A stretch of 64,000 nt of DNA, taken from assembly GCA_023390245.1 (NCBI GenBank), contig JAEWDF010000080.1:7182-71181 (forward strand), read 5' to 3'. Below the pieces are notes generated by a model. The model worked only from the letters and a program-made list of their open reading frames with translations, was not told the origin of the DNA and did no database searches. Positions within the stretch are counted from its first letter, which is position 1. Each line of letters begins with the position of its first letter. This document shows positions 1-64,000 of the stretch, piece after piece. Source of the DNA: Pseudomonadota bacterium. GTDB taxonomy: Bacteria; Pseudomonadota; Alphaproteobacteria; Caulobacterales; Caulobacteraceae. A program made the position numbers and the translations under genes.

Positions 1-397
1 GGTCGATGGAGCGGATCGTGCGGTTTTCACCCCAGAGGCCAACCGTCAGTTCGATGAGGTTGAGATAGTGGAGGTCAGTCTTTCGAGAGCGGTGCTTCGC
101 GGGGTCGGTTCGAAACAGTTCGAACGCTTGGCGAAGCGTCTTGTCCGCTGGTGACGCCGGAGGCGGCGGCGCGGGCTTCGATCGCTTGGACGGCGCGGCA
201 ATGACAGGTCGGACCCCATGAACCTCGATGTCCCGCCACTCCTGCTCGAACGTCGCCGCAACGATCCGAGCTTTGCGGACAGCATCAGCCCGATAGCCGG
301 TGCCGAGAGATTTCATGACCTCCGTCTTGCCGATGATCCCGGCCAAGGAGCGCGGAACACGAAGTCGAAGGTAGTAGGTCGATCCCCGGACGATCAG
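1..397 (-). CDS. Tyrosine integrase, N-terminal part only; the gene runs off the left window edge and its start codon is unresolved
   Basis: Not in the ORF track because there is no stop inside the window. My minus-strand translation reads ...GLIVRGSTYYLRLRVPRSLAGIIGKTEVMKSLGTGYRADAVRKARIVAATFEQEW... This is collinear with the N-terminus of the 5498-7102 integrase (GLIRRGAAYSLRRRVPKELIGAYGRAEIVRALGTKDRAEAKRLHA). The frame is open from the in-frame TAG at 632-634 down to position 1. Confidence 0.7.
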   Translation of the reverse strand, partial: MIVRGSTYYLRLRVPRSLAGIIGKTEVMKSLGTGYRADAVRKARIVAATFEQEWRDIEVHGVRPVIAAPSKRSKPAPPPPASPADKTLRQAFELFRTDPAKHRSRKTDLHYLNLIELTVGLWGENRTIRSID

Positions 398-610
398 GCC
401 AGACGATTGCCGACGCCGAGCATCAGGTGACCGAGGAGACGGTTGAAGGGGCCGTTTGGACGGTGTGTGCGACGAGGTGGTGCTACAGCCTCGGGACGGT
501 GAACTGACTGTCGGGGAACGCTTTTTCGACGGTCCCTTGGAAGCCGCGTGTAGCAGCGTGGTGTCAGATTTATCGCCTGTTTCCGTCCAAACCCTTGCTC
601 CGCAAGGATT

Positions 611-628
611 TGGTGGAGCCGAGGGGAG
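611..628. repeat. Distal copy of the 18-bp direct repeat TGGTGGAGCCGAGGGGAG, a duplicated tRNA-Ala 3' end (att site)
   Basis: Exact 18/18 identity with 7159-7176, which is the CCA end, acceptor 3' strand and part of the T-arm of the tRNA gene. Confidence 0.85.
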
Positions 629-742
629 GCTCTATCGAATTAGATAAATCAATCACTTATAGCCGCGTCGGCGCGCTGTGTGTGATTGTCGTGTGTAGCA
701 GTTTCAGCAGTAAACGCAAATCGGGCGTGATTGAGGATTGCT

Positions 743-1120
743 TCACGCTGACTGAGCCGCCTGGACGAATGTGAGAGCTACTTGGTCGGCAAAATCCTTC
801 TTGCCCATCAAGCCGAGGAAATCTTCACCGAAATCCATTGGCGGTTGAAAGCTTGTTGCAACGCAGCCTGCATTGTCCATTAGAATAACGGAGAGAAACT
901 CGCCGCGATCCGGGGTCCTAACGTAACCGTAGTAGAAATTTCCCATTTCGTTGAACTCGAATTTCTTCGCTGTGGTTCCATACTTATTAAAGTATTGCTC
1001 AATAGTGCTAGGAGTGTGCGAAGCTAACTGCTTGCCGTTATAGAACGCCTCGTCTGACGAAGCTTTTTTTGCAATCAGTGAGGCACTTGCGCCTTGCACC
1101 AAACCGGTCAGAAATCCCAT
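743..1120 (-). CDS. Hypothetical protein (125 aa), no recognisable family
   Basis: ORF track entry. It lies in the low-GC island with no competing long ORFs. The N-terminus is mildly hydrophobic (GFLTGLVQGASASLIA). Confidence 0.5.
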   Translation of the reverse strand: MGFLTGLVQGASASLIAKKASSDEAFYNGKQLASHTPSTIEQYFNKYGTTAKKFEFNEMGNFYYGYVRTPDRGEFLSVILMDNAGCVATSFQPPMDFGEDFLGLMGKKDFADQVALTFVQAAQSA

Positions 1121-1292
1121 AGTCCCCTCGAACCAAACGTCGTCATTAGATCATAGACGACTGCTCGCGGACTGCCAGCGCTCCTCGCGCAGGCGTGGAT
1201 GGCATCGAAGGGGTTAGCTCGCAAACGTCTCAATTCCCGAACCCACCTTGCCTTGCTAGGGAAGAGCGTCATTGCAGTGCGAAGGGATCGAT

Positions 1293-2339
1293 ATGGCCAA
1301 GAGTTCTAAAATTAAGTTGGCCGATCAGACTGATCCCATCGTTCGCCTCGGGTTGGCCTCCCTTTACAAAGGCGATGCACTGGCAGCTTACGAAGACTGG
1401 CACGCGCCTACCGTCATAATTTCGGATGGTCCTTACGGCTTGGGGAAATTTCCCGGCGAACCTCACACAACTGACGGCCTTGCTGAATGGTACGCCCCAC
1501 ATGCAGCCGCGTGGGCCAAATACTCCCAGCCCGCCACAACGCTCTGGTTTTGGAACAGCGAGCTCGGCTGGGCTAAGTCTCACTCTGCCCTAGAGATGCA
1601 TGGTTGGCAGTACGAAGAGGCGGTGATCTGGGACAAGGGCATCGCGCACATCGCGGGGAACGTGAACTCCCGAACCATTCGCGGCATGCCGGTCGTGACG
1701 GAGATCGCGGTTCGCTATACAAAGAAGGCAACGTTGGCCTGTGCTGAAGGAGCGCAGCTTCCCCTGAAGGAGTGGCTGAGAGCGGAGTGGCAGCGTTCAG
1801 GTTTGCCGCTATCTCAAAGCAATGAAGCCTGTGGTGTCGCGAACGCGGCAACCCGCAAGTATCTAACCCAGTGTCATATGTGGTATTTCCCGCCTGGTGA
1901 CGCCGTTGAAGCAATGGCCAAGTGGTGCACGGAAAGAGGTCTTCCGACTAATCGACCCTACTTTTCGATGGACGGAAAAGCTCCTGTATCTTCTAGCGCT
2001 TGGGACAAGATGCGAGCGAAGTGGACGCACGTCCACGCTCTTACCAATGTGTGGCAAGAGCCCCCGGTGCACGGGTCGGAGCGAGTGAAAGTAGCGAATG
2101 GAACAGGCTACCTCCACGCCAATCAAAAGCCATTGAGCTTGATGCAGCGTCAGATTGCGGCATCAAGCGATGTTAACGACGTTGTTTGGGAGCCCTTCGG
2201 AGGGCTGATGTCAGCGACGGTGGCAGCACTTGGAATGGGGCGACGGGCACATGCCGCAGAAATGAACCCAGAATTTTTTGAGGCAGCATCGGCTCGTATC
2301 AGGTCGGTACTCTCCAATCCTTTGCGGAAAGTTGGCTGA
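1293..2339 (+). CDS. DNA methyltransferase of the N4/N6 beta class (motif IV precedes motif I), the M subunit of a type II R-M system
   Basis: The motif IV-like sequence is VIISDGPYG (nt ~1422-1439). The C-terminal motif I-like sequence is VWEPFGGLMSATVAALGMGRRAHAAEMNPEFF. I prefer the ATG at 1293, which follows GAAGGGA, over the TTG at 1272. The stop overlaps the next gene's ATG (ATGA). Confidence 0.8.
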   Translation: MAKSSKIKLADQTDPIVRLGLASLYKGDALAAYEDWHAPTVIISDGPYGLGKFPGEPHTTDGLAEWYAPHAAAWAKYSQPATTLWFWNSELGWAKSHSALEMHGWQYEEAVIWDKGIAHIAGNVNSRTIRGMPVVTEIAVRYTKKATLACAEGAQLPLKEWLRAEWQRSGLPLSQSNEACGVANAATRKYLTQCHMWYFPPGDAVEAMAKWCTERGLPTNRPYFSMDGKAPVSSSAWDKMRAKWTHVHALTNVWQEPPVHGSERVKVANGTGYLHANQKPLSLMQRQIAASSDVNDVVWEPFGGLMSATVAALGMGRRAHAAEMNPEFFEAASARIRSVLSNPLRKVG

Positions 2340-3262
2340 TGACCGCCCCAATAAGAACAAACGGGCCTGACGCTAGCTGGCCACATCGTGATCTGTACGA
2401 ACGAGTGGTCGAAGCGCTTCATGCTCTACCGGCCAGATTTCGTACAGAATTGAAGATCGCGGGTATCAGCGCGACTGATCTGTTCACGCTCAACACTCCT
2501 TTAGGTGCAGCTATTGAAGCGTCAGTGGTTGAGAACCTGAACTTATTGCGTGAGTTATGGGACCCGGATGAAGAGTATGAAATCTACTCTTTTCTAAGGC
2601 AGGCTCAAGTATTTCCTGACGTTCTCCTCACCACTACCGCACCGGGTGTTCCTGATGAAGAACGCGTGCTCATGGGTATAGAGTTGAAAGGTTGGTTCAT
2701 CCTCTCAAAGGAAGGTGAGCCGTCATTCAGATATAAAGCGAGTGCCAACGTTTGTGCGCCCCAGGATTTGTTGGTGGTTTTCCCTTGGGGTTTGAACGAA
2801 GTGATTTCTGGCTCGCCAAGACTGCTTAGGCCTTTCGTTGAAGAGGCAAAGTATGCGGCAGAGCATCGCAACTATTACTGGGAGCATATGAGGGCGGGGG
2901 TGCAAGGCGATGCAGCTTTGGTAGACCTATCTCCTATTGCCGCGCCCTATCCGGCAAAAAGCCAAAAATTCAATGACGTGCCGCGCGTAGATAAAGGGTC
3001 CAATTTCGGTCGTGTTGCCCGAGGTGGACTGATGTCAGACTTCATAACTGAACTTATGAGCGTTCAGGTATCGGGCATTCAAGCCAAGTACTGGCAGAAC
3101 TTTCTCCACATATTCTCAGAAGGTGCGAGCGCTGACGAGATCGAACGGCGACTAAGTCGGATGCGTGCGGACGCTGAGGCCCACGGACTTTCACCGGACG
3201 GTTTGGATGCGCTTGAGCGAGTTCAGGATGGCCTTCGGGACCTGATCACGGGCTCCGACTAA
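2339..3262 (+). CDS. Putative type II restriction endonuclease (PD-(D/E)xK fold)
   Basis: It is translationally coupled to the methyltransferase. The candidate catalytic motif is FPDVLL...(19 aa)...GIELKGW, i.e. PD...ExK. I recognise no other family. Confidence 0.6.
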   Translation: MTAPIRTNGPDASWPHRDLYERVVEALHALPARFRTELKIAGISATDLFTLNTPLGAAIEASVVENLNLLRELWDPDEEYEIYSFLRQAQVFPDVLLTTTAPGVPDEERVLMGIELKGWFILSKEGEPSFRYKASANVCAPQDLLVVFPWGLNEVISGSPRLLRPFVEEAKYAAEHRNYYWEHMRAGVQGDAALVDLSPIAAPYPAKSQKFNDVPRVDKGSNFGRVARGGLMSDFITELMSVQVSGIQAKYWQNFLHIFSEGASADEIERRLSRMRADAEAHGLSPDGLDALERVQDGLRDLITGSD

Positions 3263-3525
3263 ATCTCTTCATGGAGGGGCAATAAAATTTAGCGGAGCTA
3301 CCAGACGAACGGCTGTGCAAGTGGATTGAAAATTTTAAATCGATAGGCACGACCAGAGATCAGACAGTTTGCCTCAAAGACGTCCCCATATGCCCCGGTC
3401 ACAGCGCTCGGAACTGCGCGGCTCATAAGTTCTAACTATTGCGCCATAGCTCAAAAGACGGCTTGACCACGATTTGCGCCATGCTAATGAGCTAGGAGAA
3501 CGCAACCCCTAACTTGTGAGCCATC

Positions 3526-4131
3526 ATGCACCGGATCGCCTACTATCGCGTCAGCACCGGAGACCAGAGCATCGAAGCGCAGCGCGCGGCCCTCGGCGGC
3601 TCATTCGATCAGGAGTTCGCTGACGAAGGAGTGAGTGGGGGCATCCCCGCCGCACAGCGCAGGGGCTTCGGCGACCTGCTCAGCAAAATCCGCTCCGGTG
3701 ACACGCTGTACGTTTACGCTGTTGATCGCCTCGGCCGGGATGCGCTGGACGTTCAGGCGACGGTGCGGCACCTTATAGAGCAAGGCGTGACCGTGCACGT
3801 CCACGGGCTAGGTCCTATTGGCCGGGGAGTGGGCGAACTCATCCTCGCCGTGCTGGCGCAAATCGCGGACATGGAGCGCCAGCGGATCGCCGACCGAACC
3901 CGAGCGGGTCGAGAAGCCGCTAGGGCGGCCCTAGAGGCCACCGGGCGTACGCACCGGGGGGCAACTAGCCTAGGCCGCCCAAAGTCGCTCCACGGGCCGG
4001 AAATCGCCGCTTGGCGGAGAGCCAATGGACCGGCGCCCCACGGAGCCAGCATCGCTGATACCGCCCGTCACTTCGGGCTCTCGCAAGCGACGGTTAAGCG
4101 ATACTGCGCAATCTCCAAGCGCAGCGGCTAG
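3526..4131 (+). CDS. Small serine recombinase (resolvase/invertase family) with a C-terminal HTH
   Basis: The N-terminus IAYYRVSTGDQSIEAQ carries the catalytic Ser motif. Also present are YVYAVDRLGRD and a C-terminal HTH (IADTARHFGLSQATVKRY). Confidence 0.9.
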   Translation: MHRIAYYRVSTGDQSIEAQRAALGGSFDQEFADEGVSGGIPAAQRRGFGDLLSKIRSGDTLYVYAVDRLGRDALDVQATVRHLIEQGVTVHVHGLGPIGRGVGELILAVLAQIADMERQRIADRTRAGREAARAALEATGRTHRGATSLGRPKSLHGPEIAAWRRANGPAPHGASIADTARHFGLSQATVKRYCAISKRSG

Positions 4132-4568
4132 AGGCCCAAGGTGGACACGATAGCATCAGTCGCGGCGCGGGTTCGCTGCTCGCGCTCCAAATAGGTTTGC
4201 TCCGCGACCTTCAAAAGCGGAACGTCATAGCCTCGAAAGCCATATGTCGCCGAATGAGTGGACGCACTTAGGAGCAGGTTGCCCAAGGCCAAGTGCATCT
4301 GACTGAGAGTATCTTCGTCAAACTTCTCTGCCTCGGAGGCGAGACCCACTGCCAACGCCGCCGCCGCACCAGCTACGACATGGGGAGCATTCTTCCCCGG
4401 ACTGCCGTCATAGAAATCCGGGCGTCCTGTTGACAGCATCATCGTTAGCTTGGTCGCCAGCTTGTCTGGATCGGAACCCGAACCAAGGAAGCGGACCTCC
4501 TTCAGCGCATCCTCAATCAGGTTCCGGGTTTCGGCCAACCGCTTCCTGGCCTTCAGTCGCCCAAACAT
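4128..4568 (-). CDS. Hypothetical protein (146 aa)
   Basis: ORF track entry. It is convergent with the recombinase, with the stops overlapping by 4 nt, and divergent from the XRE gene. No recognisable motif. Confidence 0.5.
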   Translation of the reverse strand: MFGRLKARKRLAETRNLIEDALKEVRFLGSGSDPDKLATKLTMMLSTGRPDFYDGSPGKNAPHVVAGAAAALAVGLASEAEKFDEDTLSQMHLALGNLLLSASTHSATYGFRGYDVPLLKVAEQTYLEREQRTRAATDAIVSTLGL

Positions 4569-4650
4569 AGAGTTCCCCCTTCAGCTGCCGCTAGGCTTAT
4601 CGACAGTCACTTAGAGCGGATGCGACTTGCCGTAAATGCCGTGGCCGTAG

Positions 4651-4923
4651 GTGCCGTGTTATCGTCAACGCTGGCGGGTGGCACGAATATCGGCAAAGGC
4701 TGACGTGGACGGTCGTCTCGAGCAACTCGGGACGGGCATTCGGATTATCCGCGAACGGGCCGGACTATCGCAGGAAGCGCTCGCAGACGCAGCAGGGATC
4801 GACCGTTCCCACATGAGCCGGATAGAACGGGGAAAGCGCAACGTCACATTCCTCAACATCTGTCGTGTCGCAAAGGCGTTAAGCTGCAAGCCATCTGATT
4901 TGCTGTTGGCTGGGTCGCTTTAG
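4651..4923 (+). CDS. XRE-family helix-turn-helix transcriptional regulator
   Basis: LGTGIRIIRERAGLSQEALADAAGIDRSHMSRIERGKRNVTFLNICRVAKAL is a typical Cro/C1 HTH. An in-frame GTG at 4705 may be the real start. Confidence 0.85.
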   Translation: MPCYRQRWRVARISAKADVDGRLEQLGTGIRIIRERAGLSQEALADAAGIDRSHMSRIERGKRNVTFLNICRVAKALSCKPSDLLLAGSL

Positions 4924-5497
4924 TTCTCCGGCGGTGGAACACCGGGACTACGCAGAATGGTGGGATTTTTTTGGCGCGCACGATCCGCCGCCTAGTAGTT
5001 TACGATCCATGAGCGGATCGGATATGAGCGGCTACCAAGCCAAATAAGGCTAGGTTGAATTGATACCCTCACGAACAAGCGAAACATCTTGTTCACGTCC
5101 GCCTCCAGGCGGTGGTCTTACGCAAAAGACATGATCACACGGGAGAGATTAGCTAAGCTGATCGTGATCAGCGGGTATCCTTACGCAGCGCACAACGCAG
5201 CCAATGGTCATAAACTATACCCGTCCAGCCCCTTAGCATCACTTCCAGAGATAGATACGCATGTTTTTTTATCTATTTCCCGGGTTATCTGAGGGGGAGA
5301 GGCGGAAAGCCTACGAGCAACACACACATACCATGGTCAGGAATGGATAAGTGCAGATAGTACCTAGATTGGAAGCTAACTAACAGAGAGTGGATCGAAA
5401 AGAAATAAGAACTGACATTGCACAACAAATATGCATGTGCAAGCGATGGCGCAGAAAAGACGATTGCTGCAAGGGATAACCAAGAGGAATATAGCAT

Positions 5498-7102
5498 TTA
5501 CCCGGGCGGCTTAGGAAGATTTACCCCAACAAGACGACATGCATGTACGGCAGCGACTATGACATGCATTGGATAACCCTCTCCATAACTATCAGATACA
5601 TCATCATCGCCATGGCCGACTATCTGACTATGAACCCTCTTCGGCACGTTCGCACTTCTACACATGTCTATAAACGCATGGCGGAAAGAATGAAACACAA
5701 CGCGCCTATCTGTTATCCCCACGCGTCGCTTATATTCAGAGAACCATTGCCCCCATTTTTCGCCTAGCTTACCATCACCATCCGGCCTGAGCTCAGGGAA
5801 CACCAGTGAGTTTCGAGGTAGATGGCTGCAGTACTTAAGGAACCCAAGCGCGATGAGGGATGGGTGGATAGGAACTATACGCTGGCTGGCATCCGTCTTA
5901 AGCTGATTTTCGCCTTCCTCACCATAATCTATATTGATCGTCCAAGTCGCCGCGTCACCGCCATCGGCCGTTCTATACGGCACTTCCCTAATGTCCCGAG
6001 CCCGAAGCTGCGCGAGTTCCTCCCGGCGAGCTCCGGTAAATAGGGCAAGCAGCGGCATCCAGTATGCGGCTTCCCCCCTGCCCCGCACCGGCCGCTCGCC
6101 GAGCCGGTGAACAGGCCCGGAAAACAGCTTGTTGAGGTCATCGGCAGACCAAGAGGAACGAGGTTTGCCCTTCTTTGATTTGGGGGCCTGAACGCCCGCA
6201 GCCGGGTTCACGACGATCAACTCCGCCGCGACTGCGAAGCCCAGGATAGTCCGGAGGCGAGAGAGCTTGGTTTTGATGTTCTCGGGCGAAGTTCCCTCAG
6301 CCAGCATCAGGTCCTTGAATTGCAGCACATGCGCGCGGCGAACCTGATCCACATTTAGGACACCGGTCCGCTCCGAGAACCACTTAGCCACGGCGGCGTG
6401 AGCGCGCACAGTCTTCGGAGCAGGAGCTCTTTCCCGCCCCCACATTTTTACCACCTCGGCCAGCGAGTTCCGAGCGGACGACGTTTGAGGCGTGGGCTTT
6501 ACGGGGAGAAAGCCAGCAGAGTTATCGGCTCCTGCCAGCTTCGTCTCAGCCGATGCCACCAGCCGTGCGAGCGCTTCCGCTTCCGTCTGATAGTCGCGGA
6601 TGATGTCCCTTAGGGCCTTCTCGCGTTCCGAAAGCGCATCTTCATTCCTGACCCTCATTACAGAAAGAAGCTGCTCGCGGATGGGCTCACGTCGATCGTA
6701 CTCGAACCCTTCCATGAACTCATCTTCGCTATCCTGACGGAACTTGCTCAACGCATATTCGAGCTCCTCGTCCGAAATGGTCTGAACCTGCGGCGGGCGC
6801 TGCTGCCACACCTCCCGTATCTGTCTTAGTTTCTCGAGAATGTGCGCGTTAGGATCGCGCGCCTTCCTGCCGCGCGCGGCGGCGAACTCTTCATCCAGGG
6901 CAACCCAAGCCAGGGCATGGAGGCGTTTGGCCTCAGCTCGGTCCTTCGTTCCTAATGCGCGGACAATTTCAGCCCTGCCATACGCGCCGATAAGTTCCTT
7001 CGGTACGCGCCTGCGGAGGCTGTATGCCGCTCCGCGCCGGATCAATCCTGTAGGCATGTCGGTCATTGCTCCGTGTGTAGCAGACACAAGGTGCACCGGC
7101 AT
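5498..7102 (-). CDS. Tyrosine-type integrase (site-specific recombinase)
   Basis: The C-terminal catalytic region is VFHSFRHAFIDMCRSANVPKRVHSQIVGH...SDSYGEGY. The N-terminal motif is RRGAAYSLRRRVPKEL. The gene lies directly next to the tRNA-Ala 3' end. The real start may be an internal Met (MTDMPTG). Confidence 0.9.
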   Translation of the reverse strand: MPVHLVSATHGAMTDMPTGLIRRGAAYSLRRRVPKELIGAYGRAEIVRALGTKDRAEAKRLHALAWVALDEEFAAARGRKARDPNAHILEKLRQIREVWQQRPPQVQTISDEELEYALSKFRQDSEDEFMEGFEYDRREPIREQLLSVMRVRNEDALSEREKALRDIIRDYQTEAEALARLVASAETKLAGADNSAGFLPVKPTPQTSSARNSLAEVVKMWGRERAPAPKTVRAHAAVAKWFSERTGVLNVDQVRRAHVLQFKDLMLAEGTSPENIKTKLSRLRTILGFAVAAELIVVNPAAGVQAPKSKKGKPRSSWSADDLNKLFSGPVHRLGERPVRGRGEAAYWMPLLALFTGARREELAQLRARDIREVPYRTADGGDAATWTINIDYGEEGENQLKTDASQRIVPIHPSLIALGFLKYCSHLPRNSLVFPELRPDGDGKLGEKWGQWFSEYKRRVGITDRRVVFHSFRHAFIDMCRSANVPKRVHSQIVGHGDDDVSDSYGEGYPMHVIVAAVHACRLVGVNLPKPPG

Positions 7103-7158
7103 AACTAAGTGGCTGATTTCGCTACATTCATAAGCAAATCAAATGCCTATGTAACGCC

Positions 7159-7234
<76 letters not shown>

Positions 7235-7396
7235 GTTTCCAGACTGGATCGGGCCCCAGGCGAGGGCGCGACATAGGCGGGCGGCGGGGGCGGTGTCAAC
7301 GGCCTTGTGCGCGCAATCGGCGCAGGCGGGCGGCGGGCGTTGGCGCCGGGGGGCGGAGCGGTCTAGAAGCCGACATCCCCCTCAAGGAGAAGGTCC

Positions 7397-7702
7397 ATGG
7401 GTTTCGCCCTCGTCTGGCTGATCAACGCCCTCGTCAAGCTGATGATCTGGCTCATCATCGGCCAGGCGATCCTCAGCTGGCTGGTGGCCTTCGACGTCAT
7501 CAACTACCGCAACCGCTTCGTCTATTCGATCGCCCACTTCCTGGATCAGGCGACCCGGCCGCTGCTGGAGCCGTTCCGGCGGATCATCCCGTCGCTCGGC
7601 GGCATCGACGTCTCGCCCATCGTCGTCATCCTGCTGCTGCAGTTCGTCGCCATCCTGTTCAACCGGATGGCCGCGCCGGCGCTGATCATGATGCTGGGCT
7701 GA
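7397..7702 (+). CDS. yggT: YggT-family membrane protein
   Basis: The sequence GQAILSWL...FDVINYRNRF...ATRPLLEPFRRIIPSLGGIDVSPIV is typical of the YggT/Ycf19 family. Confidence 0.8.
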   Translation: MGFALVWLINALVKLMIWLIIGQAILSWLVAFDVINYRNRFVYSIAHFLDQATRPLLEPFRRIIPSLGGIDVSPIVVILLLQFVAILFNRMAAPALIMMLG

Positions 7703-7806
7703 GCGGACACGCCGGGATGAGAATCCGCGCCGGGGCGTGATTGGCCCCTTGCGCCGCGCGGCGACCTTCCTAAGGTGCCCGCCCCGACAATCACCGACCG
7801 CGGTTC

Positions 7807-8688
7807 ATGAGCACGATCAAGACAGTCGCCATCCTGGGCGCCGGACAGATGGGCGCCGGCATCGCGCAGACGGTGGCGCTGGGCGGCTATTCCGTGCGCC
7901 TGTACGATGTCGCCGCCGACCGCCTGCCGATGGCGCAGGGCGAGATCGCCGCCAGCCTGGGCCGCCAGATGGCCCGCGGCGACCTGGCCCAGGCCGACGC
8001 CGACGCGGCCCTGGCCCGCATCACGCCGGCCGCGACCATCGCCGAGGCCGTCGCCGGCGCCGACCTGGTCGTCGAGGCGGCGCTGGAGGACGAGGCGGTC
8101 AAGAAGGCGGTGTACGCCGAGGCCCTGCCGCACCTGGGCGCCGAGACCCTCCTGGCGACCAACACCTCCTCCATCTCGATCACGCGGCTGGCCTCCTCCA
8201 CCGACCGGCCCGACCGCTTCATCGGCCTGCACTTCATGAAGCCGGCCCAGGTGATGAAGCTGGTCGAGATCATCCGCGGCATCGCCACCTCGGCCGAGAC
8301 CCATTCCGCTGCGGTCGCCTTCGCCGAGAGCCTGGGCAAGACGACCACGGACGCCGAGGATTTTCCCGCCTTCATCGTCAATCGCATCCTGGTGCCGATG
8401 ATGAACGAGGCGATCTTCGCCCTGTACGAAGGGGTCGGCAACGTCGCCTCCATCGACAAGGCGCTGCGGCTAGGCGCCAACCATCCGATGGGGCCGCTGG
8501 AACTGGCCGACTTCATGGGCCTGGACGTGGCCCTGGCCATCATGAACGTGCTGTACGAGGGCCTGGCCGACAGCAAGTACCGGCCCTGCCCGCTGCTGGT
8601 GAAGTATGTCGAGGCCGGCTGGCTGGGCCGCAAGAGCGGGCGCGGCTTCTACGACTATTCGGGCGAAACCCCGGTGCCGACGCGATGA
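7807..8688 (+). CDS. 3-hydroxybutyryl-CoA / 3-hydroxyacyl-CoA dehydrogenase (NAD-binding)
   Basis: The Rossmann motif is VAILGAGQMGAGIA. Also present are IGLHFMKPAQVMKLVEIIRG and MGPLELADFMGLD. Confidence 0.9.
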   Translation: MSTIKTVAILGAGQMGAGIAQTVALGGYSVRLYDVAADRLPMAQGEIAASLGRQMARGDLAQADADAALARITPAATIAEAVAGADLVVEAALEDEAVKKAVYAEALPHLGAETLLATNTSSISITRLASSTDRPDRFIGLHFMKPAQVMKLVEIIRGIATSAETHSAAVAFAESLGKTTTDAEDFPAFIVNRILVPMMNEAIFALYEGVGNVASIDKALRLGANHPMGPLELADFMGLDVALAIMNVLYEGLADSKYRPCPLLVKYVEAGWLGRKSGRGFYDYSGETPVPTR

Positions 8689-9245
8689 GCCGCCGGTTCG
8701 ACGGTTTCGACGACCTGCCCGGGCAGGCGCGCATCGCCCCGCGCCGCGCGCCCCTCTATCCGATCCTCGCCGCCCTGGCCGGGGCCGCCTGGCCGCCGCT
8801 GCTGCTGACCCTGCCGGTCTGGCCGCCCAGTTCCTGGGCGCCGGGGCGCGAGTTGGACTGGCGGCTGACGGTTCTGATCATCGGCCTGATCGCCGTGCCG
8901 CTGGGCCTGTGGCGCATCCACGTCGAGCGCGCGCGGACGGACCGGCCGGGATCGCGTCTGGGCGTGGTGTGGCGCTTCATGCTGTTCGGCGGCCTGCTGG
9001 CGGCGGCGCTGCAGATCCTGCTGGCCCTGGCCATGACGGTGATGGGCTGGATCGAGGCGGGCGACGTCCTCCAGGCCATGGGGGCGACCGAGACCATATT
9101 GCTGATCTTCGGCGTCGGCGGCCTGCCGATCGCCATGGTGGTCGGCGTCAGCTACGCGCTGTGGGCCGGACTTTGCGCCGCCTTCATCGCCTTCGAGGCC
9201 AGGACGCCAGTCAAGGATCGTCTGGGGCTGACGCCGCGGCGCTGA
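8685..9245 (+). CDS. Hypothetical multi-pass membrane protein
   Basis: This is the C-terminal part of track ORF 7737-9245. The ATG at 8685 overlaps the upstream stop (ATGA). There are several hydrophobic segments. The upstream part of that track ORF is an out-of-frame overlap of the dehydrogenase gene. Confidence 0.55.
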   Translation: MSRRFDGFDDLPGQARIAPRRAPLYPILAALAGAAWPPLLLTLPVWPPSSWAPGRELDWRLTVLIIGLIAVPLGLWRIHVERARTDRPGSRLGVVWRFMLFGGLLAAALQILLALAMTVMGWIEAGDVLQAMGATETILLIFGVGGLPIAMVVGVSYALWAGLCAAFIAFEARTPVKDRLGLTPRR

Positions 9246-9276
9246 GGGACGTCCGGCCGCGAAAGGGGGATCGCGG

Positions 9277-10503
9277 ATGACGACTTTCGACACGGGAACC
9301 CCGGCGCCGGTCAGGCCGGGCGACAGGATCGCGACGCTGGACCTGGTCCGGGGTTTGGCGGTGCTGGGCATACTGGCGGTCAACGCCGGCGGGTTCGCCG
9401 TCACCTTCGCCGGCTACAGCGCCGCGGACTTCTGGCCCTTCCCCAACGATGGCCCAAGCGCGATCGGCCGATGGGTGGTGGACGCCTTCTTCCACCAGAA
9501 GTTCATCACCCTGTTCTCGATGCTGTTCGGAGTGTCGCTGTTCCTGGTGGGCGGGGAGCGAACGAACGAGGCGCGGGGCCGGCTGCTGCGGCGCCGGCAG
9601 TTCTGGCTGGCGGTGCTGGCCCTGATCCATGGCCTGGCGATCTGGTGGGGCGACGTGCTGCTGCTCTACGCCTGGTCGGGCCTGTTCATGATGTTCGCCC
9701 GGTCGTGGAAGCCTCGGCGGCTGTTCATCGTCGGCCTGGTGCTGTTCGGCCTGTTCGCGGCGTTGCAGATCGTCGGCGCCGTGGCCCTGGCCTTCGCCCC
9801 ACCCGAACAGCAGGCCCGCGTGGCCGCCCAGATGCATCCGTCGCCCGAGCGCATCGCCCAGGTGCACGAACAGTATCGCCTGGCCGCCGGATCGCTGGCC
9901 GGCGCCTATCGCCAGAACCTGGCCGACTGGGTGTCGATCCAGGCCCCCAGCCTCCTGGCCTTCGTCTTCCCGACCGTCGGCTTGATGATGATCGGCCTGG
10001 GCCTGTTCAAGTCCGGCTTCCTGACCGGCGCGCGCGCCGTCCGGACCTATGCGGTGACCGCAGCCGTCGGCCTGGTCGCCCTGGCGGCGGTCGCCTGGAT
10101 CACCTGGACGCGGGATGTCGCGGGGACGGAATGGGCCCTGGGCCACGGCCTGGAGTTCGCGCTGAACCCCCTGGTCTCCACCGGCTATGCGGCGTTGCTG
10201 ATCCTGGCCTGGAATGCGGGGGCCGGAGGCCTGCTGGCGCCGCTGGCGGCGGCGGGGCGGATGGCGCTGACCAACTATCTGGCCCAGTCGCTGATCATGA
10301 CCACGATCTTCTGGGGCGGGCGCGGCCTGGGCCTGATGGGCCAGGTCGACCGGCCGGCGCTGTGGGGGATCGTCGTCGCCGTCTGGATCGTCGAACTGAT
10401 CTGGTCCAGCCTGTGGCTGAAGGCCTTCGCCATGGGGCCGATGGAGTGGGCGTGGCGCCGCCTGACCTATGGCCGGCCGGTGGCGATCCGCCGGGCGGGC
10501 TGA
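9277..10503 (+). CDS. DUF418/YeiB-like integral membrane protein
   Basis: The start (RIATLDLVRGLAVLGILAVN...MLFGVSLFLV) and the C-terminal GPMEWAWRRLTYG motif are typical of the family. Confidence 0.75.
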   Translation: MTTFDTGTPAPVRPGDRIATLDLVRGLAVLGILAVNAGGFAVTFAGYSAADFWPFPNDGPSAIGRWVVDAFFHQKFITLFSMLFGVSLFLVGGERTNEARGRLLRRRQFWLAVLALIHGLAIWWGDVLLLYAWSGLFMMFARSWKPRRLFIVGLVLFGLFAALQIVGAVALAFAPPEQQARVAAQMHPSPERIAQVHEQYRLAAGSLAGAYRQNLADWVSIQAPSLLAFVFPTVGLMMIGLGLFKSGFLTGARAVRTYAVTAAVGLVALAAVAWITWTRDVAGTEWALGHGLEFALNPLVSTGYAALLILAWNAGAGGLLAPLAAAGRMALTNYLAQSLIMTTIFWGGRGLGLMGQVDRPALWGIVVAVWIVELIWSSLWLKAFAMGPMEWAWRRLTYGRPVAIRRAG

Positions 10504-10556
10504 AAACCCGCCCTCCCCGCCTTTTCCCCCGCGCGCGAACGGACTAACTGGAGGCC

Positions 10557-12440
10557 ATGGCCGCCCCCGACAGTCCCGCCGAAACCTTCAAGCGCGCCCT
10601 GGGCCACGCCGCGCGCGCCCTGGCCGAGCAGCCGGAGCTGGAAGTGGCCTTCGGCGCCGACGGGCCGAAGATGGCCGGCGGCGTCCTGACCCTGCCCCAC
10701 CCGCCACGCGATCCTTTCGGCCCCGAGAGCGCCGCCCTGCGCGGCCAGGCCGACAGGCTGGCCCTGCGCCTGGCCAATCATGACGAAGCGACCGACCGCC
10801 GGATGCGCCCGGCCGACGCCCAGGCGGCCGATGTCTTCGACGCCGCCGAACAGGCGCGGGTGGAGGCGGTGGGCTCCGAGTTCCTGGCCGGGGTGCGCGG
10901 CAACCTGGATGCGGCGCTGCTGACGCGGCTGGAACGGACCGGCGCCCTGCGTGCGGCCGAACCCGAGCGCGTGCCCCTGTCCGAGGCCGTCGGCCTCTTG
11001 GTGCGCGAGCGCCTGACCGGCCGGACGACGCCGGACGGCGCCCGGACCATGCTGGACCTGGTGCGCGCCAATCTGGAGGCGCGGGCCGGCGACAAGCTGG
11101 ATGCGCTGAAGGCGGCGGCGGGCGACCAGGCGGCCTTCGCCCTGAAGCTGCGCGAGGTGCTGCGGGCCCTGGACCTGGACCCCGGCGACGGCGAGGGCGA
11201 CGACGCCTCCGAGGATCCCGGCGAGGAAGAGCCCGATCCCCAGGACCAGAAGGACGACTCCGACGAGGACCAGGAGGAAGAGGAGGACGGCGGCGAAGGC
11301 TCCCAGTCGATGGAGGGGTCCGCCGACGACCAGACCTCGGAGGACGAACGCGAGAGCCGGCCCGACGGCGCCCCCGCCGATCCAGATGGCCAGGCCTCCG
11401 ATGACGCGCCCGAACTGAGCGAGGGCGAGCAGCCCAACCGCCAGCCGAACGCCGACGACGGCCGCTCGGTCGAGACCTACCGCGTCTTCACCACCGCCTT
11501 CGACGAGGTGGTGGACGCCTCCGACCTGTGCGACCCGATGGAGCTGGACCGGCTGCGCGCCCTGCTGGACGCCCAGCTGACGGTGCTGTCCAGCGTCGTC
11601 TCGCGCCTGGCCAACAAGCTCCAGCGGCGGCTGCTGGCCCAGCAGAACCGATCATGGATCTTCGACCTGGAGGAAGGCGTGCTGGACACGGCGCGCCTGA
11701 CCCGGATCATCACCGACCCGACCGCGCCCCTGTCGTTCAAGGCCGAGAGCGAAAGCCCGTTCCGCGACACCGTCGTGACCCTGCTGCTGGACAATTCCGG
11801 CTCCATGCGCGGGCGGCCGATCATGGTCGCGGCGGTGTGCGCCGACATCCTGGCGCGGACGCTGGAACGGTGCGGCGTCAAGGTCGAGATCCTGGGCTTC
11901 ACCACCCGCGCCTGGAAGGGCGGCCAGAGCCGCGAGGCCTGGATCACCGCCGGCAAGCCCGCCAATCCCGGCCGCCTGAACGACCTGCGCCACATCATCT
12001 ACAAGGCTGCCGACGCGCCCTGGCGCCGGGCCAAGAAGAACCTGGGCCTGATGATGCGCGAGGGCCTACTGAAGGAGAACATCGACGGCGAGGCCCTGCT
12101 ATGGGCGCACGACCGGCTGCTGGCCCGCACCGAGCAGCGCCGCATCCTGATGGTCATCTCCGACGGCTCGCCGGTCGATGATTCGACCCAGAGCGCCAAC
12201 GCGGCCCTCTACCTGGACCGCCACCTGCGCGCGGTGATCGCCGACATCGAGGACCGGTCGCCGGTCGAACTGCTGGCCATCGGCATCGGCCACGACGTGA
12301 CCCGCTGGTATCGCAAGGCCCTGACCATCGTGGATGTCGAGCAGCTGGCCGGCGCCATGACCGAGAAGCTGGCCGAACTGTTCGAACAGGAAGCCCAGGC
12401 CGCGCCGCGCGCGGGCCGTCGCCGGAGGCTGGCGGCGTGA
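10557..12440 (+). CDS. cobT: CobT-like cobaltochelatase subunit with a vWA domain
   Basis: There is a central acidic D/E-rich tract. The C-terminal vWA/MIDAS motif is [11 protein letters not shown], followed by [11 protein letters not shown]. Confidence 0.85.
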
Positions 12441-13408
12441 AGCGGATGAAATGGCTATGGGCCTGGGCCGCCCTGACCCTGGCGGCCTGCGCCAGCGCGC
12501 TGGGCCCGCCCCAGCCCGCGCCCAGGCCGGCGGCGGGCTGGACGGCGGCGACCGCCACGCTGAAGAGCGTCGGCCTGGGCCTGCCCGGCGGCGCGGTCCT
12601 GGCCGACGGCGTGCGCTTCGCCGGCGGGATGGAGATCGTCGCGGAGGCGACCTCTCCGCTGCACAGCCTGTCGGACCTGAAGCTGACCGGCGACGGCGGC
12701 CTGATCACGGTCTCGGACGTGGGCGACCTGGTCCGCGCGCGCCTTCGCCTGGACGGGCATGGCCGGCTGGTCGGACTGGACGGCTTCCAGGCCCGCCGCC
12801 TGACCCTGACCGATGGAAGTCCGATCACGGAGAAGGTCGACGGCGACGCCGAAGGGCTGGCGCTGACCGCCTCGGGCGACCTGCTGGTCAGCTTCGAGCG
12901 CGACCACCGCATCTGGAACTACGGCCCGCCGGAGGCCTTGTCGGCCCGGCCCCGGCCGATGCGCATTCCCGACTTCCCCTTCACCGAGAACGACGGGATC
13001 GAGGGGCTTGCCGCCGCGCCCGGCGGCTGGCGCGTCGCGGGGGAATCCGGCGGCGTCTGGGATTGCGCCCCGGCCGACTGCGTCGTCGTCACCCCTCCGC
13101 CCGCCACGCCGATCCCGGACAGCGACTACCGCATCACCGGCATGGACCGCGACCCGGCCGGCGACGGCTGGATCGTCGTCCAGCGCCGCTTCCGCCCGCC
13201 GGTAGACGCCCGAGCCCGCATCCGCCGCCTGGCGCCCGACGGAACGCTGGGACCGGTGCTGGTCGAGTTGAAGCTGCCCGGCACCACCGACAATTTCGAA
13301 GGGATCGCGGCCGAGCGCCGGGGTGGCAAGACCCGCCTCTACATCCTGTCCGACGACAACTTCAATCCGCTGCAGCGCACGCTTCTGCTGGCCTTCGACC
13401 TGGACTGA
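12437..13408 (+). CDS. Phytase-like esterase domain lipoprotein
   Basis: The lipobox signal is WAALTLAAC. The tail [24 protein letters not shown] is typical of the 'esterase-like activity of phytase' family. Confidence 0.7.
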
Positions 13409-13411
13409 GGC

Positions 13412-14827
13412 TCAGGCCGCCGCTCCCTCGACCCCGGCCGTGTCCGGCCGGATCTCGACCGAGGTCAGCGCCTTGACGAAGGCGTCGCGCCAGACCGACA
13501 CGTCGGTGTCGCGCACCACCTGCATCAGCGCCTCCCACTTCCGGATGCGTTCGGCCAGCGGCATGGTCAGGGCCTTGTTGATGGCGTCCGACAGCTCCTC
13601 GCGGCTGTAGGGATTGACCAGCAGGGCCTCGCCCATCTGCTCGGCCGCGCCGGCGAACCGCGACAGGATCAGCACGCCGGGATCGTGCGGGTCTTGGGCG
13701 GCGACATATTCCTTGGCCACCAGGTTCATGCCGTCGCGCAACGGCGTCACCAGTCCGACCTTGGCCGCGCGATAGATGCCCGCCAGCTGGTCGCGGCGAT
13801 AGGTGCGGTTCAGGTATCGCACCGGCTGCCAGTCCATGTCGGCGAAAGCCCCGTTGACCCGCCCGGCCAGGGCGTCCAGCCGCGCGCGGATGTCCTGATA
13901 GCTGCCCACGTCGTCGCGGGAGATGGGCGTGACCTGCAACAGGAAGACCTCGCCCCGCATCGACGGGTTGTCGTGCAGGAACTGCTCATAGCCCAGCAGC
14001 CGCTCCTCCAGCCCCTTGGAATAGTCCAGCCGGTCCACGCCCACGATCATCGACCGGAACGCCGCCGAAGCCGCCATCCGGTCGTAGGTGCGCGTGCCCA
14101 GCGTGGAATTGCGCGCCGCCAGGAAGCCGTCCACGTCGATGCCGATGGGGAAGACGCCGGTCTGCACGCGCCGGCCGAAGCATTCCAGTCCGCCGTGCCC
14201 GAACAGCTCGCCCTGCTGCTCGGTGACCACATAGTCGACGAACAGGTCGCACCACTCCCGCGTATGGAAGCCCAGCAGGTCGAAGTGGAACATCGACTCC
14301 ACCAGCCGGCGATGGTGCGGCAGGGTGACCAGCAGCTGCCGCGCGGGCCACGGCGTGTGCAGGAAGAAGCCCATGCGGTTCTTCACGCCTTGCCGGCGCA
14401 GGTACATGGCCATCGGGATCATGTGGTAGTCGTGGATCCAGATGACGTCGTCGGGCTGGATCAGCGGCGCCAGCACCTCGGCGAAGCGACGATTCACCCG
14501 CTCGTAGCTCTCGCCATAGGTCCGCTCGTACTGGGCCAGGTCGATGCGGTGGTGGAACAGCGGCCACAGCGTCTTGTTGGCGTAGCCGTTGTAGTATTCG
14601 TCGACGTCCTGGGCCTCCAGGTCGACCAGGCCGACGGTGACGCCGGCCCGATCCTCGATCTTCACCTCGCCGGTCCAGTGCTCGACCGTCTCGCCCGACC
14701 AGCCGAACCACAGGCCGTCGTATTTCCTGAGCGCCGCCGACAGGGCCATGGCCAGCCCCCCGGCCGACCCCGCTGCGGGATCGACGGGCGCGGACACCCG
14801 GTTGGAAACGACGATCAGGCGAGACAT
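13412..14827 (-). CDS. otsA: Trehalose-6-phosphate synthase (GT20)
   Basis: [11 protein letters not shown]..., [43 protein letters not shown]. Confidence 0.95.
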
Positions 14828-14869
14828 GACTTCACTTCAAGCGGCGACCCCAGCCCCGGGGTCCGGACA

Positions 14870-16654
14870 TCAACGCACATCGGTCCACGAACGGCTCAAC
14901 AGCACGGCGCAATTGATGATGCCGACCAGGGAGTAGGTCTGCGGATAGTTGCCCCACAGCTCCCCGTCCTCGATCGAGATGTCCTCGCTGAGCAGGCCCG
15001 CGTGCGTGCGCCGGCTCAGCATCTCTTCGAAGATTTCCCGGGCCTCCTCGACCCGGCCGTTCTGGTGCAGGGCCTCGATAAACCAGAAGGTGCAGAAGTT
15101 GAAGGCCGTCTCCGGCTCGCCGAAGTCGTCGGGCTCGACATAGCGGAACAGGTGTCCGCCCTTCTTCAGGTCGCGCTCGATGGCGTCGAAGGTGGCGACC
15201 TGGCGCGGGTCGCGCGCGTCCAGGAAGCCCAGGTCGGTGAGTTGCAGCAGCGAGGCGTCCAGTTCGCGCCCGCCGTAGCTGGCGGCGAAGCGGCCCTCGT
15301 CGGGCAGATAGGCCTCCTTCTCGACGCGCTGGCGGATGATGTCGGCCCGCTCCCGCCAGGTCTCGGCCCGCGCGTGCAGGCCCAGGTGGTCCGCCGCCTT
15401 GGCCAGGCGGTCGCAGGCGGCCCAGCACATGACCGAGGAATAGGTGTGCACCCGCGCGATGGTGCGGAACTCCCACAGGCCGGCGTCGGTCTGGTCGTGC
15501 ATGGCGAAGGCGCGCTCGCCGACCTTCTCCAGCGCGTAGAAGTCGTCGATCGTGCCCGGCCGCAGCAGCCGCTGGTCGTAGAAGGCCTGGACCAGCGGCA
15601 GGACGATCTGGCCGTACACGTCGTGTTGCAGATGCTCGTGCGCCTGGTTGCCGACCCGCACCGGCTTCATGCCGCGATAGCCCTCGACGCTCTCGACGAT
15701 CCGCTCGCCGATGCCCGGCTCCAGTCCCACGCCATAGACGGGCTGCACATGGCCGCCGGCCGCGTCGTCCACCAGGTTGCGCAGATAGCCGAGATAGTTC
15801 TCCAGGATGTCGACCGCGCCCAGCCGGTTCAGCGCCCGCACGGTGTAATAGGCGTCGCGGATCCAGCAGTAGCGATAGTCCCAGTTCCGCCCGCTCTCGG
15901 GGAATTCCGGCACAGAGGTGGTCATGGCCGCAACGATGGCGCCCGTCTCCTCATAGGCGCACAGCTTCAGGGTGATCGCCGCCCGGATCACCGCCTCCTG
16001 CCAATCCAGCGGCAGATACAGCGTCCGCGCCCAGTCCCGCCAATAGGCGATGGTGCGGTCCAGCGCCGCCTGCACCCCCGGCCCGACTTCCTGGTCGTAG
16101 CCCTCGTCCGGACCCAGGAAGAAGGCGTAGGGCCGCTCCAGCCGGAAGGTCCGCTCGTTCAGCACATGCGACACGGGGCAGTCGGTGGTCAGCCGGAACG
16201 TCACGTCGGCGCACCGGTAGCGGACGTGGTTGGAGCCCGAGGTCGTCGGCGCCGGCCGCGCGCCCCAGTCGGTCGAGGGCCGCAGCCGCACGCGGATGCG
16301 CGGCGTCCCCTCCAGCGGGCGCACCATCCGGCCGAAGGCCAGCGGGCGATAGGTGCGCGAATGCTTCGGGTGGCGCGGCGCGAAGTCCAGGATCTCGACC
16401 GCCGCCCCGTCCTCGGCCGTCAGCACCGTGCGCAGCACCGGGGTGTTGCGGACATAGGCCTGGCTGACGTGTCTCAGCCCCTCCAGTTCCACGGCCCAGA
16501 AGCCGTGCTCGGGATCCTCCCCGTTCATCAGGGCGGAGAAGACCGGATCGCCGTCGACGCGCGGGGCGCAGGCCCAGACGAACCGGCCCTGGCGGTCGAT
16601 CAGGGCGCTGATCGCGCAATTGCCGATGGGCCAGAGATCGAGATTGGACTTCAT
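14870..16654 (-). CDS. Glycoside hydrolase family 15 protein (glucoamylase/trehalase-like)
   Basis: WDYRYCWIRDA and the GLLSEDI...GELWGNYPQTYSLVG tail are typical of GH15. I chose the start at the internal Met (MKSNLDLWPIGNC). Confidence 0.85.
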   Translation of the reverse strand: MKSNLDLWPIGNCAISALIDRQGRFVWACAPRVDGDPVFSALMNGEDPEHGFWAVELEGLRHVSQAYVRNTPVLRTVLTAEDGAAVEILDFAPRHPKHSRTYRPLAFGRMVRPLEGTPRIRVRLRPSTDWGARPAPTTSGSNHVRYRCADVTFRLTTDCPVSHVLNERTFRLERPYAFFLGPDEGYDQEVGPGVQAALDRTIAYWRDWARTLYLPLDWQEAVIRAAITLKLCAYEETGAIVAAMTTSVPEFPESGRNWDYRYCWIRDAYYTVRALNRLGAVDILENYLGYLRNLVDDAAGGHVQPVYGVGLEPGIGERIVESVEGYRGMKPVRVGNQAHEHLQHDVYGQIVLPLVQAFYDQRLLRPGTIDDFYALEKVGERAFAMHDQTDAGLWEFRTIARVHTYSSVMCWAACDRLAKAADHLGLHARAETWRERADIIRQRVEKEAYLPDEGRFAASYGGRELDASLLQLTDLGFLDARDPRQVATFDAIERDLKKGGHLFRYVEPDDFGEPETAFNFCTFWFIEALHQNGRVEEAREIFEEMLSRRTHAGLLSEDISIEDGELWGNYPQTYSLVGIINCAVLLSRSWTDVR

Positions 16655-16656
16655 GC

Positions 16657-17421
16657 TCACGCCTCCGCCACCGCTTCCAGCCATGTCAGCACCGCCTCCA
16701 CGTCATCCAGCCGATAGCGGGCCGCCGTTTCACGCTCCGGCCCCACCAGCACGCCATAGCCGCCCAGCCGCGCCGCCGCCTCGAAGCCGGCCTCGTCGGT
16801 CAGGTCGTCGCCCAGCATCACCGGGGTCGCGCCCTTGAACGGCGGCTCGGCCATGAAGGCCTCGACCGCGCTGCCCTTGGTTGCGCCGGGCGTCTTCAGC
16901 TCCAGCACCATATGCCCCGGCTGCAGCGTCAGACCGGTCTCGTCCTCCAGCCGGCGGGCCAGGGCGACGGCGGCTTCCGCCTCGCCCGGCGCCTGGCGAT
17001 AGTGCAGCCCGGCGGACACGCCCTTGTCCTCGACGATCAGGCCCGGGTCACGCGCCGCGAACGCCTGAAAGGCCTGAAGCGCGACCGCCACGCCGGCGGC
17101 CGGCGCGCCGCGCACGATCGAGCCGTCGCGACGCCGGCGCTCCAGCCCGTGCACCCCCGACGCGGACGTCATGGCCCCGTCGGCGATGCGGTCGATCTCC
17201 ATGATGGTGCGGCCGCTGACGATCGCCGCGCGGCCCTGAAGCCGCTGCTGCAGCCGTCGCAGCACCTGGGTGCGCCGCGCGACGGGGCCGACCGCGTCGG
17301 GCGTCGGCGCCAGCGGGGCCAGAACCCCGTCCATGTCCAGGAACAGGGCGACGCCGTCTGCCCGTATGGGCGGCGGCGGCAAGGCGAGGTCGGCTCCGGC
17401 GTGAGACGGCATGAACTCCAA
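16657..17421 (-). CDS. otsB: Trehalose-6-phosphate phosphatase (HAD family)
   Basis: The HAD motif I is LFLDMDGVLAP. A C-terminal GDDLTDE motif is present. The gene sits in an operon with otsA. Confidence 0.9.
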   Translation of the reverse strand: MEFMPSHAGADLALPPPPIRADGVALFLDMDGVLAPLAPTPDAVGPVARRTQVLRRLQQRLQGRAAIVSGRTIMEIDRIADGAMTSASGVHGLERRRRDGSIVRGAPAAGVAVALQAFQAFAARDPGLIVEDKGVSAGLHYRQAPGEAEAAVALARRLEDETGLTLQPGHMVLELKTPGATKGSAVEAFMAEPPFKGATPVMLGDDLTDEAGFEAAARLGGYGVLVGPERETAARYRLDDVEAVLTWLEAVAEA

Positions 17422-17526
17422 CGTTTGCGACGGCGAATCCCCGGCATCCTAACGCGTCAGGACGGCGAAGGTTGACCCCCTGGCGAGAAAGTCGTCTGAA
17501 GAGCGGGTGTTGCGCCGGACCGGGGG

Positions 17527-18579
17527 TTGAGGCAGACCGCCCCCTCGACCAACGGAGCGCCCGCGCCCAAGGGGCCTTTTGACCGCATGACCGACGCCGC
17601 CCATTCCTCTCCTGATGAGATCGCCGTGATGACCGACCGGGCGCGCGAGGTGGTGCGGCTGAACATCGAGGCGCTGGAGGCGCTGGAACGGTCGCTGGAC
17701 GTCTCCATCGCCCGCGCCGCCGACGTGATCATGAGCCGGCCCGGCTATGTCGTCGTCACCGGCATGGGCAAGTCGGGCCATATCGGCGGCAAGATCGCCG
17801 CGACCCTGGCCTCCACCGGCACCCACGCCTTCTTCGTCCACCCCGCCGAGATGAGCCACGGGGACCTGGGCATGCTGCGCGCCGACGTGACGGTGCTGGC
17901 CCTCTCCAATTCGGGCGAGAGCCGCGAACTGCGCGACCCGCTCATCTTCTGCCAGCGGAACGGCATCCCGGTCATCGCCATCACCCAGCGGCCCCACAGC
18001 TTCCTGGGCCGCAACGCCGCTGTCTGCCTGACCATGCCCAAGGTGGCCGAGGCCTGTCCCAACGGCCTGGCGCCGACGACCTCGACCCTGATGACCCTGG
18101 CCCTGGGCGACGCCCTGGCCATGGTGCTGATGGACCGGCGCGGCTTCACCGCCATGGACTTCGGCCTGCATCACCCGGGCGGCGCCCTGGGCATGAGCCT
18201 GCAGACGGTGCGCGAATGGATGGGCGACAACGCCGCCGCCCCCGCCAGCGTGCCCCTCGACGCGGCCTTCGGCGAGGTGGTCTCCACCGTCACCGCCGGC
18301 CGCAAGGGCGCCGCCGCCGTGCTCAACCCCGACAACACCCTGGCCGGCATCATCACCGACGGCGACATCCGCCGCGCCTTCCAGCGCGACATCACCGCCC
18401 TCAGGGCCGCCGACATAATGAGCCCCAACCCCATCACGGTGGAGCCCGACGCCCGCATGAGCGACGTCGTCGACCTGCTGACGGCGAACAAGATCTCGAC
18501 CCTGTTCGTGGTCGAGGACCACAGGCCCATCGCCATCGTCCACATCGCCGAACTGATGCAGGCGGGGTATGTGGCGTGA
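17527..18579 (+). CDS. kpsF: Arabinose-5-phosphate isomerase (SIS domain plus tandem CBS)
   Basis: VVVTGMGKSGHIGGKIAATLASTGT is the SIS domain. The GHPGGALG linker and the CBS pair (GIITDGDIRR, LFVVED) follow. The start codon is uncertain. Confidence 0.9.
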   Translation: MRQTAPSTNGAPAPKGPFDRMTDAAHSSPDEIAVMTDRAREVVRLNIEALEALERSLDVSIARAADVIMSRPGYVVVTGMGKSGHIGGKIAATLASTGTHAFFVHPAEMSHGDLGMLRADVTVLALSNSGESRELRDPLIFCQRNGIPVIAITQRPHSFLGRNAAVCLTMPKVAEACPNGLAPTTSTLMTLALGDALAMVLMDRRGFTAMDFGLHHPGGALGMSLQTVREWMGDNAAAPASVPLDAAFGEVVSTVTAGRKGAAAVLNPDNTLAGIITDGDIRRAFQRDITALRAADIMSPNPITVEPDARMSDVVDLLTANKISTLFVVEDHRPIAIVHIAELMQAGYVA

Positions 18580-18640
18580 TTTCTCAGGCCCGACGATTAG
18601 CGAGCCTTCAATTCCATGACCAACGAATAAGAGGGAATCC

Positions 18641-19975
18641 GTGACGATCGAAGTCAAGGATGCGGCGGCTATCGAAGCTCTCTGGTCCCACTATGAGGCG
18701 GCCATGAACGCCTTGATGGTCAGCCCACGCACTGGTGGTGACATCGCGTTGCCTACGGAAGTCGACGAACGCGGTCAATTATTGTCGTTCGCATTGCACG
18801 ATCCGCAGGTCGCCCTGGTCTGGGGGAAGGAACTTGCCTATTCGCAAATGGAAGTCTGGCAACCTTACATAGGCCTAAGCCATCGTCGGTTCGTTGCTTT
18901 TGCTCGGGCGCTAAAACGAGAAGGCCAACTTCCCAATCTTCCTAAAACACCTGCTTATGCGACCCAGAACGGGTTCAAGATCGGCGCGTTCGGACACGCC
19001 GCCCCCTCTCTGAAAACGTTCATCTACATTACCGACAAGGATGAAAATCTTGGCTTTTTGAGAGCCTTTCCAAAGGCGGTGCATGTCTGCGGTCATCATG
19101 GCGATTCGGATAAGCATTCCAGCTTCAGCCGCCTGCCCTCCGCCTACGACTTTATGTTGGTGGCCGATGCAAATTCGATGAACCGGTATCTGAGAGCTGG
19201 TATTCAGATCGAAACCGATCGCATGATCCCGATCGGCAACACGGTCGTGAAAGGCGCAGCCTTTAGCGAAGAGGCCAGCGCCTTTTCACGTCTTCTGTAC
19301 GCGCCAACGTTCGAAGGTTACAGCGAGCAGGCCAATTTTAGTTCAATGGGTCGCGCCTTTGATCAACTGTCGGAATGGGCGCGGAGCGATGGCAACGAGG
19401 CCGTGATCCGAGCGCATCCAGGATTGGGCAAGCGAGTGCAGGATTTCAGGAAAAAGGTAACCGCCTTTCCAAATTCTCCGGAGGCGGCAGGACTAAGAAG
19501 AAAACATCATCAGTTCAATTGGTCCGACTACCTCATCGCCGATATTTCCGGCGTCACATCGGAATATCTTTTTACAGGCAAGCCGATCATCATTCCCGTG
19601 GCAAAAACACCAGAATGGCTGTGGTCTTACACGTTAGGCCTCAACCTGAGGGATTACGCCTATCTTTGGAACTACGAAGAACTTTCTCTCGCAAACTTCA
19701 TCGCAACCATCCGCCACGATCCATTGAAGGAAGCTCGCCTTCGTCGCCGCGATGAATTGTATGCAGGAGTGCGCACGTTCAAGCAATCGAGCAAATTGTT
19801 CGAAGGATCCCTAAGCTATTTTGAACATTGCCATCGTTGGCGTGAGTTGCGTCATGGCGGTCACCCTTTTCCTTCCTCGCGTAGGCCGCTGAGCGCCTCT
19901 CCTCGCCCAACGTCTTCGGAATTGGGCGCGCTGGTCGAAACATTGATCAGCGGTGAGACGACATTGCGGGCATGA
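18641..19975 (+). CDS. TagF-like CDP-alditol:poly(alditol-phosphate) phosphotransferase (Glyphos_transf family), paralogue 1
   Basis: CGHHGDSDK, LLYAPTFEGY, IRAHPGLG and LIADISGVTSEYLFTGKPIIIPV match the TagF-family pattern. The GTG start follows AGAGGGA. Confidence 0.75.
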   Translation: MTIEVKDAAAIEALWSHYEAAMNALMVSPRTGGDIALPTEVDERGQLLSFALHDPQVALVWGKELAYSQMEVWQPYIGLSHRRFVAFARALKREGQLPNLPKTPAYATQNGFKIGAFGHAAPSLKTFIYITDKDENLGFLRAFPKAVHVCGHHGDSDKHSSFSRLPSAYDFMLVADANSMNRYLRAGIQIETDRMIPIGNTVVKGAAFSEEASAFSRLLYAPTFEGYSEQANFSSMGRAFDQLSEWARSDGNEAVIRAHPGLGKRVQDFRKKVTAFPNSPEAAGLRRKHHQFNWSDYLIADISGVTSEYLFTGKPIIIPVAKTPEWLWSYTLGLNLRDYAYLWNYEELSLANFIATIRHDPLKEARLRRRDELYAGVRTFKQSSKLFEGSLSYFEHCHRWRELRHGGHPFPSSRRPLSASPRPTSSELGALVETLISGETTLRA

Positions 19976-20082
19976 CGCAATTTTGACAGCACCACGACAC
20001 CTTGATTAGGCATTCAACATGGAACGGCTCACGAGATAGCCGTCTTAAGAATTGAAGCTGCGCCGAGCGCACGGGGATAAAA

Positions 20083-21435
20083 TTGCAAATGACCATTGGA
20101 GTGATCTTGGCTGGCGGGCGTGGACTGCGTTTTGGTCAGAGCAAACCAAAGCAATTCACGCCTTTGGCGGGCCGTCCTGTCATGGATTACGCGATCGAAG
20201 CCTTTGCTGGACACCCTGATATCGCTGAGATCTTCGTCACCTATCCCGAAGGCTTCCGTGACGAGACGGAACGGTTGGTGGCTCCATATCGACGCTTCAA
20301 GCCCATCAATCTCGTGCAGGGAGGAACTTCGCGCCCGGCTTCGACGCGAGCCGCGCTGGACGCCATAGGCATGACAAGCCGATCCAAGATTCTCTTCCAC
20401 GACGGCGTCCGCCCTTTTGTGACTGCGGACATCATAAGTAGAACGATCGCGGCCCTGGACACTAGCGACGGTGCGGATGTCGTCATACAGACGGCGGATA
20501 CAATCGTGCAGTTGGACGAGGCGCAAAAGCAACTCGACAACATCCCGCAGCGCGCGCAACTCCGACGCGGGCAGACTCCTCAGGGCTTCTGGTCCGATAC
20601 TCTGGGGGAAGCCTATGCATCCATGTCGGACGAAGTTCTCGGACGCTTCACCGATGACTGCGGCGTACTCTTGGCGCATAAGGCGGACGCTAGGATTGCA
20701 GCGGTGGAGGGTTCGGAACGAAACATCAAGATCACCCATCCGGTCGACATGTTCCTGGCGGAGCAGTTGCTCTACCTTGGTCAGAGCCAACGCTCCTCGA
20801 TAGAGAAGACCTATGAGGAGCCCGTAGCCGTGATCCTAGGCGATACATCGGGCCTCGGCCTTGTCGTCCGCGAGCGGCTGGAAGATTTGGGGTGGCGCGT
20901 CTTCGGCGCCTCTCGCTCCAGCGGTGTGGATGTTCGCGATCAGGGCGCCTTAGATCAACGCTTGAAGGCGATCGCCAAGGAAGCGGGCAAGATAGATTTG
21001 GTCGCCAACTTCGCCGGTACGCTTCATGTTGGCCGCCTTGATTCTACGGACTTCGGCGCCATCGACGAGATGATCGCCACCAATCTCATGGGATCGATCC
21101 ATGTGGCGCGAGCGGCCTATGAGCATCTCGTTCACTCTGGCGGCCATCTGATGCTGTGTTCGTCCAGCAGCTATTTCCGCGGCCGTCGCGACACGGCTGC
21201 CTATTCCGCATCCAAGGCGGCCGTTGTGAACCTGACCCAAGCGCTTGCTGAGGAATGGGCCGATGACGGCGTGACCGTGACCTGCGTCGTGCCTCGTCGA
21301 GCGGATACGCCGATGCGGCAGAGGGCTTTCCCCAATGAGGATCCTGCCTTGCGCATGAAGCCGGAGCGCATGGCGGAAGCCGTGGAGGAACTTTTACGCC
21401 ATCCTCAGAACGGCCTGATCAAACACGTGAATTGA
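20083..21435 (+). CDS. Bifunctional IspD/TarI-like cytidylyltransferase plus SDR reductase (CDP-ribitol synthase type, Bcs1/TarIJ-like)
   Basis: N-terminal half: ILAGGRGLRFGQSKPKQF, HDGVRPF, GQTPQGF, TDDCG, NIKITHPVD. C-terminal half: GDTSGLG Rossmann motif and the YSASK catalytic motif. Confidence 0.85.
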   Translation: MQMTIGVILAGGRGLRFGQSKPKQFTPLAGRPVMDYAIEAFAGHPDIAEIFVTYPEGFRDETERLVAPYRRFKPINLVQGGTSRPASTRAALDAIGMTSRSKILFHDGVRPFVTADIISRTIAALDTSDGADVVIQTADTIVQLDEAQKQLDNIPQRAQLRRGQTPQGFWSDTLGEAYASMSDEVLGRFTDDCGVLLAHKADARIAAVEGSERNIKITHPVDMFLAEQLLYLGQSQRSSIEKTYEEPVAVILGDTSGLGLVVRERLEDLGWRVFGASRSSGVDVRDQGALDQRLKAIAKEAGKIDLVANFAGTLHVGRLDSTDFGAIDEMIATNLMGSIHVARAAYEHLVHSGGHLMLCSSSSYFRGRRDTAAYSASKAAVVNLTQALAEEWADDGVTVTCVVPRRADTPMRQRAFPNEDPALRMKPERMAEAVEELLRHPQNGLIKHVN

Positions 21436-21450
21436 GAAAAGCAGCCGATC

Positions 21451-22740
21451 GTGAAATTCCTTTTCAGGCCGCGACGCCTGTTCAACATTGTAGAAAAGCT
21501 TCGCGCCAGCCAGGGGGAAGCCAATCGCTTGTTGCGGCAGGCCAATGTCGAACTCACCATCGCTCGACGAGAGATCGCCACCGCCAGAACGCAGATCAAC
21601 GCGCTCAAGGGCAAGCTCAAAAACCCCGCGCAACGTCCGGGTCTCGAACTGGCGCTCAAGTCTTCGATCTTGGCCGAAGCGCCGGCCATCCTGCACGTCA
21701 GCGACGGCCTGGGTTCGGAATTCCATATCGATCTGTGGTTGCAGCACCTTCGCGAGGCATTAGGCCAGCATGTCGTTGTCGTCGTCCGGGTGGCGGCGCT
21801 GTTCGATGCCATCAAGGCCCGCCCCGATGTTGATTGCATCTTCGTCCGGGATGGTCGCGACGCCGAAAACCTCGCGGCGCAATGCCCCAAGCTGAAGGCG
21901 ATCTTCTACGCCTCGAACACTGGGACGGTGATTCACTTCATTCGCCTGAATCACCTGACGCACGTCTTCCTGGGACATGGGGACAGCGAGAAGGCCGCAA
22001 GTTGCCACCGCTTCTTCCGCGTCTATGACGAAGTCTGGACGGCGGGCCAAGCGCACATTGATCGGTTCACCGCCTCCGGGCTGGACTTCTTAGGCCTGAA
22101 CTTCCGCGTCGTGGGCCGGCCCATGTTACGCGGATTGCTGAAGGAGCGCCCGACTGCGGCGACGGGACGATTCCTCTACCTTCCCACATGGGAGGGCTAT
22201 CAGGACTCCCAGAACTATTCGTCGCTGCCATGCGCACCGGCCCTGCTCGAGAGGGTCGCCGATCTCACCGACCGCTTCCCCGTGGTGAAGTTTCACCCGC
22301 TGACCGGCACGCAGAAGAAGGAGCCGCCGTACCGCGAGGCGACCCTTAAGACCTGTTTCCTGGAAAGTGAGATCGACATCCGTCCACGAAGCCAAGCCAT
22401 CGCCGGTATCATCCATGAAGTGGACTTCCTGATCAGCGACATCTCCAGCGTCATCACGGATTTCCTTGCGACGCTAAAGCCGATCTTCGTCTTTATCCCG
22501 ACCGAGGCCCGCATCCGCCTGTCGGCCTCGCAAATGCCCTACGACGCCTACGCCTACCTCTTCTCCACGGACGAGGAACTCGCCGCACTGGTCGAGCAGG
22601 TCGTTGTGCAAGGCCGCGACGATCTCGCCGAGGCGCGCCGGAAGGCGCTGGATTATTTCATTGACGTCGAGGCGACCGTTACGGATCAATTCGGTCGAGA
22701 ATTAAAGCGTCTTTGCCTAGCTCAAGACCCATTGATGTAA
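21451..22740 (+). CDS. TagF-like phosphotransferase, paralogue 2
   Basis: LGHGDSEK, FLYLPTWEGY, VKFHPLTG and LISDISSVITDFLATLKPIFVFIP parallel the motifs of 18641-19975. Confidence 0.75.
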   Translation: MKFLFRPRRLFNIVEKLRASQGEANRLLRQANVELTIARREIATARTQINALKGKLKNPAQRPGLELALKSSILAEAPAILHVSDGLGSEFHIDLWLQHLREALGQHVVVVVRVAALFDAIKARPDVDCIFVRDGRDAENLAAQCPKLKAIFYASNTGTVIHFIRLNHLTHVFLGHGDSEKAASCHRFFRVYDEVWTAGQAHIDRFTASGLDFLGLNFRVVGRPMLRGLLKERPTAATGRFLYLPTWEGYQDSQNYSSLPCAPALLERVADLTDRFPVVKFHPLTGTQKKEPPYREATLKTCFLESEIDIRPRSQAIAGIIHEVDFLISDISSVITDFLATLKPIFVFIPTEARIRLSASQMPYDAYAYLFSTDEELAALVEQVVVQGRDDLAEARRKALDYFIDVEATVTDQFGRELKRLCLAQDPLM

Positions 22741-22747
22741 GGCGCAC

Positions 22748-23560
22748 TGACGTGACCCCCTGAAACTCCTCCAGGAATAGCTAGAGTCCGCCCCTCGAAA
22801 GGACGGACAGAATGAAGCGATCAAGGTTCACGGAAGAGCAGATCATCGGTATCCTGCGGGAGCAGGAGACCGGCGTGGCGACGGCGGAGGTGTGCCGACG
22901 CCACGGAGTCAGCTCGGCGACCATTTTACAAACGGAAGGGTAAGTTCGGCGGGCTCGACGTGTCGGAGGCTCGGCGGCTGAAGACGCTCGAGGATGAGAA
23001 CGCCCGGCTGAAGCGGATGCTGGCGGACGCGATGTTGGACAACGTGGCGCTGACCTGCTGGGAAAAAAGTGGTGGCGCCCGCCGGCTATCGCAAGGCGGC
23101 TGGTCATGTGCAGGCCGCCTACGAGATAAGCGAACGGCGGGCGTGCCATCGTCAGCGACAGGGGCACGGAATACACCTCCAACGCGGCCCTGGCTTGGGC
23201 CGACGACACCGGCGTCGGCTGGCATTGCATTGCGCCGGGCAAGCCCCAGCAGAACGGATTCAACGAGAGCTTCACCGGGCGGCTGCGCGACGAACTGTTG
23301 AACGAGACGTTGTTCCGATCCCTGCCGCACGCCCCGCGGTGTTGAGGCCTGGCGGCGTGATTACAACAAGTAGCGTCCGCACTCGAAGCTCGGATGGCTG
23401 ACGCCTCAGGCTTACGCAGAAGCGCTCACCGGACAGATCGGCCGGTCCGCTGCGCTGGTTGCAGGCTGCGCTGACCGATCTCTTGCCAACCCCGATAATC
23501 ACGGCTCAGATCAACCCAGGACTCTCGTTTTTGGCTGGATGAGAAACGGGGGTCACGTCA
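22748..23560 (+). mobile_element. Decayed, internally deleted IS3-family (IS407-like) insertion sequence with its terminal inverted repeats retained
   Basis: IRL is TGACGTGACCCCC at 22748-22760. IRR is GGGGGTCACGTCA at 23548-23560, a 13/13 reverse complement. The fragments in between are OrfA (MKRSRFTEEQIIGILREQETGV...) and OrfB. Confidence 0.85.
22812..23545 (+). pseudogene. IS3-family transposase orfAB remnant with a frameshift, an internal deletion and premature stops
   Basis: OrfA stops after ...SSATILQTEG and then continues in another frame (KFGGLDVSEARRLKTLEDENARLKRMLADAMLDNVAL). OrfB keeps only its N-terminus ([17 protein letters not shown]) and its C-terminus ([51 protein letters not shown]; [18 protein letters not shown]). 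The end coordinate is approximate. Confidence 0.8.
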
Positions 23561-23606
23561 GTCACGTCACTTGATTTCGGCCGTGGCGCGTGGCCATGTC
23601 GCAGGC

Positions 23607-24644
23607 ATGAGAAATCCGTATTCCGGCCTGCCTCCCGAACGATTTTGGCGCACGGGCGTCAGTGAGCAGCATCCGCTTAGCATAACGGGCCTATACCGTA
23701 AGAAGTTCACTATTGACCCCGAGGCAAAGATCGCCACTGGTGGTAGCTGCTTCGCCCAGCACATTGGCGGCCATCTGCGCGCAGCAGGCTATCACGTGAT
23801 GGATGTCGAGCCGGCTCCTTCCTCAATGAGTGACGACACCGCTCGCAAATACGGATATCGAATCTATTCCGCTCGCTACGCGAACATCTATTTAGCACAA
23901 CAACTCCTTCAGATCGCGCGCGAGGCCTATGGCGAGTTCGAGACGCCAGCGCCGGTTTGGGAAAAGGACGGACGCTTCTTCGACGCCATGCGTCCCTCGG
24001 TTGAGCCTGAGGGCCTATCCAGCCCGGACGAAGTCATGGCGCATCGTTCCCAGCACTTGGCGGCGGTTCGCCGAATGCTTGAGGCGATGAACCTATTCAT
24101 CTTCACGTTCGGCTTAACCGAAGGATGGACGGATAGAAAAACCGGTGCGGTTTACGCTACGGCGCCAGGCGCGATCGCAGGCAGTTACGATCCCAAGCAG
24201 CATGTTTTTAAGAACTACAGGGCGTCGGAGATTCGCGAGGCGTTCCTGGCGTTTAGGACGCTGGTCCATCGGACCAATCCGGGTGCCAAGTTCCTTGTCA
24301 CCGTTTCGCCAGTGCCACTAACGGCCACCGCCAGCCAGGACCATGTGCTTTCAGCCACGACCTACTCAAAGTCGGTTCTTCGCGCCGTCGCTGGAGAGTT
24401 GGCCGAAGATTTCGACGACATCGATTACTTCCCTTCCTACGAATTGATCGCCTCGCCCTTTTCTCGCGGCTTCTTCTATTCACCTAACCTGCGCACCGTG
24501 GAGCAGCAGGGCGTCGAGACAGTGATGCGCAACTTCTTTCAGCAGCATCCTCGACTGGAGGCCAAACCCGCAGCAAACGCTAAGCGTGGGCCGTCGAACG
24601 ATGATATCGTCTGTGAAGAAGCTATGTTGGAGGCGTTCTCATGA
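23607..24644 (+). CDS. GSCFA-family protein (SGNH-hydrolase-like, function unknown)
   Basis: The eponymous motif is IATGGSCFAQHIG. The family-typical N-terminus is MRNPYSGLPPERFW, so I prefer the start at 23607 over the one at 23571. Confidence 0.8.
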   Translation: MRNPYSGLPPERFWRTGVSEQHPLSITGLYRKKFTIDPEAKIATGGSCFAQHIGGHLRAAGYHVMDVEPAPSSMSDDTARKYGYRIYSARYANIYLAQQLLQIAREAYGEFETPAPVWEKDGRFFDAMRPSVEPEGLSSPDEVMAHRSQHLAAVRRMLEAMNLFIFTFGLTEGWTDRKTGAVYATAPGAIAGSYDPKQHVFKNYRASEIREAFLAFRTLVHRTNPGAKFLVTVSPVPLTATASQDHVLSATTYSKSVLRAVAGELAEDFDDIDYFPSYELIASPFSRGFFYSPNLRTVEQQGVETVMRNFFQQHPRLEAKPAANAKRGPSNDDIVCEEAMLEAFS

Positions 24645-25444
24645 AGGTCGCAATCCTGGCGAATTCGCACGTTCACATGCTCAAGCACGCCATCGATCAA
24701 CGCGCGCCGAGTTGGTCTCCGACCTTATTCGCGGCCCCCGCTCGGGGTCTATACAGCCTCAGGCGGCTTCCGAAGCGGCAAGGACTTTTCACACGCAAGG
24801 CGGAACTCTCCAAATGGTTGGCGCGAACCTCCGGCGGCCTAACGGAGATTCGGTATGACGAGTATGACAGCTTCGCCATCGTCGGATTAGCGTTACGCAC
24901 TCATGGCGCATTGCGGCTATTCGATCGATACCAACCTCACCGTTTCCGACTCGACAAGAGCGCTTCATTGATTTCGGAATCTGCCTTTCGCGAAGCTGCA
25001 AAGTCCGAACTCGAACGATCGGCCGGCTACCGAATGATGCGCCTGCTCTCCAATCAGAAGCAGCCGGTTGTTGTGGTTCCGGCGCCATTTCCTCACCACG
25101 CGATCATGGAGCGCAGCGGATACCAATGGATGAAGCACGACGATGGCACAGCAGCCATCTGGATAAATGGCGTGATAGAGAGCGCCATCAAGGATTTGGC
25201 GCACCCGTTCGGATATAAAGTTCTTTCACAGCCCGCCGAGACGATTTCTTCACTTGGGCTGACAAAGCCGGAATACGGCGTCGGAGCGAAGCGGATCACT
25301 GGAGGCGAGTACGGAGAGCAGGATATTTCCCACATGGGACCAGTCTATGGCCACATCGTTCTGAACCAAATCGGGGATGCGCTTGGAGCCAAGACGTCTG
25401 CCAACGCTGAAAAGATTGGAAGTGCTGCATCAGCACCGCTGTGA
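24641..25444 (+). CDS. Hypothetical protein (267 aa), translationally coupled to the GSCFA gene
   Basis: There is an ATGA overlap with the upstream stop. The N-terminus KVAILANSHVHML and the late DISHMGPVYGH faintly resemble SGNH blocks I and V, but this is weak. Confidence 0.55.
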   Translation: MKVAILANSHVHMLKHAIDQRAPSWSPTLFAAPARGLYSLRRLPKRQGLFTRKAELSKWLARTSGGLTEIRYDEYDSFAIVGLALRTHGALRLFDRYQPHRFRLDKSASLISESAFREAAKSELERSAGYRMMRLLSNQKQPVVVVPAPFPHHAIMERSGYQWMKHDDGTAAIWINGVIESAIKDLAHPFGYKVLSQPAETISSLGLTKPEYGVGAKRITGGEYGEQDISHMGPVYGHIVLNQIGDALGAKTSANAEKIGSAASAPL

Positions 25445-26277
25445 GGAGACTGCCCGTGGATAGCATTGTTCAAACCGTTCGACCGCGAGAATGCCTTGAG
25501 GCGGAGGATGTGCAGCGTCGCTGCCCGATCTGCGAAAATGACGATCAGTCTCGATTCGTGGTTCAGGTGAACCAGGGCAAGCCGGGGATGACCCAACTCG
25601 GTCGACACGAAGTCTTTATGTGCAAGGTCTGCCGCTTCCTTCACAACCCGGGCAATGTCGAGAAGGATCTGAACGAAATAGACCACACTTCCGGTCGGGT
25701 TGGTCGCGAGGACAAGCCAGGTCGAGAGTACGCCTTCGCTGCTCGGGCGTTGGAAATCCTACGTCCCAAAAGACCTCTTGACGCTCTGGTGTTCGGTCCG
25801 GGCGTATCTCTGGACCACGCTCATATCGGAGATCACCCGTCGGTCGCCAGTTCAAGCGTGGCAGATATCCGCAATTATCAGGGCCTGGATAATTTCCTCG
25901 ACATCCGGGCGGGCAATCCGGACCAAAGAAAGTTCGATCTCGTCATCGCCTCCGAGGTGATTGAGCATTTCGAGGATCCGGTCGGTCACTATGGCAGTCT
26001 TCTGGACTACGTCTCTGATGATGGCATGTGCATCGCCGGCACGAACTTCGTTGCAGGAATGCCTGTGACCCGCCTGATCTATCCCTACACCGCAGGACAT
26101 AGCTGCATGTGGTCGGAGGGAAGCATTCACCTCGCGACCGCTAAGCACGGGTTTAAGTCAGTAATCTTTTTGTCTACCATCGGTGGCACGCGAAAGCGCA
26201 TAATCGTCAGCACGAAGTCGCTAAGGCTCTATGCCAAATTGCTGACCTTGTTCGAGCGGAAAAAGGTGTTCCTCTAG
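25441..26277 (+). CDS. Class I SAM-dependent methyltransferase with an N-terminal Cys4 zinc-ribbon
   Basis: The zinc-ribbon is CPICEND...CKVCRF. Motif I is ALVFGPGVS. Then comes FDLVIASEVIEHFEDP. The gene overlaps the upstream gene by 4 nt. Confidence 0.75.
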   Translation: MRRLPVDSIVQTVRPRECLEAEDVQRRCPICENDDQSRFVVQVNQGKPGMTQLGRHEVFMCKVCRFLHNPGNVEKDLNEIDHTSGRVGREDKPGREYAFAARALEILRPKRPLDALVFGPGVSLDHAHIGDHPSVASSSVADIRNYQGLDNFLDIRAGNPDQRKFDLVIASEVIEHFEDPVGHYGSLLDYVSDDGMCIAGTNFVAGMPVTRLIYPYTAGHSCMWSEGSIHLATAKHGFKSVIFLSTIGGTRKRIIVSTKSLRLYAKLLTLFERKKVFL

Positions 26278-26339
26278 CTTCAGAGCATCGCCTTCGCCGG
26301 CCAAAGAACTCGGATACCGGTTTGCTCATCAGCCGCCGA

Positions 26340-26388
26340 GCACCAGTGCCAAAGTCGGTCTCACCAAGACCGACTTTGGCACTGGTGC
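26340..26388. repeat. Perfect hairpin/palindrome with a 22-bp stem and a 5-nt loop
   Basis: GCACCAGTGCCAAAGTCGGTCT-CACCA-AGACCGACTTTGGCACTGGTGC. The arms are exact reverse complements. It lies 63 nt after the methyltransferase stop, at the low-GC to high-GC junction. No clear U-tract follows it. Confidence 0.9.
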
Positions 26389-26531
26389 TTCCAAGTTGGG
26401 CGACGACACCTATGGGAGGAGCACGTCTCTCCAGTGAATGGGACCTTCGGGAATGTCATGATGGATGTGACCGGTCGGAATTTCGCGGATCCTTAAAATT
26501 CCACCTTCGGCCTTCGTGCTATCCAGCTCCG

Positions 26532-27851
26532 ATGACCGCCAGGGCCCTATCCGATCGCATTCTCACGCACGCCGCGCTTCACGGCCCCTTCCGAATGGCG
26601 GCCTCGCGCAGGGCGGCGCGGCGAGGCCTGGGCGCGGTGGCGCTGGGCGGCGGCATGCAACTCGAGGCGCTCGTTCCCCTGGGCCTCTATGCCAGCGCCG
26701 CCGAGGCGGCCGACCCGGGGGTGCGGGCCATCGGTTTCGCCGGTCTCGGCCGGATCGGACGGGCGCGCGAGGTCTGGCGGGAGGCCGACGATCCGACGCC
26801 CGCGCTGCGCCGTAGCCTCGCCGTGGCGGCTGCGCCCTTCGCACCGGACTGGGCCCTGGAGCTACTGCCCCCCCAAGCCGCAGCCGAAAGGCTAGCCTGC
26901 CGCCTGGCCGTCGCTGACGCGGCGACAGCGATCGGATTGACGCCGCCGCCGCCTACTTCGCGCGAGAACCGCCTGCTGGCTGCCGCGGTGCACCGCGTGA
27001 ATGGCTGCTGTCGTAACCAGCGCCGCGCGCTGAACGCCTTGTTCGCCGCCGACCGACTGGAGACGGCGCTCGAGGAGGAGGATGCCCCGCCTGCTCTCGA
27101 CGCCTTTTCGGCCGATGTCGCCCCGATCGATCGCGAAGGGCCTCTGGTGTCGATCATAATGGCCGCGCGTGACGCCGCCGATACGCTGGAGACGGCCTTG
27201 ACCTCCCTACGACGCCAGAGTTGGACGGCGCTGGAGATTCTGTTGATCGACGACGGCTCGACAGACGACACCTTGGCCATCGGGCGTCGCCTGGCGGAAG
27301 CAGACCCGCGCATCAGGGTCCACACGAACCAGGGTGCGCCCGGCGCCTATGGCGCGCGCAACACTGGGGTGGCATTGGCGCGCGGCGATGTTATCGCTTT
27401 TCACGACGCCGACGACTGGGCGCATCCGCGGCGCATAGAGCGGCAATTGGCGGGCCTCTCGGGAGGGCGGCTGGCCAGCGTATGCGGCTATTTCCGCCTC
27501 GACGACGACGGCCGCATCGTCAATCCGCGCGTCTTCCCCCTGCTGCGCCTCAATCCCATCCTGATGATGGCGCGACGCGAGACCTTCGAGCGCCTGGGGC
27601 CTTTCGACGAAGGCCGGACAGGCGGCGATTCGGAGATGCTGGCGCGGCTGGACGCCCTGGCGGGGCGCTGGAGGGTACGCCGCATGCCGGAGCCGCTGGT
27701 CGTCGCCCGATGGAGCGCCGCGTCCCTGATGGGCGCCTCGAACACCGGCCTTACTCCGGAGGGCGCGGCTGCACGCGTCGCCTATGTCGAACAATGGCGG
27801 CGCCGGCACTTGCAGATGCTGCAGGCCGGACTCGCCTGGAACCGCCCATGA
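26532..27851 (+). CDS. Family 2 glycosyltransferase with a ~210-aa Ala-rich N-terminal extension
   Basis: The GT2 core is VSIIMAARDAADTLETALTSLRRQSW..LEILLIDDGSTDDT...AFHDADDWAHP. I moved the start to Met71 of the track ORF because the 26322 start would read through the hairpin. Confidence 0.8.
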   Translation: MTARALSDRILTHAALHGPFRMAASRRAARRGLGAVALGGGMQLEALVPLGLYASAAEAADPGVRAIGFAGLGRIGRAREVWREADDPTPALRRSLAVAAAPFAPDWALELLPPQAAAERLACRLAVADAATAIGLTPPPPTSRENRLLAAAVHRVNGCCRNQRRALNALFAADRLETALEEEDAPPALDAFSADVAPIDREGPLVSIIMAARDAADTLETALTSLRRQSWTALEILLIDDGSTDDTLAIGRRLAEADPRIRVHTNQGAPGAYGARNTGVALARGDVIAFHDADDWAHPRRIERQLAGLSGGRLASVCGYFRLDDDGRIVNPRVFPLLRLNPILMMARRETFERLGPFDEGRTGGDSEMLARLDALAGRWRVRRMPEPLVVARWSAASLMGASNTGLTPEGAAARVAYVEQWRRRHLQMLQAGLAWNRP

Positions 27852-27888
27852 CCTTGTCTTCGCCGCACGCCTCATGCACTAGGCGGCT

Positions 27889-29817
27889 GTGCGCCTAGTG
27901 ATTGAAAACGCAGCCCTCCCCGCGTCCGAGCGACAGGACCGCCTGGAACCTCCGCCTTTGCGCGGCGACGACGCGCTGGCGGAGGCCGCCGAGCTCCGGT
28001 TGAAAATCTTCGAACTGTCGGCCGAGGCGGAACGCCTTCGCAACACCGTCTCCTATCAACTGGGCGGCGCCATCCTGCGTGCGCGGCGCTGGAGCGGCCT
28101 CCTCGATCTCCCGCGCGAGATCGGTCGCCTGATCGCCGTGTCCCGGCAGCGGCGGGGCCGCCGGGCCATGAGCGACCCGTCGCACTCGGCGCTCGACCTG
28201 CTGCTTCGGCGCCTTCTGGGACCCCTGCACGACGCCGAGGTGCATGAAGTCCTCGCCGCCGTCGAGGCCGAAGGGTTCGAGCCACGCTATCGCGCCTTCG
28301 TCCTGGCCGAGATCGCGGGACTGATGCGCTTCACCGCTCCCGACAAGAGCCTGGAGCTGCTGCGCGCGGCGGTGGCGCTCGACCCTTCGCCCACGCGTCA
28401 GGCGACGCTGGCGGTGCATCTCTATGACGCCGGCCGCATCGAGGAGCCGCGCGCCATCTTCGCCCGTCTGGGATCGCGTCGGAACATCCTCAGCCAGAGC
28501 GCCCAGCACAAGGCCATGGTGCTGGAAGGCATGGCGCGGGTGCGCGACAATGGCGTCTCCATTCCAGCACGGCGAGCGACGCCGCGCGTCGAACCGCGCG
28601 AATCCACCGTTCTCTATCTGGCGGCCAGTTCCGCCCCCTATCACACGACCGGCTACACGGCCCGGACCCAGTCGCTCATCAAGGCCCTCCGGGCACAGGG
28701 CTGGCGGGCCGAAGCCGCCACCCGGTCGGGATATCCGCGCGATCGCAACGATATCCACCACATCCCCAAGGGACGCGTTCAGGAGGCCGATGGGATCGCC
28801 TATTCGCTTCTGCCGGGGCCGCCGGCCAACCGAACGGCCTTCGATCGCTACTGCGCGGAAGCCTCCAGGGCGGTGCTGACCCACATAGAACGGGTCAGAC
28901 CGGCGGTGGTCCATGCCGCCTCCAACTACCTCAACGCCACGCCGGCCCTGATCGCCGCGCGGCAGGCCGGCCTGCCGTTCGTCTACGAAGTGCGCGGCCT
29001 GTGGGAACTGACCCACGCCGCCAAGGATCCGCGTTTCGAAGGCAGCGAACGTTTCGTCTGGCAGAAGGAGCAGGAAAGCCGCGTCGCCCACGAGGCGGAC
29101 GTGGTGGTGACGCTCTCGCAAGGTCTCAAGCGCGAATTGGTCGCGCGCGGCGTCGATGAGAGCCGCATTCTTCTGGCGCCCAACTGCGTGGACCCGGACC
29201 TGTTCAAACCCGTGAAGCGCGATGAGGCGCTTGCGCGCGACCTGCGGCTGGGCGACGCCAAGGTCATCGGCTTCATCGGCTCGATGATGGCCTATGAAGG
29301 CCTGGTGGACCTGGTGGAGGCCCTGGCGCGCCTGCGCACGCATGGACGGGATGTCTGCGCCGTGCTGGTCGGCGACGGCCCCGCGGCCCGACAGGTGCGC
29401 GAGGCGGCCCGGAGCTTCGGCGTCCAGGCCCACGTCATCATGCCCGGTCGCGTGCCCCCGGCCGATGTACGACGGTGGTACTCGCTGATGGATCTGGCGG
29501 TCTACCCGCGCCGCCCCTCTGGCGTCACCGAACTGGTGCCGCCGCTGAAGCCGCTCGAAGCCCTGGCGATGGGCGTGCCCGTTGTCGCTTCCGACGTCGC
29601 AGCCATCGCCGAAACCATCGAGGACGAGGCGAACGGCTTTCTGTTCCGTCGCGGCGATATCGACAGTCTGACGGCGCGGCTGGACCATGTCCTGACCCAC
29701 GAGCGCGCCGCCCGCCGCACGGCCTCGGCGGGGCGCAAGTCCGTCATGGAGCGGTTCACCTGGACGAGCACGGCGACGCGTCTGGTCGACGCCTATCGCG
29801 AGCTTCGGCGGGACTGA
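27889..29817 (+). CDS. Group 1 (GT4) glycosyltransferase with an N-terminal coiled-coil/helical extension
   Basis: The C-terminal motif is EALAMGVPVVASDVAAIAETIEDEANGFLF (E-x7-E). VLYLAASSAPYHTTGYTART starts the GT-B fold. The start codon is GTG. Confidence 0.8.
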   Translation: MRLVIENAALPASERQDRLEPPPLRGDDALAEAAELRLKIFELSAEAERLRNTVSYQLGGAILRARRWSGLLDLPREIGRLIAVSRQRRGRRAMSDPSHSALDLLLRRLLGPLHDAEVHEVLAAVEAEGFEPRYRAFVLAEIAGLMRFTAPDKSLELLRAAVALDPSPTRQATLAVHLYDAGRIEEPRAIFARLGSRRNILSQSAQHKAMVLEGMARVRDNGVSIPARRATPRVEPRESTVLYLAASSAPYHTTGYTARTQSLIKALRAQGWRAEAATRSGYPRDRNDIHHIPKGRVQEADGIAYSLLPGPPANRTAFDRYCAEASRAVLTHIERVRPAVVHAASNYLNATPALIAARQAGLPFVYEVRGLWELTHAAKDPRFEGSERFVWQKEQESRVAHEADVVVTLSQGLKRELVARGVDESRILLAPNCVDPDLFKPVKRDEALARDLRLGDAKVIGFIGSMMAYEGLVDLVEALARLRTHGRDVCAVLVGDGPAARQVREAARSFGVQAHVIMPGRVPPADVRRWYSLMDLAVYPRRPSGVTELVPPLKPLEALAMGVPVVASDVAAIAETIEDEANGFLFRRGDIDSLTARLDHVLTHERAARRTASAGRKSVMERFTWTSTATRLVDAYRELRRD

Positions 29818-29909
29818 CGCATGTTGGTTCGATTTCCGCTCGACATTCCCGCCATGACGCGGGATGGGGATGCTCTCGACCATCGCGCGACGCACGATGC
29901 GTCGGCACG

Positions 29910-31619
29910 ATGAGGATGCGCGGATTGAAAAATATTCGACGGCGCGCCGCCGACCCCACGCTCAAATGGGCGTCTTTCGGGCAAAACCAGCAATACCGCG
30001 TCGCCATCCGCAATCAGGACACCGGCGAGAAGCAGATCATCTATGAGGGCTTCCGCCAGATGTGTCGGCTTCCGGCCGGACTGCGGCTGAGCCCAGATCA
30101 ATTGGCCTATCGTGTCGAAAGCCGATCCGCCGACGATCCCACCGCCCCCTATCGCCGCAAGCAGAACTTCACGGCCATACCCCGGCTGGGAGAGGATGTG
30201 GACCAGACGGCGCCGGATCGGCTCGCGCGCCCCGAAGTCGTCGGCGCGACCGATTACCGGTTCCTCGTGCGCGACGCGCTCAGCGGCGACGTCCTCGTCG
30301 ACATGACGTCGATACGCCCGGTCTTCTACCTGCCGGCCGGTCAATTGCGGGGACGCAAGGCGCAATGGCGCATCAAGCCGTTCGTGAAGGGCGCATGGGG
30401 CGCCGCGCGCTGGCGTCCCGTCAGCCGGCGCGCGCTCAAGTCCGCACTGCAACGCGCGGAGCGATTGGTGCCGCTGGAAGCGGACGCCGTGCGCCCCCAG
30501 CCGGCCGAAGGCAGGGTTCGGCCGGCGCCCGGGATATCCTCTCCGACTCCGGGCCTCCTGCCCGATCGCATGCGGGCGATCGTCATACCCGTCACCGCGG
30601 CGCCGGACCTGGGGCTTGAGCCTGATCCCGAGGATTTCCTTCCGATTCAGTGGAGCGACGGCCGAGGCGACGGAGCCGTGGCCCGCCTTGCTCGCCTGCT
30701 CGAAGCGCGCGGCCTGGAGGGCTGGTTCTTCCTGGATGTGGAGATGGGACAGGCGCTCTCGCCCGTCCGATTGGCGCGCCTGGCGGAGGAGTTGAGAGCC
30801 GCCGGAGGCCGCATCGGCCTCTATGTCGGTTCCGCCGTCCTAGGCGGCCAGGGCCGCCCTCCGGCGGAGCGTCTCGCCGCCATGCGGCAGGGCATAGCCG
30901 ATCTCGGATGCGCAGACGGGGTGATGCTGGGCGACGGGCCGGATCGGCAGGCGTGGCTGGACGCTCTCGACGCCGAAGGGCATGCCGGGGTGATCCTGTC
31001 TCGCGCCGCGCTGGCCAGTCTGCCGGAATGGATGCGGTGGCGAACCGCGCCTTTCGCCACATCATCACGGACCATCGCCTTTCCGACGACGACATTCCTG
31101 TCCACGCCGGCGCATGCGCGCGACCGCGTCATGGTCCACGGCCTGGACAACCGTCACGCCCTGGCCGCCGCCGCGATCGGCGGATGGATGGACGCCAGCG
31201 CCTCGCTGTCTGCGCACGGCCGGCTGGCGATCATCGAACTGGACCCGTTGCGGCTGCTCGACCGGCGGCGCAGCCGCGATCGTGCGGCGATGGATCTGTG
31301 GAACAACACCCTGCGTCAGACCCTGCCCGACTGGTTGGCGGCGGGCTGGAAGCGATCGGGGCGCGGCTTCCGATACGCCGCCGGCCTCAGCGAGATACAG
31401 ACCGAACTGCTGACCAGTCTGCTCGACGGCGTCGCCGCGACACAAGTCGGCGCGGCGGAGTGGGCCTCCCTGTTCTCCGCCGATCAAGCGCGGCGATGGC
31501 TGGCGCCGGCCGCCTATGAGGCGATTCTGGAGCAGCGTCGGGGCGTCCACGTCTTCCGGTCGTCGGCGGTTCGCCGCTATGACAACGCCTATCGCCTCGC
31601 CGTGAGAGCCGCGCCATGA
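29910..31619 (+). CDS. Hypothetical protein (569 aa), no recognisable family
   Basis: This is the in-frame part of track ORF 29475-31619 downstream of the GT4 stop. The start is at MRMRGLKN. Codon usage matches its neighbours, and the stop overlaps the next start. Confidence 0.6.
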   Translation: MRMRGLKNIRRRAADPTLKWASFGQNQQYRVAIRNQDTGEKQIIYEGFRQMCRLPAGLRLSPDQLAYRVESRSADDPTAPYRRKQNFTAIPRLGEDVDQTAPDRLARPEVVGATDYRFLVRDALSGDVLVDMTSIRPVFYLPAGQLRGRKAQWRIKPFVKGAWGAARWRPVSRRALKSALQRAERLVPLEADAVRPQPAEGRVRPAPGISSPTPGLLPDRMRAIVIPVTAAPDLGLEPDPEDFLPIQWSDGRGDGAVARLARLLEARGLEGWFFLDVEMGQALSPVRLARLAEELRAAGGRIGLYVGSAVLGGQGRPPAERLAAMRQGIADLGCADGVMLGDGPDRQAWLDALDAEGHAGVILSRAALASLPEWMRWRTAPFATSSRTIAFPTTTFLSTPAHARDRVMVHGLDNRHALAAAAIGGWMDASASLSAHGRLAIIELDPLRLLDRRRSRDRAAMDLWNNTLRQTLPDWLAAGWKRSGRGFRYAAGLSEIQTELLTSLLDGVAATQVGAAEWASLFSADQARRWLAPAAYEAILEQRRGVHVFRSSAVRRYDNAYRLAVRAAP

Positions 31620-32212
31620 GCCGTTCTCCCAGCCGCCGAGCCGGATCCCGCCCGCCTCAGATCGCCGCGCACCTGCCGACGACGATCGAGGCGGCCCTTG
31701 TCATCGGAAACGAGGCCGAGGCGCCCGCGATCGCTGCGCTGGCCCCCGTCCTGGCAATCCGAACGGCCGCCGTGGACGACGCCTGGCCCGTTGGAGATTT
31801 CGATCTGATCCTCATGCTGGAGGGGATCGATGGGGGTGGCTTGGCCGACATCCAGTCCCGCCTTGTCCGTATCGGAACGCAGCTCTCGCCCAAGGGCCGG
31901 GCCCTACTTCACATTCCCACCTTCGCCGCTCCGGTCGGAGATGGACCAGAAGCCTATGATCGCCTGCTGTTTCCAGAGCCGGCGGCAGCCGGAGACCTTG
32001 GCGACGACATCGCCCGACGCGCCATGCTTCCCGCATCGGCATGGCGGCTGCTGATCGCCGCCAGCGGACTCCGGATCGTGGCCGCGCAGGGAGAGGGCGA
32101 GCATGAAACATCCGAGATTCTTGCGGCGCATGCTGAACGCTTGGCCGCGTTCGATCTGCAGGAACTCCGGACGGCGAGGCTGACCCTGATCGTGGAACCG
32201 GCCAAGCCATGA
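31616..32212 (+). CDS. Hypothetical protein, possibly a degenerate class I methyltransferase fold
   Basis: ALVIGNEAEA, FDLILMLEGI and LSPKGRALLHIP loosely resemble methyltransferase motifs I, II and post-II. There are 4-nt overlaps at both ends. Confidence 0.5.
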   Translation: MSRSPSRRAGSRPPQIAAHLPTTIEAALVIGNEAEAPAIAALAPVLAIRTAAVDDAWPVGDFDLILMLEGIDGGGLADIQSRLVRIGTQLSPKGRALLHIPTFAAPVGDGPEAYDRLLFPEPAAAGDLGDDIARRAMLPASAWRLLIAASGLRIVAAQGEGEHETSEILAAHAERLAAFDLQELRTARLTLIVEPAKP

Positions 32213-32955
32213 AGACCCTGTCGAAGAAGGCCCGGCAGCTCCTGGCCGAGGCGCGTGAGATCATCTTCCCCACGCTGGCGGAACGTGAACCTGCGGCCAT
32301 CGCCGCCGAGACCGCCGCGCGCGAATTGTGGTCGGCGAGGTTTAGCGCGTTCGATTTGCTGCTGGCGGACGCCGACATTCTCGAGATCGGCTATGGCGAC
32401 GCGCGTCTGCTGGGACACCTCCGGCGGCGTGGCGAACTCGGCCGTCCCCGCTCCGCCGCGGGCGTTGGCAGGGGCGCGGCGGGTTCCGTCTCCCCTGAGT
32501 CCATACTGGACGAACTGACGCCCGATGAAGCGATCGAACTGCATGAGGACATCAGCTATCTCAGCGCGCTGGATCCGCTGTCGTTCGATCTGGTGATCTG
32601 TCGCGACTTTGAATCGATGTTCGTCCTTGATGGAGTCGAGGATGGTCTCAAACGCCTCTACGGTCTGCTCCGGCCAGGGGGAGACGCCGTCATCCATGTC
32701 GGCTGCGCTGATCCGCGCCAGCCACGCCTCGAAGCGCCGGGATATGGTTTCCTGACGCCGACCGCATGGTCGATGCTGCTGCTTCGCGCCGGCTTCGAAA
32801 TCGTGCGGAGCCGACGCACGCTTCGCGCGCCATCGCAGACTGCAAAGGCGCGCGACGCCCTGCCCATGGCCAGCAGCGAGGAACGCATGACCGAGGCCAT
32901 GACCTTCCACCTGGTGCGGCCCTGGGAGCACTGGGAACTGGCGAAGATTCTCTGA
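32209..32955 (+). CDS. Class I SAM-dependent methyltransferase
   Basis: ILEIGYGDARLLGHL is motif I. FDLVICRDFES and LLRPGGDAVIHV follow. Confidence 0.7.
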   Translation: MKTLSKKARQLLAEAREIIFPTLAEREPAAIAAETAARELWSARFSAFDLLLADADILEIGYGDARLLGHLRRRGELGRPRSAAGVGRGAAGSVSPESILDELTPDEAIELHEDISYLSALDPLSFDLVICRDFESMFVLDGVEDGLKRLYGLLRPGGDAVIHVGCADPRQPRLEAPGYGFLTPTAWSMLLLRAGFEIVRSRRTLRAPSQTAKARDALPMASSEERMTEAMTFHLVRPWEHWELAKIL

Positions 32956-33055
32956 ATTCGGGAATTTTGCCGGATCGGTTTGATCCTGCGCCCCTTTCCC
33001 GTCTACTGACGCGGCCAGCGGCGCAATCGCCGCGTGCTTCTGCGAACCGAACGCC

Positions 33056-34174
33056 TTGCGACTGGCCGTCATCTTTGGAACCCGCCCCGAAGCCATCAAG
33101 ATGGCGCCCGTGGTGCAGGCGCTGCGGGCCTCGGGGGCCTTTGATTGCCAGGTGTGGTCCACCGGACAGCATCGCGAGATGCTGGACCAGGTTCTGGATG
33201 TCTTTGGCCTGGAGGTCGATCGCGACCTGAACGTCATGACTCCCGGACAGACGCTGAACGAAATCTTCTCCCAGGTCATGGCCGGCGCGGATCGCCTGCT
33301 GGTCGAGGAGCGACCGGACATGGTGCTGGTGCATGGCGACACCTCCACCGCCGCCGCCGCCGCCACGGCGGCCTTCCACCGCGGTATCCGCATCGGCCAC
33401 GTCGAAGCCGGCCTGCGCAGCGGCCGACTGGATCAGCCCTGGCCGGAAGAGTTCAATCGCCGGCTCGTGGATATGGTCAGCGACCGCCTGTTCGCGCCCA
33501 CCGAAACGGCGCGTCGCAATCTGATCGCCGAAGGCGTGGCCAAAGACCGCATCAGCGTGACGGGCAACACCGTCATAGACGCCCTGCTGCAGACCCGCTC
33601 CAGCATCCAGGCGGACATCGGGCGTCGCGGCCGGCTGGACGCCGCCTTCCGCTTCCTGGATCCGACGCGGCCGCTGGTGCTGGTCACCGGTCATCGTCGC
33701 GAGAGCTTTGGCGAGGGCTTCCAGCAGATCTGCATGGCCATCCGCGACATCGTCGCCGATGGCGCGATCCAGGTGGTCTATCCTGTGCATCTCAACCCGA
33801 ATGTGCAGGAACCCGTCCGCGTCATCCTTGGCGGGCTTGACGGCGTCCATCTCGTGCCGCCGACCGACTATCCGACTTTCGTTTATCTGATGGATCGCGC
33901 GGATGTGATCCTGACGGATTCCGGCGGCGTCCAGGAGGAGGCGCCCTCCCTCGACAAGCCGGTTCTGGTCATGCGCGATGTCACCGAAAGGCCTGAAGCG
34001 GTCGAGGCGGGCGTGGCGCGCCTGGTTGGTGCAGATCGGCAACGGATCGTCGCCGGCGTGCGTTCAGCGCTGGACCACGCGAAGCGACCGCCGCTAAGCA
34101 ATCCCTACGGAGACGGTCGGGCCGCACTCCGGATTGTGCAGGAGCTGCAACGTGTCGCTGACGGTCTACGCTGA
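33056..34174 (+). CDS. wecB: UDP-N-acetylglucosamine 2-epimerase (non-hydrolysing)
   Basis: The N-terminus is RLAVIFGTRPEAIKMAPVV. Also present are HGDTSTA, HVEAGLRS, TDSGGVQEEAPSL and KPVLVMRDVTERPE. The start codon is TTG. Confidence 0.93.
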   Translation: MRLAVIFGTRPEAIKMAPVVQALRASGAFDCQVWSTGQHREMLDQVLDVFGLEVDRDLNVMTPGQTLNEIFSQVMAGADRLLVEERPDMVLVHGDTSTAAAAATAAFHRGIRIGHVEAGLRSGRLDQPWPEEFNRRLVDMVSDRLFAPTETARRNLIAEGVAKDRISVTGNTVIDALLQTRSSIQADIGRRGRLDAAFRFLDPTRPLVLVTGHRRESFGEGFQQICMAIRDIVADGAIQVVYPVHLNPNVQEPVRVILGGLDGVHLVPPTDYPTFVYLMDRADVILTDSGGVQEEAPSLDKPVLVMRDVTERPEAVEAGVARLVGADRQRIVAGVRSALDHAKRPPLSNPYGDGRAALRIVQELQRVADGLR

Positions 34175-35420
34175 CTTCGCCCATCCGGCGCCTGCGCTCC
34201 AGACCATCGCCGTCGTCGGCCTGGGATACATCGGCTTGCCGACCGCCGCCGCCCTGGCCAAGGCCGGGCACCGGGTCATCGGCGTCGACGTCAACGCCGA
34301 CGTGGTGTCGGCGATCAATGCGGGCGTCTGCCACATCGTCGAACCAGGCCTGAACGAGCTTCTGGAAAGCGCGATCGAAGCCGGGCGGCTCAGCGCCGCG
34401 CGGGAGATGCCGGAGGCCCAGGCCTATCTGATCGCCGTCCCGACCCCCGTATCGCACGACTCCGCCAACGCCCCGGACCTGACCTATGTCTTCGCCGCGA
34501 TCGAAGCGGTCGCGCCCATGCTGCGTCCTGGCGCCCTGGTGGTTCTCGAATCGACCTCCCCGGTCGGCACGACGCGGCGGGTCATCGACCGGCTCGCCGC
34601 GTTGCGCCCCGACCTGACCTTCCCCGGATGTGGCGGCGAGGGAGCGATCGACGTCGATGTCGTCTATTCGCCCGAGCGGGTGATCCCCGGCCGAACCCTG
34701 CAGGAGCTATCGACCAACGCGCGCGTCCTGGGCGGCGCCACGCCGGAAGCGGCCGTCCGCGCGGCCGGCATCTACCGCACCCTGACATCCGGCGAGCTGC
34801 TGCTGACCGATGATCGGTCGGCCGAGATGACCAAGCTGGTCGAGAACGCCTTCAGGGACGTCAACATCGCCTTCGCCAATGAGTTGTCGCTGATCTGCGA
34901 CACGATGGGCCTGAATGTCTGGGAACTGATCGCCCTGGCCAATCACCATCCGCGGGTGAACATCCTGCAGCCGGGGCCGGGCGTCGGCGGCCACTGCATC
35001 GCCGTCGATCCCTGGTTTATCGTCGCCCAGGCCCCGGAGCAGGCCCGCCTGATCCGCACCGCCCGCGAGGTGAACGACGCCAAACCCGAGTTCGTGCTCG
35101 ACAAGGCGCGGGCCATTCTGCGCGCCGAACCGGCGACGCGGGTCGCGTGCCTCGGCCTGTCCTTCAAGCCCGATGTCGACGATTTTCGCGAGAGTCCGGC
35201 CCTGACCATCGCCCGCACGCTCAGTGGGGAATTCCCCGGTCGCGTCGTCTGCGCCGATCCCTATGCCGACATGCTTCCGCCGGATCACGGTTTAGAGATC
35301 GTCCCCCTGGTCGACGCACTCGCCATGCCGCTGGTCATGGCCCTGGTCGGCCATCGAGAATTCCGGTCTCAACCCCGGCCGGTCAGCCGGACCATCGACG
35401 CCTGCGGCATATGGAGTTGA
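34152..35420 (+). CDS. wecC: UDP-N-acetyl-D-mannosamine (UDP-sugar) 6-dehydrogenase
   Basis: VVGLGYIGLPTAAALA, GPGVGGHCIAVDP and LGLSFKPDVDDFRESPA. The start is either the GTG at 34152 or the ATG at 34134, and either one overlaps the end of wecB. Confidence 0.88.
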   Translation: MSLTVYADFAHPAPALQTIAVVGLGYIGLPTAAALAKAGHRVIGVDVNADVVSAINAGVCHIVEPGLNELLESAIEAGRLSAAREMPEAQAYLIAVPTPVSHDSANAPDLTYVFAAIEAVAPMLRPGALVVLESTSPVGTTRRVIDRLAALRPDLTFPGCGGEGAIDVDVVYSPERVIPGRTLQELSTNARVLGGATPEAAVRAAGIYRTLTSGELLLTDDRSAEMTKLVENAFRDVNIAFANELSLICDTMGLNVWELIALANHHPRVNILQPGPGVGGHCIAVDPWFIVAQAPEQARLIRTAREVNDAKPEFVLDKARAILRAEPATRVACLGLSFKPDVDDFRESPALTIARTLSGEFPGRVVCADPYADMLPPDHGLEIVPLVDALAMPLVMALVGHREFRSQPRPVSRTIDACGIWS

Positions 35421-35445
35421 TCCTCCACCGAGGAAACCGGCGCCT

Positions 35446-35859
35446 TCAGCCCATGCGTTTTCCCGCACCAGCAATTTCGACGACCCCCGTGCGGATCAGG
35501 GTGCTGCTGACTCCCTCCGTTCGCGGCAGGTAAACGACCTCGCATAGGTCGCGCAGGTCGTCGAAACGTCCACTCCAGTCACTGCCCATTCCGAATATGT
35601 CGATGTGGTGCGCGAGGATGTCCTGGCGCTTCTGAGTCCAATCCCGTTCCGGAATGACGAGATTGACGCACCGGAGCGCCTGCACGATCTCAACCCGATC
35701 CGCATAGCTGACAACGCTGCTCTTGCCCTTCTCCACGTTGAAGGCGTCGGTGGAAACACCAACGGTCAGGTGATCGCCCAAGGCGCGCAAACGCTCAAGA
35801 AGGCGCAGGTGCCCCACGTGAAAGAGATCGAACGTGCCGTAGGTGATGACCTTGCGCAT
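35446..35859 (-). CDS. tagD: Glycerol-3-phosphate cytidylyltransferase (CDP-glycerol synthesis)
   Basis: MRKVITYGTFDLFHVGHLRLLERL contains the HxGH motif, and RTEGVSST is the RTxGISTT motif. I trimmed the start to the Met that precedes the conserved N-terminus. Confidence 0.9.
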   Translation of the reverse strand: MRKVITYGTFDLFHVGHLRLLERLRALGDHLTVGVSTDAFNVEKGKSSVVSYADRVEIVQALRCVNLVIPERDWTQKRQDILAHHIDIFGMGSDWSGRFDDLRDLCEVVYLPRTEGVSSTLIRTGVVEIAGAGKRMG

Positions 35860-35890
35860 CACCGGATGCTTACGGGCGCTCCGGCGCGGG

Positions 35891-37351
35891 TCAAGCAGGA
35901 AGGTGTCCCGGCACATCCTGCGCCGCCAGGTTTTCGACCTCGCGGAGAAGACGAAGGATCAACCTGTCCCTTGGTCTGTATCCGAGAAGAATCCTGGCGA
36001 TACGATCAAAATGATAGGATCGACCGGCGTGATAGTAATCCAGCGCCTTGGTATAGCCGTACCAGATCATCTCCCCGTCATTGGTCACAGCCATGTTCGG
36101 CGTATCGGAAAAGGTCTCAAAGTCCGATCGGGGTACGCGCCAATCTCCGTAATTTTCTTCCAGATACCGGTCGACGTCGACCGGCGCCTTGAAGGATCCA
36201 CCGAGAAAGGATCGGTCCTCCAACGCGAACGGCGTATTCCACCACTTGCTCTTCAGACCTTCGTGCAAAATAAGTCCGCCCTCGTTCCTGTGCCAGAACA
36301 CATCGATCAGAACGCCATTGGCGTGTTGGAGCCTCAGAAGCGCTCCATTGCGATACGGCTTTCTTGAAAAGCATCCCCATGACACGAGCGCCGCCTCGAT
36401 ATGTCGCCGCTCCTCCGGCCCCGCGTCCAGGACGCCGACATCGATGTCCTTGTCATGCGGGAGGATGCCGCCTTCACGAACACAGCCCAGCAGCGTCCCG
36501 CTGATGAGGAAAAACTCCGCGCCGATCGAATGGAAGGCCGCCTGCATGTCAAACAAGGCCTGCTTGGCGGCCTCGACCCAGCTTCGGCTATCGACCGTCT
36601 TCTTGGGCTTCGCGCCGAAGGGTCTCAGTTCAAGACCCAGCAGCAGCCGCCGCCGGGCGGCGTCCTCGGCGGCGTCGTAGGCTTCCATTTCCCGACAGCA
36701 CCAGGAGTAGTGGTGCAACGCCATGAGGCCTTGATAGCTCACGCTTCCCATCAAGCCAGACAAGGCCGCCGCGAGCCAATTCAGATCGTCCGGGCACGCG
36801 ATGGTTTGCCGCAGGGCGATCATGTCGGCGTTGTCCCACGTCTGCGGAGGCCCGATCTGGTCCAGCAGCATCGCCCGGGCTTCCTGGGTCCTGCCCGCAA
36901 GACACAGTACGTCACAAAGGGCATGCGACAGGCGTTGCACCCTCGCAGCACGACCGGCGCCGTGAGGGACGAGGACGATCGCTTCCCGCAAAGCGATCTC
37001 GGCCTCCTCAAGCCGGTTCTCGAAATAGAACAGGCGCGCGGCCGACAGACGGCTGGTCCAGTCCCGCCCGAACCGGCTTTCATTGCCCTTGAGTCGGAGG
37101 CGCGCCTGATCGGCCCGACCAAGGCGAAGCAGCGCGTTTGGCCGCCATCTTCGCATCTCGATCAATCTCGGCTCGATCAGGTCCGAGGGAAGGTTCCAGT
37201 CTTCCAACTCATCGACGATCTGGAGAGCCCGAGCGAGTTGCCCTCTATCGCCGGCGCGCCGCCAGGCCGCATAGCGATCTGCAATCCAGGCCGCCCGGAT
37301 CAGCATTCCAGACGAACTGTCGCCGCCAAGGCTGAACGGACGGCTCGTCAA
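35891..37351 (-). CDS. TPR-like N-terminal domain fused to a LicD-family phosphotransferase domain
   Basis: The C-terminal half has FFLISGTLLGCVREGGILPHDKDIDVGV, which matches the LicD signature GTLLGxxRxxxxIPxDxDIDV. The N-terminal ~250 aa are helical-repeat-like. The start overlaps the upstream stop (ATGA). Confidence 0.75.
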   Translation of the reverse strand: MTSRPFSLGGDSSSGMLIRAAWIADRYAAWRRAGDRGQLARALQIVDELEDWNLPSDLIEPRLIEMRRWRPNALLRLGRADQARLRLKGNESRFGRDWTSRLSAARLFYFENRLEEAEIALREAIVLVPHGAGRAARVQRLSHALCDVLCLAGRTQEARAMLLDQIGPPQTWDNADMIALRQTIACPDDLNWLAAALSGLMGSVSYQGLMALHHYSWCCREMEAYDAAEDAARRRLLLGLELRPFGAKPKKTVDSRSWVEAAKQALFDMQAAFHSIGAEFFLISGTLLGCVREGGILPHDKDIDVGVLDAGPEERRHIEAALVSWGCFSRKPYRNGALLRLQHANGVLIDVFWHRNEGGLILHEGLKSKWWNTPFALEDRSFLGGSFKAPVDVDRYLEENYGDWRVPRSDFETFSDTPNMAVTNDGEMIWYGYTKALDYYHAGRSYHFDRIARILLGYRPRDRLILRLLREVENLAAQDVPGHLPA

Positions 37352-38619
37352 AGCGTAAAACCACGGTGGCTTAACCAGGTTCGGGAGTCGTCATCCATGT
37401 CGACCTGATCGACCGCCTTGAAAGCCAGGTCGTACAGCGCTCTTTCCCGATCGGCCGCGTCGCTCGACGCGATATCGGGCGACATCAGCACCGATCTGAG
37501 CTCCACGAGATCGCCGGCTTCGAACTCGCTGCGAACACCCAACCGTCGGGCCGCGACGGCGGCGGCCAGTGCGTCGGTCAGGGAGTACCCCCTGAGACAG
37601 GCAACATTCCGTCCTCTCGCATGGCGCACCAGTTGTTCCGCCAGGCGGACCACGCACGCGGAATCGACGGGATCGAAGGGCTCGACCACACGAAGGTTGG
37701 ATGCATCGGTCCCGGGGGCAGGCACGAGGGCCATGAAGATCTCCGAGCCGGAATCACCGCTGGTCAGCCTACTGAACAGACATTCCCGGCCTTGAGCGTC
37801 GACATTCTGTGCGACATGAAAGACGACGCCGCTCGCGCGGTCCGCCGTCGCATAATGGAGCAAGGCCTTGCTGGCCCACTCCAGCAAATCCCGACGGCTC
37901 TGCGCCTGTTTCACCCCTGGCGTATCGGCGAGCCCGGCAAGCACCAGCGCCTCGCGATCGCGCCCCGCCCGTAGTCGCCCCTCCGCCAAGGCCGTAGCCA
38001 GACGACGATCCTGATTGGTCAGGACAAAATGTTCCAGAACGGCTTCGCCGAACATGTCCTGTTCAAGGTGAAGAGGACCGCCTCTTTTCTCGACGGCCCG
38101 GCCAAATCGCAGAACGGCGGCCATGAGCCGCCGGCTTTCCGCCCACGAACTCAGGTCGGCGCCGAGGCGCTCCTCACCGCCGAGCGGGCGCATCATCACA
38201 TCGCGGACGGCATGACTGGCGTTATCGGTTGCGGTCACCGATCTGAATTCGACTTCGACGACCTCCGTTCCATCCGGCGGTCGCATAACCAGGCGGAAGG
38301 CGTCCTCGATGCGCGAATCGAAGGGATGGACATAGGCCTCTCCCGATTTCGAGATGCGCAGCGCCTTGCCCGGAGCCGAGAGGGATAGACCGCTCCTGTC
38401 GAGGAACCTCACCGCAGCAATCACGTCTCGCGACGAGCCATGGCTGGCGGACAACAATTCGCAGGAAAGCTCGATGTTCGCCGCGTCAACCGGCAAGCGC
38501 CAGCGCTCGATGTACGGAGATCTGGAGATCACGCGCCAGTCCGGCGTCACCTGCAGCGGTTTGAAACGCTGCAACCGACGCCAGCGTGCGATTCGCCGTC
38601 GAAAACTCGTCTCTGCCAT
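37348..38619 (-). CDS. Hypothetical protein (423 aa), first gene of the minus-strand operon
   Basis: ORF track entry. Its composition matches its neighbours. It is translationally coupled to the TPR-LicD gene. No recognisable motif. Confidence 0.6.
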   Translation of the reverse strand: MAETSFRRRIARWRRLQRFKPLQVTPDWRVISRSPYIERWRLPVDAANIELSCELLSASHGSSRDVIAAVRFLDRSGLSLSAPGKALRISKSGEAYVHPFDSRIEDAFRLVMRPPDGTEVVEVEFRSVTATDNASHAVRDVMMRPLGGEERLGADLSSWAESRRLMAAVLRFGRAVEKRGGPLHLEQDMFGEAVLEHFVLTNQDRRLATALAEGRLRAGRDREALVLAGLADTPGVKQAQSRRDLLEWASKALLHYATADRASGVVFHVAQNVDAQGRECLFSRLTSGDSGSEIFMALVPAPGTDASNLRVVEPFDPVDSACVVRLAEQLVRHARGRNVACLRGYSLTDALAAAVAARRLGVRSEFEAGDLVELRSVLMSPDIASSDAADRERALYDLAFKAVDQVDMDDDSRTWLSHRGFTL

Positions 38620-38765
38620 GAGAGATGGCTTATCAACAAAAGCACGAAACTGTCACCGAAAGAGGTGATTTCGATTTGGCGTCACGCCTTGGGAAGAATT
38701 CCCGCTGTTGACACTCAAATGGCGGACGGCGATAGCCCGCCGCTCGAAACGACGAGATCGACCGA

Positions 38766-40313
38766 TTGGCCCGACAAACCGCCCGCACAGCTCTGTGCGG
38801 AAACTATGGACGGCCCGAAGCCGAAGTCGCAGCGATCCTGTCGGAAGGCTGGCGCGCGCGCCCTGATACACCCAGAGTACATCTGCCGGGCTCGACCGAC
38901 GATTGGGAAAGCGATCCCTTCTCGGATCGCAATTGGACCTTTCAACTGCACGCATGGCGGCCGATGGCTCCGATGGTCGTGGCTCATGAAACGAGCGGCG
39001 GCGCTCGCTACCTTGAGGCGGCCGCCGCATTGGCTCTCTCCTGGAAATCCGCCGAGACGGTCAATGCCGGCAAGGATTTCGGCCTGTATTGGAACGACAT
39101 GGGATCGGGCATCCGGGCCTCGAAGCTCGCCTATCTCCTGCAGCACGGCCGGGCGGCGCGACTTCCGCAACAGGATCTGGCGGCTCTTCAGGCCCTGGCG
39201 CAGCAGCATCTCGATCGCCTCGGCGACCCGGCCTTCCTCGGCCAGTCCAACCACGCCTTCTTCCAGATTCACGGGCTCAGGGCCCTTTCGCTCGCAGCGC
39301 CGGAACTGGAGGGCGCCGCGGCCGCCCACGCCTACGCCGGCAAGGCCCTCCTGGCCCTGCTGAAGCAGCAGTTCGGTGAGGAAGGCGTGCACCTGGAACA
39401 CTCGCCCGGCTACCATGTCTTCGCCCTGCGTACGCTCCGACGCATGCTAGCGACGGGCTTCTACGAGGATCTCCCCGACGCCTTCGCCGTCCTGAAGCGC
39501 GCACGGCGCCTGGCGACATGGCTGACCTTCCCCGATGGCATGGCGGCGGCCTTCGGCGACACCGACCGGGACGCCCGGCGGTTGACGTACCGGCCCGCCA
39601 AGCGCGCGGCCCGACTGTTCCGCGAGGCCGGCTACGCCGTCGTCCGCGCGCCGGCGTCCGCGCCGCACGGCCCGGCGGTGCTGATGGTGGCGGCGGGGCA
39701 CCACAGCAACGTCCACAAGCACGCCGACGACCTGTCGTTCGAACTCTACGATCGCGGCCGTCACTGGATCGTGGACACCGGCAAATACTCCTATTCCAAG
39801 GCCGACTGGCGCGCGTATACCGATAGCGCGCGTGCGCACAACACGGTGGAATACGATCCGGCCAGTCCCGGCAACGGGGTCCGGCGCACGCCCCCGGCCG
39901 GCGGCATGCTGCACGCCCTGCGCCAGCAGGGCGACGCCTGGATCATCGAAGGGCGGGTGGAACGCCCGGTCGTCGGCGCCGCTCATGCCCGGCGCTTCAC
40001 CTATCGCCCCGGGGAAAGCCTGCTCATCGAAGACCTGTTGACCTTCGACGACGCGCGCGACGCTGTCGCCTGGCTTCACCTGCCGCCTGATCTGGAGGCC
40101 GAGCAGACCTCGGGCGGCTGGCGCTTTCCCGGAGGCCGCATTCTCTATGCCAGTGACGTCCCTCTGACCCTGATTCGCGCGCGCGGCGCGACCGAACCGG
40201 AAATCCAGGGCTGGCTGGCGGAGGGCTACCACCGCATCACGCCCAACGACGCCCTAGGGGCGCGCTTCCATGGACGGCGGATTCGCCTCTCGACCAGCCT
40301 CGTCTTCGACTGA
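38766..40313 (+). CDS. Heparinase II/III-family protein (polysaccharide lyase or uronate epimerase fold)
   Basis: HKHADDLSFELYDRGRHWIVDTGKYSY...ARAHNTVEYD is typical of the Hepar_II_III domain. The N-terminal alpha/alpha-toroid-like region has FQLHAWR. Confidence 0.75.
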   Translation: MARQTARTALCGNYGRPEAEVAAILSEGWRARPDTPRVHLPGSTDDWESDPFSDRNWTFQLHAWRPMAPMVVAHETSGGARYLEAAAALALSWKSAETVNAGKDFGLYWNDMGSGIRASKLAYLLQHGRAARLPQQDLAALQALAQQHLDRLGDPAFLGQSNHAFFQIHGLRALSLAAPELEGAAAAHAYAGKALLALLKQQFGEEGVHLEHSPGYHVFALRTLRRMLATGFYEDLPDAFAVLKRARRLATWLTFPDGMAAAFGDTDRDARRLTYRPAKRAARLFREAGYAVVRAPASAPHGPAVLMVAAGHHSNVHKHADDLSFELYDRGRHWIVDTGKYSYSKADWRAYTDSARAHNTVEYDPASPGNGVRRTPPAGGMLHALRQQGDAWIIEGRVERPVVGAAHARRFTYRPGESLLIEDLLTFDDARDAVAWLHLPPDLEAEQTSGGWRFPGGRILYASDVPLTLIRARGATEPEIQGWLAEGYHRITPNDALGARFHGRRIRLSTSLVFD

Positions 40314-40385
40314 CGCGCTTGCGCGGCGCGCGCGGCCGGTGCATTGAAACGGCATGGTCACGAAGGGCGCGACGGCGCTGGTTGA

Positions 40386-41261
40386 ATGAGCCTGACGCCC
40401 TTTCCCTTGAATCGAGGCCGCCGCGGGCCGGATTGGCGCGCCTTCGGCGAACGACTTGACCGCAATCCGACGTGGCGGGCCGCCCGGATCAGCGCCACGA
40501 CCATCTACGCCCTGCTGCTGCGCGAGGCCGTCACGCGGTACGGCCGTCGTTCCGCGGGATACGTCTGGTCGCTGATCGAGCCTCTTCTCCAGCTTACCGT
40601 CATGCTGACCGTGTTCGGCTTCATCGGACGATCGCCGGCCGTAGGCGAAAGTCTCGTCGTCTTCTTCATCACCGGCATCATGCCGCTGATGAGCTTCCGC
40701 AATGCGATCAACCGCGGCGCGCGCGCGATCACGAGCAACCGATCGCTGATGAACTATCCGCAAGTGCGCGCCTTCGAGATCATTACCGCGCGCGTGCTGC
40801 TCGAATTGCTCACCTCCGCGATGGTCGTGTTCATCATCGCGCTTTTCACGAAGGCCTTCTTCGCCCTGCCCTTCACGGCCTGGGTTGACAATCCTCTGGA
40901 ACTCGAAGGGGCGCTGCTGGTGCTGGCGCTGCTCTGTTACGGCGCCGGTTTCCTCAGCGCCCAGATCGGCCGCTTCTTCAATCAATGGAGCGATCTCACG
41001 CGCGCTCTCGGACGCTTGCTCTTCTTCACGTCCGGCGTCTGGTATACGCTCGATACCCTGCCGGCCGGACTGCGCAAATATGTCGCCTACAATCCTCTGG
41101 CCCAGGTCATCGAATGGATTCGCGACGCCGCCATTCCAGGCTTCGAGAGCCAGCACGTCAGCGCCTTCTATCCCATTGCCTTCGCCGTGGTCTGTTTGGT
41201 CATCGGCCTGTTCATCGAGTGGCTGTTCCAGTTCACCGGTCTCGAATTGGAGCGAGGCTGA
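40386..41261 (+). CDS. kpsM: Capsule polysaccharide ABC transporter permease (ABC-2 type)
   Basis: TTIYALLLREAVTRYGRRSAGYVWSLIEPLLQ is the ABC-2 N-terminal signature. There are six hydrophobic segments. The stop overlaps the kpsT ATG. Confidence 0.88.
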   Translation: MSLTPFPLNRGRRGPDWRAFGERLDRNPTWRAARISATTIYALLLREAVTRYGRRSAGYVWSLIEPLLQLTVMLTVFGFIGRSPAVGESLVVFFITGIMPLMSFRNAINRGARAITSNRSLMNYPQVRAFEIITARVLLELLTSAMVVFIIALFTKAFFALPFTAWVDNPLELEGALLVLALLCYGAGFLSAQIGRFFNQWSDLTRALGRLLFFTSGVWYTLDTLPAGLRKYVAYNPLAQVIEWIRDAAIPGFESQHVSAFYPIAFAVVCLVIGLFIEWLFQFTGLELERG

Positions 41262-41929
41262 TGATCGAACTGCGCGGCGTCCAGAAGTCCTATCGCACCA
41301 AGTATGGCTGGCGACCGGTCATCCGGCCGACGAACCTGGTGTTCTATCGCGGCTCGAACACGGCGGTCCTCGGCCTCAACGGGGCGGGCAAGTCGACGTT
41401 GATGCGGCTGATCGGCGGCGTGGAGCGGCCGGACAGGGGCAAGGTCGTGCGTAACGTCACCGTCTCGTCGCCCATGGGCGTGACTGGCGGGTTCAGCGGC
41501 AATCTGACCGGCGCCGAGAACCTGAAGTTCATCTGCCGAATCTACAATCTGGATATCCGCGAGACGACCGAGTTCGTGCGGGATTTCTCCGAGCTCGGCC
41601 CCTACTTCTATGAGCCGATATCGAGCTATTCGTCGGGGATGAAGGCCCGTCTGATGTTCGGGCTCAACATGGCCATCGACTTTCAGGTCTATCTCATCGA
41701 TGAAGGTCTCAGCGTCGGCGACGCCGCCTTCCGCCGCAAGTGTCAGGAAGCGTTCGCCGAGCGCCGCTCGCGTTCAGACCTGATCATGACCTCGCACAGC
41801 ATGTCGACCATCCGTGAATTCTGCACCAGCGCGGTGGTCGTGGACGAAGGCCAGGTGGTGCCGTTCCAGGATCTGGACGCAGCCGAGGAATACTACATGG
41901 AAGTTCTCGCCCGGAGGTCGGTCCAGTGA
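41261..41929 (+). CDS. kpsT: Capsule polysaccharide ABC transporter ATP-binding protein
   Basis: Walker A is GLNGAGKST, the signature motif is YSSGMKARL, and Walker B is VYLIDEGLSVGD. The start is at MIELRGVQKSY inside track ORF 40985-41929. Confidence 0.9.
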   Translation: MIELRGVQKSYRTKYGWRPVIRPTNLVFYRGSNTAVLGLNGAGKSTLMRLIGGVERPDRGKVVRNVTVSSPMGVTGGFSGNLTGAENLKFICRIYNLDIRETTEFVRDFSELGPYFYEPISSYSSGMKARLMFGLNMAIDFQVYLIDEGLSVGDAAFRRKCQEAFAERRSRSDLIMTSHSMSTIREFCTSAVVVDEGQVVPFQDLDAAEEYYMEVLARRSVQ

Positions 41930-43062
41930 CCTCTCTCGATGTCTCGGCCAGCGCCTCGCGCAACCAGGACCTTATCCGGCGGGCGCGCCTGATCCGGTCG
42001 GCCATCGTGCTGATCCTGGGCCCGACGCTGCTATACGCGATCTATCTGCTGGTGATCGCGCCGCCGCAGTACCACTCCGAAGGGGCGTTCGCTGTCCGGG
42101 GATCGCAGACGTCGTCGTTCGACGCGTTGAGCGCCCTCGGCATTTCCGCTCCGAGTTCGAATCAGGCCGACGCCCGCATCGTCGAAAACTACATCCGTTC
42201 CGATGCCGTCGTTCAGGCCCTTCGCGAGCGCTATGGCTTCAACGAGGCTTTCGACAAGGTCAGCCTTGATCCCACCGCCTATCTGTCGCCCAAGGCCACG
42301 CTAAGGCAGGCCCGCGAGTACTGGCGCCACAAGGTCGATGTCATACCCGATCCCGCGACGGCCGGAGCTACGGTGCGCGTCAGCGCCTTCACGCCCGAGG
42401 ATTCGATCCGCCTCGCGCGCGGCGTGCTGCAACTTAGCGAGGAACTGGCCAACTCCCTGCCGGATCGCGCGCTCGGCGACCTCATCCGGGCGGCGGACGC
42501 GAATGTCCAAGACAAGCAAGCCGCCTACGAAAAGGCCAGCGAGGCCCTGACCGAATATCAGGGTCGGCAGTATTCCGGTCTGCAAGCCGCGACCCCCGCC
42601 CAACAGGCTATCGCCCTGGTCGGGCAGTTGGAAGGGCAACTGGCGCAGAAGCGGGCCGACCTCGCCACCGCTCGCCAGACCTACCAGGCCAGCGCGCCCC
42701 AACTGACCGGCATCGAGCGCGAGATCGTCGCCTTGGAGGCGGAGCGTGATCGCGCCGTCCAGCGCGCCATGCAGGCTCCAGGTGAGCGGGCGGCCGCTGG
42801 CGAGATCGAGGCTCAGGGTCTGATGGTCGATTATCAAGTGGCTCAGCAGGCCTATCAGGCCGCCGTCCAGGCCGCCGACCAGGCGCGCCGCCAGGAAGTG
42901 CTCGATCGCAAGTACGTAGTGTCCTACATCCCGCCGCAGCAGCCGCAGTCATCGGACTGGTGGCCGCGACTGGCAAATATTCTCGCCGTCCTCATCGGCG
43001 CTGCGCTGATATGGAGCATCGGCGCCCTCGTCTATTCGATCATCCGGGACCACGTCGAATGA
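41926..43062 (+). CDS. kpsE: Capsule export inner-membrane adaptor (polysaccharide co-polymerase, KpsE/CtrB type)
   Basis: It has N- and C-terminal transmembrane segments, a long coiled-coil middle, and the early motif PQYHSEGAFAVRG. It lies between kpsT and kpsD. Confidence 0.8.
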   Translation: MTSLDVSASASRNQDLIRRARLIRSAIVLILGPTLLYAIYLLVIAPPQYHSEGAFAVRGSQTSSFDALSALGISAPSSNQADARIVENYIRSDAVVQALRERYGFNEAFDKVSLDPTAYLSPKATLRQAREYWRHKVDVIPDPATAGATVRVSAFTPEDSIRLARGVLQLSEELANSLPDRALGDLIRAADANVQDKQAAYEKASEALTEYQGRQYSGLQAATPAQQAIALVGQLEGQLAQKRADLATARQTYQASAPQLTGIEREIVALEAERDRAVQRAMQAPGERAAAGEIEAQGLMVDYQVAQQAYQAAVQAADQARRQEVLDRKYVVSYIPPQQPQSSDWWPRLANILAVLIGAALIWSIGALVYSIIRDHVE

Positions 43063-44708
43063 GCGCACGCATCCTATTCGCGGCGGCCGCCTGCATCTGC
43101 TGGGTCGGCGCCAACCCGGCGCTGGCGCAACAGGGCGCCCTGGCGCCTACGCCGACCGAGGCGGGTTTCCAGGCCCCGATGGGACCCGAGACACTGGTTC
43201 TGGAGCAGCGCGCCGGCACCCGGCCCCCGCCGCTCGGAGCCGAGATGTTCAGCGCGCCTGTCTTGGGCTCCGCGCGCGATTCCGACGCACTGGTCGACCC
43301 CAGCCATATCCTGCGCCCCGGAGACCGTGTCCGCGTCACGCTGTGGGGCATGGTCAACGAGAACCAGGAACTGACCATCGATCCGCAGGGCAATGTGGTG
43401 GTCCCCGGCGTCGGCCCCGTGCATCTGGACGGCGTTCCCGCCGGTCAGGCGCCCCAGGTGATCGAGGCGGCAAGCCGCCGCGTCTACAGCAGCGGCGTCC
43501 AGATCTACGCCACCGCCACGGGCGCCGCACCGACCCAGGTGCTGGTGACCGGCGCGGTCCAGAGGCCCGGCGCCTATGAGGGCGCATCCGACGACGCTCT
43601 GGTTCGCTATCTGCAGAAGGCCGGCGGAGTCGATTCCGAACGCGGCAGCTACCGGCGCGTCCGCATCATCCGATCCGGCCAGACCCTCGCATCAGCCGAC
43701 CTCTACGACTTCCTGCGGAGCGGAGTGTCGCCGGCGATATCGTTCCGGAACGGCGACGCCATCGTCGTCGAGGAACAGGGCCCCGCCGTCGCCGTCACCG
43801 GCGACGTTCGCGCCGCCTATTCGTTCGAATTGGCCGCTCAGGGCGGGACCGGCGGCGAGATCATGCGCTACGCCCGCCCGCGGCCCGGCGCCACGCACGC
43901 CGCCATTGTGGGTTTCCGCAACGGCCAACCCTTCTCCGCCTACCTGCCGCTCGCCGACTTCGCGACCTTCGCGCTTCAGGACGGCGACCGGGTGCAGTTC
44001 GAATCGGACGCCCAGGCCGTCGACATGCTGATCCGGGTGGACGGCGCCCATGAAGGAGCCTCGGTGTTCAGCGTGCCGCGCGGGACCACCGTCGGCGCGG
44101 TGCTGGCCAGCGTGGCTGTCGACGCGGACGCCGACTGGGAATCCGTCCATCTGCGCCGCGACAGCGTGCGCCAGACCCAGAAGGTGCTGCTGAACGAGAG
44201 CTTGGACCGGCTGGAGCGCACGATCCTGCTCAGCCCGGCCCGGTCGCCGTCCGAGGCCCAGGCGCGCAGCGCCTCGGCCCAATTCGCCGCCCAGTACATC
44301 GCCGCGGCTCGCCAGGTGGAGCCCCTGGGCGTCCTGGCCCTGAACGGGCGTGACCCGAACACCGTGTTGCTGGAGACCGGCGACGTCATCGTCATCCCGC
44401 GCCGGTCGCAGGTCGTCAGCATCGCCGGCGAGGTCCAGGCGCCCCAGTCGGTGCTGGCCAGCGGCCCGGCCCGCGCCTCCAGCTACATCGATCTGGCCGG
44501 CGGCTTCACCCGCCGCGCCGACCGCCGCAACGTCCTGGTCTATCGCCAGGATGGCCAGCTTCGCGAGGGCGCGGTCCAGCCGGGCGACCGGATCCTGGTC
44601 CAGGCCAAGCCGGATTCGACCCTGCTGCCGTTCATCCGCGACCTGACCCAGACCATCTTCCAGATGGCCGGCGTCCTGGTGGCGATCGATCGCTTCAGCA
44701 ACGACTGA
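43059..44708 (+). CDS. kpsD: Outer-membrane/periplasmic polysaccharide export protein (OPX family, KpsD/Wza-like)
   Basis: The signal peptide is MSARILFAAAACICWVGANPALAQ. The Poly_export motif is LRPGDRVRVTLWG. There are repeated SLBB-like segments (GDVIVIP, GDRILV). Confidence 0.85.
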   Translation: MSARILFAAAACICWVGANPALAQQGALAPTPTEAGFQAPMGPETLVLEQRAGTRPPPLGAEMFSAPVLGSARDSDALVDPSHILRPGDRVRVTLWGMVNENQELTIDPQGNVVVPGVGPVHLDGVPAGQAPQVIEAASRRVYSSGVQIYATATGAAPTQVLVTGAVQRPGAYEGASDDALVRYLQKAGGVDSERGSYRRVRIIRSGQTLASADLYDFLRSGVSPAISFRNGDAIVVEEQGPAVAVTGDVRAAYSFELAAQGGTGGEIMRYARPRPGATHAAIVGFRNGQPFSAYLPLADFATFALQDGDRVQFESDAQAVDMLIRVDGAHEGASVFSVPRGTTVGAVLASVAVDADADWESVHLRRDSVRQTQKVLLNESLDRLERTILLSPARSPSEAQARSASAQFAAQYIAAARQVEPLGVLALNGRDPNTVLLETGDVIVIPRRSQVVSIAGEVQAPQSVLASGPARASSYIDLAGGFTRRADRRNVLVYRQDGQLREGAVQPGDRILVQAKPDSTLLPFIRDLTQTIFQMAGVLVAIDRFSND

Positions 44709-45109
44709 TGGCCGACGCGCCGCTCCAGCCGCCTTCGGGACAGCCCGTCGGCCGGGTCATCGCCATGCCCGCCGACACCAATCCCGAGGGCGACATCTTC
44801 GGCGGCTGGCTGCTGGCGCAGATGGACGTGGCTGGGGCGACCCCGGCGTTCGAGGCGGCGCGCGGACGCTGCGCCACGGTGGCGCTGGACGGCATGGTCT
44901 TCCACCAGCCGGTCTCCGTGGGCGACGAGGTCAGCATCTACGCCGAGGTCATCGCCACCGGACGCACCTCGATCCGCGTCCATGTCGAGGCCTGGAAACG
45001 GTCGCGCAACGAGCCCCAGGCCGCCTCGGTGCGCGTCACCCAGGGCGTCTTCACCTATGTGGCCATCGACGAAGACCGCAAGCCGCGCGCCCTGCCGGGC
45101 CGGGAATAG
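44708..45109 (+). CDS. Acyl-CoA thioesterase (hotdog fold, YciA-like)
   Basis: IAMPADTNPEGDIFGGWLLAQMDVAG and VGDEVSIYAEV. The ATG overlaps the kpsD stop (TGATG). Confidence 0.85.
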   Translation: MADAPLQPPSGQPVGRVIAMPADTNPEGDIFGGWLLAQMDVAGATPAFEAARGRCATVALDGMVFHQPVSVGDEVSIYAEVIATGRTSIRVHVEAWKRSRNEPQAASVRVTQGVFTYVAIDEDRKPRALPGRE

Positions 45110-45177
45110 GCGCGGCATAACCGAGCGGCCCAGTGGGAAATCTTGACCCGGCCCCGGCGGGAGCCTACCTCCCGCCC

Positions 45178-45756
45178 ATGGCCATCCGTCGCATCCTCAC
45201 CATCGACAATCCCGCCGACCTGGCGGTCCTGAAGCAGGTCTCCAAGCCCGTGGCGGCGGTGGACGACTCCGTCCGCGCCCTGATGGACGACATGCTGGAG
45301 ACCATGTACGCCGCGCCCGGCATCGGCCTGGCCGCCGTGCAGGTGGGCGCCCTGGACCGCGTGATCGTCATGGACCTGGGCGACCGCGACGGGACCGTCT
45401 GCGAAACCGAGGAGGAAGACACGCCCGAGGCGGCCGAGGCGCGCCGCAATCCGCGCTTCTTCGCCAATCCGGAGATCCTGTGGTCCTCGGACGAGCTCTA
45501 CACCTACGAGGAGGGCTGCCTGTCGATCCCGGAGTATTTCGACAAGGTGGAACGTCCCGCGCGCGTCCGCATTCGGTACCTGAACCGTAACGGTGAACAG
45601 GTGGAGGAAGAGGCCGAGGGCCTCTACGCCGTCTGCATCCAGCACGAGATGGACCACCTGAACGGCGTGCTCTTCATCGACCACCTGTCGCGGCTGAAGC
45701 GCGAGCGCGCCGTGACCAAGGTCAAGAAGGCCGCCAAGGACAGGATCGCCGCCTGA
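45178..45756 (+). CDS. def: Peptide deformylase
   Basis: [18 protein letters not shown] and QHEMDHLNG are the three canonical motifs. Confidence 0.95.
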
Positions 45757-46037
45757 TGAGCCGCCTCTCCGACCTGCGACGCTCCGCCCGCCTCGCCCGC
45801 CCGGCCGCACCACGCCTCGCCCATCGGGGCACGTCGCTGGTCATCGATCCATCGGGCCGCCGCCGTCTGACGCGCAGCCAGAAGGTCGGCGTCGCCAGCG
45901 TGGCGACCCTGGCCGGCGTCGCCCTGCTGGGCGTGGTGGCGGGCCTGCTGCTGGACCGCCTGCTGGATTTCGACGACGCGCTGGACGCCGGCGGCGAATG
46001 GGACGAGGGCGGCGGCGTCTTCACCCGCTGGCAGTAG
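45756..46037 (+). CDS. Small hypothetical membrane protein (93 aa)
   Basis: The ATG overlaps the def stop (ATGA). It has one clear transmembrane segment (VGVASVATLAGVALLGVVAGLLL). It fills the def-fmt gap. Confidence 0.4.
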   Translation: MSRLSDLRRSARLARPAAPRLAHRGTSLVIDPSGRRRLTRSQKVGVASVATLAGVALLGVVAGLLLDRLLDFDDALDAGGEWDEGGGVFTRWQ

Positions 46038-46058
46038 GCGCGCTGAACCTCTAAAGGC

Positions 46059-46988
46059 GTGCCCATGCGCCTCGCCTTCATGGGTACCCCCGAATTCGCC
46101 GTTCCGTCGCTGGCCGAGCTGATCGCCTCGGGCCACGAGATCGTCGCCGTCTATTCCCAGCCGCCGCGTCCGAAGGGCCGGGGCCGGAAGCTGACGCCGT
46201 CGCCCGTCCACGCCTTCGCCGACAGCATGGGCCTGCCGGTCTTCACGCCGGACTCCATGAAGGCGGCCGAAGCGATCGAGATCTTCGAAAGCCTGGACCT
46301 GGACGCCGCCTGCGTCGTCGCCTACGGCCAGATCCTGAAGCCCGAGGTGCTGGCCGCGCCGCGCCTGGGCTGTTTCAACCTTCACGGCTCGCTGCTGCCG
46401 CGCTGGCGGGGCGCCGCGCCGATCCAGCGGGCGATCATGGCCGGCGACGCCCGGACCGGCGTGCAGATCATGCGGATGAGCGAAGGGCTGGACGAGGGGC
46501 CGATCCTGCTCAGCGAAATCATGGACATCCGCGCCGACGACACCGCCGGCAGCCTGTCGGAGCGCATGGCCCATGTCGGCGCGGCCCTCTGGTCCCGCGC
46601 CTTGGCGGCGATCGAACGCGGCGCCGCGACCGAGACAACGCAGACGGGCGAACCGACCTACGCCAGGAAGATCACCCCCGCCGAGGCCCGCATCGACTGG
46701 ACCCGCCCGGCCGTCGAGGTCGACGCCCATATCCGCGGCCTCTCGCCCTTTCCCGGCGCCTGGTTCGAGGCGCCGTCGGACCAGGGGCCCGTCCGCATCA
46801 AGGCGCTGCTGTCGGCCGTGGCCGACGGCGCCGGCGCGCCGGGAACGGTGCTGGACGGCGACCTGACGGTCGCCTGCGGCGCGGGCGCGGTGCGCCTGGT
46901 CCGCGTCCAACGCGAAGGCCGGGCGGCGCAATCGGCCGAGGAGATGCTGCGCGGCTTTCCCCTGCCGGCGGGGACGGTGCTCGGCTGA
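46059..46988 (+). CDS. fmt: Methionyl-tRNA formyltransferase
   Basis: [35 protein letters not shown], and the position next to def. Confidence 0.95.
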
Positions 46989-47731
46989 TGCCGCGCTACA
47001 AGCTGACCATCGAATACGACGGCACGGCCTACAACGGCTTCCAGGCCCAGGACGGCCAGCCGACGGTGCAGGGCGCGCTGGAGACGGCCGTCCACGCCTT
47101 TTCGGGCGAGCGCATCCGCATCGCCGCCGCCGGCCGCACCGACACCGGCGTCCATGCGCTGGAACAGGTGATCCACGCCGACCTGGAGCGCGCCTGGCCC
47201 GAGACCACCATCCTCAACGCCATGAACGCCCATCTGGTGAACGAGGATGTCTGCGTCCTGTCGGTCGAGCCCGCGCCCGATCCCGACTGGCACGCGCGTT
47301 TCTCCGCCACCGGCCGGGCGTATCTCTACCGCATCCTGAACCGTCGGCCCCAGCCGGTGCTGGAGCGCGACCGCGTCTGGCACATCAAGAAGCCGCTGGA
47401 CGCCGAGGCCATGCATCAGGCCGCCCAAGTCCTGGTCGGGCATCACGACTTCACCACCTTCCGCGACGTGGGCTGCCAGTCGAAATCGCCGGTGAAGACG
47501 CTGGACGTCGCCCGTGTGACGCGCTTCGGCGAGGAGGTGCATCTGGTGTTCCAAGCGCGCAGCTTCCTGCACCGCCAGGTCCGCTCGATGGCCGGCACCC
47601 TGGTCGAAGTCGGTCTGGGCCGCTGGAGCGCGCACGACGTGAAGCGCGCGCTGGAGGCGAAGGACCGCGCCGCCTGCGGTCCGGTCGCGCCGTCGGCGGG
47701 GCTCTATCTTTCGGGCGTCCGTTACGACTGA
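46988..47731 (+). CDS. truA: tRNA pseudouridine(38-40) synthase
   Basis: RYKLTIEYDGTAYNGFQ, AGRTDTGVHA, GHHDFTTF, SFLHRQVRSM. Confidence 0.95.
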   Translation: MPRYKLTIEYDGTAYNGFQAQDGQPTVQGALETAVHAFSGERIRIAAAGRTDTGVHALEQVIHADLERAWPETTILNAMNAHLVNEDVCVLSVEPAPDPDWHARFSATGRAYLYRILNRRPQPVLERDRVWHIKKPLDAEAMHQAAQVLVGHHDFTTFRDVGCQSKSPVKTLDVARVTRFGEEVHLVFQARSFLHRQVRSMAGTLVEVGLGRWSAHDVKRALEAKDRAACGPVAPSAGLYLSGVRYD

Positions 47732-47737
47732 AAACGG

Positions 47738-47760
47738 TCCTCCCCCTGAACGGGGGAGGA
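47738..47760. terminator. GC-rich hairpin TCCTCCCCC-TGAAC-GGGGGAGGA between the convergent truA and fabB genes
   Basis: The stem is a perfect 9 bp. It has AAAA on the left and TTT on the right, which fits a bidirectional intrinsic terminator. Confidence 0.6.
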
Positions 47761-47768
47761 TTTCACGA

Positions 47769-48986
47769 TCAGACCTTCGACAGGATCAGCGTTCCGTTAG
47801 TGCCGCCGAAGCCGAAGCTATTCGACATCACCGTGGTCAGTTCGCCGTCCTTGCGCTCGCGCAGGATCGGCATCCCTTCGAAGGCCGGGTCCAGGGTCTC
47901 GATGTGGGCGCTCTCGGCCGCGAAGCCGTCCTGCATCATCAGCAGGCAGTAGATCGCCTCCTGCGCGCCCGCAGCGCCCAGGCTGTGGCCCGTCAGCGAC
48001 TTGGTCGAGGAGATCATCGGCATGTCGTCGCCGAACACCGCGCGCACCGCCTCCATCTCCTTGGCGTCGCCGACCGGCGTCGAGGTGCCGTGCGGGTTCA
48101 GATAGTCGATCTTGCGGCCGCCGGCCTGTTCCAGCGCGATCTTCATGCAGCGCTGGGCGCCCTCGCCGGACGGGGCCACCATGTCGTAGCCGTCGGCGTT
48201 GGCGCCATAGCCGACCACCTCGGCGATGATGTTGGCGCCGCGCGCCCTGGCCCGCTCGTATTCCTCCAGCACCACCATGCCGGCGCCGCCGGCGATGACG
48301 AAGCCGTCGCGGTCCTTGTCATAGGCGCGCGAAGCGACCGAGGGCGTGTCGTTGAAGTTGGACGACATGGCGCCCATGGCGTCGAACATGTTGGACATGG
48401 ACCAGTCGATGTCCTCGCAGCCGCCGGCGAAGACCACGTCCTGCTTGCCCCACTGGATCTGCTCGGCCGCCGCCCCGATGCAGTGGGCGGACGTCGCGCA
48501 GGCCGAGCTGATCGAATAGTTGACGCCGCGCATCTGGAACCAGGTCGACAGCACCGCCGAGGGACCGCTGGCCATGGCCTTGGGCACGGCGAAGGGGCCC
48601 ACGCGCTTGGGCGAGCCCTTCTCCATCGTGGTCTGGGCCGCCTGCAGGATGACCTGGGTCGAGGGACCGCCCTCGCCCACGATCAGGCCGATGCGGTCGT
48701 CGCGGATCTCCTCGGCCGTCATGCCGGAGGATTTCAGCGCCTCCTCGAAGGCGATGTGGGCCCAGGCCGTGCCATTGGCCAGAAAGCGCGCGGCGCGCCG
48801 ATCGACCAGTTCCTCCCACGGGCCGATCCGGGGCGGCGCCCAGACCTGGCTGCGGAAGCCGTACTTGGCGTGGTCAGGGGCGTGGACGACGCCCGAGCGG
48901 GCCTCACGCAGGGATTGGGTCACTTCCTCGGCGCCGTGGCCGATGGAGGAGACGACGCCAAGGCCAGTGACGACGACGCGACGCAT
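47769..48986 (-). CDS. fabB: 3-oxoacyl-ACP synthase I
   Basis: [15 protein letters not shown], the active-site [15 protein letters not shown] and [10 protein letters not shown]. It lies directly downstream of fabA. Confidence 0.9.
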
Positions 48987-49055
48987 GGATGATCCTTCTT
49001 TCCTCTGCGGCTCCTCCGGAGCCGGCCGCTGGAACTGCGGCTCTATATAGGGGCT

Positions 49056-49589
49056 TCAGCCGCCGGCCGCTTCGTCCTTGGCCCCGAACAGGCCGACCCG
49101 CATGTCGTTGCAGGTGTAGATCACCTGGCCGTCAGCCTCCAGCACGCCGTCGGCGATGCCCATGACCAGCTTGCGGTTGATGACCCGCTTCAGGTCGATC
49201 TTGTAGACGACCTTCTTGACGTCGGGCGTCACCTGGCCGGTGAACTTCACGTCGCCGACGCCCAGGGCGCGGCCGCGTCCCGGCCCGCCGATCCAGCCCA
49301 GGTAGAAGCCGACCAGCTGCCACATGGCGTCCAGGCCCAGGCAGCCCGGCATCACCGGGTCGCCGATGAAGTGGCACTGGAAGAACCAGAGGTCCGGATG
49401 GATGTCGAGTTCCGCCTCGACATAGCCCTTGCCGTGGGCGCCGCCGTCCGCGTTGATCTGGGTGATGCGGTCGAACATCAGCATCGGCGGGGCCGGCAGT
49501 TGGGCGTTGCCGGGTCCGAACAGCTCGCCGCGCCCGGAGGCGAGCAGGGCCTCGTGATCGAAGGACGAGGGATATTTCGACTGGGTCAA
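49056..49589 (-). CDS. fabA: 3-hydroxydecanoyl-ACP dehydratase/isomerase
   Basis: [36 protein letters not shown]. Confidence 0.93.
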
Positions 49590-49657
49590 GGCGGTTCCGT
49601 TCCGTCAGCTGTCGCGGCCGGGTTACACGAGCCCGCCGCTTCGCTCAACAGAGAGGC

Positions 49658-50221
49658 TTATCCGACGCGTCCGGTTCCGGCCGGCCTGTTGGCGTTGCAC
49701 AGGGCCCTTTGCTGCGCGCCGAACAGGGCCCGCTGAGGAACCCAGCCGCGCAGACGACGCGCCCGCACCTCGCACCAGCCGTCCTCGCACGCCTCCAGGA
49801 CGATGATGGAGCGGGGCTGAAGCCGCGCCCGCACGGCCGAGGCCTCGGCCCTGCCCGCGCGGATCATCACCTCCTGACCCGAGGCGTTGAAGCCGTAGCG
49901 GCGGCCCGAGGCGACGGTGCGGTGGATCCAGGCCACGGCGCCGTCCGGATCGCAGACCTTGCGCCACTCGCTGGTCTCGGCGATCACCTGCACCGGCAGG
50001 CCGGCGGCGTGATATTCCCACAGGATCGGATAATCGAGGCCCGGTCCCTGGCGCGCCCGCACATGCGACGACTTCAGCGATATCCAGCGCGGCACGTCCA
50101 GCCCGGTCGGCGTGGGCCGCCCGTCGGGCATGGCCTGGGCGGCGGCCGCCATCAGGGCCAGCGCCAGGACGCCCGCGACGCGGCCGGACCTTTTGAAGAT
50201 GAAGCCGCCTTTGCTAGACAC
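49658..50221 (-). CDS. Secreted SH3-like (bacterial SH3/DUF1058-type) domain protein
   Basis: Within track ORF 49658-50767 I chose the GTG start before the signal peptide (RVAGVLALALMAAAAQA). The motifs are PRWISLKSSHVRARQGPGLDYPILWEY...WRKVCDPDGAVAWI and GWCEV. Confidence 0.65.
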   Translation of the reverse strand: MSSKGGFIFKRSGRVAGVLALALMAAAAQAMPDGRPTPTGLDVPRWISLKSSHVRARQGPGLDYPILWEYHAAGLPVQVIAETSEWRKVCDPDGAVAWIHRTVASGRRYGFNASGQEVMIRAGRAEASAVRARLQPRSIIVLEACEDGWCEVRARRLRGWVPQRALFGAQQRALCNANRPAGTGRVG

Positions 50222-50285
50222 CGATTGACCCGTCGCGCGCGGGCTCCGATCCCTCTGTATCGCCGCCCGAAATCCAAGGTCCCGA

Positions 50286-51272
50286 ATGTCCGCCCGCAAG
50301 CTTAAGGTCGTATTAACCAGACGCCTGCCCGACGCCGTCGAGACGCGGATGCGCGAGCTCTTCGACGCCGAGCTGAACCTGACCGACACGCCGATGGACC
50401 GGGCGGCCCTGGAGGCGGCCGTCCGGCGCGCCGATGTCCTGGTCCCCACCATCACCGACGCCGTCGACGCCGACCTGGTCGCGGCCGCCGGCGAACAGCT
50501 GAAGATGATCGCCAACTTCGGCGCCGGCGTGGACCATATCGACATCGAGGCCGCCGTCGGGCGCGGGATCATCGTCACCAACACCCCCGGCGTGCTGACC
50601 GAGGACACCGCCGACCTGGCCATGGCCCTGATCCTGGCCGTCAGCCGGCGCATGGTCGAAGGCGCCCAGGTGGTGGCCGAGGGCCGGTTCGAGGGCTGGG
50701 CCCCGACCTGGATGTGCGGCCGCAAGCTGTGGGGCAAGCGGCTGGGGATCGTCGGCATGGGCCGCATCGGCCAGGCCCTGGCCCGCCGCGCCCGGGCCTT
50801 CGGCCTGCAGGTCCACTATCACAACCGCAAGCCCGTCCCGGCCCTGGTCGAGGAGGAGCTCGGCGCCACCTACTGGGACGACCTGGACCAGATGCTGTCG
50901 CGCATGGACCTGATCTCGCTGAACTGTCCGGCGACGCGGGAGACGCACCATCTGATGGACGCGACGCGCCTGGCCCGGCTCCAGCCGCACGCCATCCTGG
51001 TCAACACCGCGCGCGGCGAACTGATCGACGAAGCGGCCCTGGCCCGGGCGGTCGAGCGGCGCGCCATCGCCGGCGCCGGCCTGGACGTGTTCGAGCAGGA
51101 GCCGGCCATCCACCCCGGCCTGCTGGGCCATCCCAATGTCGTCCTCCTGCCCCACCTCGGCTCCGCCACCCTGGAGGCGCGCCAGGACATGGGCGACCGC
51201 GTCATCGCCAACATCCTGACCTTCCAGAACGGCCACCGCCCGCCCGACCGGGTCATCCCGGCGATGCTCTAA
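50286..51272 (+). CDS. D-isomer-specific 2-hydroxyacid dehydrogenase (glyoxylate/hydroxypyruvate reductase-like)
   Basis: LGIVGMGRIGQALARRA, NTARGELIDE, LDVFEQEP, LPHLGSAT. Confidence 0.9.
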   Translation: MSARKLKVVLTRRLPDAVETRMRELFDAELNLTDTPMDRAALEAAVRRADVLVPTITDAVDADLVAAAGEQLKMIANFGAGVDHIDIEAAVGRGIIVTNTPGVLTEDTADLAMALILAVSRRMVEGAQVVAEGRFEGWAPTWMCGRKLWGKRLGIVGMGRIGQALARRARAFGLQVHYHNRKPVPALVEEELGATYWDDLDQMLSRMDLISLNCPATRETHHLMDATRLARLQPHAILVNTARGELIDEAALARAVERRAIAGAGLDVFEQEPAIHPGLLGHPNVVLLPHLGSATLEARQDMGDRVIANILTFQNGHRPPDRVIPAML

Positions 51273-52012
51273 CCGCAGACCGGACAGTCCGGGTCCGCGG
51301 CGACGGCCACCGTGCGCGCCCGGCCGTTCAACCCGTCGTAGATCAGCAATCGGCCCTCCAGCGGCGCGCCCGCGCCCGTGATGACCTTGATCGCCTCCAG
51401 CGCGGCCATCGATCCGATCACACCGGCCAGGGCGCCCACCACGCCCACGCGGGCGCAGGTCTCCGGATCGGTCGGCGCGTCCGGGACCAGGCAGCGATAG
51501 CACGGCCGGCCGGTGAACACGCCGACCTGCCCCCCCCAGCGCCCCAGGGCGCCCGACACCAGGGGCCGGCCGGCCGCGACGCAGGCGGCGGCGACCGCAT
51601 GGCGCGTGGCGAAGTCGTCGGTCCCGTCCAGCACCAGGTCGAAGGCCGAAACGCGGGCCACGGCGTTCTCCGGCGTGATCCGCTCGGCGAACGGCTCGAC
51701 CGCGACATGCGGGTTGAGCGCCGCCAGCCGCGCCGCGGCGGCCTTGACCTTGGCCCGGCCGATGTCGGCGGTATCGAACAGGACCTGACGCTGCAGGTTG
51801 GACAGGGCGACGACGTCGTCATCGACCAGACCCAGCGTCCCGACGCCCGCCGCCGCCAGGTACAGCGCCGCCGGCGCCCCGACGCCCCCGGCGCCGACGA
51901 TCAGCACGCGCGCCCGCTTCAGCGCCTGCTGCCCCGGCCCGCCGATCTCGGACAGGACCAGGTGCCGCGCATAGCGTTCGACTTCGTCTTCGGTGAAGGA
52001 CATGCCCCTCAT
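51269..52012 (-). CDS. moeB: ThiF/MoeB-family adenylyltransferase (molybdopterin-synthase adenylyltransferase-like)
   Basis: RYARHLVLSEIGGPGQQAL, VGAGGVGAPAALYLAAAGVG, CYRCL...CPVCG. Confidence 0.85.
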   Translation of the reverse strand: MRGMSFTEDEVERYARHLVLSEIGGPGQQALKRARVLIVGAGGVGAPAALYLAAAGVGTLGLVDDDVVALSNLQRQVLFDTADIGRAKVKAAAARLAALNPHVAVEPFAERITPENAVARVSAFDLVLDGTDDFATRHAVAAACVAAGRPLVSGALGRWGGQVGVFTGRPCYRCLVPDAPTDPETCARVGVVGALAGVIGSMAALEAIKVITGAGAPLEGRLLIYDGLNGRARTVAVAADPDCPVCG

Positions 52013-52047
52013 CTAGCGACGCCGGACCGGCGGCGCGAGGGCGCCAG

Positions 52048-52485
52048 TCAGGGCGCGACGGCCATGGAGCGCCCGGCGTCGACCAGCAGCCGCTCCGCGC
52101 GTCCCCCCGCGCCCGCGTCGTTCAGGCCGTCGGCCAGGAAGGCCTCGATGTCCCGCGTCGCCTCCAGGCGCGCCATCGCCCAGTCCGGAAACAGCCGCGC
52201 CTCCACCGGCCGATCGGCCAGGATGCGCAGGTTGCGGTGGCGGCGATCCGCCGCCAGGCGCGCCATCAGCCGATCCACGTCGACCCGCGCGCCCTCGACG
52301 ACCTGGAGGAAACGGCCGCCATGGCGCAGCAGCACGCCGGTCAGGTGATCGCGCCGATTGTTCCGGTCCGATACGCCGATGATGTCGATGAGCGGCATGA
52401 GCCCGTCCGCCGCGGCGCCCTCGGCGTCGCTGACATACACGATGCGAAACAGACTCATGGGAACTCTTGCACTGGGGAAACTCAC
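52048..52485 (-). CDS. Short BLUF-domain blue-light photoreceptor protein (canonical residues present)
   Basis: LFRIVYVS carries the Tyr, RNN the Asn, FLQVVEG the Gln. DRRH and DWAM (Trp/Met) are also present. The real start is probably the second Met (MSLFRIVY, ~52458). Confidence 0.85.
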   Translation of the reverse strand: MSFPSARVPMSLFRIVYVSDAEGAAADGLMPLIDIIGVSDRNNRRDHLTGVLLRHGGRFLQVVEGARVDVDRLMARLAADRRHRNLRILADRPVEARLFPDWAMARLEATRDIEAFLADGLNDAGAGGRAERLLVDAGRSMAVAP

Positions 52486-52564
52486 TGAACCCTCGGTGAG
52501 GGATAGCCCGCCCTAGCAGGTTCGCGGTTAACAGAAGCCTTTGCCGGTTTTCCGGGGGCCGCCG

Positions 52565-52966
52565 TCAGGCCGCGTGTCGCGGCGCCTCGGCGCCCAGGAT
52601 CCTCTCCAGCGTCTCGACCGGGATGTCGCTCAGCCGCCGGCCCCTCAGGGGGGTGTCGGCCGCCCCGCCGGGAACGACGCACAGCCGCGCCGGCTCCGTC
52701 AGGCGGCGCTGGGCCACCGGCCGGTCGGACAGGATCCGCAGGCCGGCGCGGCGCGGGTCCGACTTCAACCGCCCGATCAGCCGGTCCAGGTCGACGCGCG
52801 CGCCCTCGACCATCTGCACCGCCTCTCCCTCGTGGATCAGCAGGGCGGCGGTGATCTCGTCGCGGCGGTTGTTGTGGTGGGCCGCGCCCAGGATTTCCGC
52901 GATCGCGGACATTGTCTGACCGGCGCCATCGATGATTTCACTCAGGATTACCGCTCGGTACAGCAA
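52565..52966 (-). CDS. BLUF-like paralogue lacking the photoactive Tyr and the Trp/Met
   Basis: It is clearly paralogous to 52048-52485 (HNNRRDEITAALL, VQMVEGARVDLDRLIGRL, LRILSDRPV). However it reads LYRAVILS (Ile at the Tyr position), DPRR instead of DRRH, and has no W-x-M. Confidence 0.75.
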   Translation of the reverse strand: MLYRAVILSEIIDGAGQTMSAIAEILGAAHHNNRRDEITAALLIHEGEAVQMVEGARVDLDRLIGRLKSDPRRAGLRILSDRPVAQRRLTEPARLCVVPGGAADTPLRGRRLSDIPVETLERILGAEAPRHAA

Positions 52967-53062
52967 TTTTCTTTCCAGTGAGACCGTTTACATAGGCTTT
53001 TAACTACGCCATTTAACGATAACAATGGTATAAATATGACTTCCGACGACGCGAGGTCGACG

Positions 53063-53093
53063 CCCTTGATGCGCCTTCCTCCCCGGGCCATCT
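53063..53093 (+). promoter_or_regulatory. Candidate sigma32-type heat-shock promoter upstream of hslV
   Basis: CCCTTGAT (-35-like; consensus CCCTTGAA), then 16 nt, then GCCATCT (resembles CCCATnT), ending 8 nt before the hslV ATG. This is a hand match only. Confidence 0.3.
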
Positions 53094-53100
53094 GGGCGGG

Positions 53101-53673
53101 ATGACCCAGAACCCGACATCCCAGGCCTCCGCCTTTCCCGGCTGGCATGGCACCACCATCCTGGCGGTGCGCCGGAACGGCCGCACCGTCATCGCCGGCG
53201 ACGGCCAGGTCTCTATGGGGCCGACCATCGTCAAGGGCGCGGCGCGCAAGGTGCGCACCCTGGCCGGAGGCAAGGTGCTGGCCGGCTTCGCCGGCGCCAC
53301 GGCCGACGCCTTCACCCTGATCGAGCGCCTGGAGGCCAAGCTGGAGCAGTATCCCGACCAGCTGGCGCGCGCCTGCGTCGACCTGGCCAAGGACTGGCGC
53401 ACCGACCGCTACCTGCGCCGGCTGGAGGCCATGCTGCTGGTGGCGGACAAGGCGTCGATCTTCACCGTCACCGGTGTCGGCGACGTGCTGGAGCCGGAAC
53501 ACGGCGTCGCCGCCGTCGGCTCGGGCGGCAACTTCGCCCTGTCGGCCGCCCGCGCCCTGATCGAGGAGACCGACCTGGACGCCGAACAGATCGCCCGCAA
53601 GGCCATGAAGATCGCCGCCGACGTCTGCGTCTACACCAACGGCAACCTGACGGTGGAGACGCTTGAAGTTTAA
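53101..53673 (+). CDS. hslV: ATP-dependent protease subunit HslV
   Basis: [12 protein letters not shown] has the N-terminal Thr after processing. [21 protein letters not shown] and [14 protein letters not shown] are also present. Confidence 0.95.
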
Positions 53674-53788
53674 GCCTTGCTGCGGCGGGCGTCCCGCGCC
53701 GCCGCTGGGATGGTCTGAGTCGTATGGAGGCTCATCAGCGTCTAGGCTGGAGGAGGCGTCGGCGGGCGCATGAAGATCGGGGAGCGCC

Positions 53789-55240
53789 ATGAGCGGATCG
53801 AGGCATTTGGCGTTGGCCATGGCGGTTCTGTCCATCGGCTTGGCGTCTTCAGTCCTGGCGCAGGCGCCCTCATCCGGCGACCTGATCCGCATCGCGCGGA
53901 TCGAGCACCACTTGCCGCCCGCCGTCGTGGTCCCGGGAGTGGAGACGCCGGGCCGAACCCTTGCGGCGGCCATGACCGACGCCGGCGTCCCCGGCCTAAG
54001 CATGGCCGTTATCCGCAACGGCCGTATCGCCTGGACCCGGCAATACGGGGTCGCGCGGACGGACGGCGAGCCGGTCGGCCCACATACCCGCTTCCAGGCC
54101 GGATCGATCAGCAAGTCAATCACGGCGCTGGGCGCCATGGCTGCGGTCGGCAGCGGCGACCTGTCGCTGGACGAAGATGTGAACGCCAGGCTGAAAAGCT
54201 GGCGGCTGCCGATCGAGGACGCTGCGGTCGGCGCGCCGGTGACGCTGGCCGCCCTGCTGTCTCACACCGCTGGCGTGACGGTTCACGGATTCCCCGGCTA
54301 TCGCCAGGATGAGACGATCCCCACGCTCCGGCAGGTGCTGGAAGGGACGCCTCCCTCCAATACAGCGGCCGTACGTGCGACCACGAGGCCAGGCGAGGCC
54401 TGGCTTTATTCGGGTGGCGGTTATGAAGTGATCCAACAACTGGTCGAGGACGTCACTGGCGCGGCGTTTGAGGTCTGGATGGCGCGACAGGTGTTCATTC
54501 CTCTGGGAATGACGAACAGCGGTTACGAGCAGCGGGTAAGGCTGGACGATCACGCCATGGCCCACGATGCACGCGGCCATGTGGTCGAGGCCGGCCCCTA
54601 CATCTATCCCGAGCAGGCCGCTGCGGGGCTATGGACGACGCCGGAGGATCTGGCGGTGGCCCTGATTGCGGTGCAGCGCGCCCTATCGGGCGAGAAAGGC
54701 GAGGCGGCGCAGGCGTTGGCGCAGAGGATGCTGGCGGAGGTCAAGCCTGGCCGCGCCCTCGGGTTCGATGTCGGCGGCGAGACAGGTGGGCGATGGTTCA
54801 GCAAGAGCGGCGACACCGAGGGCTTTGGCGCCTTCGCGGTCGCCTTCGAAAGCGGCGACGGGGCTGTGGTGATGGCCAACGGCGCCAATGGTGCGTCCTT
54901 GGCCCAGGACGTGGTGCGCAGCATCGCTTCGGCCTACGGCTGGGACGCCTTCCAGCCGCGCGAGCGCTCTGTCACATCCCTGACCCCCGAACAGGCGGCG
55001 CGACTCGAAGGGCGTTACCGCTACGGTGAATGGGGTGAGTTCAGACTGCAGGTAATGAACGGCCGGTTGATGCTGTCATCGCCGGGCGAGAATCCCGAGC
55101 CGGCCTATGCCGCATCGCCCGACGAGGTGTTTGGATTGAGCCAGGATGCATCTTTCGTCTTCGACCCGGACAGCGCCAGGGCTCAGGGCGGCCATATACA
55201 GTTTGGGGCCAGCCGACTGCCGTTCAGCAGGATCGATTAA
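53789..55240 (+). CDS. Secreted serine hydrolase of the beta-lactamase/PBP4* family
   Basis: There is a signal peptide. The S-x-x-K motif is in FQAGSISKSITALG, and YSGGGY follows. Confidence 0.8.
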   Translation: MSGSRHLALAMAVLSIGLASSVLAQAPSSGDLIRIARIEHHLPPAVVVPGVETPGRTLAAAMTDAGVPGLSMAVIRNGRIAWTRQYGVARTDGEPVGPHTRFQAGSISKSITALGAMAAVGSGDLSLDEDVNARLKSWRLPIEDAAVGAPVTLAALLSHTAGVTVHGFPGYRQDETIPTLRQVLEGTPPSNTAAVRATTRPGEAWLYSGGGYEVIQQLVEDVTGAAFEVWMARQVFIPLGMTNSGYEQRVRLDDHAMAHDARGHVVEAGPYIYPEQAAAGLWTTPEDLAVALIAVQRALSGEKGEAAQALAQRMLAEVKPGRALGFDVGGETGGRWFSKSGDTEGFGAFAVAFESGDGAVVMANGANGASLAQDVVRSIASAYGWDAFQPRERSVTSLTPEQAARLEGRYRYGEWGEFRLQVMNGRLMLSSPGENPEPAYAASPDEVFGLSQDASFVFDPDSARAQGGHIQFGASRLPFSRID

Positions 55241-55286
55241 GGTCGGTCGAGTTGCGAGCGCCCCGTCCTTGGCTTAATCGCCCGCC

Positions 55287-56777
55287 ATGAGCATCGACGG
55301 CCCCATTCGCCCCCTCGCCCGCAATCCGCGCGGTTTCGCCGACAAGCGCGGGCGCGACCTGACCGCAGAGCGGCGGATCGTGCGCCAGGTGTCGGAGGTC
55401 TATGAGCGCTGGGGCTTCGAGCCGCTGGAGACGCCGGCCTTCGAATACGCCGACGCGCTTGGCAAGTTCCTGCCCGACGCCGACCGCCCCAACGAAGGCG
55501 TCTTCGCGCTCCAGGACGACGCCGGGTCGGACGAGCCGGGCGACTGGATGGCGCTGCGCTACGACCACACCGCGCCTCTGGCCCGGTTCGCGGCCCAGAC
55601 ATGGGAGACCCTGCCCAAGCCGTTCCGCCGCTACGCCTACGGCCCGGTGTGGCGGAACGAGAAGCCCGGCCCCGGCCGCTTTCGCGAATTCTGGCAGTGC
55701 GACGCCGACACCGTCGGCTCCGACCGGCCCGAGGCCGACGCCGAGATCATCGCCATGGCCTGCGAAGGCCTCCGCGCCGCGGGGCTGGTGCAGGGCCAGG
55801 CGCAGATCCGCGTGTCGAATCGCAAGCTGTTCGACGGCCTATTCGACGCCGGCGGCGTGACCGAGGCGGGCCAGCGGCTGACGGCTCTGCGCGCCATCGA
55901 CAAGTTCGACCGCCTGGGCTGGGAGGGCGTGCAGGCCCTGCTGGGCGAGGGGCGGCTGGACGAGTCCGGCGACTACACCAAGGGCGCGAACCTGCCCGCC
56001 AGGGTCACGGCCGCCATCGAGGCCTTCCTGGCCTCGGCCAATACGCCCGGCCTTAGCCGCGCCGAGACGCTGCAGGCCGTCGCTCGCTCGGGCGACCTAG
56101 GCGCGGCGGGCGAGGCGGCGCTGACGGAGCTGGCCGCCATCGACCGGGCCCTGAACGCCATGTCGGTGGGCCAGGCGGCCGTGACGTTCGACCCGACCAT
56201 CGTGCGCGGCCTGGAATACTACACCGGCGCGGTGTTCGAGGCCGAGCTGCTGCTGGAGACCGCCGACGACAAGGGCCGCCCGGTCCGCTTCGGCTCGATC
56301 GGCGGCGGCGGCCGTTACGACGACCTGGTCGCCCGGTTCACCGGGGCCAGCACCCCCGCGACCGGCTTCTCCTTCGGCGTGTCGCGCCTGGCCTCGGCCC
56401 TGCGCGCCGCCGGACGCGGGGCCGAGGACGCGGTGCGCGGCCCGGTCGTGGTCATCGTCTTCTCCGAGGACGACATGGCGCACTATCTGTCGGCCGTCGC
56501 CGAGCTGCGCGCCGCCGGGATCGCCGCCGAGCTCTACCTGGGCCGCGCGGGCATGAAGGCCCAGATGAAATACGCCGACCGGCGCGGCGCCCCCGCCGCC
56601 GTCATCCTGGGCGGGGACGAGATCGCCGCCGGCGAGGTCACCATCAAGGATCTGGACGCCGGCCGCGCCGCCGCCGCTGGCATCGCCGATAACGAAGCGT
56701 GGAAGGCGGAGCGCCCGGGCCAGGTCAAGCTGCCCCGCGACCAGCTGGTTTCCGCCATACGCCGCATTATCGAATAA
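55287..56777 (+). CDS. hisS: Histidine--tRNA ligase (long alphaproteobacterial type)
   Basis: Class II motifs are present: ALRYDHTAPLARF, FRRYAYGPVWRNEKPGPGRFREFWQCDAD and GGGGRYDDL. The C-terminal anticodon-binding domain has VVVIVF...AELY. Confidence 0.9.
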   Translation: MSIDGPIRPLARNPRGFADKRGRDLTAERRIVRQVSEVYERWGFEPLETPAFEYADALGKFLPDADRPNEGVFALQDDAGSDEPGDWMALRYDHTAPLARFAAQTWETLPKPFRRYAYGPVWRNEKPGPGRFREFWQCDADTVGSDRPEADAEIIAMACEGLRAAGLVQGQAQIRVSNRKLFDGLFDAGGVTEAGQRLTALRAIDKFDRLGWEGVQALLGEGRLDESGDYTKGANLPARVTAAIEAFLASANTPGLSRAETLQAVARSGDLGAAGEAALTELAAIDRALNAMSVGQAAVTFDPTIVRGLEYYTGAVFEAELLLETADDKGRPVRFGSIGGGGRYDDLVARFTGASTPATGFSFGVSRLASALRAAGRGAEDAVRGPVVVIVFSEDDMAHYLSAVAELRAAGIAAELYLGRAGMKAQMKYADRRGAPAAVILGGDEIAAGEVTIKDLDAGRAAAAGIADNEAWKAERPGQVKLPRDQLVSAIRRIIE

Positions 56778-56970
56778 CCTTCGATAAAATCAGGGGCCCA
56801 GGATCGGTTATCAGCGATAAGTCGAAGAAAGTTCGATTCACGCCGAAATGCGCGTTGACGGCGGCGGCCTTATGGCGTCATTTGGTCTCACTCGAGAGCG
56901 AGCGCTGCGAAGCGCACAGTTCTTGAAGGCGTTTCGGGGAGGAAACGTCGGCTCGAAAAGAGCCCGAAGA

Positions 56971-57007
56971 AGCCCGCTGCGATGTATCCCCCGCAGCGGG
57001 CTTTTTC
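56971..57007 (+). terminator. Intrinsic terminator: an 11-bp stem followed by a T-run
   Basis: AGCCCGCTGCG-(10 nt)-CGCAGCGGGCT followed by TTTTC. Confidence 0.7.
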
Positions 57008-57086
57008 ATGCCTGAAGTCCGAAAATACTGAAGTGATTGGGGGGCTTCGCCGGTGTCGAGCGCCTATCCGCGCCGCGCCGCGCCCA

Positions 57087-57117
57087 CGAAAAAGGCCGGG
57101 GCGAACCCCAGCCTTTT
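57087..57117. terminator. Bidirectional intrinsic terminator just downstream of the M13 peptidase gene
   Basis: GAAAAA-GGCCGGGG-CGAA-CCCCAGCC-TTTT. On the minus strand the stem has one G:U pair and is followed by TTTTT. It lies 24 nt from the peptidase stop. Confidence 0.65.
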
Positions 57118-57140
57118 CCGATTCTCGAAGAAGTTTCGCC

Positions 57141-59261
57141 TTACCAGATGCGAACCCGCTCCTCCGGCGCGACATAGTATTTGTCCCCCGGCTGGACGCC
57201 GAACGCCTCGTACCAGGCGTCGACATTGCGCAGCGGGCCGATGACGCGGAACTGCGCCGGCGAGTGCGGGTCCGTCGCCACCTGCTGCTTCAGCGCCTCG
57301 TCGCGATACTTCGACGCCCAGACCTGGGCCCAGCCGTAGAAGAAGCGCTGGTCGCCGGTCGTGCCGTCCAGCTCCGGCGCCGCCTGGCCGTTCAGCGACA
57401 GGTGATAGGCCTCCAGGCCCACGGCCACGCCCGAGGCGTCGCCGATGTTCTCGCCCATCGTCAGGCCGCCCTGCACGTGATAGCCGGGCAGGACCTCGTA
57501 CTGGTCGTACTGGGCGCCCAGCCGCGTGGTCAGGGCCTCAAAATTGGCCTTGTCCTCGGCCGTCCACCAGTTGCGCAGCACGCCGTCGCCGTCGGACTTG
57601 GAGCCCTGGTCGTCGAAGCCGTGGCCGATCTCGTGGCCGATCACGCCGCCGATGCCGCCATAGTTGACCGCCGGGTCCGCGTCCGGGTCGAAGAAGGGCG
57701 CCTGCAGGATGGCGGCCGGGAAGACGATCTCGTTGTTGGCGGAGTTGTAGTAGGCGTTGACCGTCTGTGGGGTCATACCCCACTCGGTCTTGTCGACCGG
57801 GTCGTTCAGGCGCGACAAGTCGTACTCCCATTCGAACACGCCCTTGCGCGACGCGTTGCCGACCAGGTCGTCGGCGCGGACCTCCAGGCCCGAATAATCG
57901 CGCCACTTGTCGGGATAGCCGATCTTGACGGTGAATTTGCGCAGCTTCTCCTGCGCCGCCGCCTTGGTCTCGTCGCCCATCCAGCTCAGGCCGTCGATGC
58001 GATGCGACAGGGCCGTGCGCAGGTTGGCGACCAGCTGCTCCATCTTGGCCTTGGACTCGGCCGGGAAGTATTCGGCGACGTAGAGTCGGCCCGTCGCCTC
58101 GCCCAGCAGGTTCTCGGCGAAGGAGATGGCGCGCTTCTCGCGCGTGCGCTGCTCCGGCTGGCCCGACAGGTCGCGCGACCGGAACTCCCACTGGGCGTCC
58201 GAGAAGCGCTTGGACAGATAGGGCGCCATGTCGTCGGCGGTGTGGAAGGCCTCCCACGCCTGCAGCAGCTGAACCGGCGTCTCCGCATAGATGGCGGCGA
58301 TCTTCGGCATGGCCGTGTCCTGGCGCACGATCAGGCGCGGCACGCCGCCCAGTTCGGCCGCGTCGTAATAGGCCTGCCAGGCGAAGCCCGGCGCCTCGGA
58401 CGCCAGCTGGGCGACGGTGTATTCGTTGTAGGTCTCGTCGCGGTTGCGGTTCTGGATCGGGGTCCAGTGCGCCTCGGCGATCCGGGTCTCCATGGCCACG
58501 ATGGCGGCGGCGGTGTCGGCGGGGTTCTCCCAGCCGATCATCTCCAGCATCCGGGCGACATAGGCCTGGTACTTCTCTTTCTTGTCGGCGTAGCGCGCGT
58601 CCAGATAATAGTCGCGGTTCGGCAGGCCGATGCCCGACTGGCCGGTCGAGACGACGTAGCGGGTCGGCTGCTTGGCGTCGATGGTGATGCCGGTGCCGAA
58701 GAAGGAGCCGCCGAAGCGGCCGATGGTCCCGCCCATGTAGGCGGCCAGCTTGTCATGGCTGTCGGCCGCGCGGATGGCCGTCAGATAGGGCTGGAGCGGC
58801 TGGGCGTCCAGCTGCTCGATGCGCGCCTCGTCCATATAGGCGCGGTAGGCGTCGGCGATCTTGGCCTCGTCCGAACCCGGCGCCAGGTCGCTGCGCCCCG
58901 CCAGACCCGTGACCAGCTCCTTCATGCGGTTGTCCGACAGTTCGCGCAGCAGGGCGAATGAGCCGTAGCTGGTGCGGTCGGACGGAATCTCGATCCGGTC
59001 CACCGCCGCGCCGTTGGCGTAGCGGAAGAAGTCGTCGCCCGGCTTGATGGCGGCGTCGCGCCCGGCCAGGTCGAAGCCCCAGGTCCCGTACTTCGGCGCC
59101 TCGACGCCCTGCCAGCCGGCGGCGCTTTCCTGGCCCGAGAACAGCGACACGACGGTGCAGCCTTCGTCCAGGCAGGCGTGGTCGTGGCCGACATCCTGCG
59201 CCATGGCCGCGGCCGGCAGCAGCAGGGCGCCGACGGCGGCGCCGATAAGCAGACGTTTCAT
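57141..59261 (-). CDS. M13-family zinc metallopeptidase (PepO/endothelin-converting enzyme-like), secreted
   Basis: The signal peptide is MKRLLIGAAVGALLLPAAAMA. The zinc motif is GGVIGHEIGHGFDDQG (HExxH). ENIGDASG, NAYY and the C-terminal VRIW are also present. Confidence 0.92.
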   Translation of the reverse strand: MKRLLIGAAVGALLLPAAAMAQDVGHDHACLDEGCTVVSLFSGQESAAGWQGVEAPKYGTWGFDLAGRDAAIKPGDDFFRYANGAAVDRIEIPSDRTSYGSFALLRELSDNRMKELVTGLAGRSDLAPGSDEAKIADAYRAYMDEARIEQLDAQPLQPYLTAIRAADSHDKLAAYMGGTIGRFGGSFFGTGITIDAKQPTRYVVSTGQSGIGLPNRDYYLDARYADKKEKYQAYVARMLEMIGWENPADTAAAIVAMETRIAEAHWTPIQNRNRDETYNEYTVAQLASEAPGFAWQAYYDAAELGGVPRLIVRQDTAMPKIAAIYAETPVQLLQAWEAFHTADDMAPYLSKRFSDAQWEFRSRDLSGQPEQRTREKRAISFAENLLGEATGRLYVAEYFPAESKAKMEQLVANLRTALSHRIDGLSWMGDETKAAAQEKLRKFTVKIGYPDKWRDYSGLEVRADDLVGNASRKGVFEWEYDLSRLNDPVDKTEWGMTPQTVNAYYNSANNEIVFPAAILQAPFFDPDADPAVNYGGIGGVIGHEIGHGFDDQGSKSDGDGVLRNWWTAEDKANFEALTTRLGAQYDQYEVLPGYHVQGGLTMGENIGDASGVAVGLEAYHLSLNGQAAPELDGTTGDQRFFYGWAQVWASKYRDEALKQQVATDPHSPAQFRVIGPLRNVDAWYEAFGVQPGDKYYVAPEERVRIW

Positions 59262-59414
59262 TCACTCACTCCTGAGGCCGCCCCCACGGCGGTTTCGGCG
59301 CGACCCTAGTCGGGGTCGGGGGGGTGTCGCCTTAAAAAAAATTCATGAAACGGCCGCGACATCTCGCCACGCGCGACGATCCGCGCTCTGTTACGGTCTT
59401 CGGACGGAGGACGA

Positions 59415-61253
59415 ATGGACGGCGGACACGGCGCGGAATTCAAGGATCTGGTGGTCTTCCTGGCCGCGGCGGGGGTCATCGTGCCCCTGGTCAACCGGTT
59501 CAAGGTCAGCCCCGTCCTGGGTTTCCTGGCCGCCGGCGTGCTGCTGGGCCCCGACGGCCTGGCCCGGTTTCGCGACCAGGCTCCGTGGCTGTCCTGGCTG
59601 ACCATCGGCGATCCGGCCCAGCTGGCCCAGCTGTCGGAGCTGGGGGTCGCCTTCCTCTTGTTCATGATCGGGCTGGAGCTGTCGTGGGAGCGGCTGCGGG
59701 CCATGCGCCGGCTGGTTTTCGGCCTGGGCATCATGCAGGTCGCCGGCTGCACCCTGGCGCTGGCGGCCGTCTTCCTACTGATGGGCCAGACCCTGGTCAG
59801 CGCCGCCGTGCTGGGCATGGGGCTGGCCCTGTCCTCGACCGCCGTGGTCATGCCGGTGCTGGCCGAGCGGGGCCGGCTGCGCGGCGTGGTCGGTCGCTCG
59901 ACCTTCGCCGTCCTCCTGGCGCAGGACCTGTCCGTCGCCCCGATCCTGATCACCGTCTCGGTTCTGGCGGCCGTGGCCCAGGGCGGCGCGGCGCTGGACG
60001 CGGCGACCTTCGGCCGCGTGCTGCTGACCTTGGCGCCGGCCGCCATCGGCCTGGCCCTTCTGATCCTGCTGGGGCGCGTCGTGCTGCGCCCGATGTTCCG
60101 CTCGGTGGCCAAGGCGCGCCACGCCGACCAGGGCGGAGAGCTGTTCGTCGCCGCCAGCCTGCTGGTGGTCGTGGTCGCGGGCCTGGCGGCCCAGGCCAGC
60201 GGCCTGTCGATGAGCATCGGCGCCCTGGTCGCCGGGGTGCTGCTGGCCGAGACCGAGTTCCGCCGCGCGGTGGAGGTGTCGATCGAACCCTTCAAGGGCC
60301 TGCTGCTGGGGGTCTTCTTCGTCGGCGTCGGCCTGGGGCTGGACCTGGACGCGGTCGCCGCGCACCCGGTCCAGGTGTTCGGCCTGGCCCTGGCGCTGAC
60401 GGCGGTGAAGGCCGGCGTCGTGTTCGGACTCGCCCGCTTCTGGGGCCTGAGCTGGCGCGCGGCGATCGAGACGGCCCTGGTCCTGGCCCCGGCTGGAGAG
60501 TTCGCCTTCGTCGTCTTCGCCACCGGCCTGGTGGAGGGCATCGCCCCGCCCGGCCTGACCGAGACGGTCGCCCTGTCGGCGACGATCAGCATCTTCTCGG
60601 TGCCGCTGATGGCCTTCCTGGGCCAGAAGCTGGCCGGCCGCGCGCCTCAGGCCGTTCCCTCCGGCGCCGAGGTCGAGGCTCTGCCGGAGCCGGCGGCGGA
60701 AGGCGTCATCATCGTCGGCTTCGGCCGCGTCGGCCGCCTGGTCGGGGAGATGCTGCGCGAGCATGACAAGCCCTTCATCGCCCTGGACGCCGACCCGGCC
60801 ATCGTCGCGGCCGGCCGCAAGGACGGGTTCGAGGTCTTCTACGGCGACGCCGGCCGGGCCGAGATGCTGTCCCGCTGCGGAGTCATGGACTGCCGCGCCC
60901 TGGTCGTGACCATGGATTCGCCCGGCAAGGTGGACGAGGTGGTGCGCGCCGCCCGCGCGCTGCGCTCCGACCTGATCCTGATCGCCCGCGCCCGCGACGA
61001 CCAGCATGCAATGCGGCTGTACAAGCTGGGCGTCACCGACGCCGTGCCCGAAACCACCGAGGCCAGCCTGCAGCTGGCCGAGAACACCCTGGTCGACCTG
61101 GGCGTGCCGATGGGCCTGGTCCTGGCCTCGATCCACGAGCGGCGCGACCGGTTCCGCCAGGCCTTCCTGGCCGCTGCCCCCGCGGCCCGCCGCCATCGCC
61201 CCACGCGGGCGTTAAGGATGTCCCGGCCCGCGTCCGGGGATACGCGCGGCTGA
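59415..61253 (+). CDS. CPA2-family K+/H+ antiporter (Kef-type K+ efflux) with a C-terminal TrkA-N/RCK domain
   Basis: There are about 12 hydrophobic segments, LGVAFLLFMIGLELS, and the RCK Rossmann motif VIIVGFGRVGRLVGEML. Confidence 0.88.
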   Translation: MDGGHGAEFKDLVVFLAAAGVIVPLVNRFKVSPVLGFLAAGVLLGPDGLARFRDQAPWLSWLTIGDPAQLAQLSELGVAFLLFMIGLELSWERLRAMRRLVFGLGIMQVAGCTLALAAVFLLMGQTLVSAAVLGMGLALSSTAVVMPVLAERGRLRGVVGRSTFAVLLAQDLSVAPILITVSVLAAVAQGGAALDAATFGRVLLTLAPAAIGLALLILLGRVVLRPMFRSVAKARHADQGGELFVAASLLVVVVAGLAAQASGLSMSIGALVAGVLLAETEFRRAVEVSIEPFKGLLLGVFFVGVGLGLDLDAVAAHPVQVFGLALALTAVKAGVVFGLARFWGLSWRAAIETALVLAPAGEFAFVVFATGLVEGIAPPGLTETVALSATISIFSVPLMAFLGQKLAGRAPQAVPSGAEVEALPEPAAEGVIIVGFGRVGRLVGEMLREHDKPFIALDADPAIVAAGRKDGFEVFYGDAGRAEMLSRCGVMDCRALVVTMDSPGKVDEVVRAARALRSDLILIARARDDQHAMRLYKLGVTDAVPETTEASLQLAENTLVDLGVPMGLVLASIHERRDRFRQAFLAAAPAARRHRPTRALRMSRPASGDTRG

Positions 61254-61286
61254 GGGCAGATCAGGAGTTATCCACGACCCGGTTTT

Positions 61287-61308
61287 CCATGACCCAATTT
61301 CGTCATGG
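61287..61308. repeat. Inverted repeat CCATGAC-N8-GTCATGG in the kef/tetR intergenic region
   Basis: The arms are perfect 7-bp repeats. It lies about 150 nt upstream of the TetR start. Its function is unknown; it could be an operator. Confidence 0.3.
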
Positions 61309-61455
61309 TTCCATGGTCGAAGCGCTGCCTGTGTATTCGTCGCCAGGTGATGCAGCAGCGTCGGCAGGTCGCGTTCCTCCGACGTTCCGCGCTCACCTCT
61401 AGTGAACTTCGGAGCTCCCTCCCCGGGACCTAGCGTAAAGTAAAAGCCAGATTTC

Positions 61456-62100
61456 ATGACCGACACGACTGTCACGGCCTCCGAGACTGAAGCGCCTCGC
61501 CTGAACCGCCGCCAGGCCGCCAAGATCCGGACCCGTCAGAAAGTCCTCGAGGCTGCCCGCTCGCTCTTCGCCGAGCGCGGCTACGAGCCGGCCACCATCC
61601 GTGACATCGCCAAGGGCGCCGGCATGTCGACCGGCGCGGTCTTCGCCAACTTCCAGGACAAGGCCGAGCTGTTCGAGGCCGTGCTGACCGAGGACATGAC
61701 CCGCCTCGCCGAGGTGGTCGAGGCCGGCGCGCCGCAGGGCGAGCCCGTCCGCCAGCGCCTCGTCGGCGCGCTCAGCGCCGGCTATAATTCGTCGCTGGAC
61801 CAGCTGCCGCTGTTCCAGGCCATCGTTGCCCGCTCCTGGTTCCAGCCCCTGTCGGCCGAGATGCGCGCCCGCGCCGCGACCAAGAAGCTGCAACTCGCCA
61901 TCGGCGGCATCGTCCAGGACGCCGTCGCCAGGGGCGAACTGACCCAGGACGCCGACGTCCGCCTGCTGGTCGAGCTGATCTGGGACGCCTATCTGTCGAA
62001 CTACCGCCGCGCGGCTTATGACGAATGGGATGCTAAGGCCCTGTCGGACCACCTGGCCAGGCAGATCGACGTCATCCTGGCCGGCGCCCTGGCGAAGTAA
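61456..62100 (+). CDS. TetR/AcrR-family transcriptional regulator
   Basis: The N-terminal HTH is KVLEAARSLFAERGYEPATIRDIAKGAGMSTGAVFANFQDKAELF. Confidence 0.9.
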   Translation: MTDTTVTASETEAPRLNRRQAAKIRTRQKVLEAARSLFAERGYEPATIRDIAKGAGMSTGAVFANFQDKAELFEAVLTEDMTRLAEVVEAGAPQGEPVRQRLVGALSAGYNSSLDQLPLFQAIVARSWFQPLSAEMRARAATKKLQLAIGGIVQDAVARGELTQDADVRLLVELIWDAYLSNYRRAAYDEWDAKALSDHLARQIDVILAGALAK

Positions 62101-62114
62101 GCGCTGGCCTGCCT

Positions 62115-62135
62115 CCTCCCCACGCAGTGGGGAGG
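62115..62135. repeat. REP-like GC hairpin CCTCCCCAC-GCA-GTGGGGAGG
   Basis: The stem is a perfect 9 bp. It is the first of two near-identical hairpins between the convergent tetR and Rieske genes. Confidence 0.75.
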
Positions 62136-62226
62136 TGGCTCGTAGCGAAGCGAAGAGACGGAGGGGTTCTTCACCCCACCCAAGCGGCTGTGGGGTTCAA
62201 GAGCCCCTCCACCGCTTCGCGGTCCC

Positions 62227-62247
62227 CCTCCCCGCGAAGCGGGGAGG
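62227..62247. repeat. REP-like GC hairpin CCTCCCCGC-GAA-GCGGGGAGG
   Basis: The stem is a perfect 9 bp. It has the same core as 62115-62135 and resembles 47738-47760. Confidence 0.75.
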
Positions 62248-62259
62248 AGACATCGATGT

Positions 62260-63408
62260 CTAGCTCTTCCACCTCAGCGTGGTCGGCTGGATCGGATTGA
62301 CGAAGGCCCGGTCCTCGGCGCGGCTCTTCAGCCACTCCCGCTTCAACTGCTGATACCACTTCGCCTGCCTGTCGGCGTCGTCGATCCAGATCAGCGCCGG
62401 GTCGTAGCGCAGGCCCTCGTTCTGCAGGTTCACCATGCCGCCGTCCTGCTTCAGGAAGGCGACCACCCCCATGCGCAGGAAGGGCTTGGCCAGGCCGAAC
62501 ACCCAGTGGTCGGACCAGAAGATCTGGGTGATCCGCGTCCTGGTCTCGGTGATCGGCGTCAGGCAGGTCAGGGCTAGCACCTGTTTCTCGCCCACCTGGA
62601 TATGCTCCCAGCGATAGCCCGGCAGACGGAAGGTGATCTCGGTCGCCGGCGCGCCGCCCAGGATCTTGTAGAGGCGGCTGTTCGAGGACGGGGCGTGACG
62701 CACCATGGCCCAGCCGTGCTCGACGGGGGCGAAGGCCTTGGCCTTCTCGTGCATCGAATGCTCGGACCGCCACCACCATTGCTGGTGGACATAGGGGCCG
62801 TGGGCCGGATCCATCAGGCCGACGACGGCGTGGTCGATATGGCTGTCGAAATCCATCCACTCCACCAGGCGCGGCCCGCCTCCGACCACGCCGGGAAAGT
62901 GCGGCGGCTCGTGGTCCGGGGCCATCGGGTTGCGCGCGTCGGACGCCATCCAGACGAACACCATCCCCTGGCTCTCCCGCACCGGATAGGACCGCACGCG
63001 GATGCGGTCCGCCTCGAACGCCTGGTCCTCGACCAGCGACGGGATCGCCGCACAGACGCCGTCGGGACGAAAGCGCCAGCCGTGATAGGGGCATTCCACC
63101 GTCTCGCCCTCGCCCGACTTCTCGACCAGGCGGCCGGCCGACAGCGGCGCGGCGCGATGGGGACAGATGTCGCGCATCGCATAGACCTGGCCGGCCTCCG
63201 TCCCTGAGCCTCGCGTCCGGCCGACCAGCACCGGCTCGCCCATGATCTCGTACCGCTTCAGGCTGGCCGGCGCGACATCGCGGGCCAGGGCGACGAAGTA
63301 CCAGGCGTCGGTCACAAACCCCCTGCCGAAGGCGGTCGGCGGGGCCTTCGCCCGATCAGGGGCCTGGGGGCGGTCGGTGGAAACGGCGGCGGCGTCGGAC
63401 GGCGTCAT
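62260..63408 (-). CDS. Rieske [2Fe-2S] domain oxygenase (PaO/aromatic-ring-hydroxylating-like)
   Basis: The Rieske motif is CPHRAAPLSAGR...CPYHGWRF. Confidence 0.88.
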   Translation of the reverse strand: MTPSDAAAVSTDRPQAPDRAKAPPTAFGRGFVTDAWYFVALARDVAPASLKRYEIMGEPVLVGRTRGSGTEAGQVYAMRDICPHRAAPLSAGRLVEKSGEGETVECPYHGWRFRPDGVCAAIPSLVEDQAFEADRIRVRSYPVRESQGMVFVWMASDARNPMAPDHEPPHFPGVVGGGPRLVEWMDFDSHIDHAVVGLMDPAHGPYVHQQWWWRSEHSMHEKAKAFAPVEHGWAMVRHAPSSNSRLYKILGGAPATEITFRLPGYRWEHIQVGEKQVLALTCLTPITETRTRITQIFWSDHWVFGLAKPFLRMGVVAFLKQDGGMVNLQNEGLRYDPALIWIDDADRQAKWYQQLKREWLKSRAEDRAFVNPIQPTTLRWKS

Positions 63409-63517
63409 GGCCTCAGTCTAGCCAAGCCCTCGCGCGAAGTCTTGGCCCGCGGCGCCCGCCGCGCTACCGGTTGGTCAAAAGGGACGGCGAAGCTGTCCCG
63501 CACAGGATGGAACGCCG

Positions 63518-64000
63518 ATGAACACCCACCTTCTGACCGGCCTCCTGGCCGCCCTGGGCCTGCTGGCCAATCTCGCCGGCGTCGGCGAGGCGCGCGCCCA
63601 GGACGATCCCATGGCCGGTCGCCACGGCCATCGCCACGCCGACTTCCGCTCCGACCGCCTGCACGTGCGCGTCGACGGCCAGGGCCCCGACGTCATCCTG
63701 ATCCCCGGCCTGTCGTCGTCGCCGGAGATCTGGCGGGAGACCGTGGATCATCTGGACGGCTGGCGCGTGCACCGCATTCACGTCCAGGGCTTCGCCGGCG
63801 CCCCGGCCGAGGGCGCCGCCCAGGCCGGCGAGACGCCGACGCCCATCGCCGCCCCGGTCGCCGAGGAGATCGCCCGCTACATCCGCGAGCAGGGCCTTGA
63901 GAAGCCGGCCGTGGTCGGCCATTCGATGGGCGGGACCATCGGCCTGATGCTGGCCGCCCGTCATCCCGACCTGGTCGGCCGGCTGATGGTGGTCGACATG
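63518..64000 (+). CDS. Secreted alpha/beta-fold hydrolase, 5' part; runs off the right window edge
   Basis: Not in the ORF track because there is no stop in the window. My translation is MNTHLLTGLLAALGLLANLAGVGEARA...DVILIPGLSSSPEIW...PAVVGHSMGGTIGLMLAARHPDLV, with the nucleophile elbow GHSMG. Confidence 0.75.
   Translation, partial: MNTHLLTGLLAALGLLANLAGVGEARAQDDPMAGRHGHRHADFRSDRLHVRVDGQGPDVILIPGLSSSPEIWRETVDHLDGWRVHRIHVQGFAGAPAEGAAQAGETPTPIAAPVAEEIARYIREQGLEKPAVVGHSMGGTIGLMLAARHPDLVGRLMVVDM

Follow-up and report, generated by a model that had tools for sequence, protein, structure and literature searches.

The Brevundimonas (Caulobacterales) chromosome analyzed here carries a strain-variable surface-polysaccharide island of 26.1 kb, spanning positions 18573 to 44718 of the window, that is, of the whole 64-kb stretch of DNA under study (features lie on the plus strand unless otherwise indicated). 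Taken as a whole, the most probable explanation, in our judgment, is that of a strain-specific, horizontally assembled island whose predicted product would be a capsule resembling teichoic acid, with an ABC transporter for its export. As the original prediction had proposed, the genes for enzymes of the teichoic-acid type and for a Kps-type ABC exporter are in physical linkage in this high-GC alphaproteobacterium; all the gene families named in that prediction are present within a few codons of where it had placed them, and score against the expected families. Judged from the gene content, a phosphodiester-linked polyol-phosphate surface polymer would remain the best prediction.

Borders and mosaic composition of the island

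The borders were defined by blastn against the chromosome of B. albigilva (CP097649), with which an identity of around 86% stops at position 18572 and restarts at 44719. The equivalent site of B. albigilva (locus L094) holds just 3.1 kb with three genes, encoding a GT4 glycosyltransferase, a 383-aa OPX protein, and a 193-aa ORF product. The insertion site is a conserved hot spot, with kdsD on one side and a thioesterase-def-fmt-truA block on the other, and the GC content is 0.54-0.69 in the island versus around 0.70-0.73 in the flanks. The gene at the left border (17527 to 18579) encodes a KdsD/KpsF-family arabinose-5-phosphate isomerase with SIS and CBS domains (TIGR00393, 255 bits). It had been counted as the kpsF of the capsule system, a role that we rejected because of its GC3 of 0.94, as in the flanking core genes, and its 88% amino-acid identity and synteny with the B. 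albigilva counterpart; it is a kdsD-like core gene that merely lies at the island border.

The island itself is a mosaic of modules, including a low-GC ribitol-phosphate module adjoining an IS remnant, and a glycerol-phosphate operon on the minus strand, opposite to the other modules, followed by kpsMTED. The remnant (22746 to 23562) is an internally deleted IS3-family element with perfect 15-bp terminal inverted repeats, in which a 43-aa HTH_Tnp_1 ORF was called and further transposase fragments are legible in the sequence; in a related Brevundimonas MAG, the corresponding site is occupied by an intact IS3. These elements, together with the unequal GC content of the modules, an in-frame stop in the LicD homologue of the related MAG, and a heparinase-like gene away from its usual position, would fit a decaying mosaic without coherent product, whose modules are neighbors only through IS-mediated insertion at an accumulating site. 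We regard this reading as very improbable, since all 22 ORFs of the window are full length and intact, with tight or overlapping junctions (kpsM/kpsT, kpsE/kpsD, unk423/LicD-like, and GSCFA/unk267/MT278). Moreover, a second Brevundimonas genome keeps the genes for WecC, GSCFA, unk267, both TagF-like enzymes, TagD, the IspD-SDR fusion, the LicD-like protein, unk423, and KpsMTED linked at only 42-76% identity (29% for unk423), which implies selection.

Genes for polyol-phosphate synthesis and transfer

In the probable capsule island, two genes for TagF-like polyol-phosphate transferases flank one encoding a fused CDP-ribitol synthase. The latter (20083 to 21435) joins a TarI-like cytidylyltransferase to an SDR reductase, as in enzymes of the Bcs1/TarIJ type (IspD, 145 bits; adh_short, 104 bits; NF001183 ribitol-5-P cytidylyltransferase, 158.6 bits). 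By sequence, its IspD-like domain is nearest to TarI-type ribitol-5-P cytidylyltransferases, and its four best PDB matches (2vsh, 4jis, 3f1c, and 6xhp) are all of this type. TagF1 (18641 to 19975; 444 aa; gene GC 0.54) has a single catalytic domain (PF04464, 28.4 bits, E=1e-6, GA 22.1), which keeps the motifs GHHGDSDK (151-158), RAHPG (257-261), and DISG (301-304) and retains the WHG-type histidine that Cps7A lacks. TagF2 (21451 to 22740; 429 aa; PF04464, 29.2 bits, E=5.8e-7), 27% identical to TagF1, is predicted to be a ribitol-phosphate transferase or polymerase. Its family, in which H176, H282, D330, and S332 are invariant among 30 homologues, matches Cps3D at profile level (E=2.7e-3). The two catalytic-His motifs and the SS..D motif are conserved in this family, all of them aligning to Cps3D positions that have been assigned to the active site (PMC11666461). 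The AlphaFold2 model of TagF2 (pLDDT 85) has a GT-B fold with TagF, Cps3D, TarL, and Bcs3 among its top PDB neighbors, in a search that did not separate TagF from generic GT-B enzymes.

On the minus strand, the glycerol-phosphate operon encodes a TagD-like glycerol-3-phosphate cytidylyltransferase that would supply CDP-glycerol (35446 to 35916; PF01467, CTP_transf_like, 80 bits; TIGR01518, 150 bits, under the cut-off of 165), a LicD-family CDP-polyol phosphotransferase (35891 to 37351), and the 423-aa protein unk423 (37348 to 38619), translationally coupled 5' of the LicD-like gene. A Caulobacteraceae MAG shares this succession, with TagD after the LicD-like gene. The LicD-like protein has a helical TPR-like N-terminal half (TPR_MalT, E=0.0022), and its PF04991 match (27.1 bits, GA 22.6) is confined to the region of the DxD motif, where HDKDIDVG aligns to the DxD motif of its PDB match FKRP (E=1.4e-3). 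It has 2420 homologous cluster representatives at E<=1e-3, and homologues of 376-379 aa bear the Pfam TPR and LicD domains. For unk423, searches by family, PDB, or words gave no homologue; an ORF at the same position 5' of the LicD-like gene in locus L004 is 29% identical, with a sub-threshold match to the GT4 N-domain.

Even though the three Pfam matches to PF04464 and PF04991 exceed their gathering thresholds, they are weak and partial; further support for the TagF and LicD assignments comes from the conserved catalytic motifs, the TagF-like AlphaFold model, and the gene neighborhood. Of the 21 Gram-negative loci, 18 have TagF2 next to the fused CDP-ribitol synthase, an arrangement shared by many actinobacterial loci, and TagF1 orthologues accompany this pair in loci L003, L004, and L014. 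Rhizomicrobium and Mycoplana also have the trio, and there no TagD gene lies closer than 10 kb, which suggests CDP-ribitol as the substrate of the two TagF-like enzymes. A primase of the TagB/CpsA type is not evident.

Between the IS remnant and the following cassette lie a gene for a GSCFA-family protein (23571 to 24644; PF08885, 171 bits), that of its conserved 267-aa partner unk267 (24641 to 25444), which gave no match in family searches, and one for a putative methyltransferase (25441 to 26277; Methyltransf_23, 26.8 bits, just below the GA of 27). The first two have counterparts in the same order in L004 (72% and 41% identical, respectively), where unk267 is directly 3' of GSCFA. In L015 and L017-L020, matches to the methyltransferase are fused to TagF2 homologues or located directly 3' of them; in Pseudomonas and Stenotrophomonas, homologues are joined to the C-terminal end of TagF2-like enzymes, and P0048-P0061 bear PF13489.

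These fusions, and others with glycerophosphodiesterase domains, bear on a different reading, in which a ManNAcA-containing backbone made by the GT2 and GT4 enzymes would be exported by Kps, while the TagF- and LicD-like enzymes would add only single ribitol- or glycerol-phosphate side groups. Methyltransferase and glycerophosphodiesterase domains are a typical feature of modifying enzymes, the classical LicD-family enzyme is a single-transfer phosphotransferase, and FKRP is the best PDB match of the LicD-like protein. In addition, Rhizomicrobium, Mycoplana, Stenotrophomonas, and Pseudomonas have TagF2 and the CDP-ribitol synthase without an exporter close by, and in the first two the pair forms a small stand-alone module that has no glycosyltransferase near it either, so this family may sometimes decorate other glycans rather than polymerize a chain. 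However, in Chromobacterium TagF2 must act as the polymerase, because region 2 of a canonical kps locus comprises nothing but TagF2, the IspD-SDR fusion, and a gene of unknown function; polymerization by a LicD enzyme has a precedent in CpsC (PMC11666461); and in other strains the ManNAcA cassette has no polyol genes closer than 10 kb. We therefore consider mere decoration unlikely.

The Kps-type exporter

The capsule product that we favor would leave the cell through the proteins encoded at the right end of the island. KpsM (40386 to 41261) is an ABC-2 permease (ABC2_membrane, 57 bits; VexB, 77 bits) whose best match is the capsule KpsM model (NF050053, 117 bits). KpsT (ABC_tran, with TagH, Wzt, and VexC matches) is an ABC ATPase of 222 aa (41261 to 41929), whose start is most likely at 41261, where its ATG overlaps the kpsM stop codon. 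KpsE (41926 to 43062) is a polysaccharide co-polymerase (PCP-3) matching the BexC/CtrB/KpsE model TIGR01010 along its entire length (E=1.9e-43; residues 25-376 on model positions 6-360 of 362), and KpsD (43059 to 44708) is an outer-membrane polysaccharide export (OPX) protein with Poly_export and two SLBB domains. The most likely start of KpsD is 43059, with an ATG overlapping the kpsE stop and followed by a signal-peptide-like N-terminus.

No gene for the lipid-anchor proteins KpsC or KpsS (PF05159) was found in the window or in around 10 kb past each end (about 80 kb altogether), nor in the 21-kb locus of the closest relative, so a canonical group-2 primer is not supported and the "group-2-type" label originally given to the exporter is unproven. 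This absence, the TagH and Wzt models as best NCBIfam matches of KpsT, and three GT9 core-glycosyltransferase genes located around 5-7 kb past the right end of the window would suit an O-antigen or another LPS-linked glycan that is assembled on undecaprenyl phosphate, exported by a Wzm/Wzt-like transporter, and joined to lipid A-core by ligation; teichoic-acid-like O-antigens do exist. Nevertheless, the full-length KpsE and KpsD are translationally coupled to KpsMT, and to our knowledge O-antigen ABC systems do not use such PCP-3 and OPX proteins. KpsT lacks the Wzt-type C-terminal carbohydrate-binding domain, KpsM is closest to the capsule model, and neither a WecA/WbaP-type initiating transferase nor a ligase was found in the island. 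The presence of KpsE and KpsD and the short KpsT thus argue for capsule-type outer-membrane export, and an LPS-linked glycan seems quite improbable.

The ManNAcA cassette and the proposed pathway

The cassette starts with a GT2 glycosyltransferase gene (26322 to 27851, with the start around 210 nt further in, near 26532, in the public assembly; PF00535, 102.6 bits) and a GT4 glycosyltransferase gene (27889 to 29817; Glyco_trans_1_4 and Glyco_trans_4_4; TIGR04063, 315 bits, under the model cut-off), the latter encoding an N-terminal extension of around 240 aa. Next comes a 569-aa protein (29910 to 31619) with two FN3-like domains and a CE4 (polysaccharide-deacetylase)-like barrel: it has no Pfam or NCBIfam match and only 13 homologues, of which the only two with organism names are from Brevundimonas, and its AlphaFold2 model (pLDDT 82) retrieved in Foldseek FN3 pairs and the 3rxz and 3qbu deacetylases (TM-score 0.38-0.47 relative to target). 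This protein is not KpsC. A 198-aa protein with no match in family searches (31616 to 32212) and a putative methyltransferase (32209 to 32955; Methyltransf_23, 23.2 bits, sub-threshold) precede WecB, a UDP-GlcNAc 2-epimerase (33056 to 34174; TIGR00236, 438.6 bits, cut-off 210), and WecC, a UDP-ManNAc dehydrogenase (34134 to 35420; NF008286, 517.7 bits, cut-off 459). Three to four methyltransferases had been counted, of which only this ORF and the one at 25441 to 26277 show similarity, both sub-threshold.

In Leaf363, the GT2, GT4, 198-aa, and methyltransferase proteins are 56%, 57%, 48%, and 44% identical, respectively. The cassette is an independent conserved unit: three other Brevundimonas-like genomes have it, each without a TagF, LicD, or Kps gene closer than 10 kb. 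That the locus makes one single complex polymer is not established. The Heparinase II/III-like protein (38766 to 40313; Hepar_II_III_C, 104 bits; Hepar_II_III_N, 76 bits; PDB heparinase III, E=3.7e-6), with a lyase or C5-epimerase-type fold, is encoded outside the usual cassette position and shares no more than 29% identity with the copy in the Leaf363 cassette.

Every step of the mechanism proposed here was deduced from homology and gene neighborhood. CDP-ribitol would be provided by the fused TarI-like/SDR enzyme, and CDP-glycerol by TagD. From the latter, the TPR-like/LicD protein, probably assisted by its coupled partner unk423, would extend a lipid primer by a short oligo(glycerol-phosphate) linker, as CpsC of Actinobacillus pleuropneumoniae does (PMC11666461). 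Both single-domain TagF-like enzymes would use CDP-ribitol, one probably priming and the other polymerizing a ribitol-phosphate-containing chain, by analogy with TarK/TarL from Gram-positive ribitol-type wall teichoic acid or CpsD from A. pleuropneumoniae. Once finished, the chain would cross the inner membrane by way of KpsM and KpsT, with KpsE and KpsD carrying it through the periplasm and outer membrane. The cassette and the heparinase-like protein may equip this polymer with ManNAcA-containing glycosyl units or, alternatively, make a second glycan, as is presumably the case in the Brevundimonas strains without TagF, LicD, and Kps alongside.

TagD, the TPR-like/LicD protein, and the TagF-like enzymes match the CpsA/B/C/D "transition transferase + polymerase" scheme published in 2024 for Actinobacillus, where the LicD-like protein resembles CpsC in architecture and its TPR-and-LicD relatives resemble Cps7C (PMC11666461). 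By this analogy, TagD and LicD, previously taken for repeat-unit contributors, are better read as a CpsB/CpsC-type glycerol-phosphate linker module (PMC11666461). The novelty of the locus had also been overestimated: the TagF2/CDP-ribitol-synthase pair stands beside kpsMTED in at least 8 of the 21 Gram-negative loci recovered and neighbors kps across many beta-, gamma-, and epsilonproteobacteria, which makes such an arrangement no rarity. In Chromobacterium and an uncultured Burkholderiaceae MAG, it lies inside canonical kpsF-MTED...kpsC-S loci, which, unlike the Brevundimonas island, have KpsC/KpsS. Unusual features here are the single-domain TagF-like enzymes, the co-occurrence of both polyol routes, and the lack of KpsC/KpsS within around 80 kb. 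The island would represent the counterpart, in an environmental alphaproteobacterium, of a capsule type that has been elucidated in pathogens.

A replacement cassette in a Brevundimonas genome

The ORFs of this high-GC window, whose DNA comes from a metagenome assembly, were picked by third-position GC content and then scanned against Pfam and NCBIfam. Since its housekeeping proteins cluster at 90% identity or more with those of Brevundimonas albigilva, B. mediterranea, and B. vesicularis, the host is a Brevundimonas. All the gene families listed in the original prediction were recovered, with the methyltransferases reduced from the three to four claimed to just two ORFs that resemble such enzymes, both below threshold.

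When compared by blastn with B. albigilva (CP097649), the window shows around 86% identity until position 18572, at the end of the "kpsF" gene, and again from position 44719, at a thioesterase gene. At this site, B. albigilva has just three genes, for a GT4, an OPX protein of 383 aa, and a product of 193 aa. In the window, this polysaccharide hot spot is occupied by the system itself, a 26.1-kb replacement cassette (18573-44718, here called the island). Because the similarity to B. albigilva runs through its end, the KpsF/KdsD-family isomerase gene (17527-18579; SIS and CBS domains, TIGR00393), initially counted as part of the capsule system, is a core kdsD-like gene outside the island; it has a GC3 of 0.94 and shares 88% amino-acid identity and synteny with B. 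albigilva. Family scans revealed no KpsU/KdsB-like ORF in the island, and the locus holds no dedicated KpsF/KpsU copies for CMP-Kdo supply.

The island is a mosaic. Module A (18.6-26.3 kb, GC 0.54-0.60) encodes two TagF-like proteins, TagF1 and TagF2, with a fused CDP-ribitol synthase between them, followed by the remnant of an IS3-family element, a GSCFA protein, a 267-aa ORF, and a methyltransferase. The IS3 remnant (22746-23562, between TagF2 and GSCFA) is internally deleted and keeps perfect 15-bp terminal inverted repeats (ACTGACGTGACCCCC). Module B (26.3-35.4 kb) comprises a GT2 (26322-27851; PF00535), a GT4 (27889-29817; Glyco_trans_1_4 and Glyco_trans_4_4), ORFs of 569 aa (unk569) and 198 aa, a methyltransferase, and WecB (33056-34174; TIGR00236, 439 bits) and WecC (34134-35420; NF008286, 518 bits), the last two exceeding their cut-offs. 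Module C (35.4-38.6 kb, minus strand) consists of a 423-aa ORF (unk423), a LicD-like gene, and tagD, which overlap where they meet. The remainder of the island contains a divergent heparinase II/III-like gene and then kpsM-T-E-D, joined by start/stop codon overlaps. The ORFs of 267, 569, 198, and 423 aa have no Pfam or NCBIfam match, and a single-sequence PDB search with the GSCFA protein gave nothing useful. Between 35 and 45.5 kb, promoter and terminator matches were as numerous as in shuffled sequence.

Several features outside the island are also worth recording. Positions 1-7234 correspond to an integrated element of low GC (0.54-0.56) that adjoins a tRNA-Ala(CGC) (7159-7234) and carries genes for an N6/N4 DNA methyltransferase (1272-2339), a resolvase (3526-4131), and a DUF6538 integrase-like protein (5498-7102), with its T5orf172/MUG113-domain gene just upstream of the window; its site is the exact break point in one public assembly of the same genome. 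On the minus strand, two neighbouring BLUF (blue-light sensor) domain genes (52048-52966) are conserved in B. albigilva. Around 4-7 kb past the right window end (3193-6016 of retrieved locus L087), three tandem GT9 (heptosyltransferase-family) genes lie near the island and probably serve LPS core synthesis.

TagF-like, CDP-ribitol, and LicD-like enzymes

TagF1 (18641-19975, 444 aa) and TagF2 (21451-22740, 429 aa) reach 28.4 and 29.2 bits against PF04464 (gathering score 22.1), in agreement with their predicted family, the matches being limited to the C-terminal half of the model. Single-sequence PDB searches with either protein gave nothing useful. A word-based search collected 75 TagF2 homologues. 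Aligning 30 of these showed H176 (F-L-G-H-G-D-S-E-K), H282 (K-F-H-P), and D330/S332 to be invariant, and the SS..D motif S332-S333..D337 to be invariant or conserved. TagF1 is a paralogue with 27% identity that keeps these motifs, the counterparts of the TagF-family catalytic residues being H152/H153, H259, and S303. The histidines of both proteins were equated by motif, and not by structural superposition, with the two catalytic ones of TagF, H444 (xHG motif) and H584. The TagF2 alignment profile matches the TagF-like domain of Actinobacillus pleuropneumoniae Cps3D (8QOY, E=2.7e-3), and TagF2 residues 329-337 align with Cps3D 645-652, within the DxSS...D segment described by its authors as the active site (PMC11666461). 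The AlphaFold (AF2) model of TagF2 (pLDDT 85) adopts a GT-B fold with a TM-score of 0.53-0.55, relative to the query, against TagF 3L7x; Cps3D, TarL, and Bcs3 rank among its top 30 PDB neighbours, and generic GT-B enzymes score about equal to TagF.

At 429-444 aa, TagF1 and TagF2 have one catalytic domain plus an N-terminal helical segment only, and neither combines TagF-like, GT, and TPR parts in one polypeptide in the sense of Litschko 2018. A role of TagF1 as a CpsA/TagB-like primase is not supported, as it retains the first catalytic histidine, which is replaced by tyrosine in Cps7A (PMC11666461), and accompanies the CDP-ribitol synthase in loci with no TagD within 10 kb. No CpsA-like protein with tyrosine for this histidine was recognised.

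As predicted, IspD (145 bits) and adh_short (104 bits) domains occur in a single ORF (20083-21435), forming a fused CDP-ribitol synthase. The four best PDB matches of its IspD-like domain are all TarI-type ribitol-5-phosphate cytidylyltransferases, and the fusion scores 158.6 bits against NF001183 (cut-off 166).

In Module C, TagD (35446-35916, minus strand) scores 150 bits against TIGR01518, and the LicD-like protein (35891-37351, minus strand) matches PF04991 with 27.1 bits, as anticipated. The latter aligns with the ribitol-phosphate transferase FKRP over the DxD motif, including HDKDIDVG (299-306), and has 2420 relatives at the 50%-cluster level. Its TPR_MalT match is sub-threshold (E=0.0022). 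Its homologues P0239, P0217, and P0297 (376-379 aa) have a Pfam TPR ahead of the LicD domain, another (P0160) is named a TPR protein by JGI, and the same TPR plus LicD architecture is that of Cps7C (378 aa; PMC11666461). CpsC-type LicD polymerases work with a CpsA/TagB-type primase on poly-Kdo and yield poly(Gro3P) (PMC11666461). For unk423, a word-based search returned the query only and a single-sequence PDB search nothing useful; its sole relative is an ORF, 29% identical, of a closed Brevundimonas MAG (L004).

Export, anchoring, and related loci

KpsM (40386-41261) matches ABC2_membrane and NF050053 (117 bits, under the equivalog cut-off), and KpsT (41261-41929) matches ABC_tran; the NCBIfam VexB and VexC models also match these two proteins. 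KpsE (41926-43062; PCP-3, TIGR01010 E=1.9e-43 over the full length) and KpsD (43059-44708; OPX, Poly_export and SLBB) are encoded by genes translationally coupled to kpsMT. This coupled KpsE/KpsD pair speaks against an LPS-linked O-antigen as the product, which we consider quite improbable.

KpsS and KpsC are the beta-Kdo transferases that make the lyso-PG-poly-Kdo primer. No ORF matches PF05159 (KpsS/KpsC) in the 64-kb window or around 10 kb past each end. Genuine KpsC/KpsS from loci L007 and L021 retrieved nothing by tblastn in the window or in L004, and the same queries recovered KpsC/KpsS in L009, L012, L013, and L026. As divergent KpsC/KpsS candidates, unk569 and unk423 were rejected: they lack any Capsule_synth match even at E=10 and show no similarity to the genuine proteins by tblastn, and the unk569 model (pLDDT 82) shows a pair of FN3-like domains plus a barrel with weak resemblance to CE4 polysaccharide deacetylases. 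KpsS/KpsC genes may lie elsewhere in the source genome, beyond the window and its flanks of around 10 kb. According to reviews, these proteins are conserved across ABC-dependent capsule systems with the exception of the Vi antigen (PMC12220298), while CapsuleFinder counts them as accessory components (PMC5542703). A tentative and unlikely reading would be that a teichoic-acid-like polymer of glycerol-phosphate and ribitol-phosphate is built and exported via KpsMTED without the beta-Kdo glycolipid of KpsS/KpsC, with the LicD-like protein and unk423 initiating it on some other lipid, such as a membrane glycerolipid to which it would be joined directly in the manner of lipoteichoic acid. If true, ABC-dependent capsules would have a third way of being anchored, besides poly-Kdo and the diacyl-HexNAc of the Vi type.

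A TagF2 profile scan of one genome per species gave 593 confirmed matches, from which 80 loci were fetched, 21 of them Gram-negative. The fused CDP-ribitol synthase adjoins the TagF2 homologue in 18 of these 21 loci, and Kps export genes lie within 10 kb in 8. Chromobacterium alkanivorans (L007, 4578-17332) has a textbook, minimal group-2-type locus, with kpsF-M-T-E-D, a TagF2-like gene, the IspD-SDR fusion, a 385-aa ORF without family match, and then KpsC and KpsS. Because the variable region holds just the TagF2-like gene, the fusion, and the 385-aa ORF, the TagF2-like protein must be the polymerase, and the locus may specify a simple poly(ribitol-phosphate) capsule and a new transition transferase.

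The closed Brevundimonas MAG (L004/L100; NZ_OZ245778.1) is the closest relative and carries WecC, GSCFA, the 267-aa protein, two pyruvyltransferases, TagF1, TagD, an intact IS3 (OrfA and OrfB; L100 7201-8390, between TagD and the CDP-ribitol synthase), IspD-SDR, TagF2, LicD-like, the unk423 homologue, and KpsMTED. The shared proteins are 42-76% identical to those of the island, apart from the unk423 homologue (29%). The LicD homologue (L004 11281-12711) contains one in-frame stop immediately before the conserved FLISGTLLGC motif, reflecting either a pseudogene or an assembly error. That the island itself would be a non-functional mosaic seems very improbable, given its intact ORFs and the conservation of the linked modules in this second genome.

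The modules also occur apart. TagF1, TagF2, and the CDP-ribitol synthase are together in Rhizomicrobium and Mycoplana with no TagD or Kps gene within 10 kb. In a Rhizomicrobium sp. MAG (L003 8319-13300), housekeeping genes (PaaE-like, hemE) flank an isolated group of four genes, for CDP-ribitol synthase, TagF2, TagF1, and a glycerophosphodiesterase, with no glycosyltransferase or export genes nearby. A Caulobacteraceae MAG (L098 10001-16189) has a small island with a LicD-like gene and then TagD, a second LicD-like paralogue on the opposite strand, a 647-aa ORF, and a GT2; as there is no TagF or Kps gene within 10 kb, the LicD/TagD pair travels together within Caulobacterales. In Pseudomonas (P. 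delhiensis) and Stenotrophomonas, TagF2 homologues share one polypeptide with a homologue of the window methyltransferase at 25441-26277, and other family members are fused to a glycerophosphodiester phosphodiesterase domain (PF03009); these fused genes (P0015, P0016, P0020, P0033, P0048-P0061; loci L015, L017-L020) have no ABC exporter within 10 kb.

A cassette of the Module B type is conserved in Brevundimonas sp. Leaf363 and two other Brevundimonas-like genomes. Its eight-gene order, kept in several Brevundimonas-like genomes (L086 5040-15526; L090/L091 3779-15544; L092/L093 5135-15573), is GT2, GT4, heparinase II/III-like, FN3/CE4-like ORF, ORF of around 200 aa, methyltransferase, WecB, WecC. 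In these copies outside the window, the heparinase II/III-like gene follows GT4 and precedes the unk569 homologue. Their flanks vary (NeuB, giant GT2s, extra epimerases), and none of the three genomes has a TagF, LicD, or Kps gene within 10 kb of the cassette.

A putative teichoic-acid-like capsule

The best reading of the sequence is that the island would produce a Kps-exported teichoic-acid-like capsule by a pathway of which we infer every catalytic step. The fused synthase would supply CDP-ribitol to the two TagF-like enzymes, of which one would prime and the other polymerise, and TagD would supply CDP-glycerol to the TPR-like/LicD enzyme for an oligo(glycerol-phosphate) linker. This linker step would parallel CpsB/CpsC of A. 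pleuropneumoniae as well as the wall teichoic acid (WTA) of Staphylococcus aureus, in which a Gro3P linker carries an RboP polymer (PMC11666461). The ManNAcA cassette would glycosylate the polyol-phosphate polymer or make a separate glycan; the reverse arrangement, with polyol-phosphate merely decorating a ManNAcA backbone, is possible but doubtful.

TagF-like capsule polymerases (PMC5974469), the Bcs1/Bcs3 machinery of Haemophilus influenzae type b (Hib; PMC10299916), and the CpsA/CpsC transition transferases (PMC11666461) are established in gamma- and betaproteobacterial pathogens. With CpsA-CpsD of A. pleuropneumoniae serotypes 3 and 7 (PMC5974469, PMC11666461), the island has in common Kps-type ABC export, TagD/CpsB as the source of CDP-glycerol, a LicD-family enzyme (whose N-terminal half, with a sub-threshold match in the island, may be TPR-type as in CpsC), PF04464 phosphotransferases with two catalytic histidines, and a predicted WTA-like phosphodiester polymer. 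However, the A. pleuropneumoniae polymerases are TPR+GT+TagF proteins of around 1100 aa, whereas the TagF-like enzymes of the island (429 and 444 aa) are single-domain; the island polyol is predicted to be ribitol, via the fused synthase; there is no clear CpsA/TagB-type primase and no nearby KpsC/KpsS, but an extra coupled unk423; and the host is an environmental alphaproteobacterium.

S. aureus ribitol-type WTA (TarI/TarJ, TagD, TagB/TarF, TarL, TarGH) likewise involves both CDP-ribitol and CDP-glycerol, a ribitol-phosphate polymer built on a glycerol-phosphate linker (predicted for the island), UDP-ManNAc from a WecB/MnaA-type epimerase, TagF-family enzymes, and export by an ABC-2 transporter, TagH being the top NCBIfam match of the island KpsT. 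Contrary to S. aureus, the island belongs to a Gram-negative host with KpsE/KpsD for outer membrane crossing, fuses the TarI and TarJ functions with an SDR instead of an MDR-type reductase, has its glycerol-phosphate step assigned to a LicD-type enzyme, lacks TagO/TagA homologues, and contains WecC, while WTA linkage units have no ManNAcA. The Hib capsule (PMC10299916) likewise obtains CDP-ribitol from a fused cytidylyltransferase/reductase (Bcs1), employs a TagF-like domain that transfers ribitol-phosphate (CroT; the fold matches include 8A0C), and has Kps/Bex-type export, but Bcs3, at 1200 aa, joins several enzymes in one chain, including ribofuranosyltransferase and phosphatase domains; the island lacks these and any PRPP-dependent step. 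The Vi system of Salmonella Typhi (VexABCDE) also combines KpsMTED-like ABC export with the lack of KpsS/KpsC (PMC12220298; for the island, in the window and flanks of around 10 kb), whereas its VexE-like acyltransferase is absent from the island and its polymer chemistry is completely different.

The island differs from the pathogen systems in its single-domain TagF-like enzymes, both polyol routes, unk423 coupled to the LicD-like gene, no recognisable CpsA-type primase, no KpsC/KpsS nearby, and its mosaic, IS-associated nature in an environmental alphaproteobacterium. A literature search for Brevundimonas with ribitol phosphate or kpsM found no paper linking the genus to such a capsule system.

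Characterised examples of WTA-like capsules, with their TagF-like and LicD-type enzymes, come so far from no more than a few pathogens, where these enzymes are now exploited for enzymatic vaccine-antigen synthesis. The pairing of compact single-domain TagF-like proteins with the fused CDP-ribitol synthase is widespread alongside Kps exporters in alpha-, beta-, gamma-, and epsilonproteobacteria, and the Brevundimonas island combines this pair with a CpsC-like glycerol-phosphate module, offering small separable enzymes predicted to serve ribitol-phosphate polymer synthesis. The island is also a natural test case of whether Kps export always needs the KpsS/KpsC glycolipid, and its site represents a hypervariable surface-antigen locus of Brevundimonas, a genus of occasional opportunistic pathogens.
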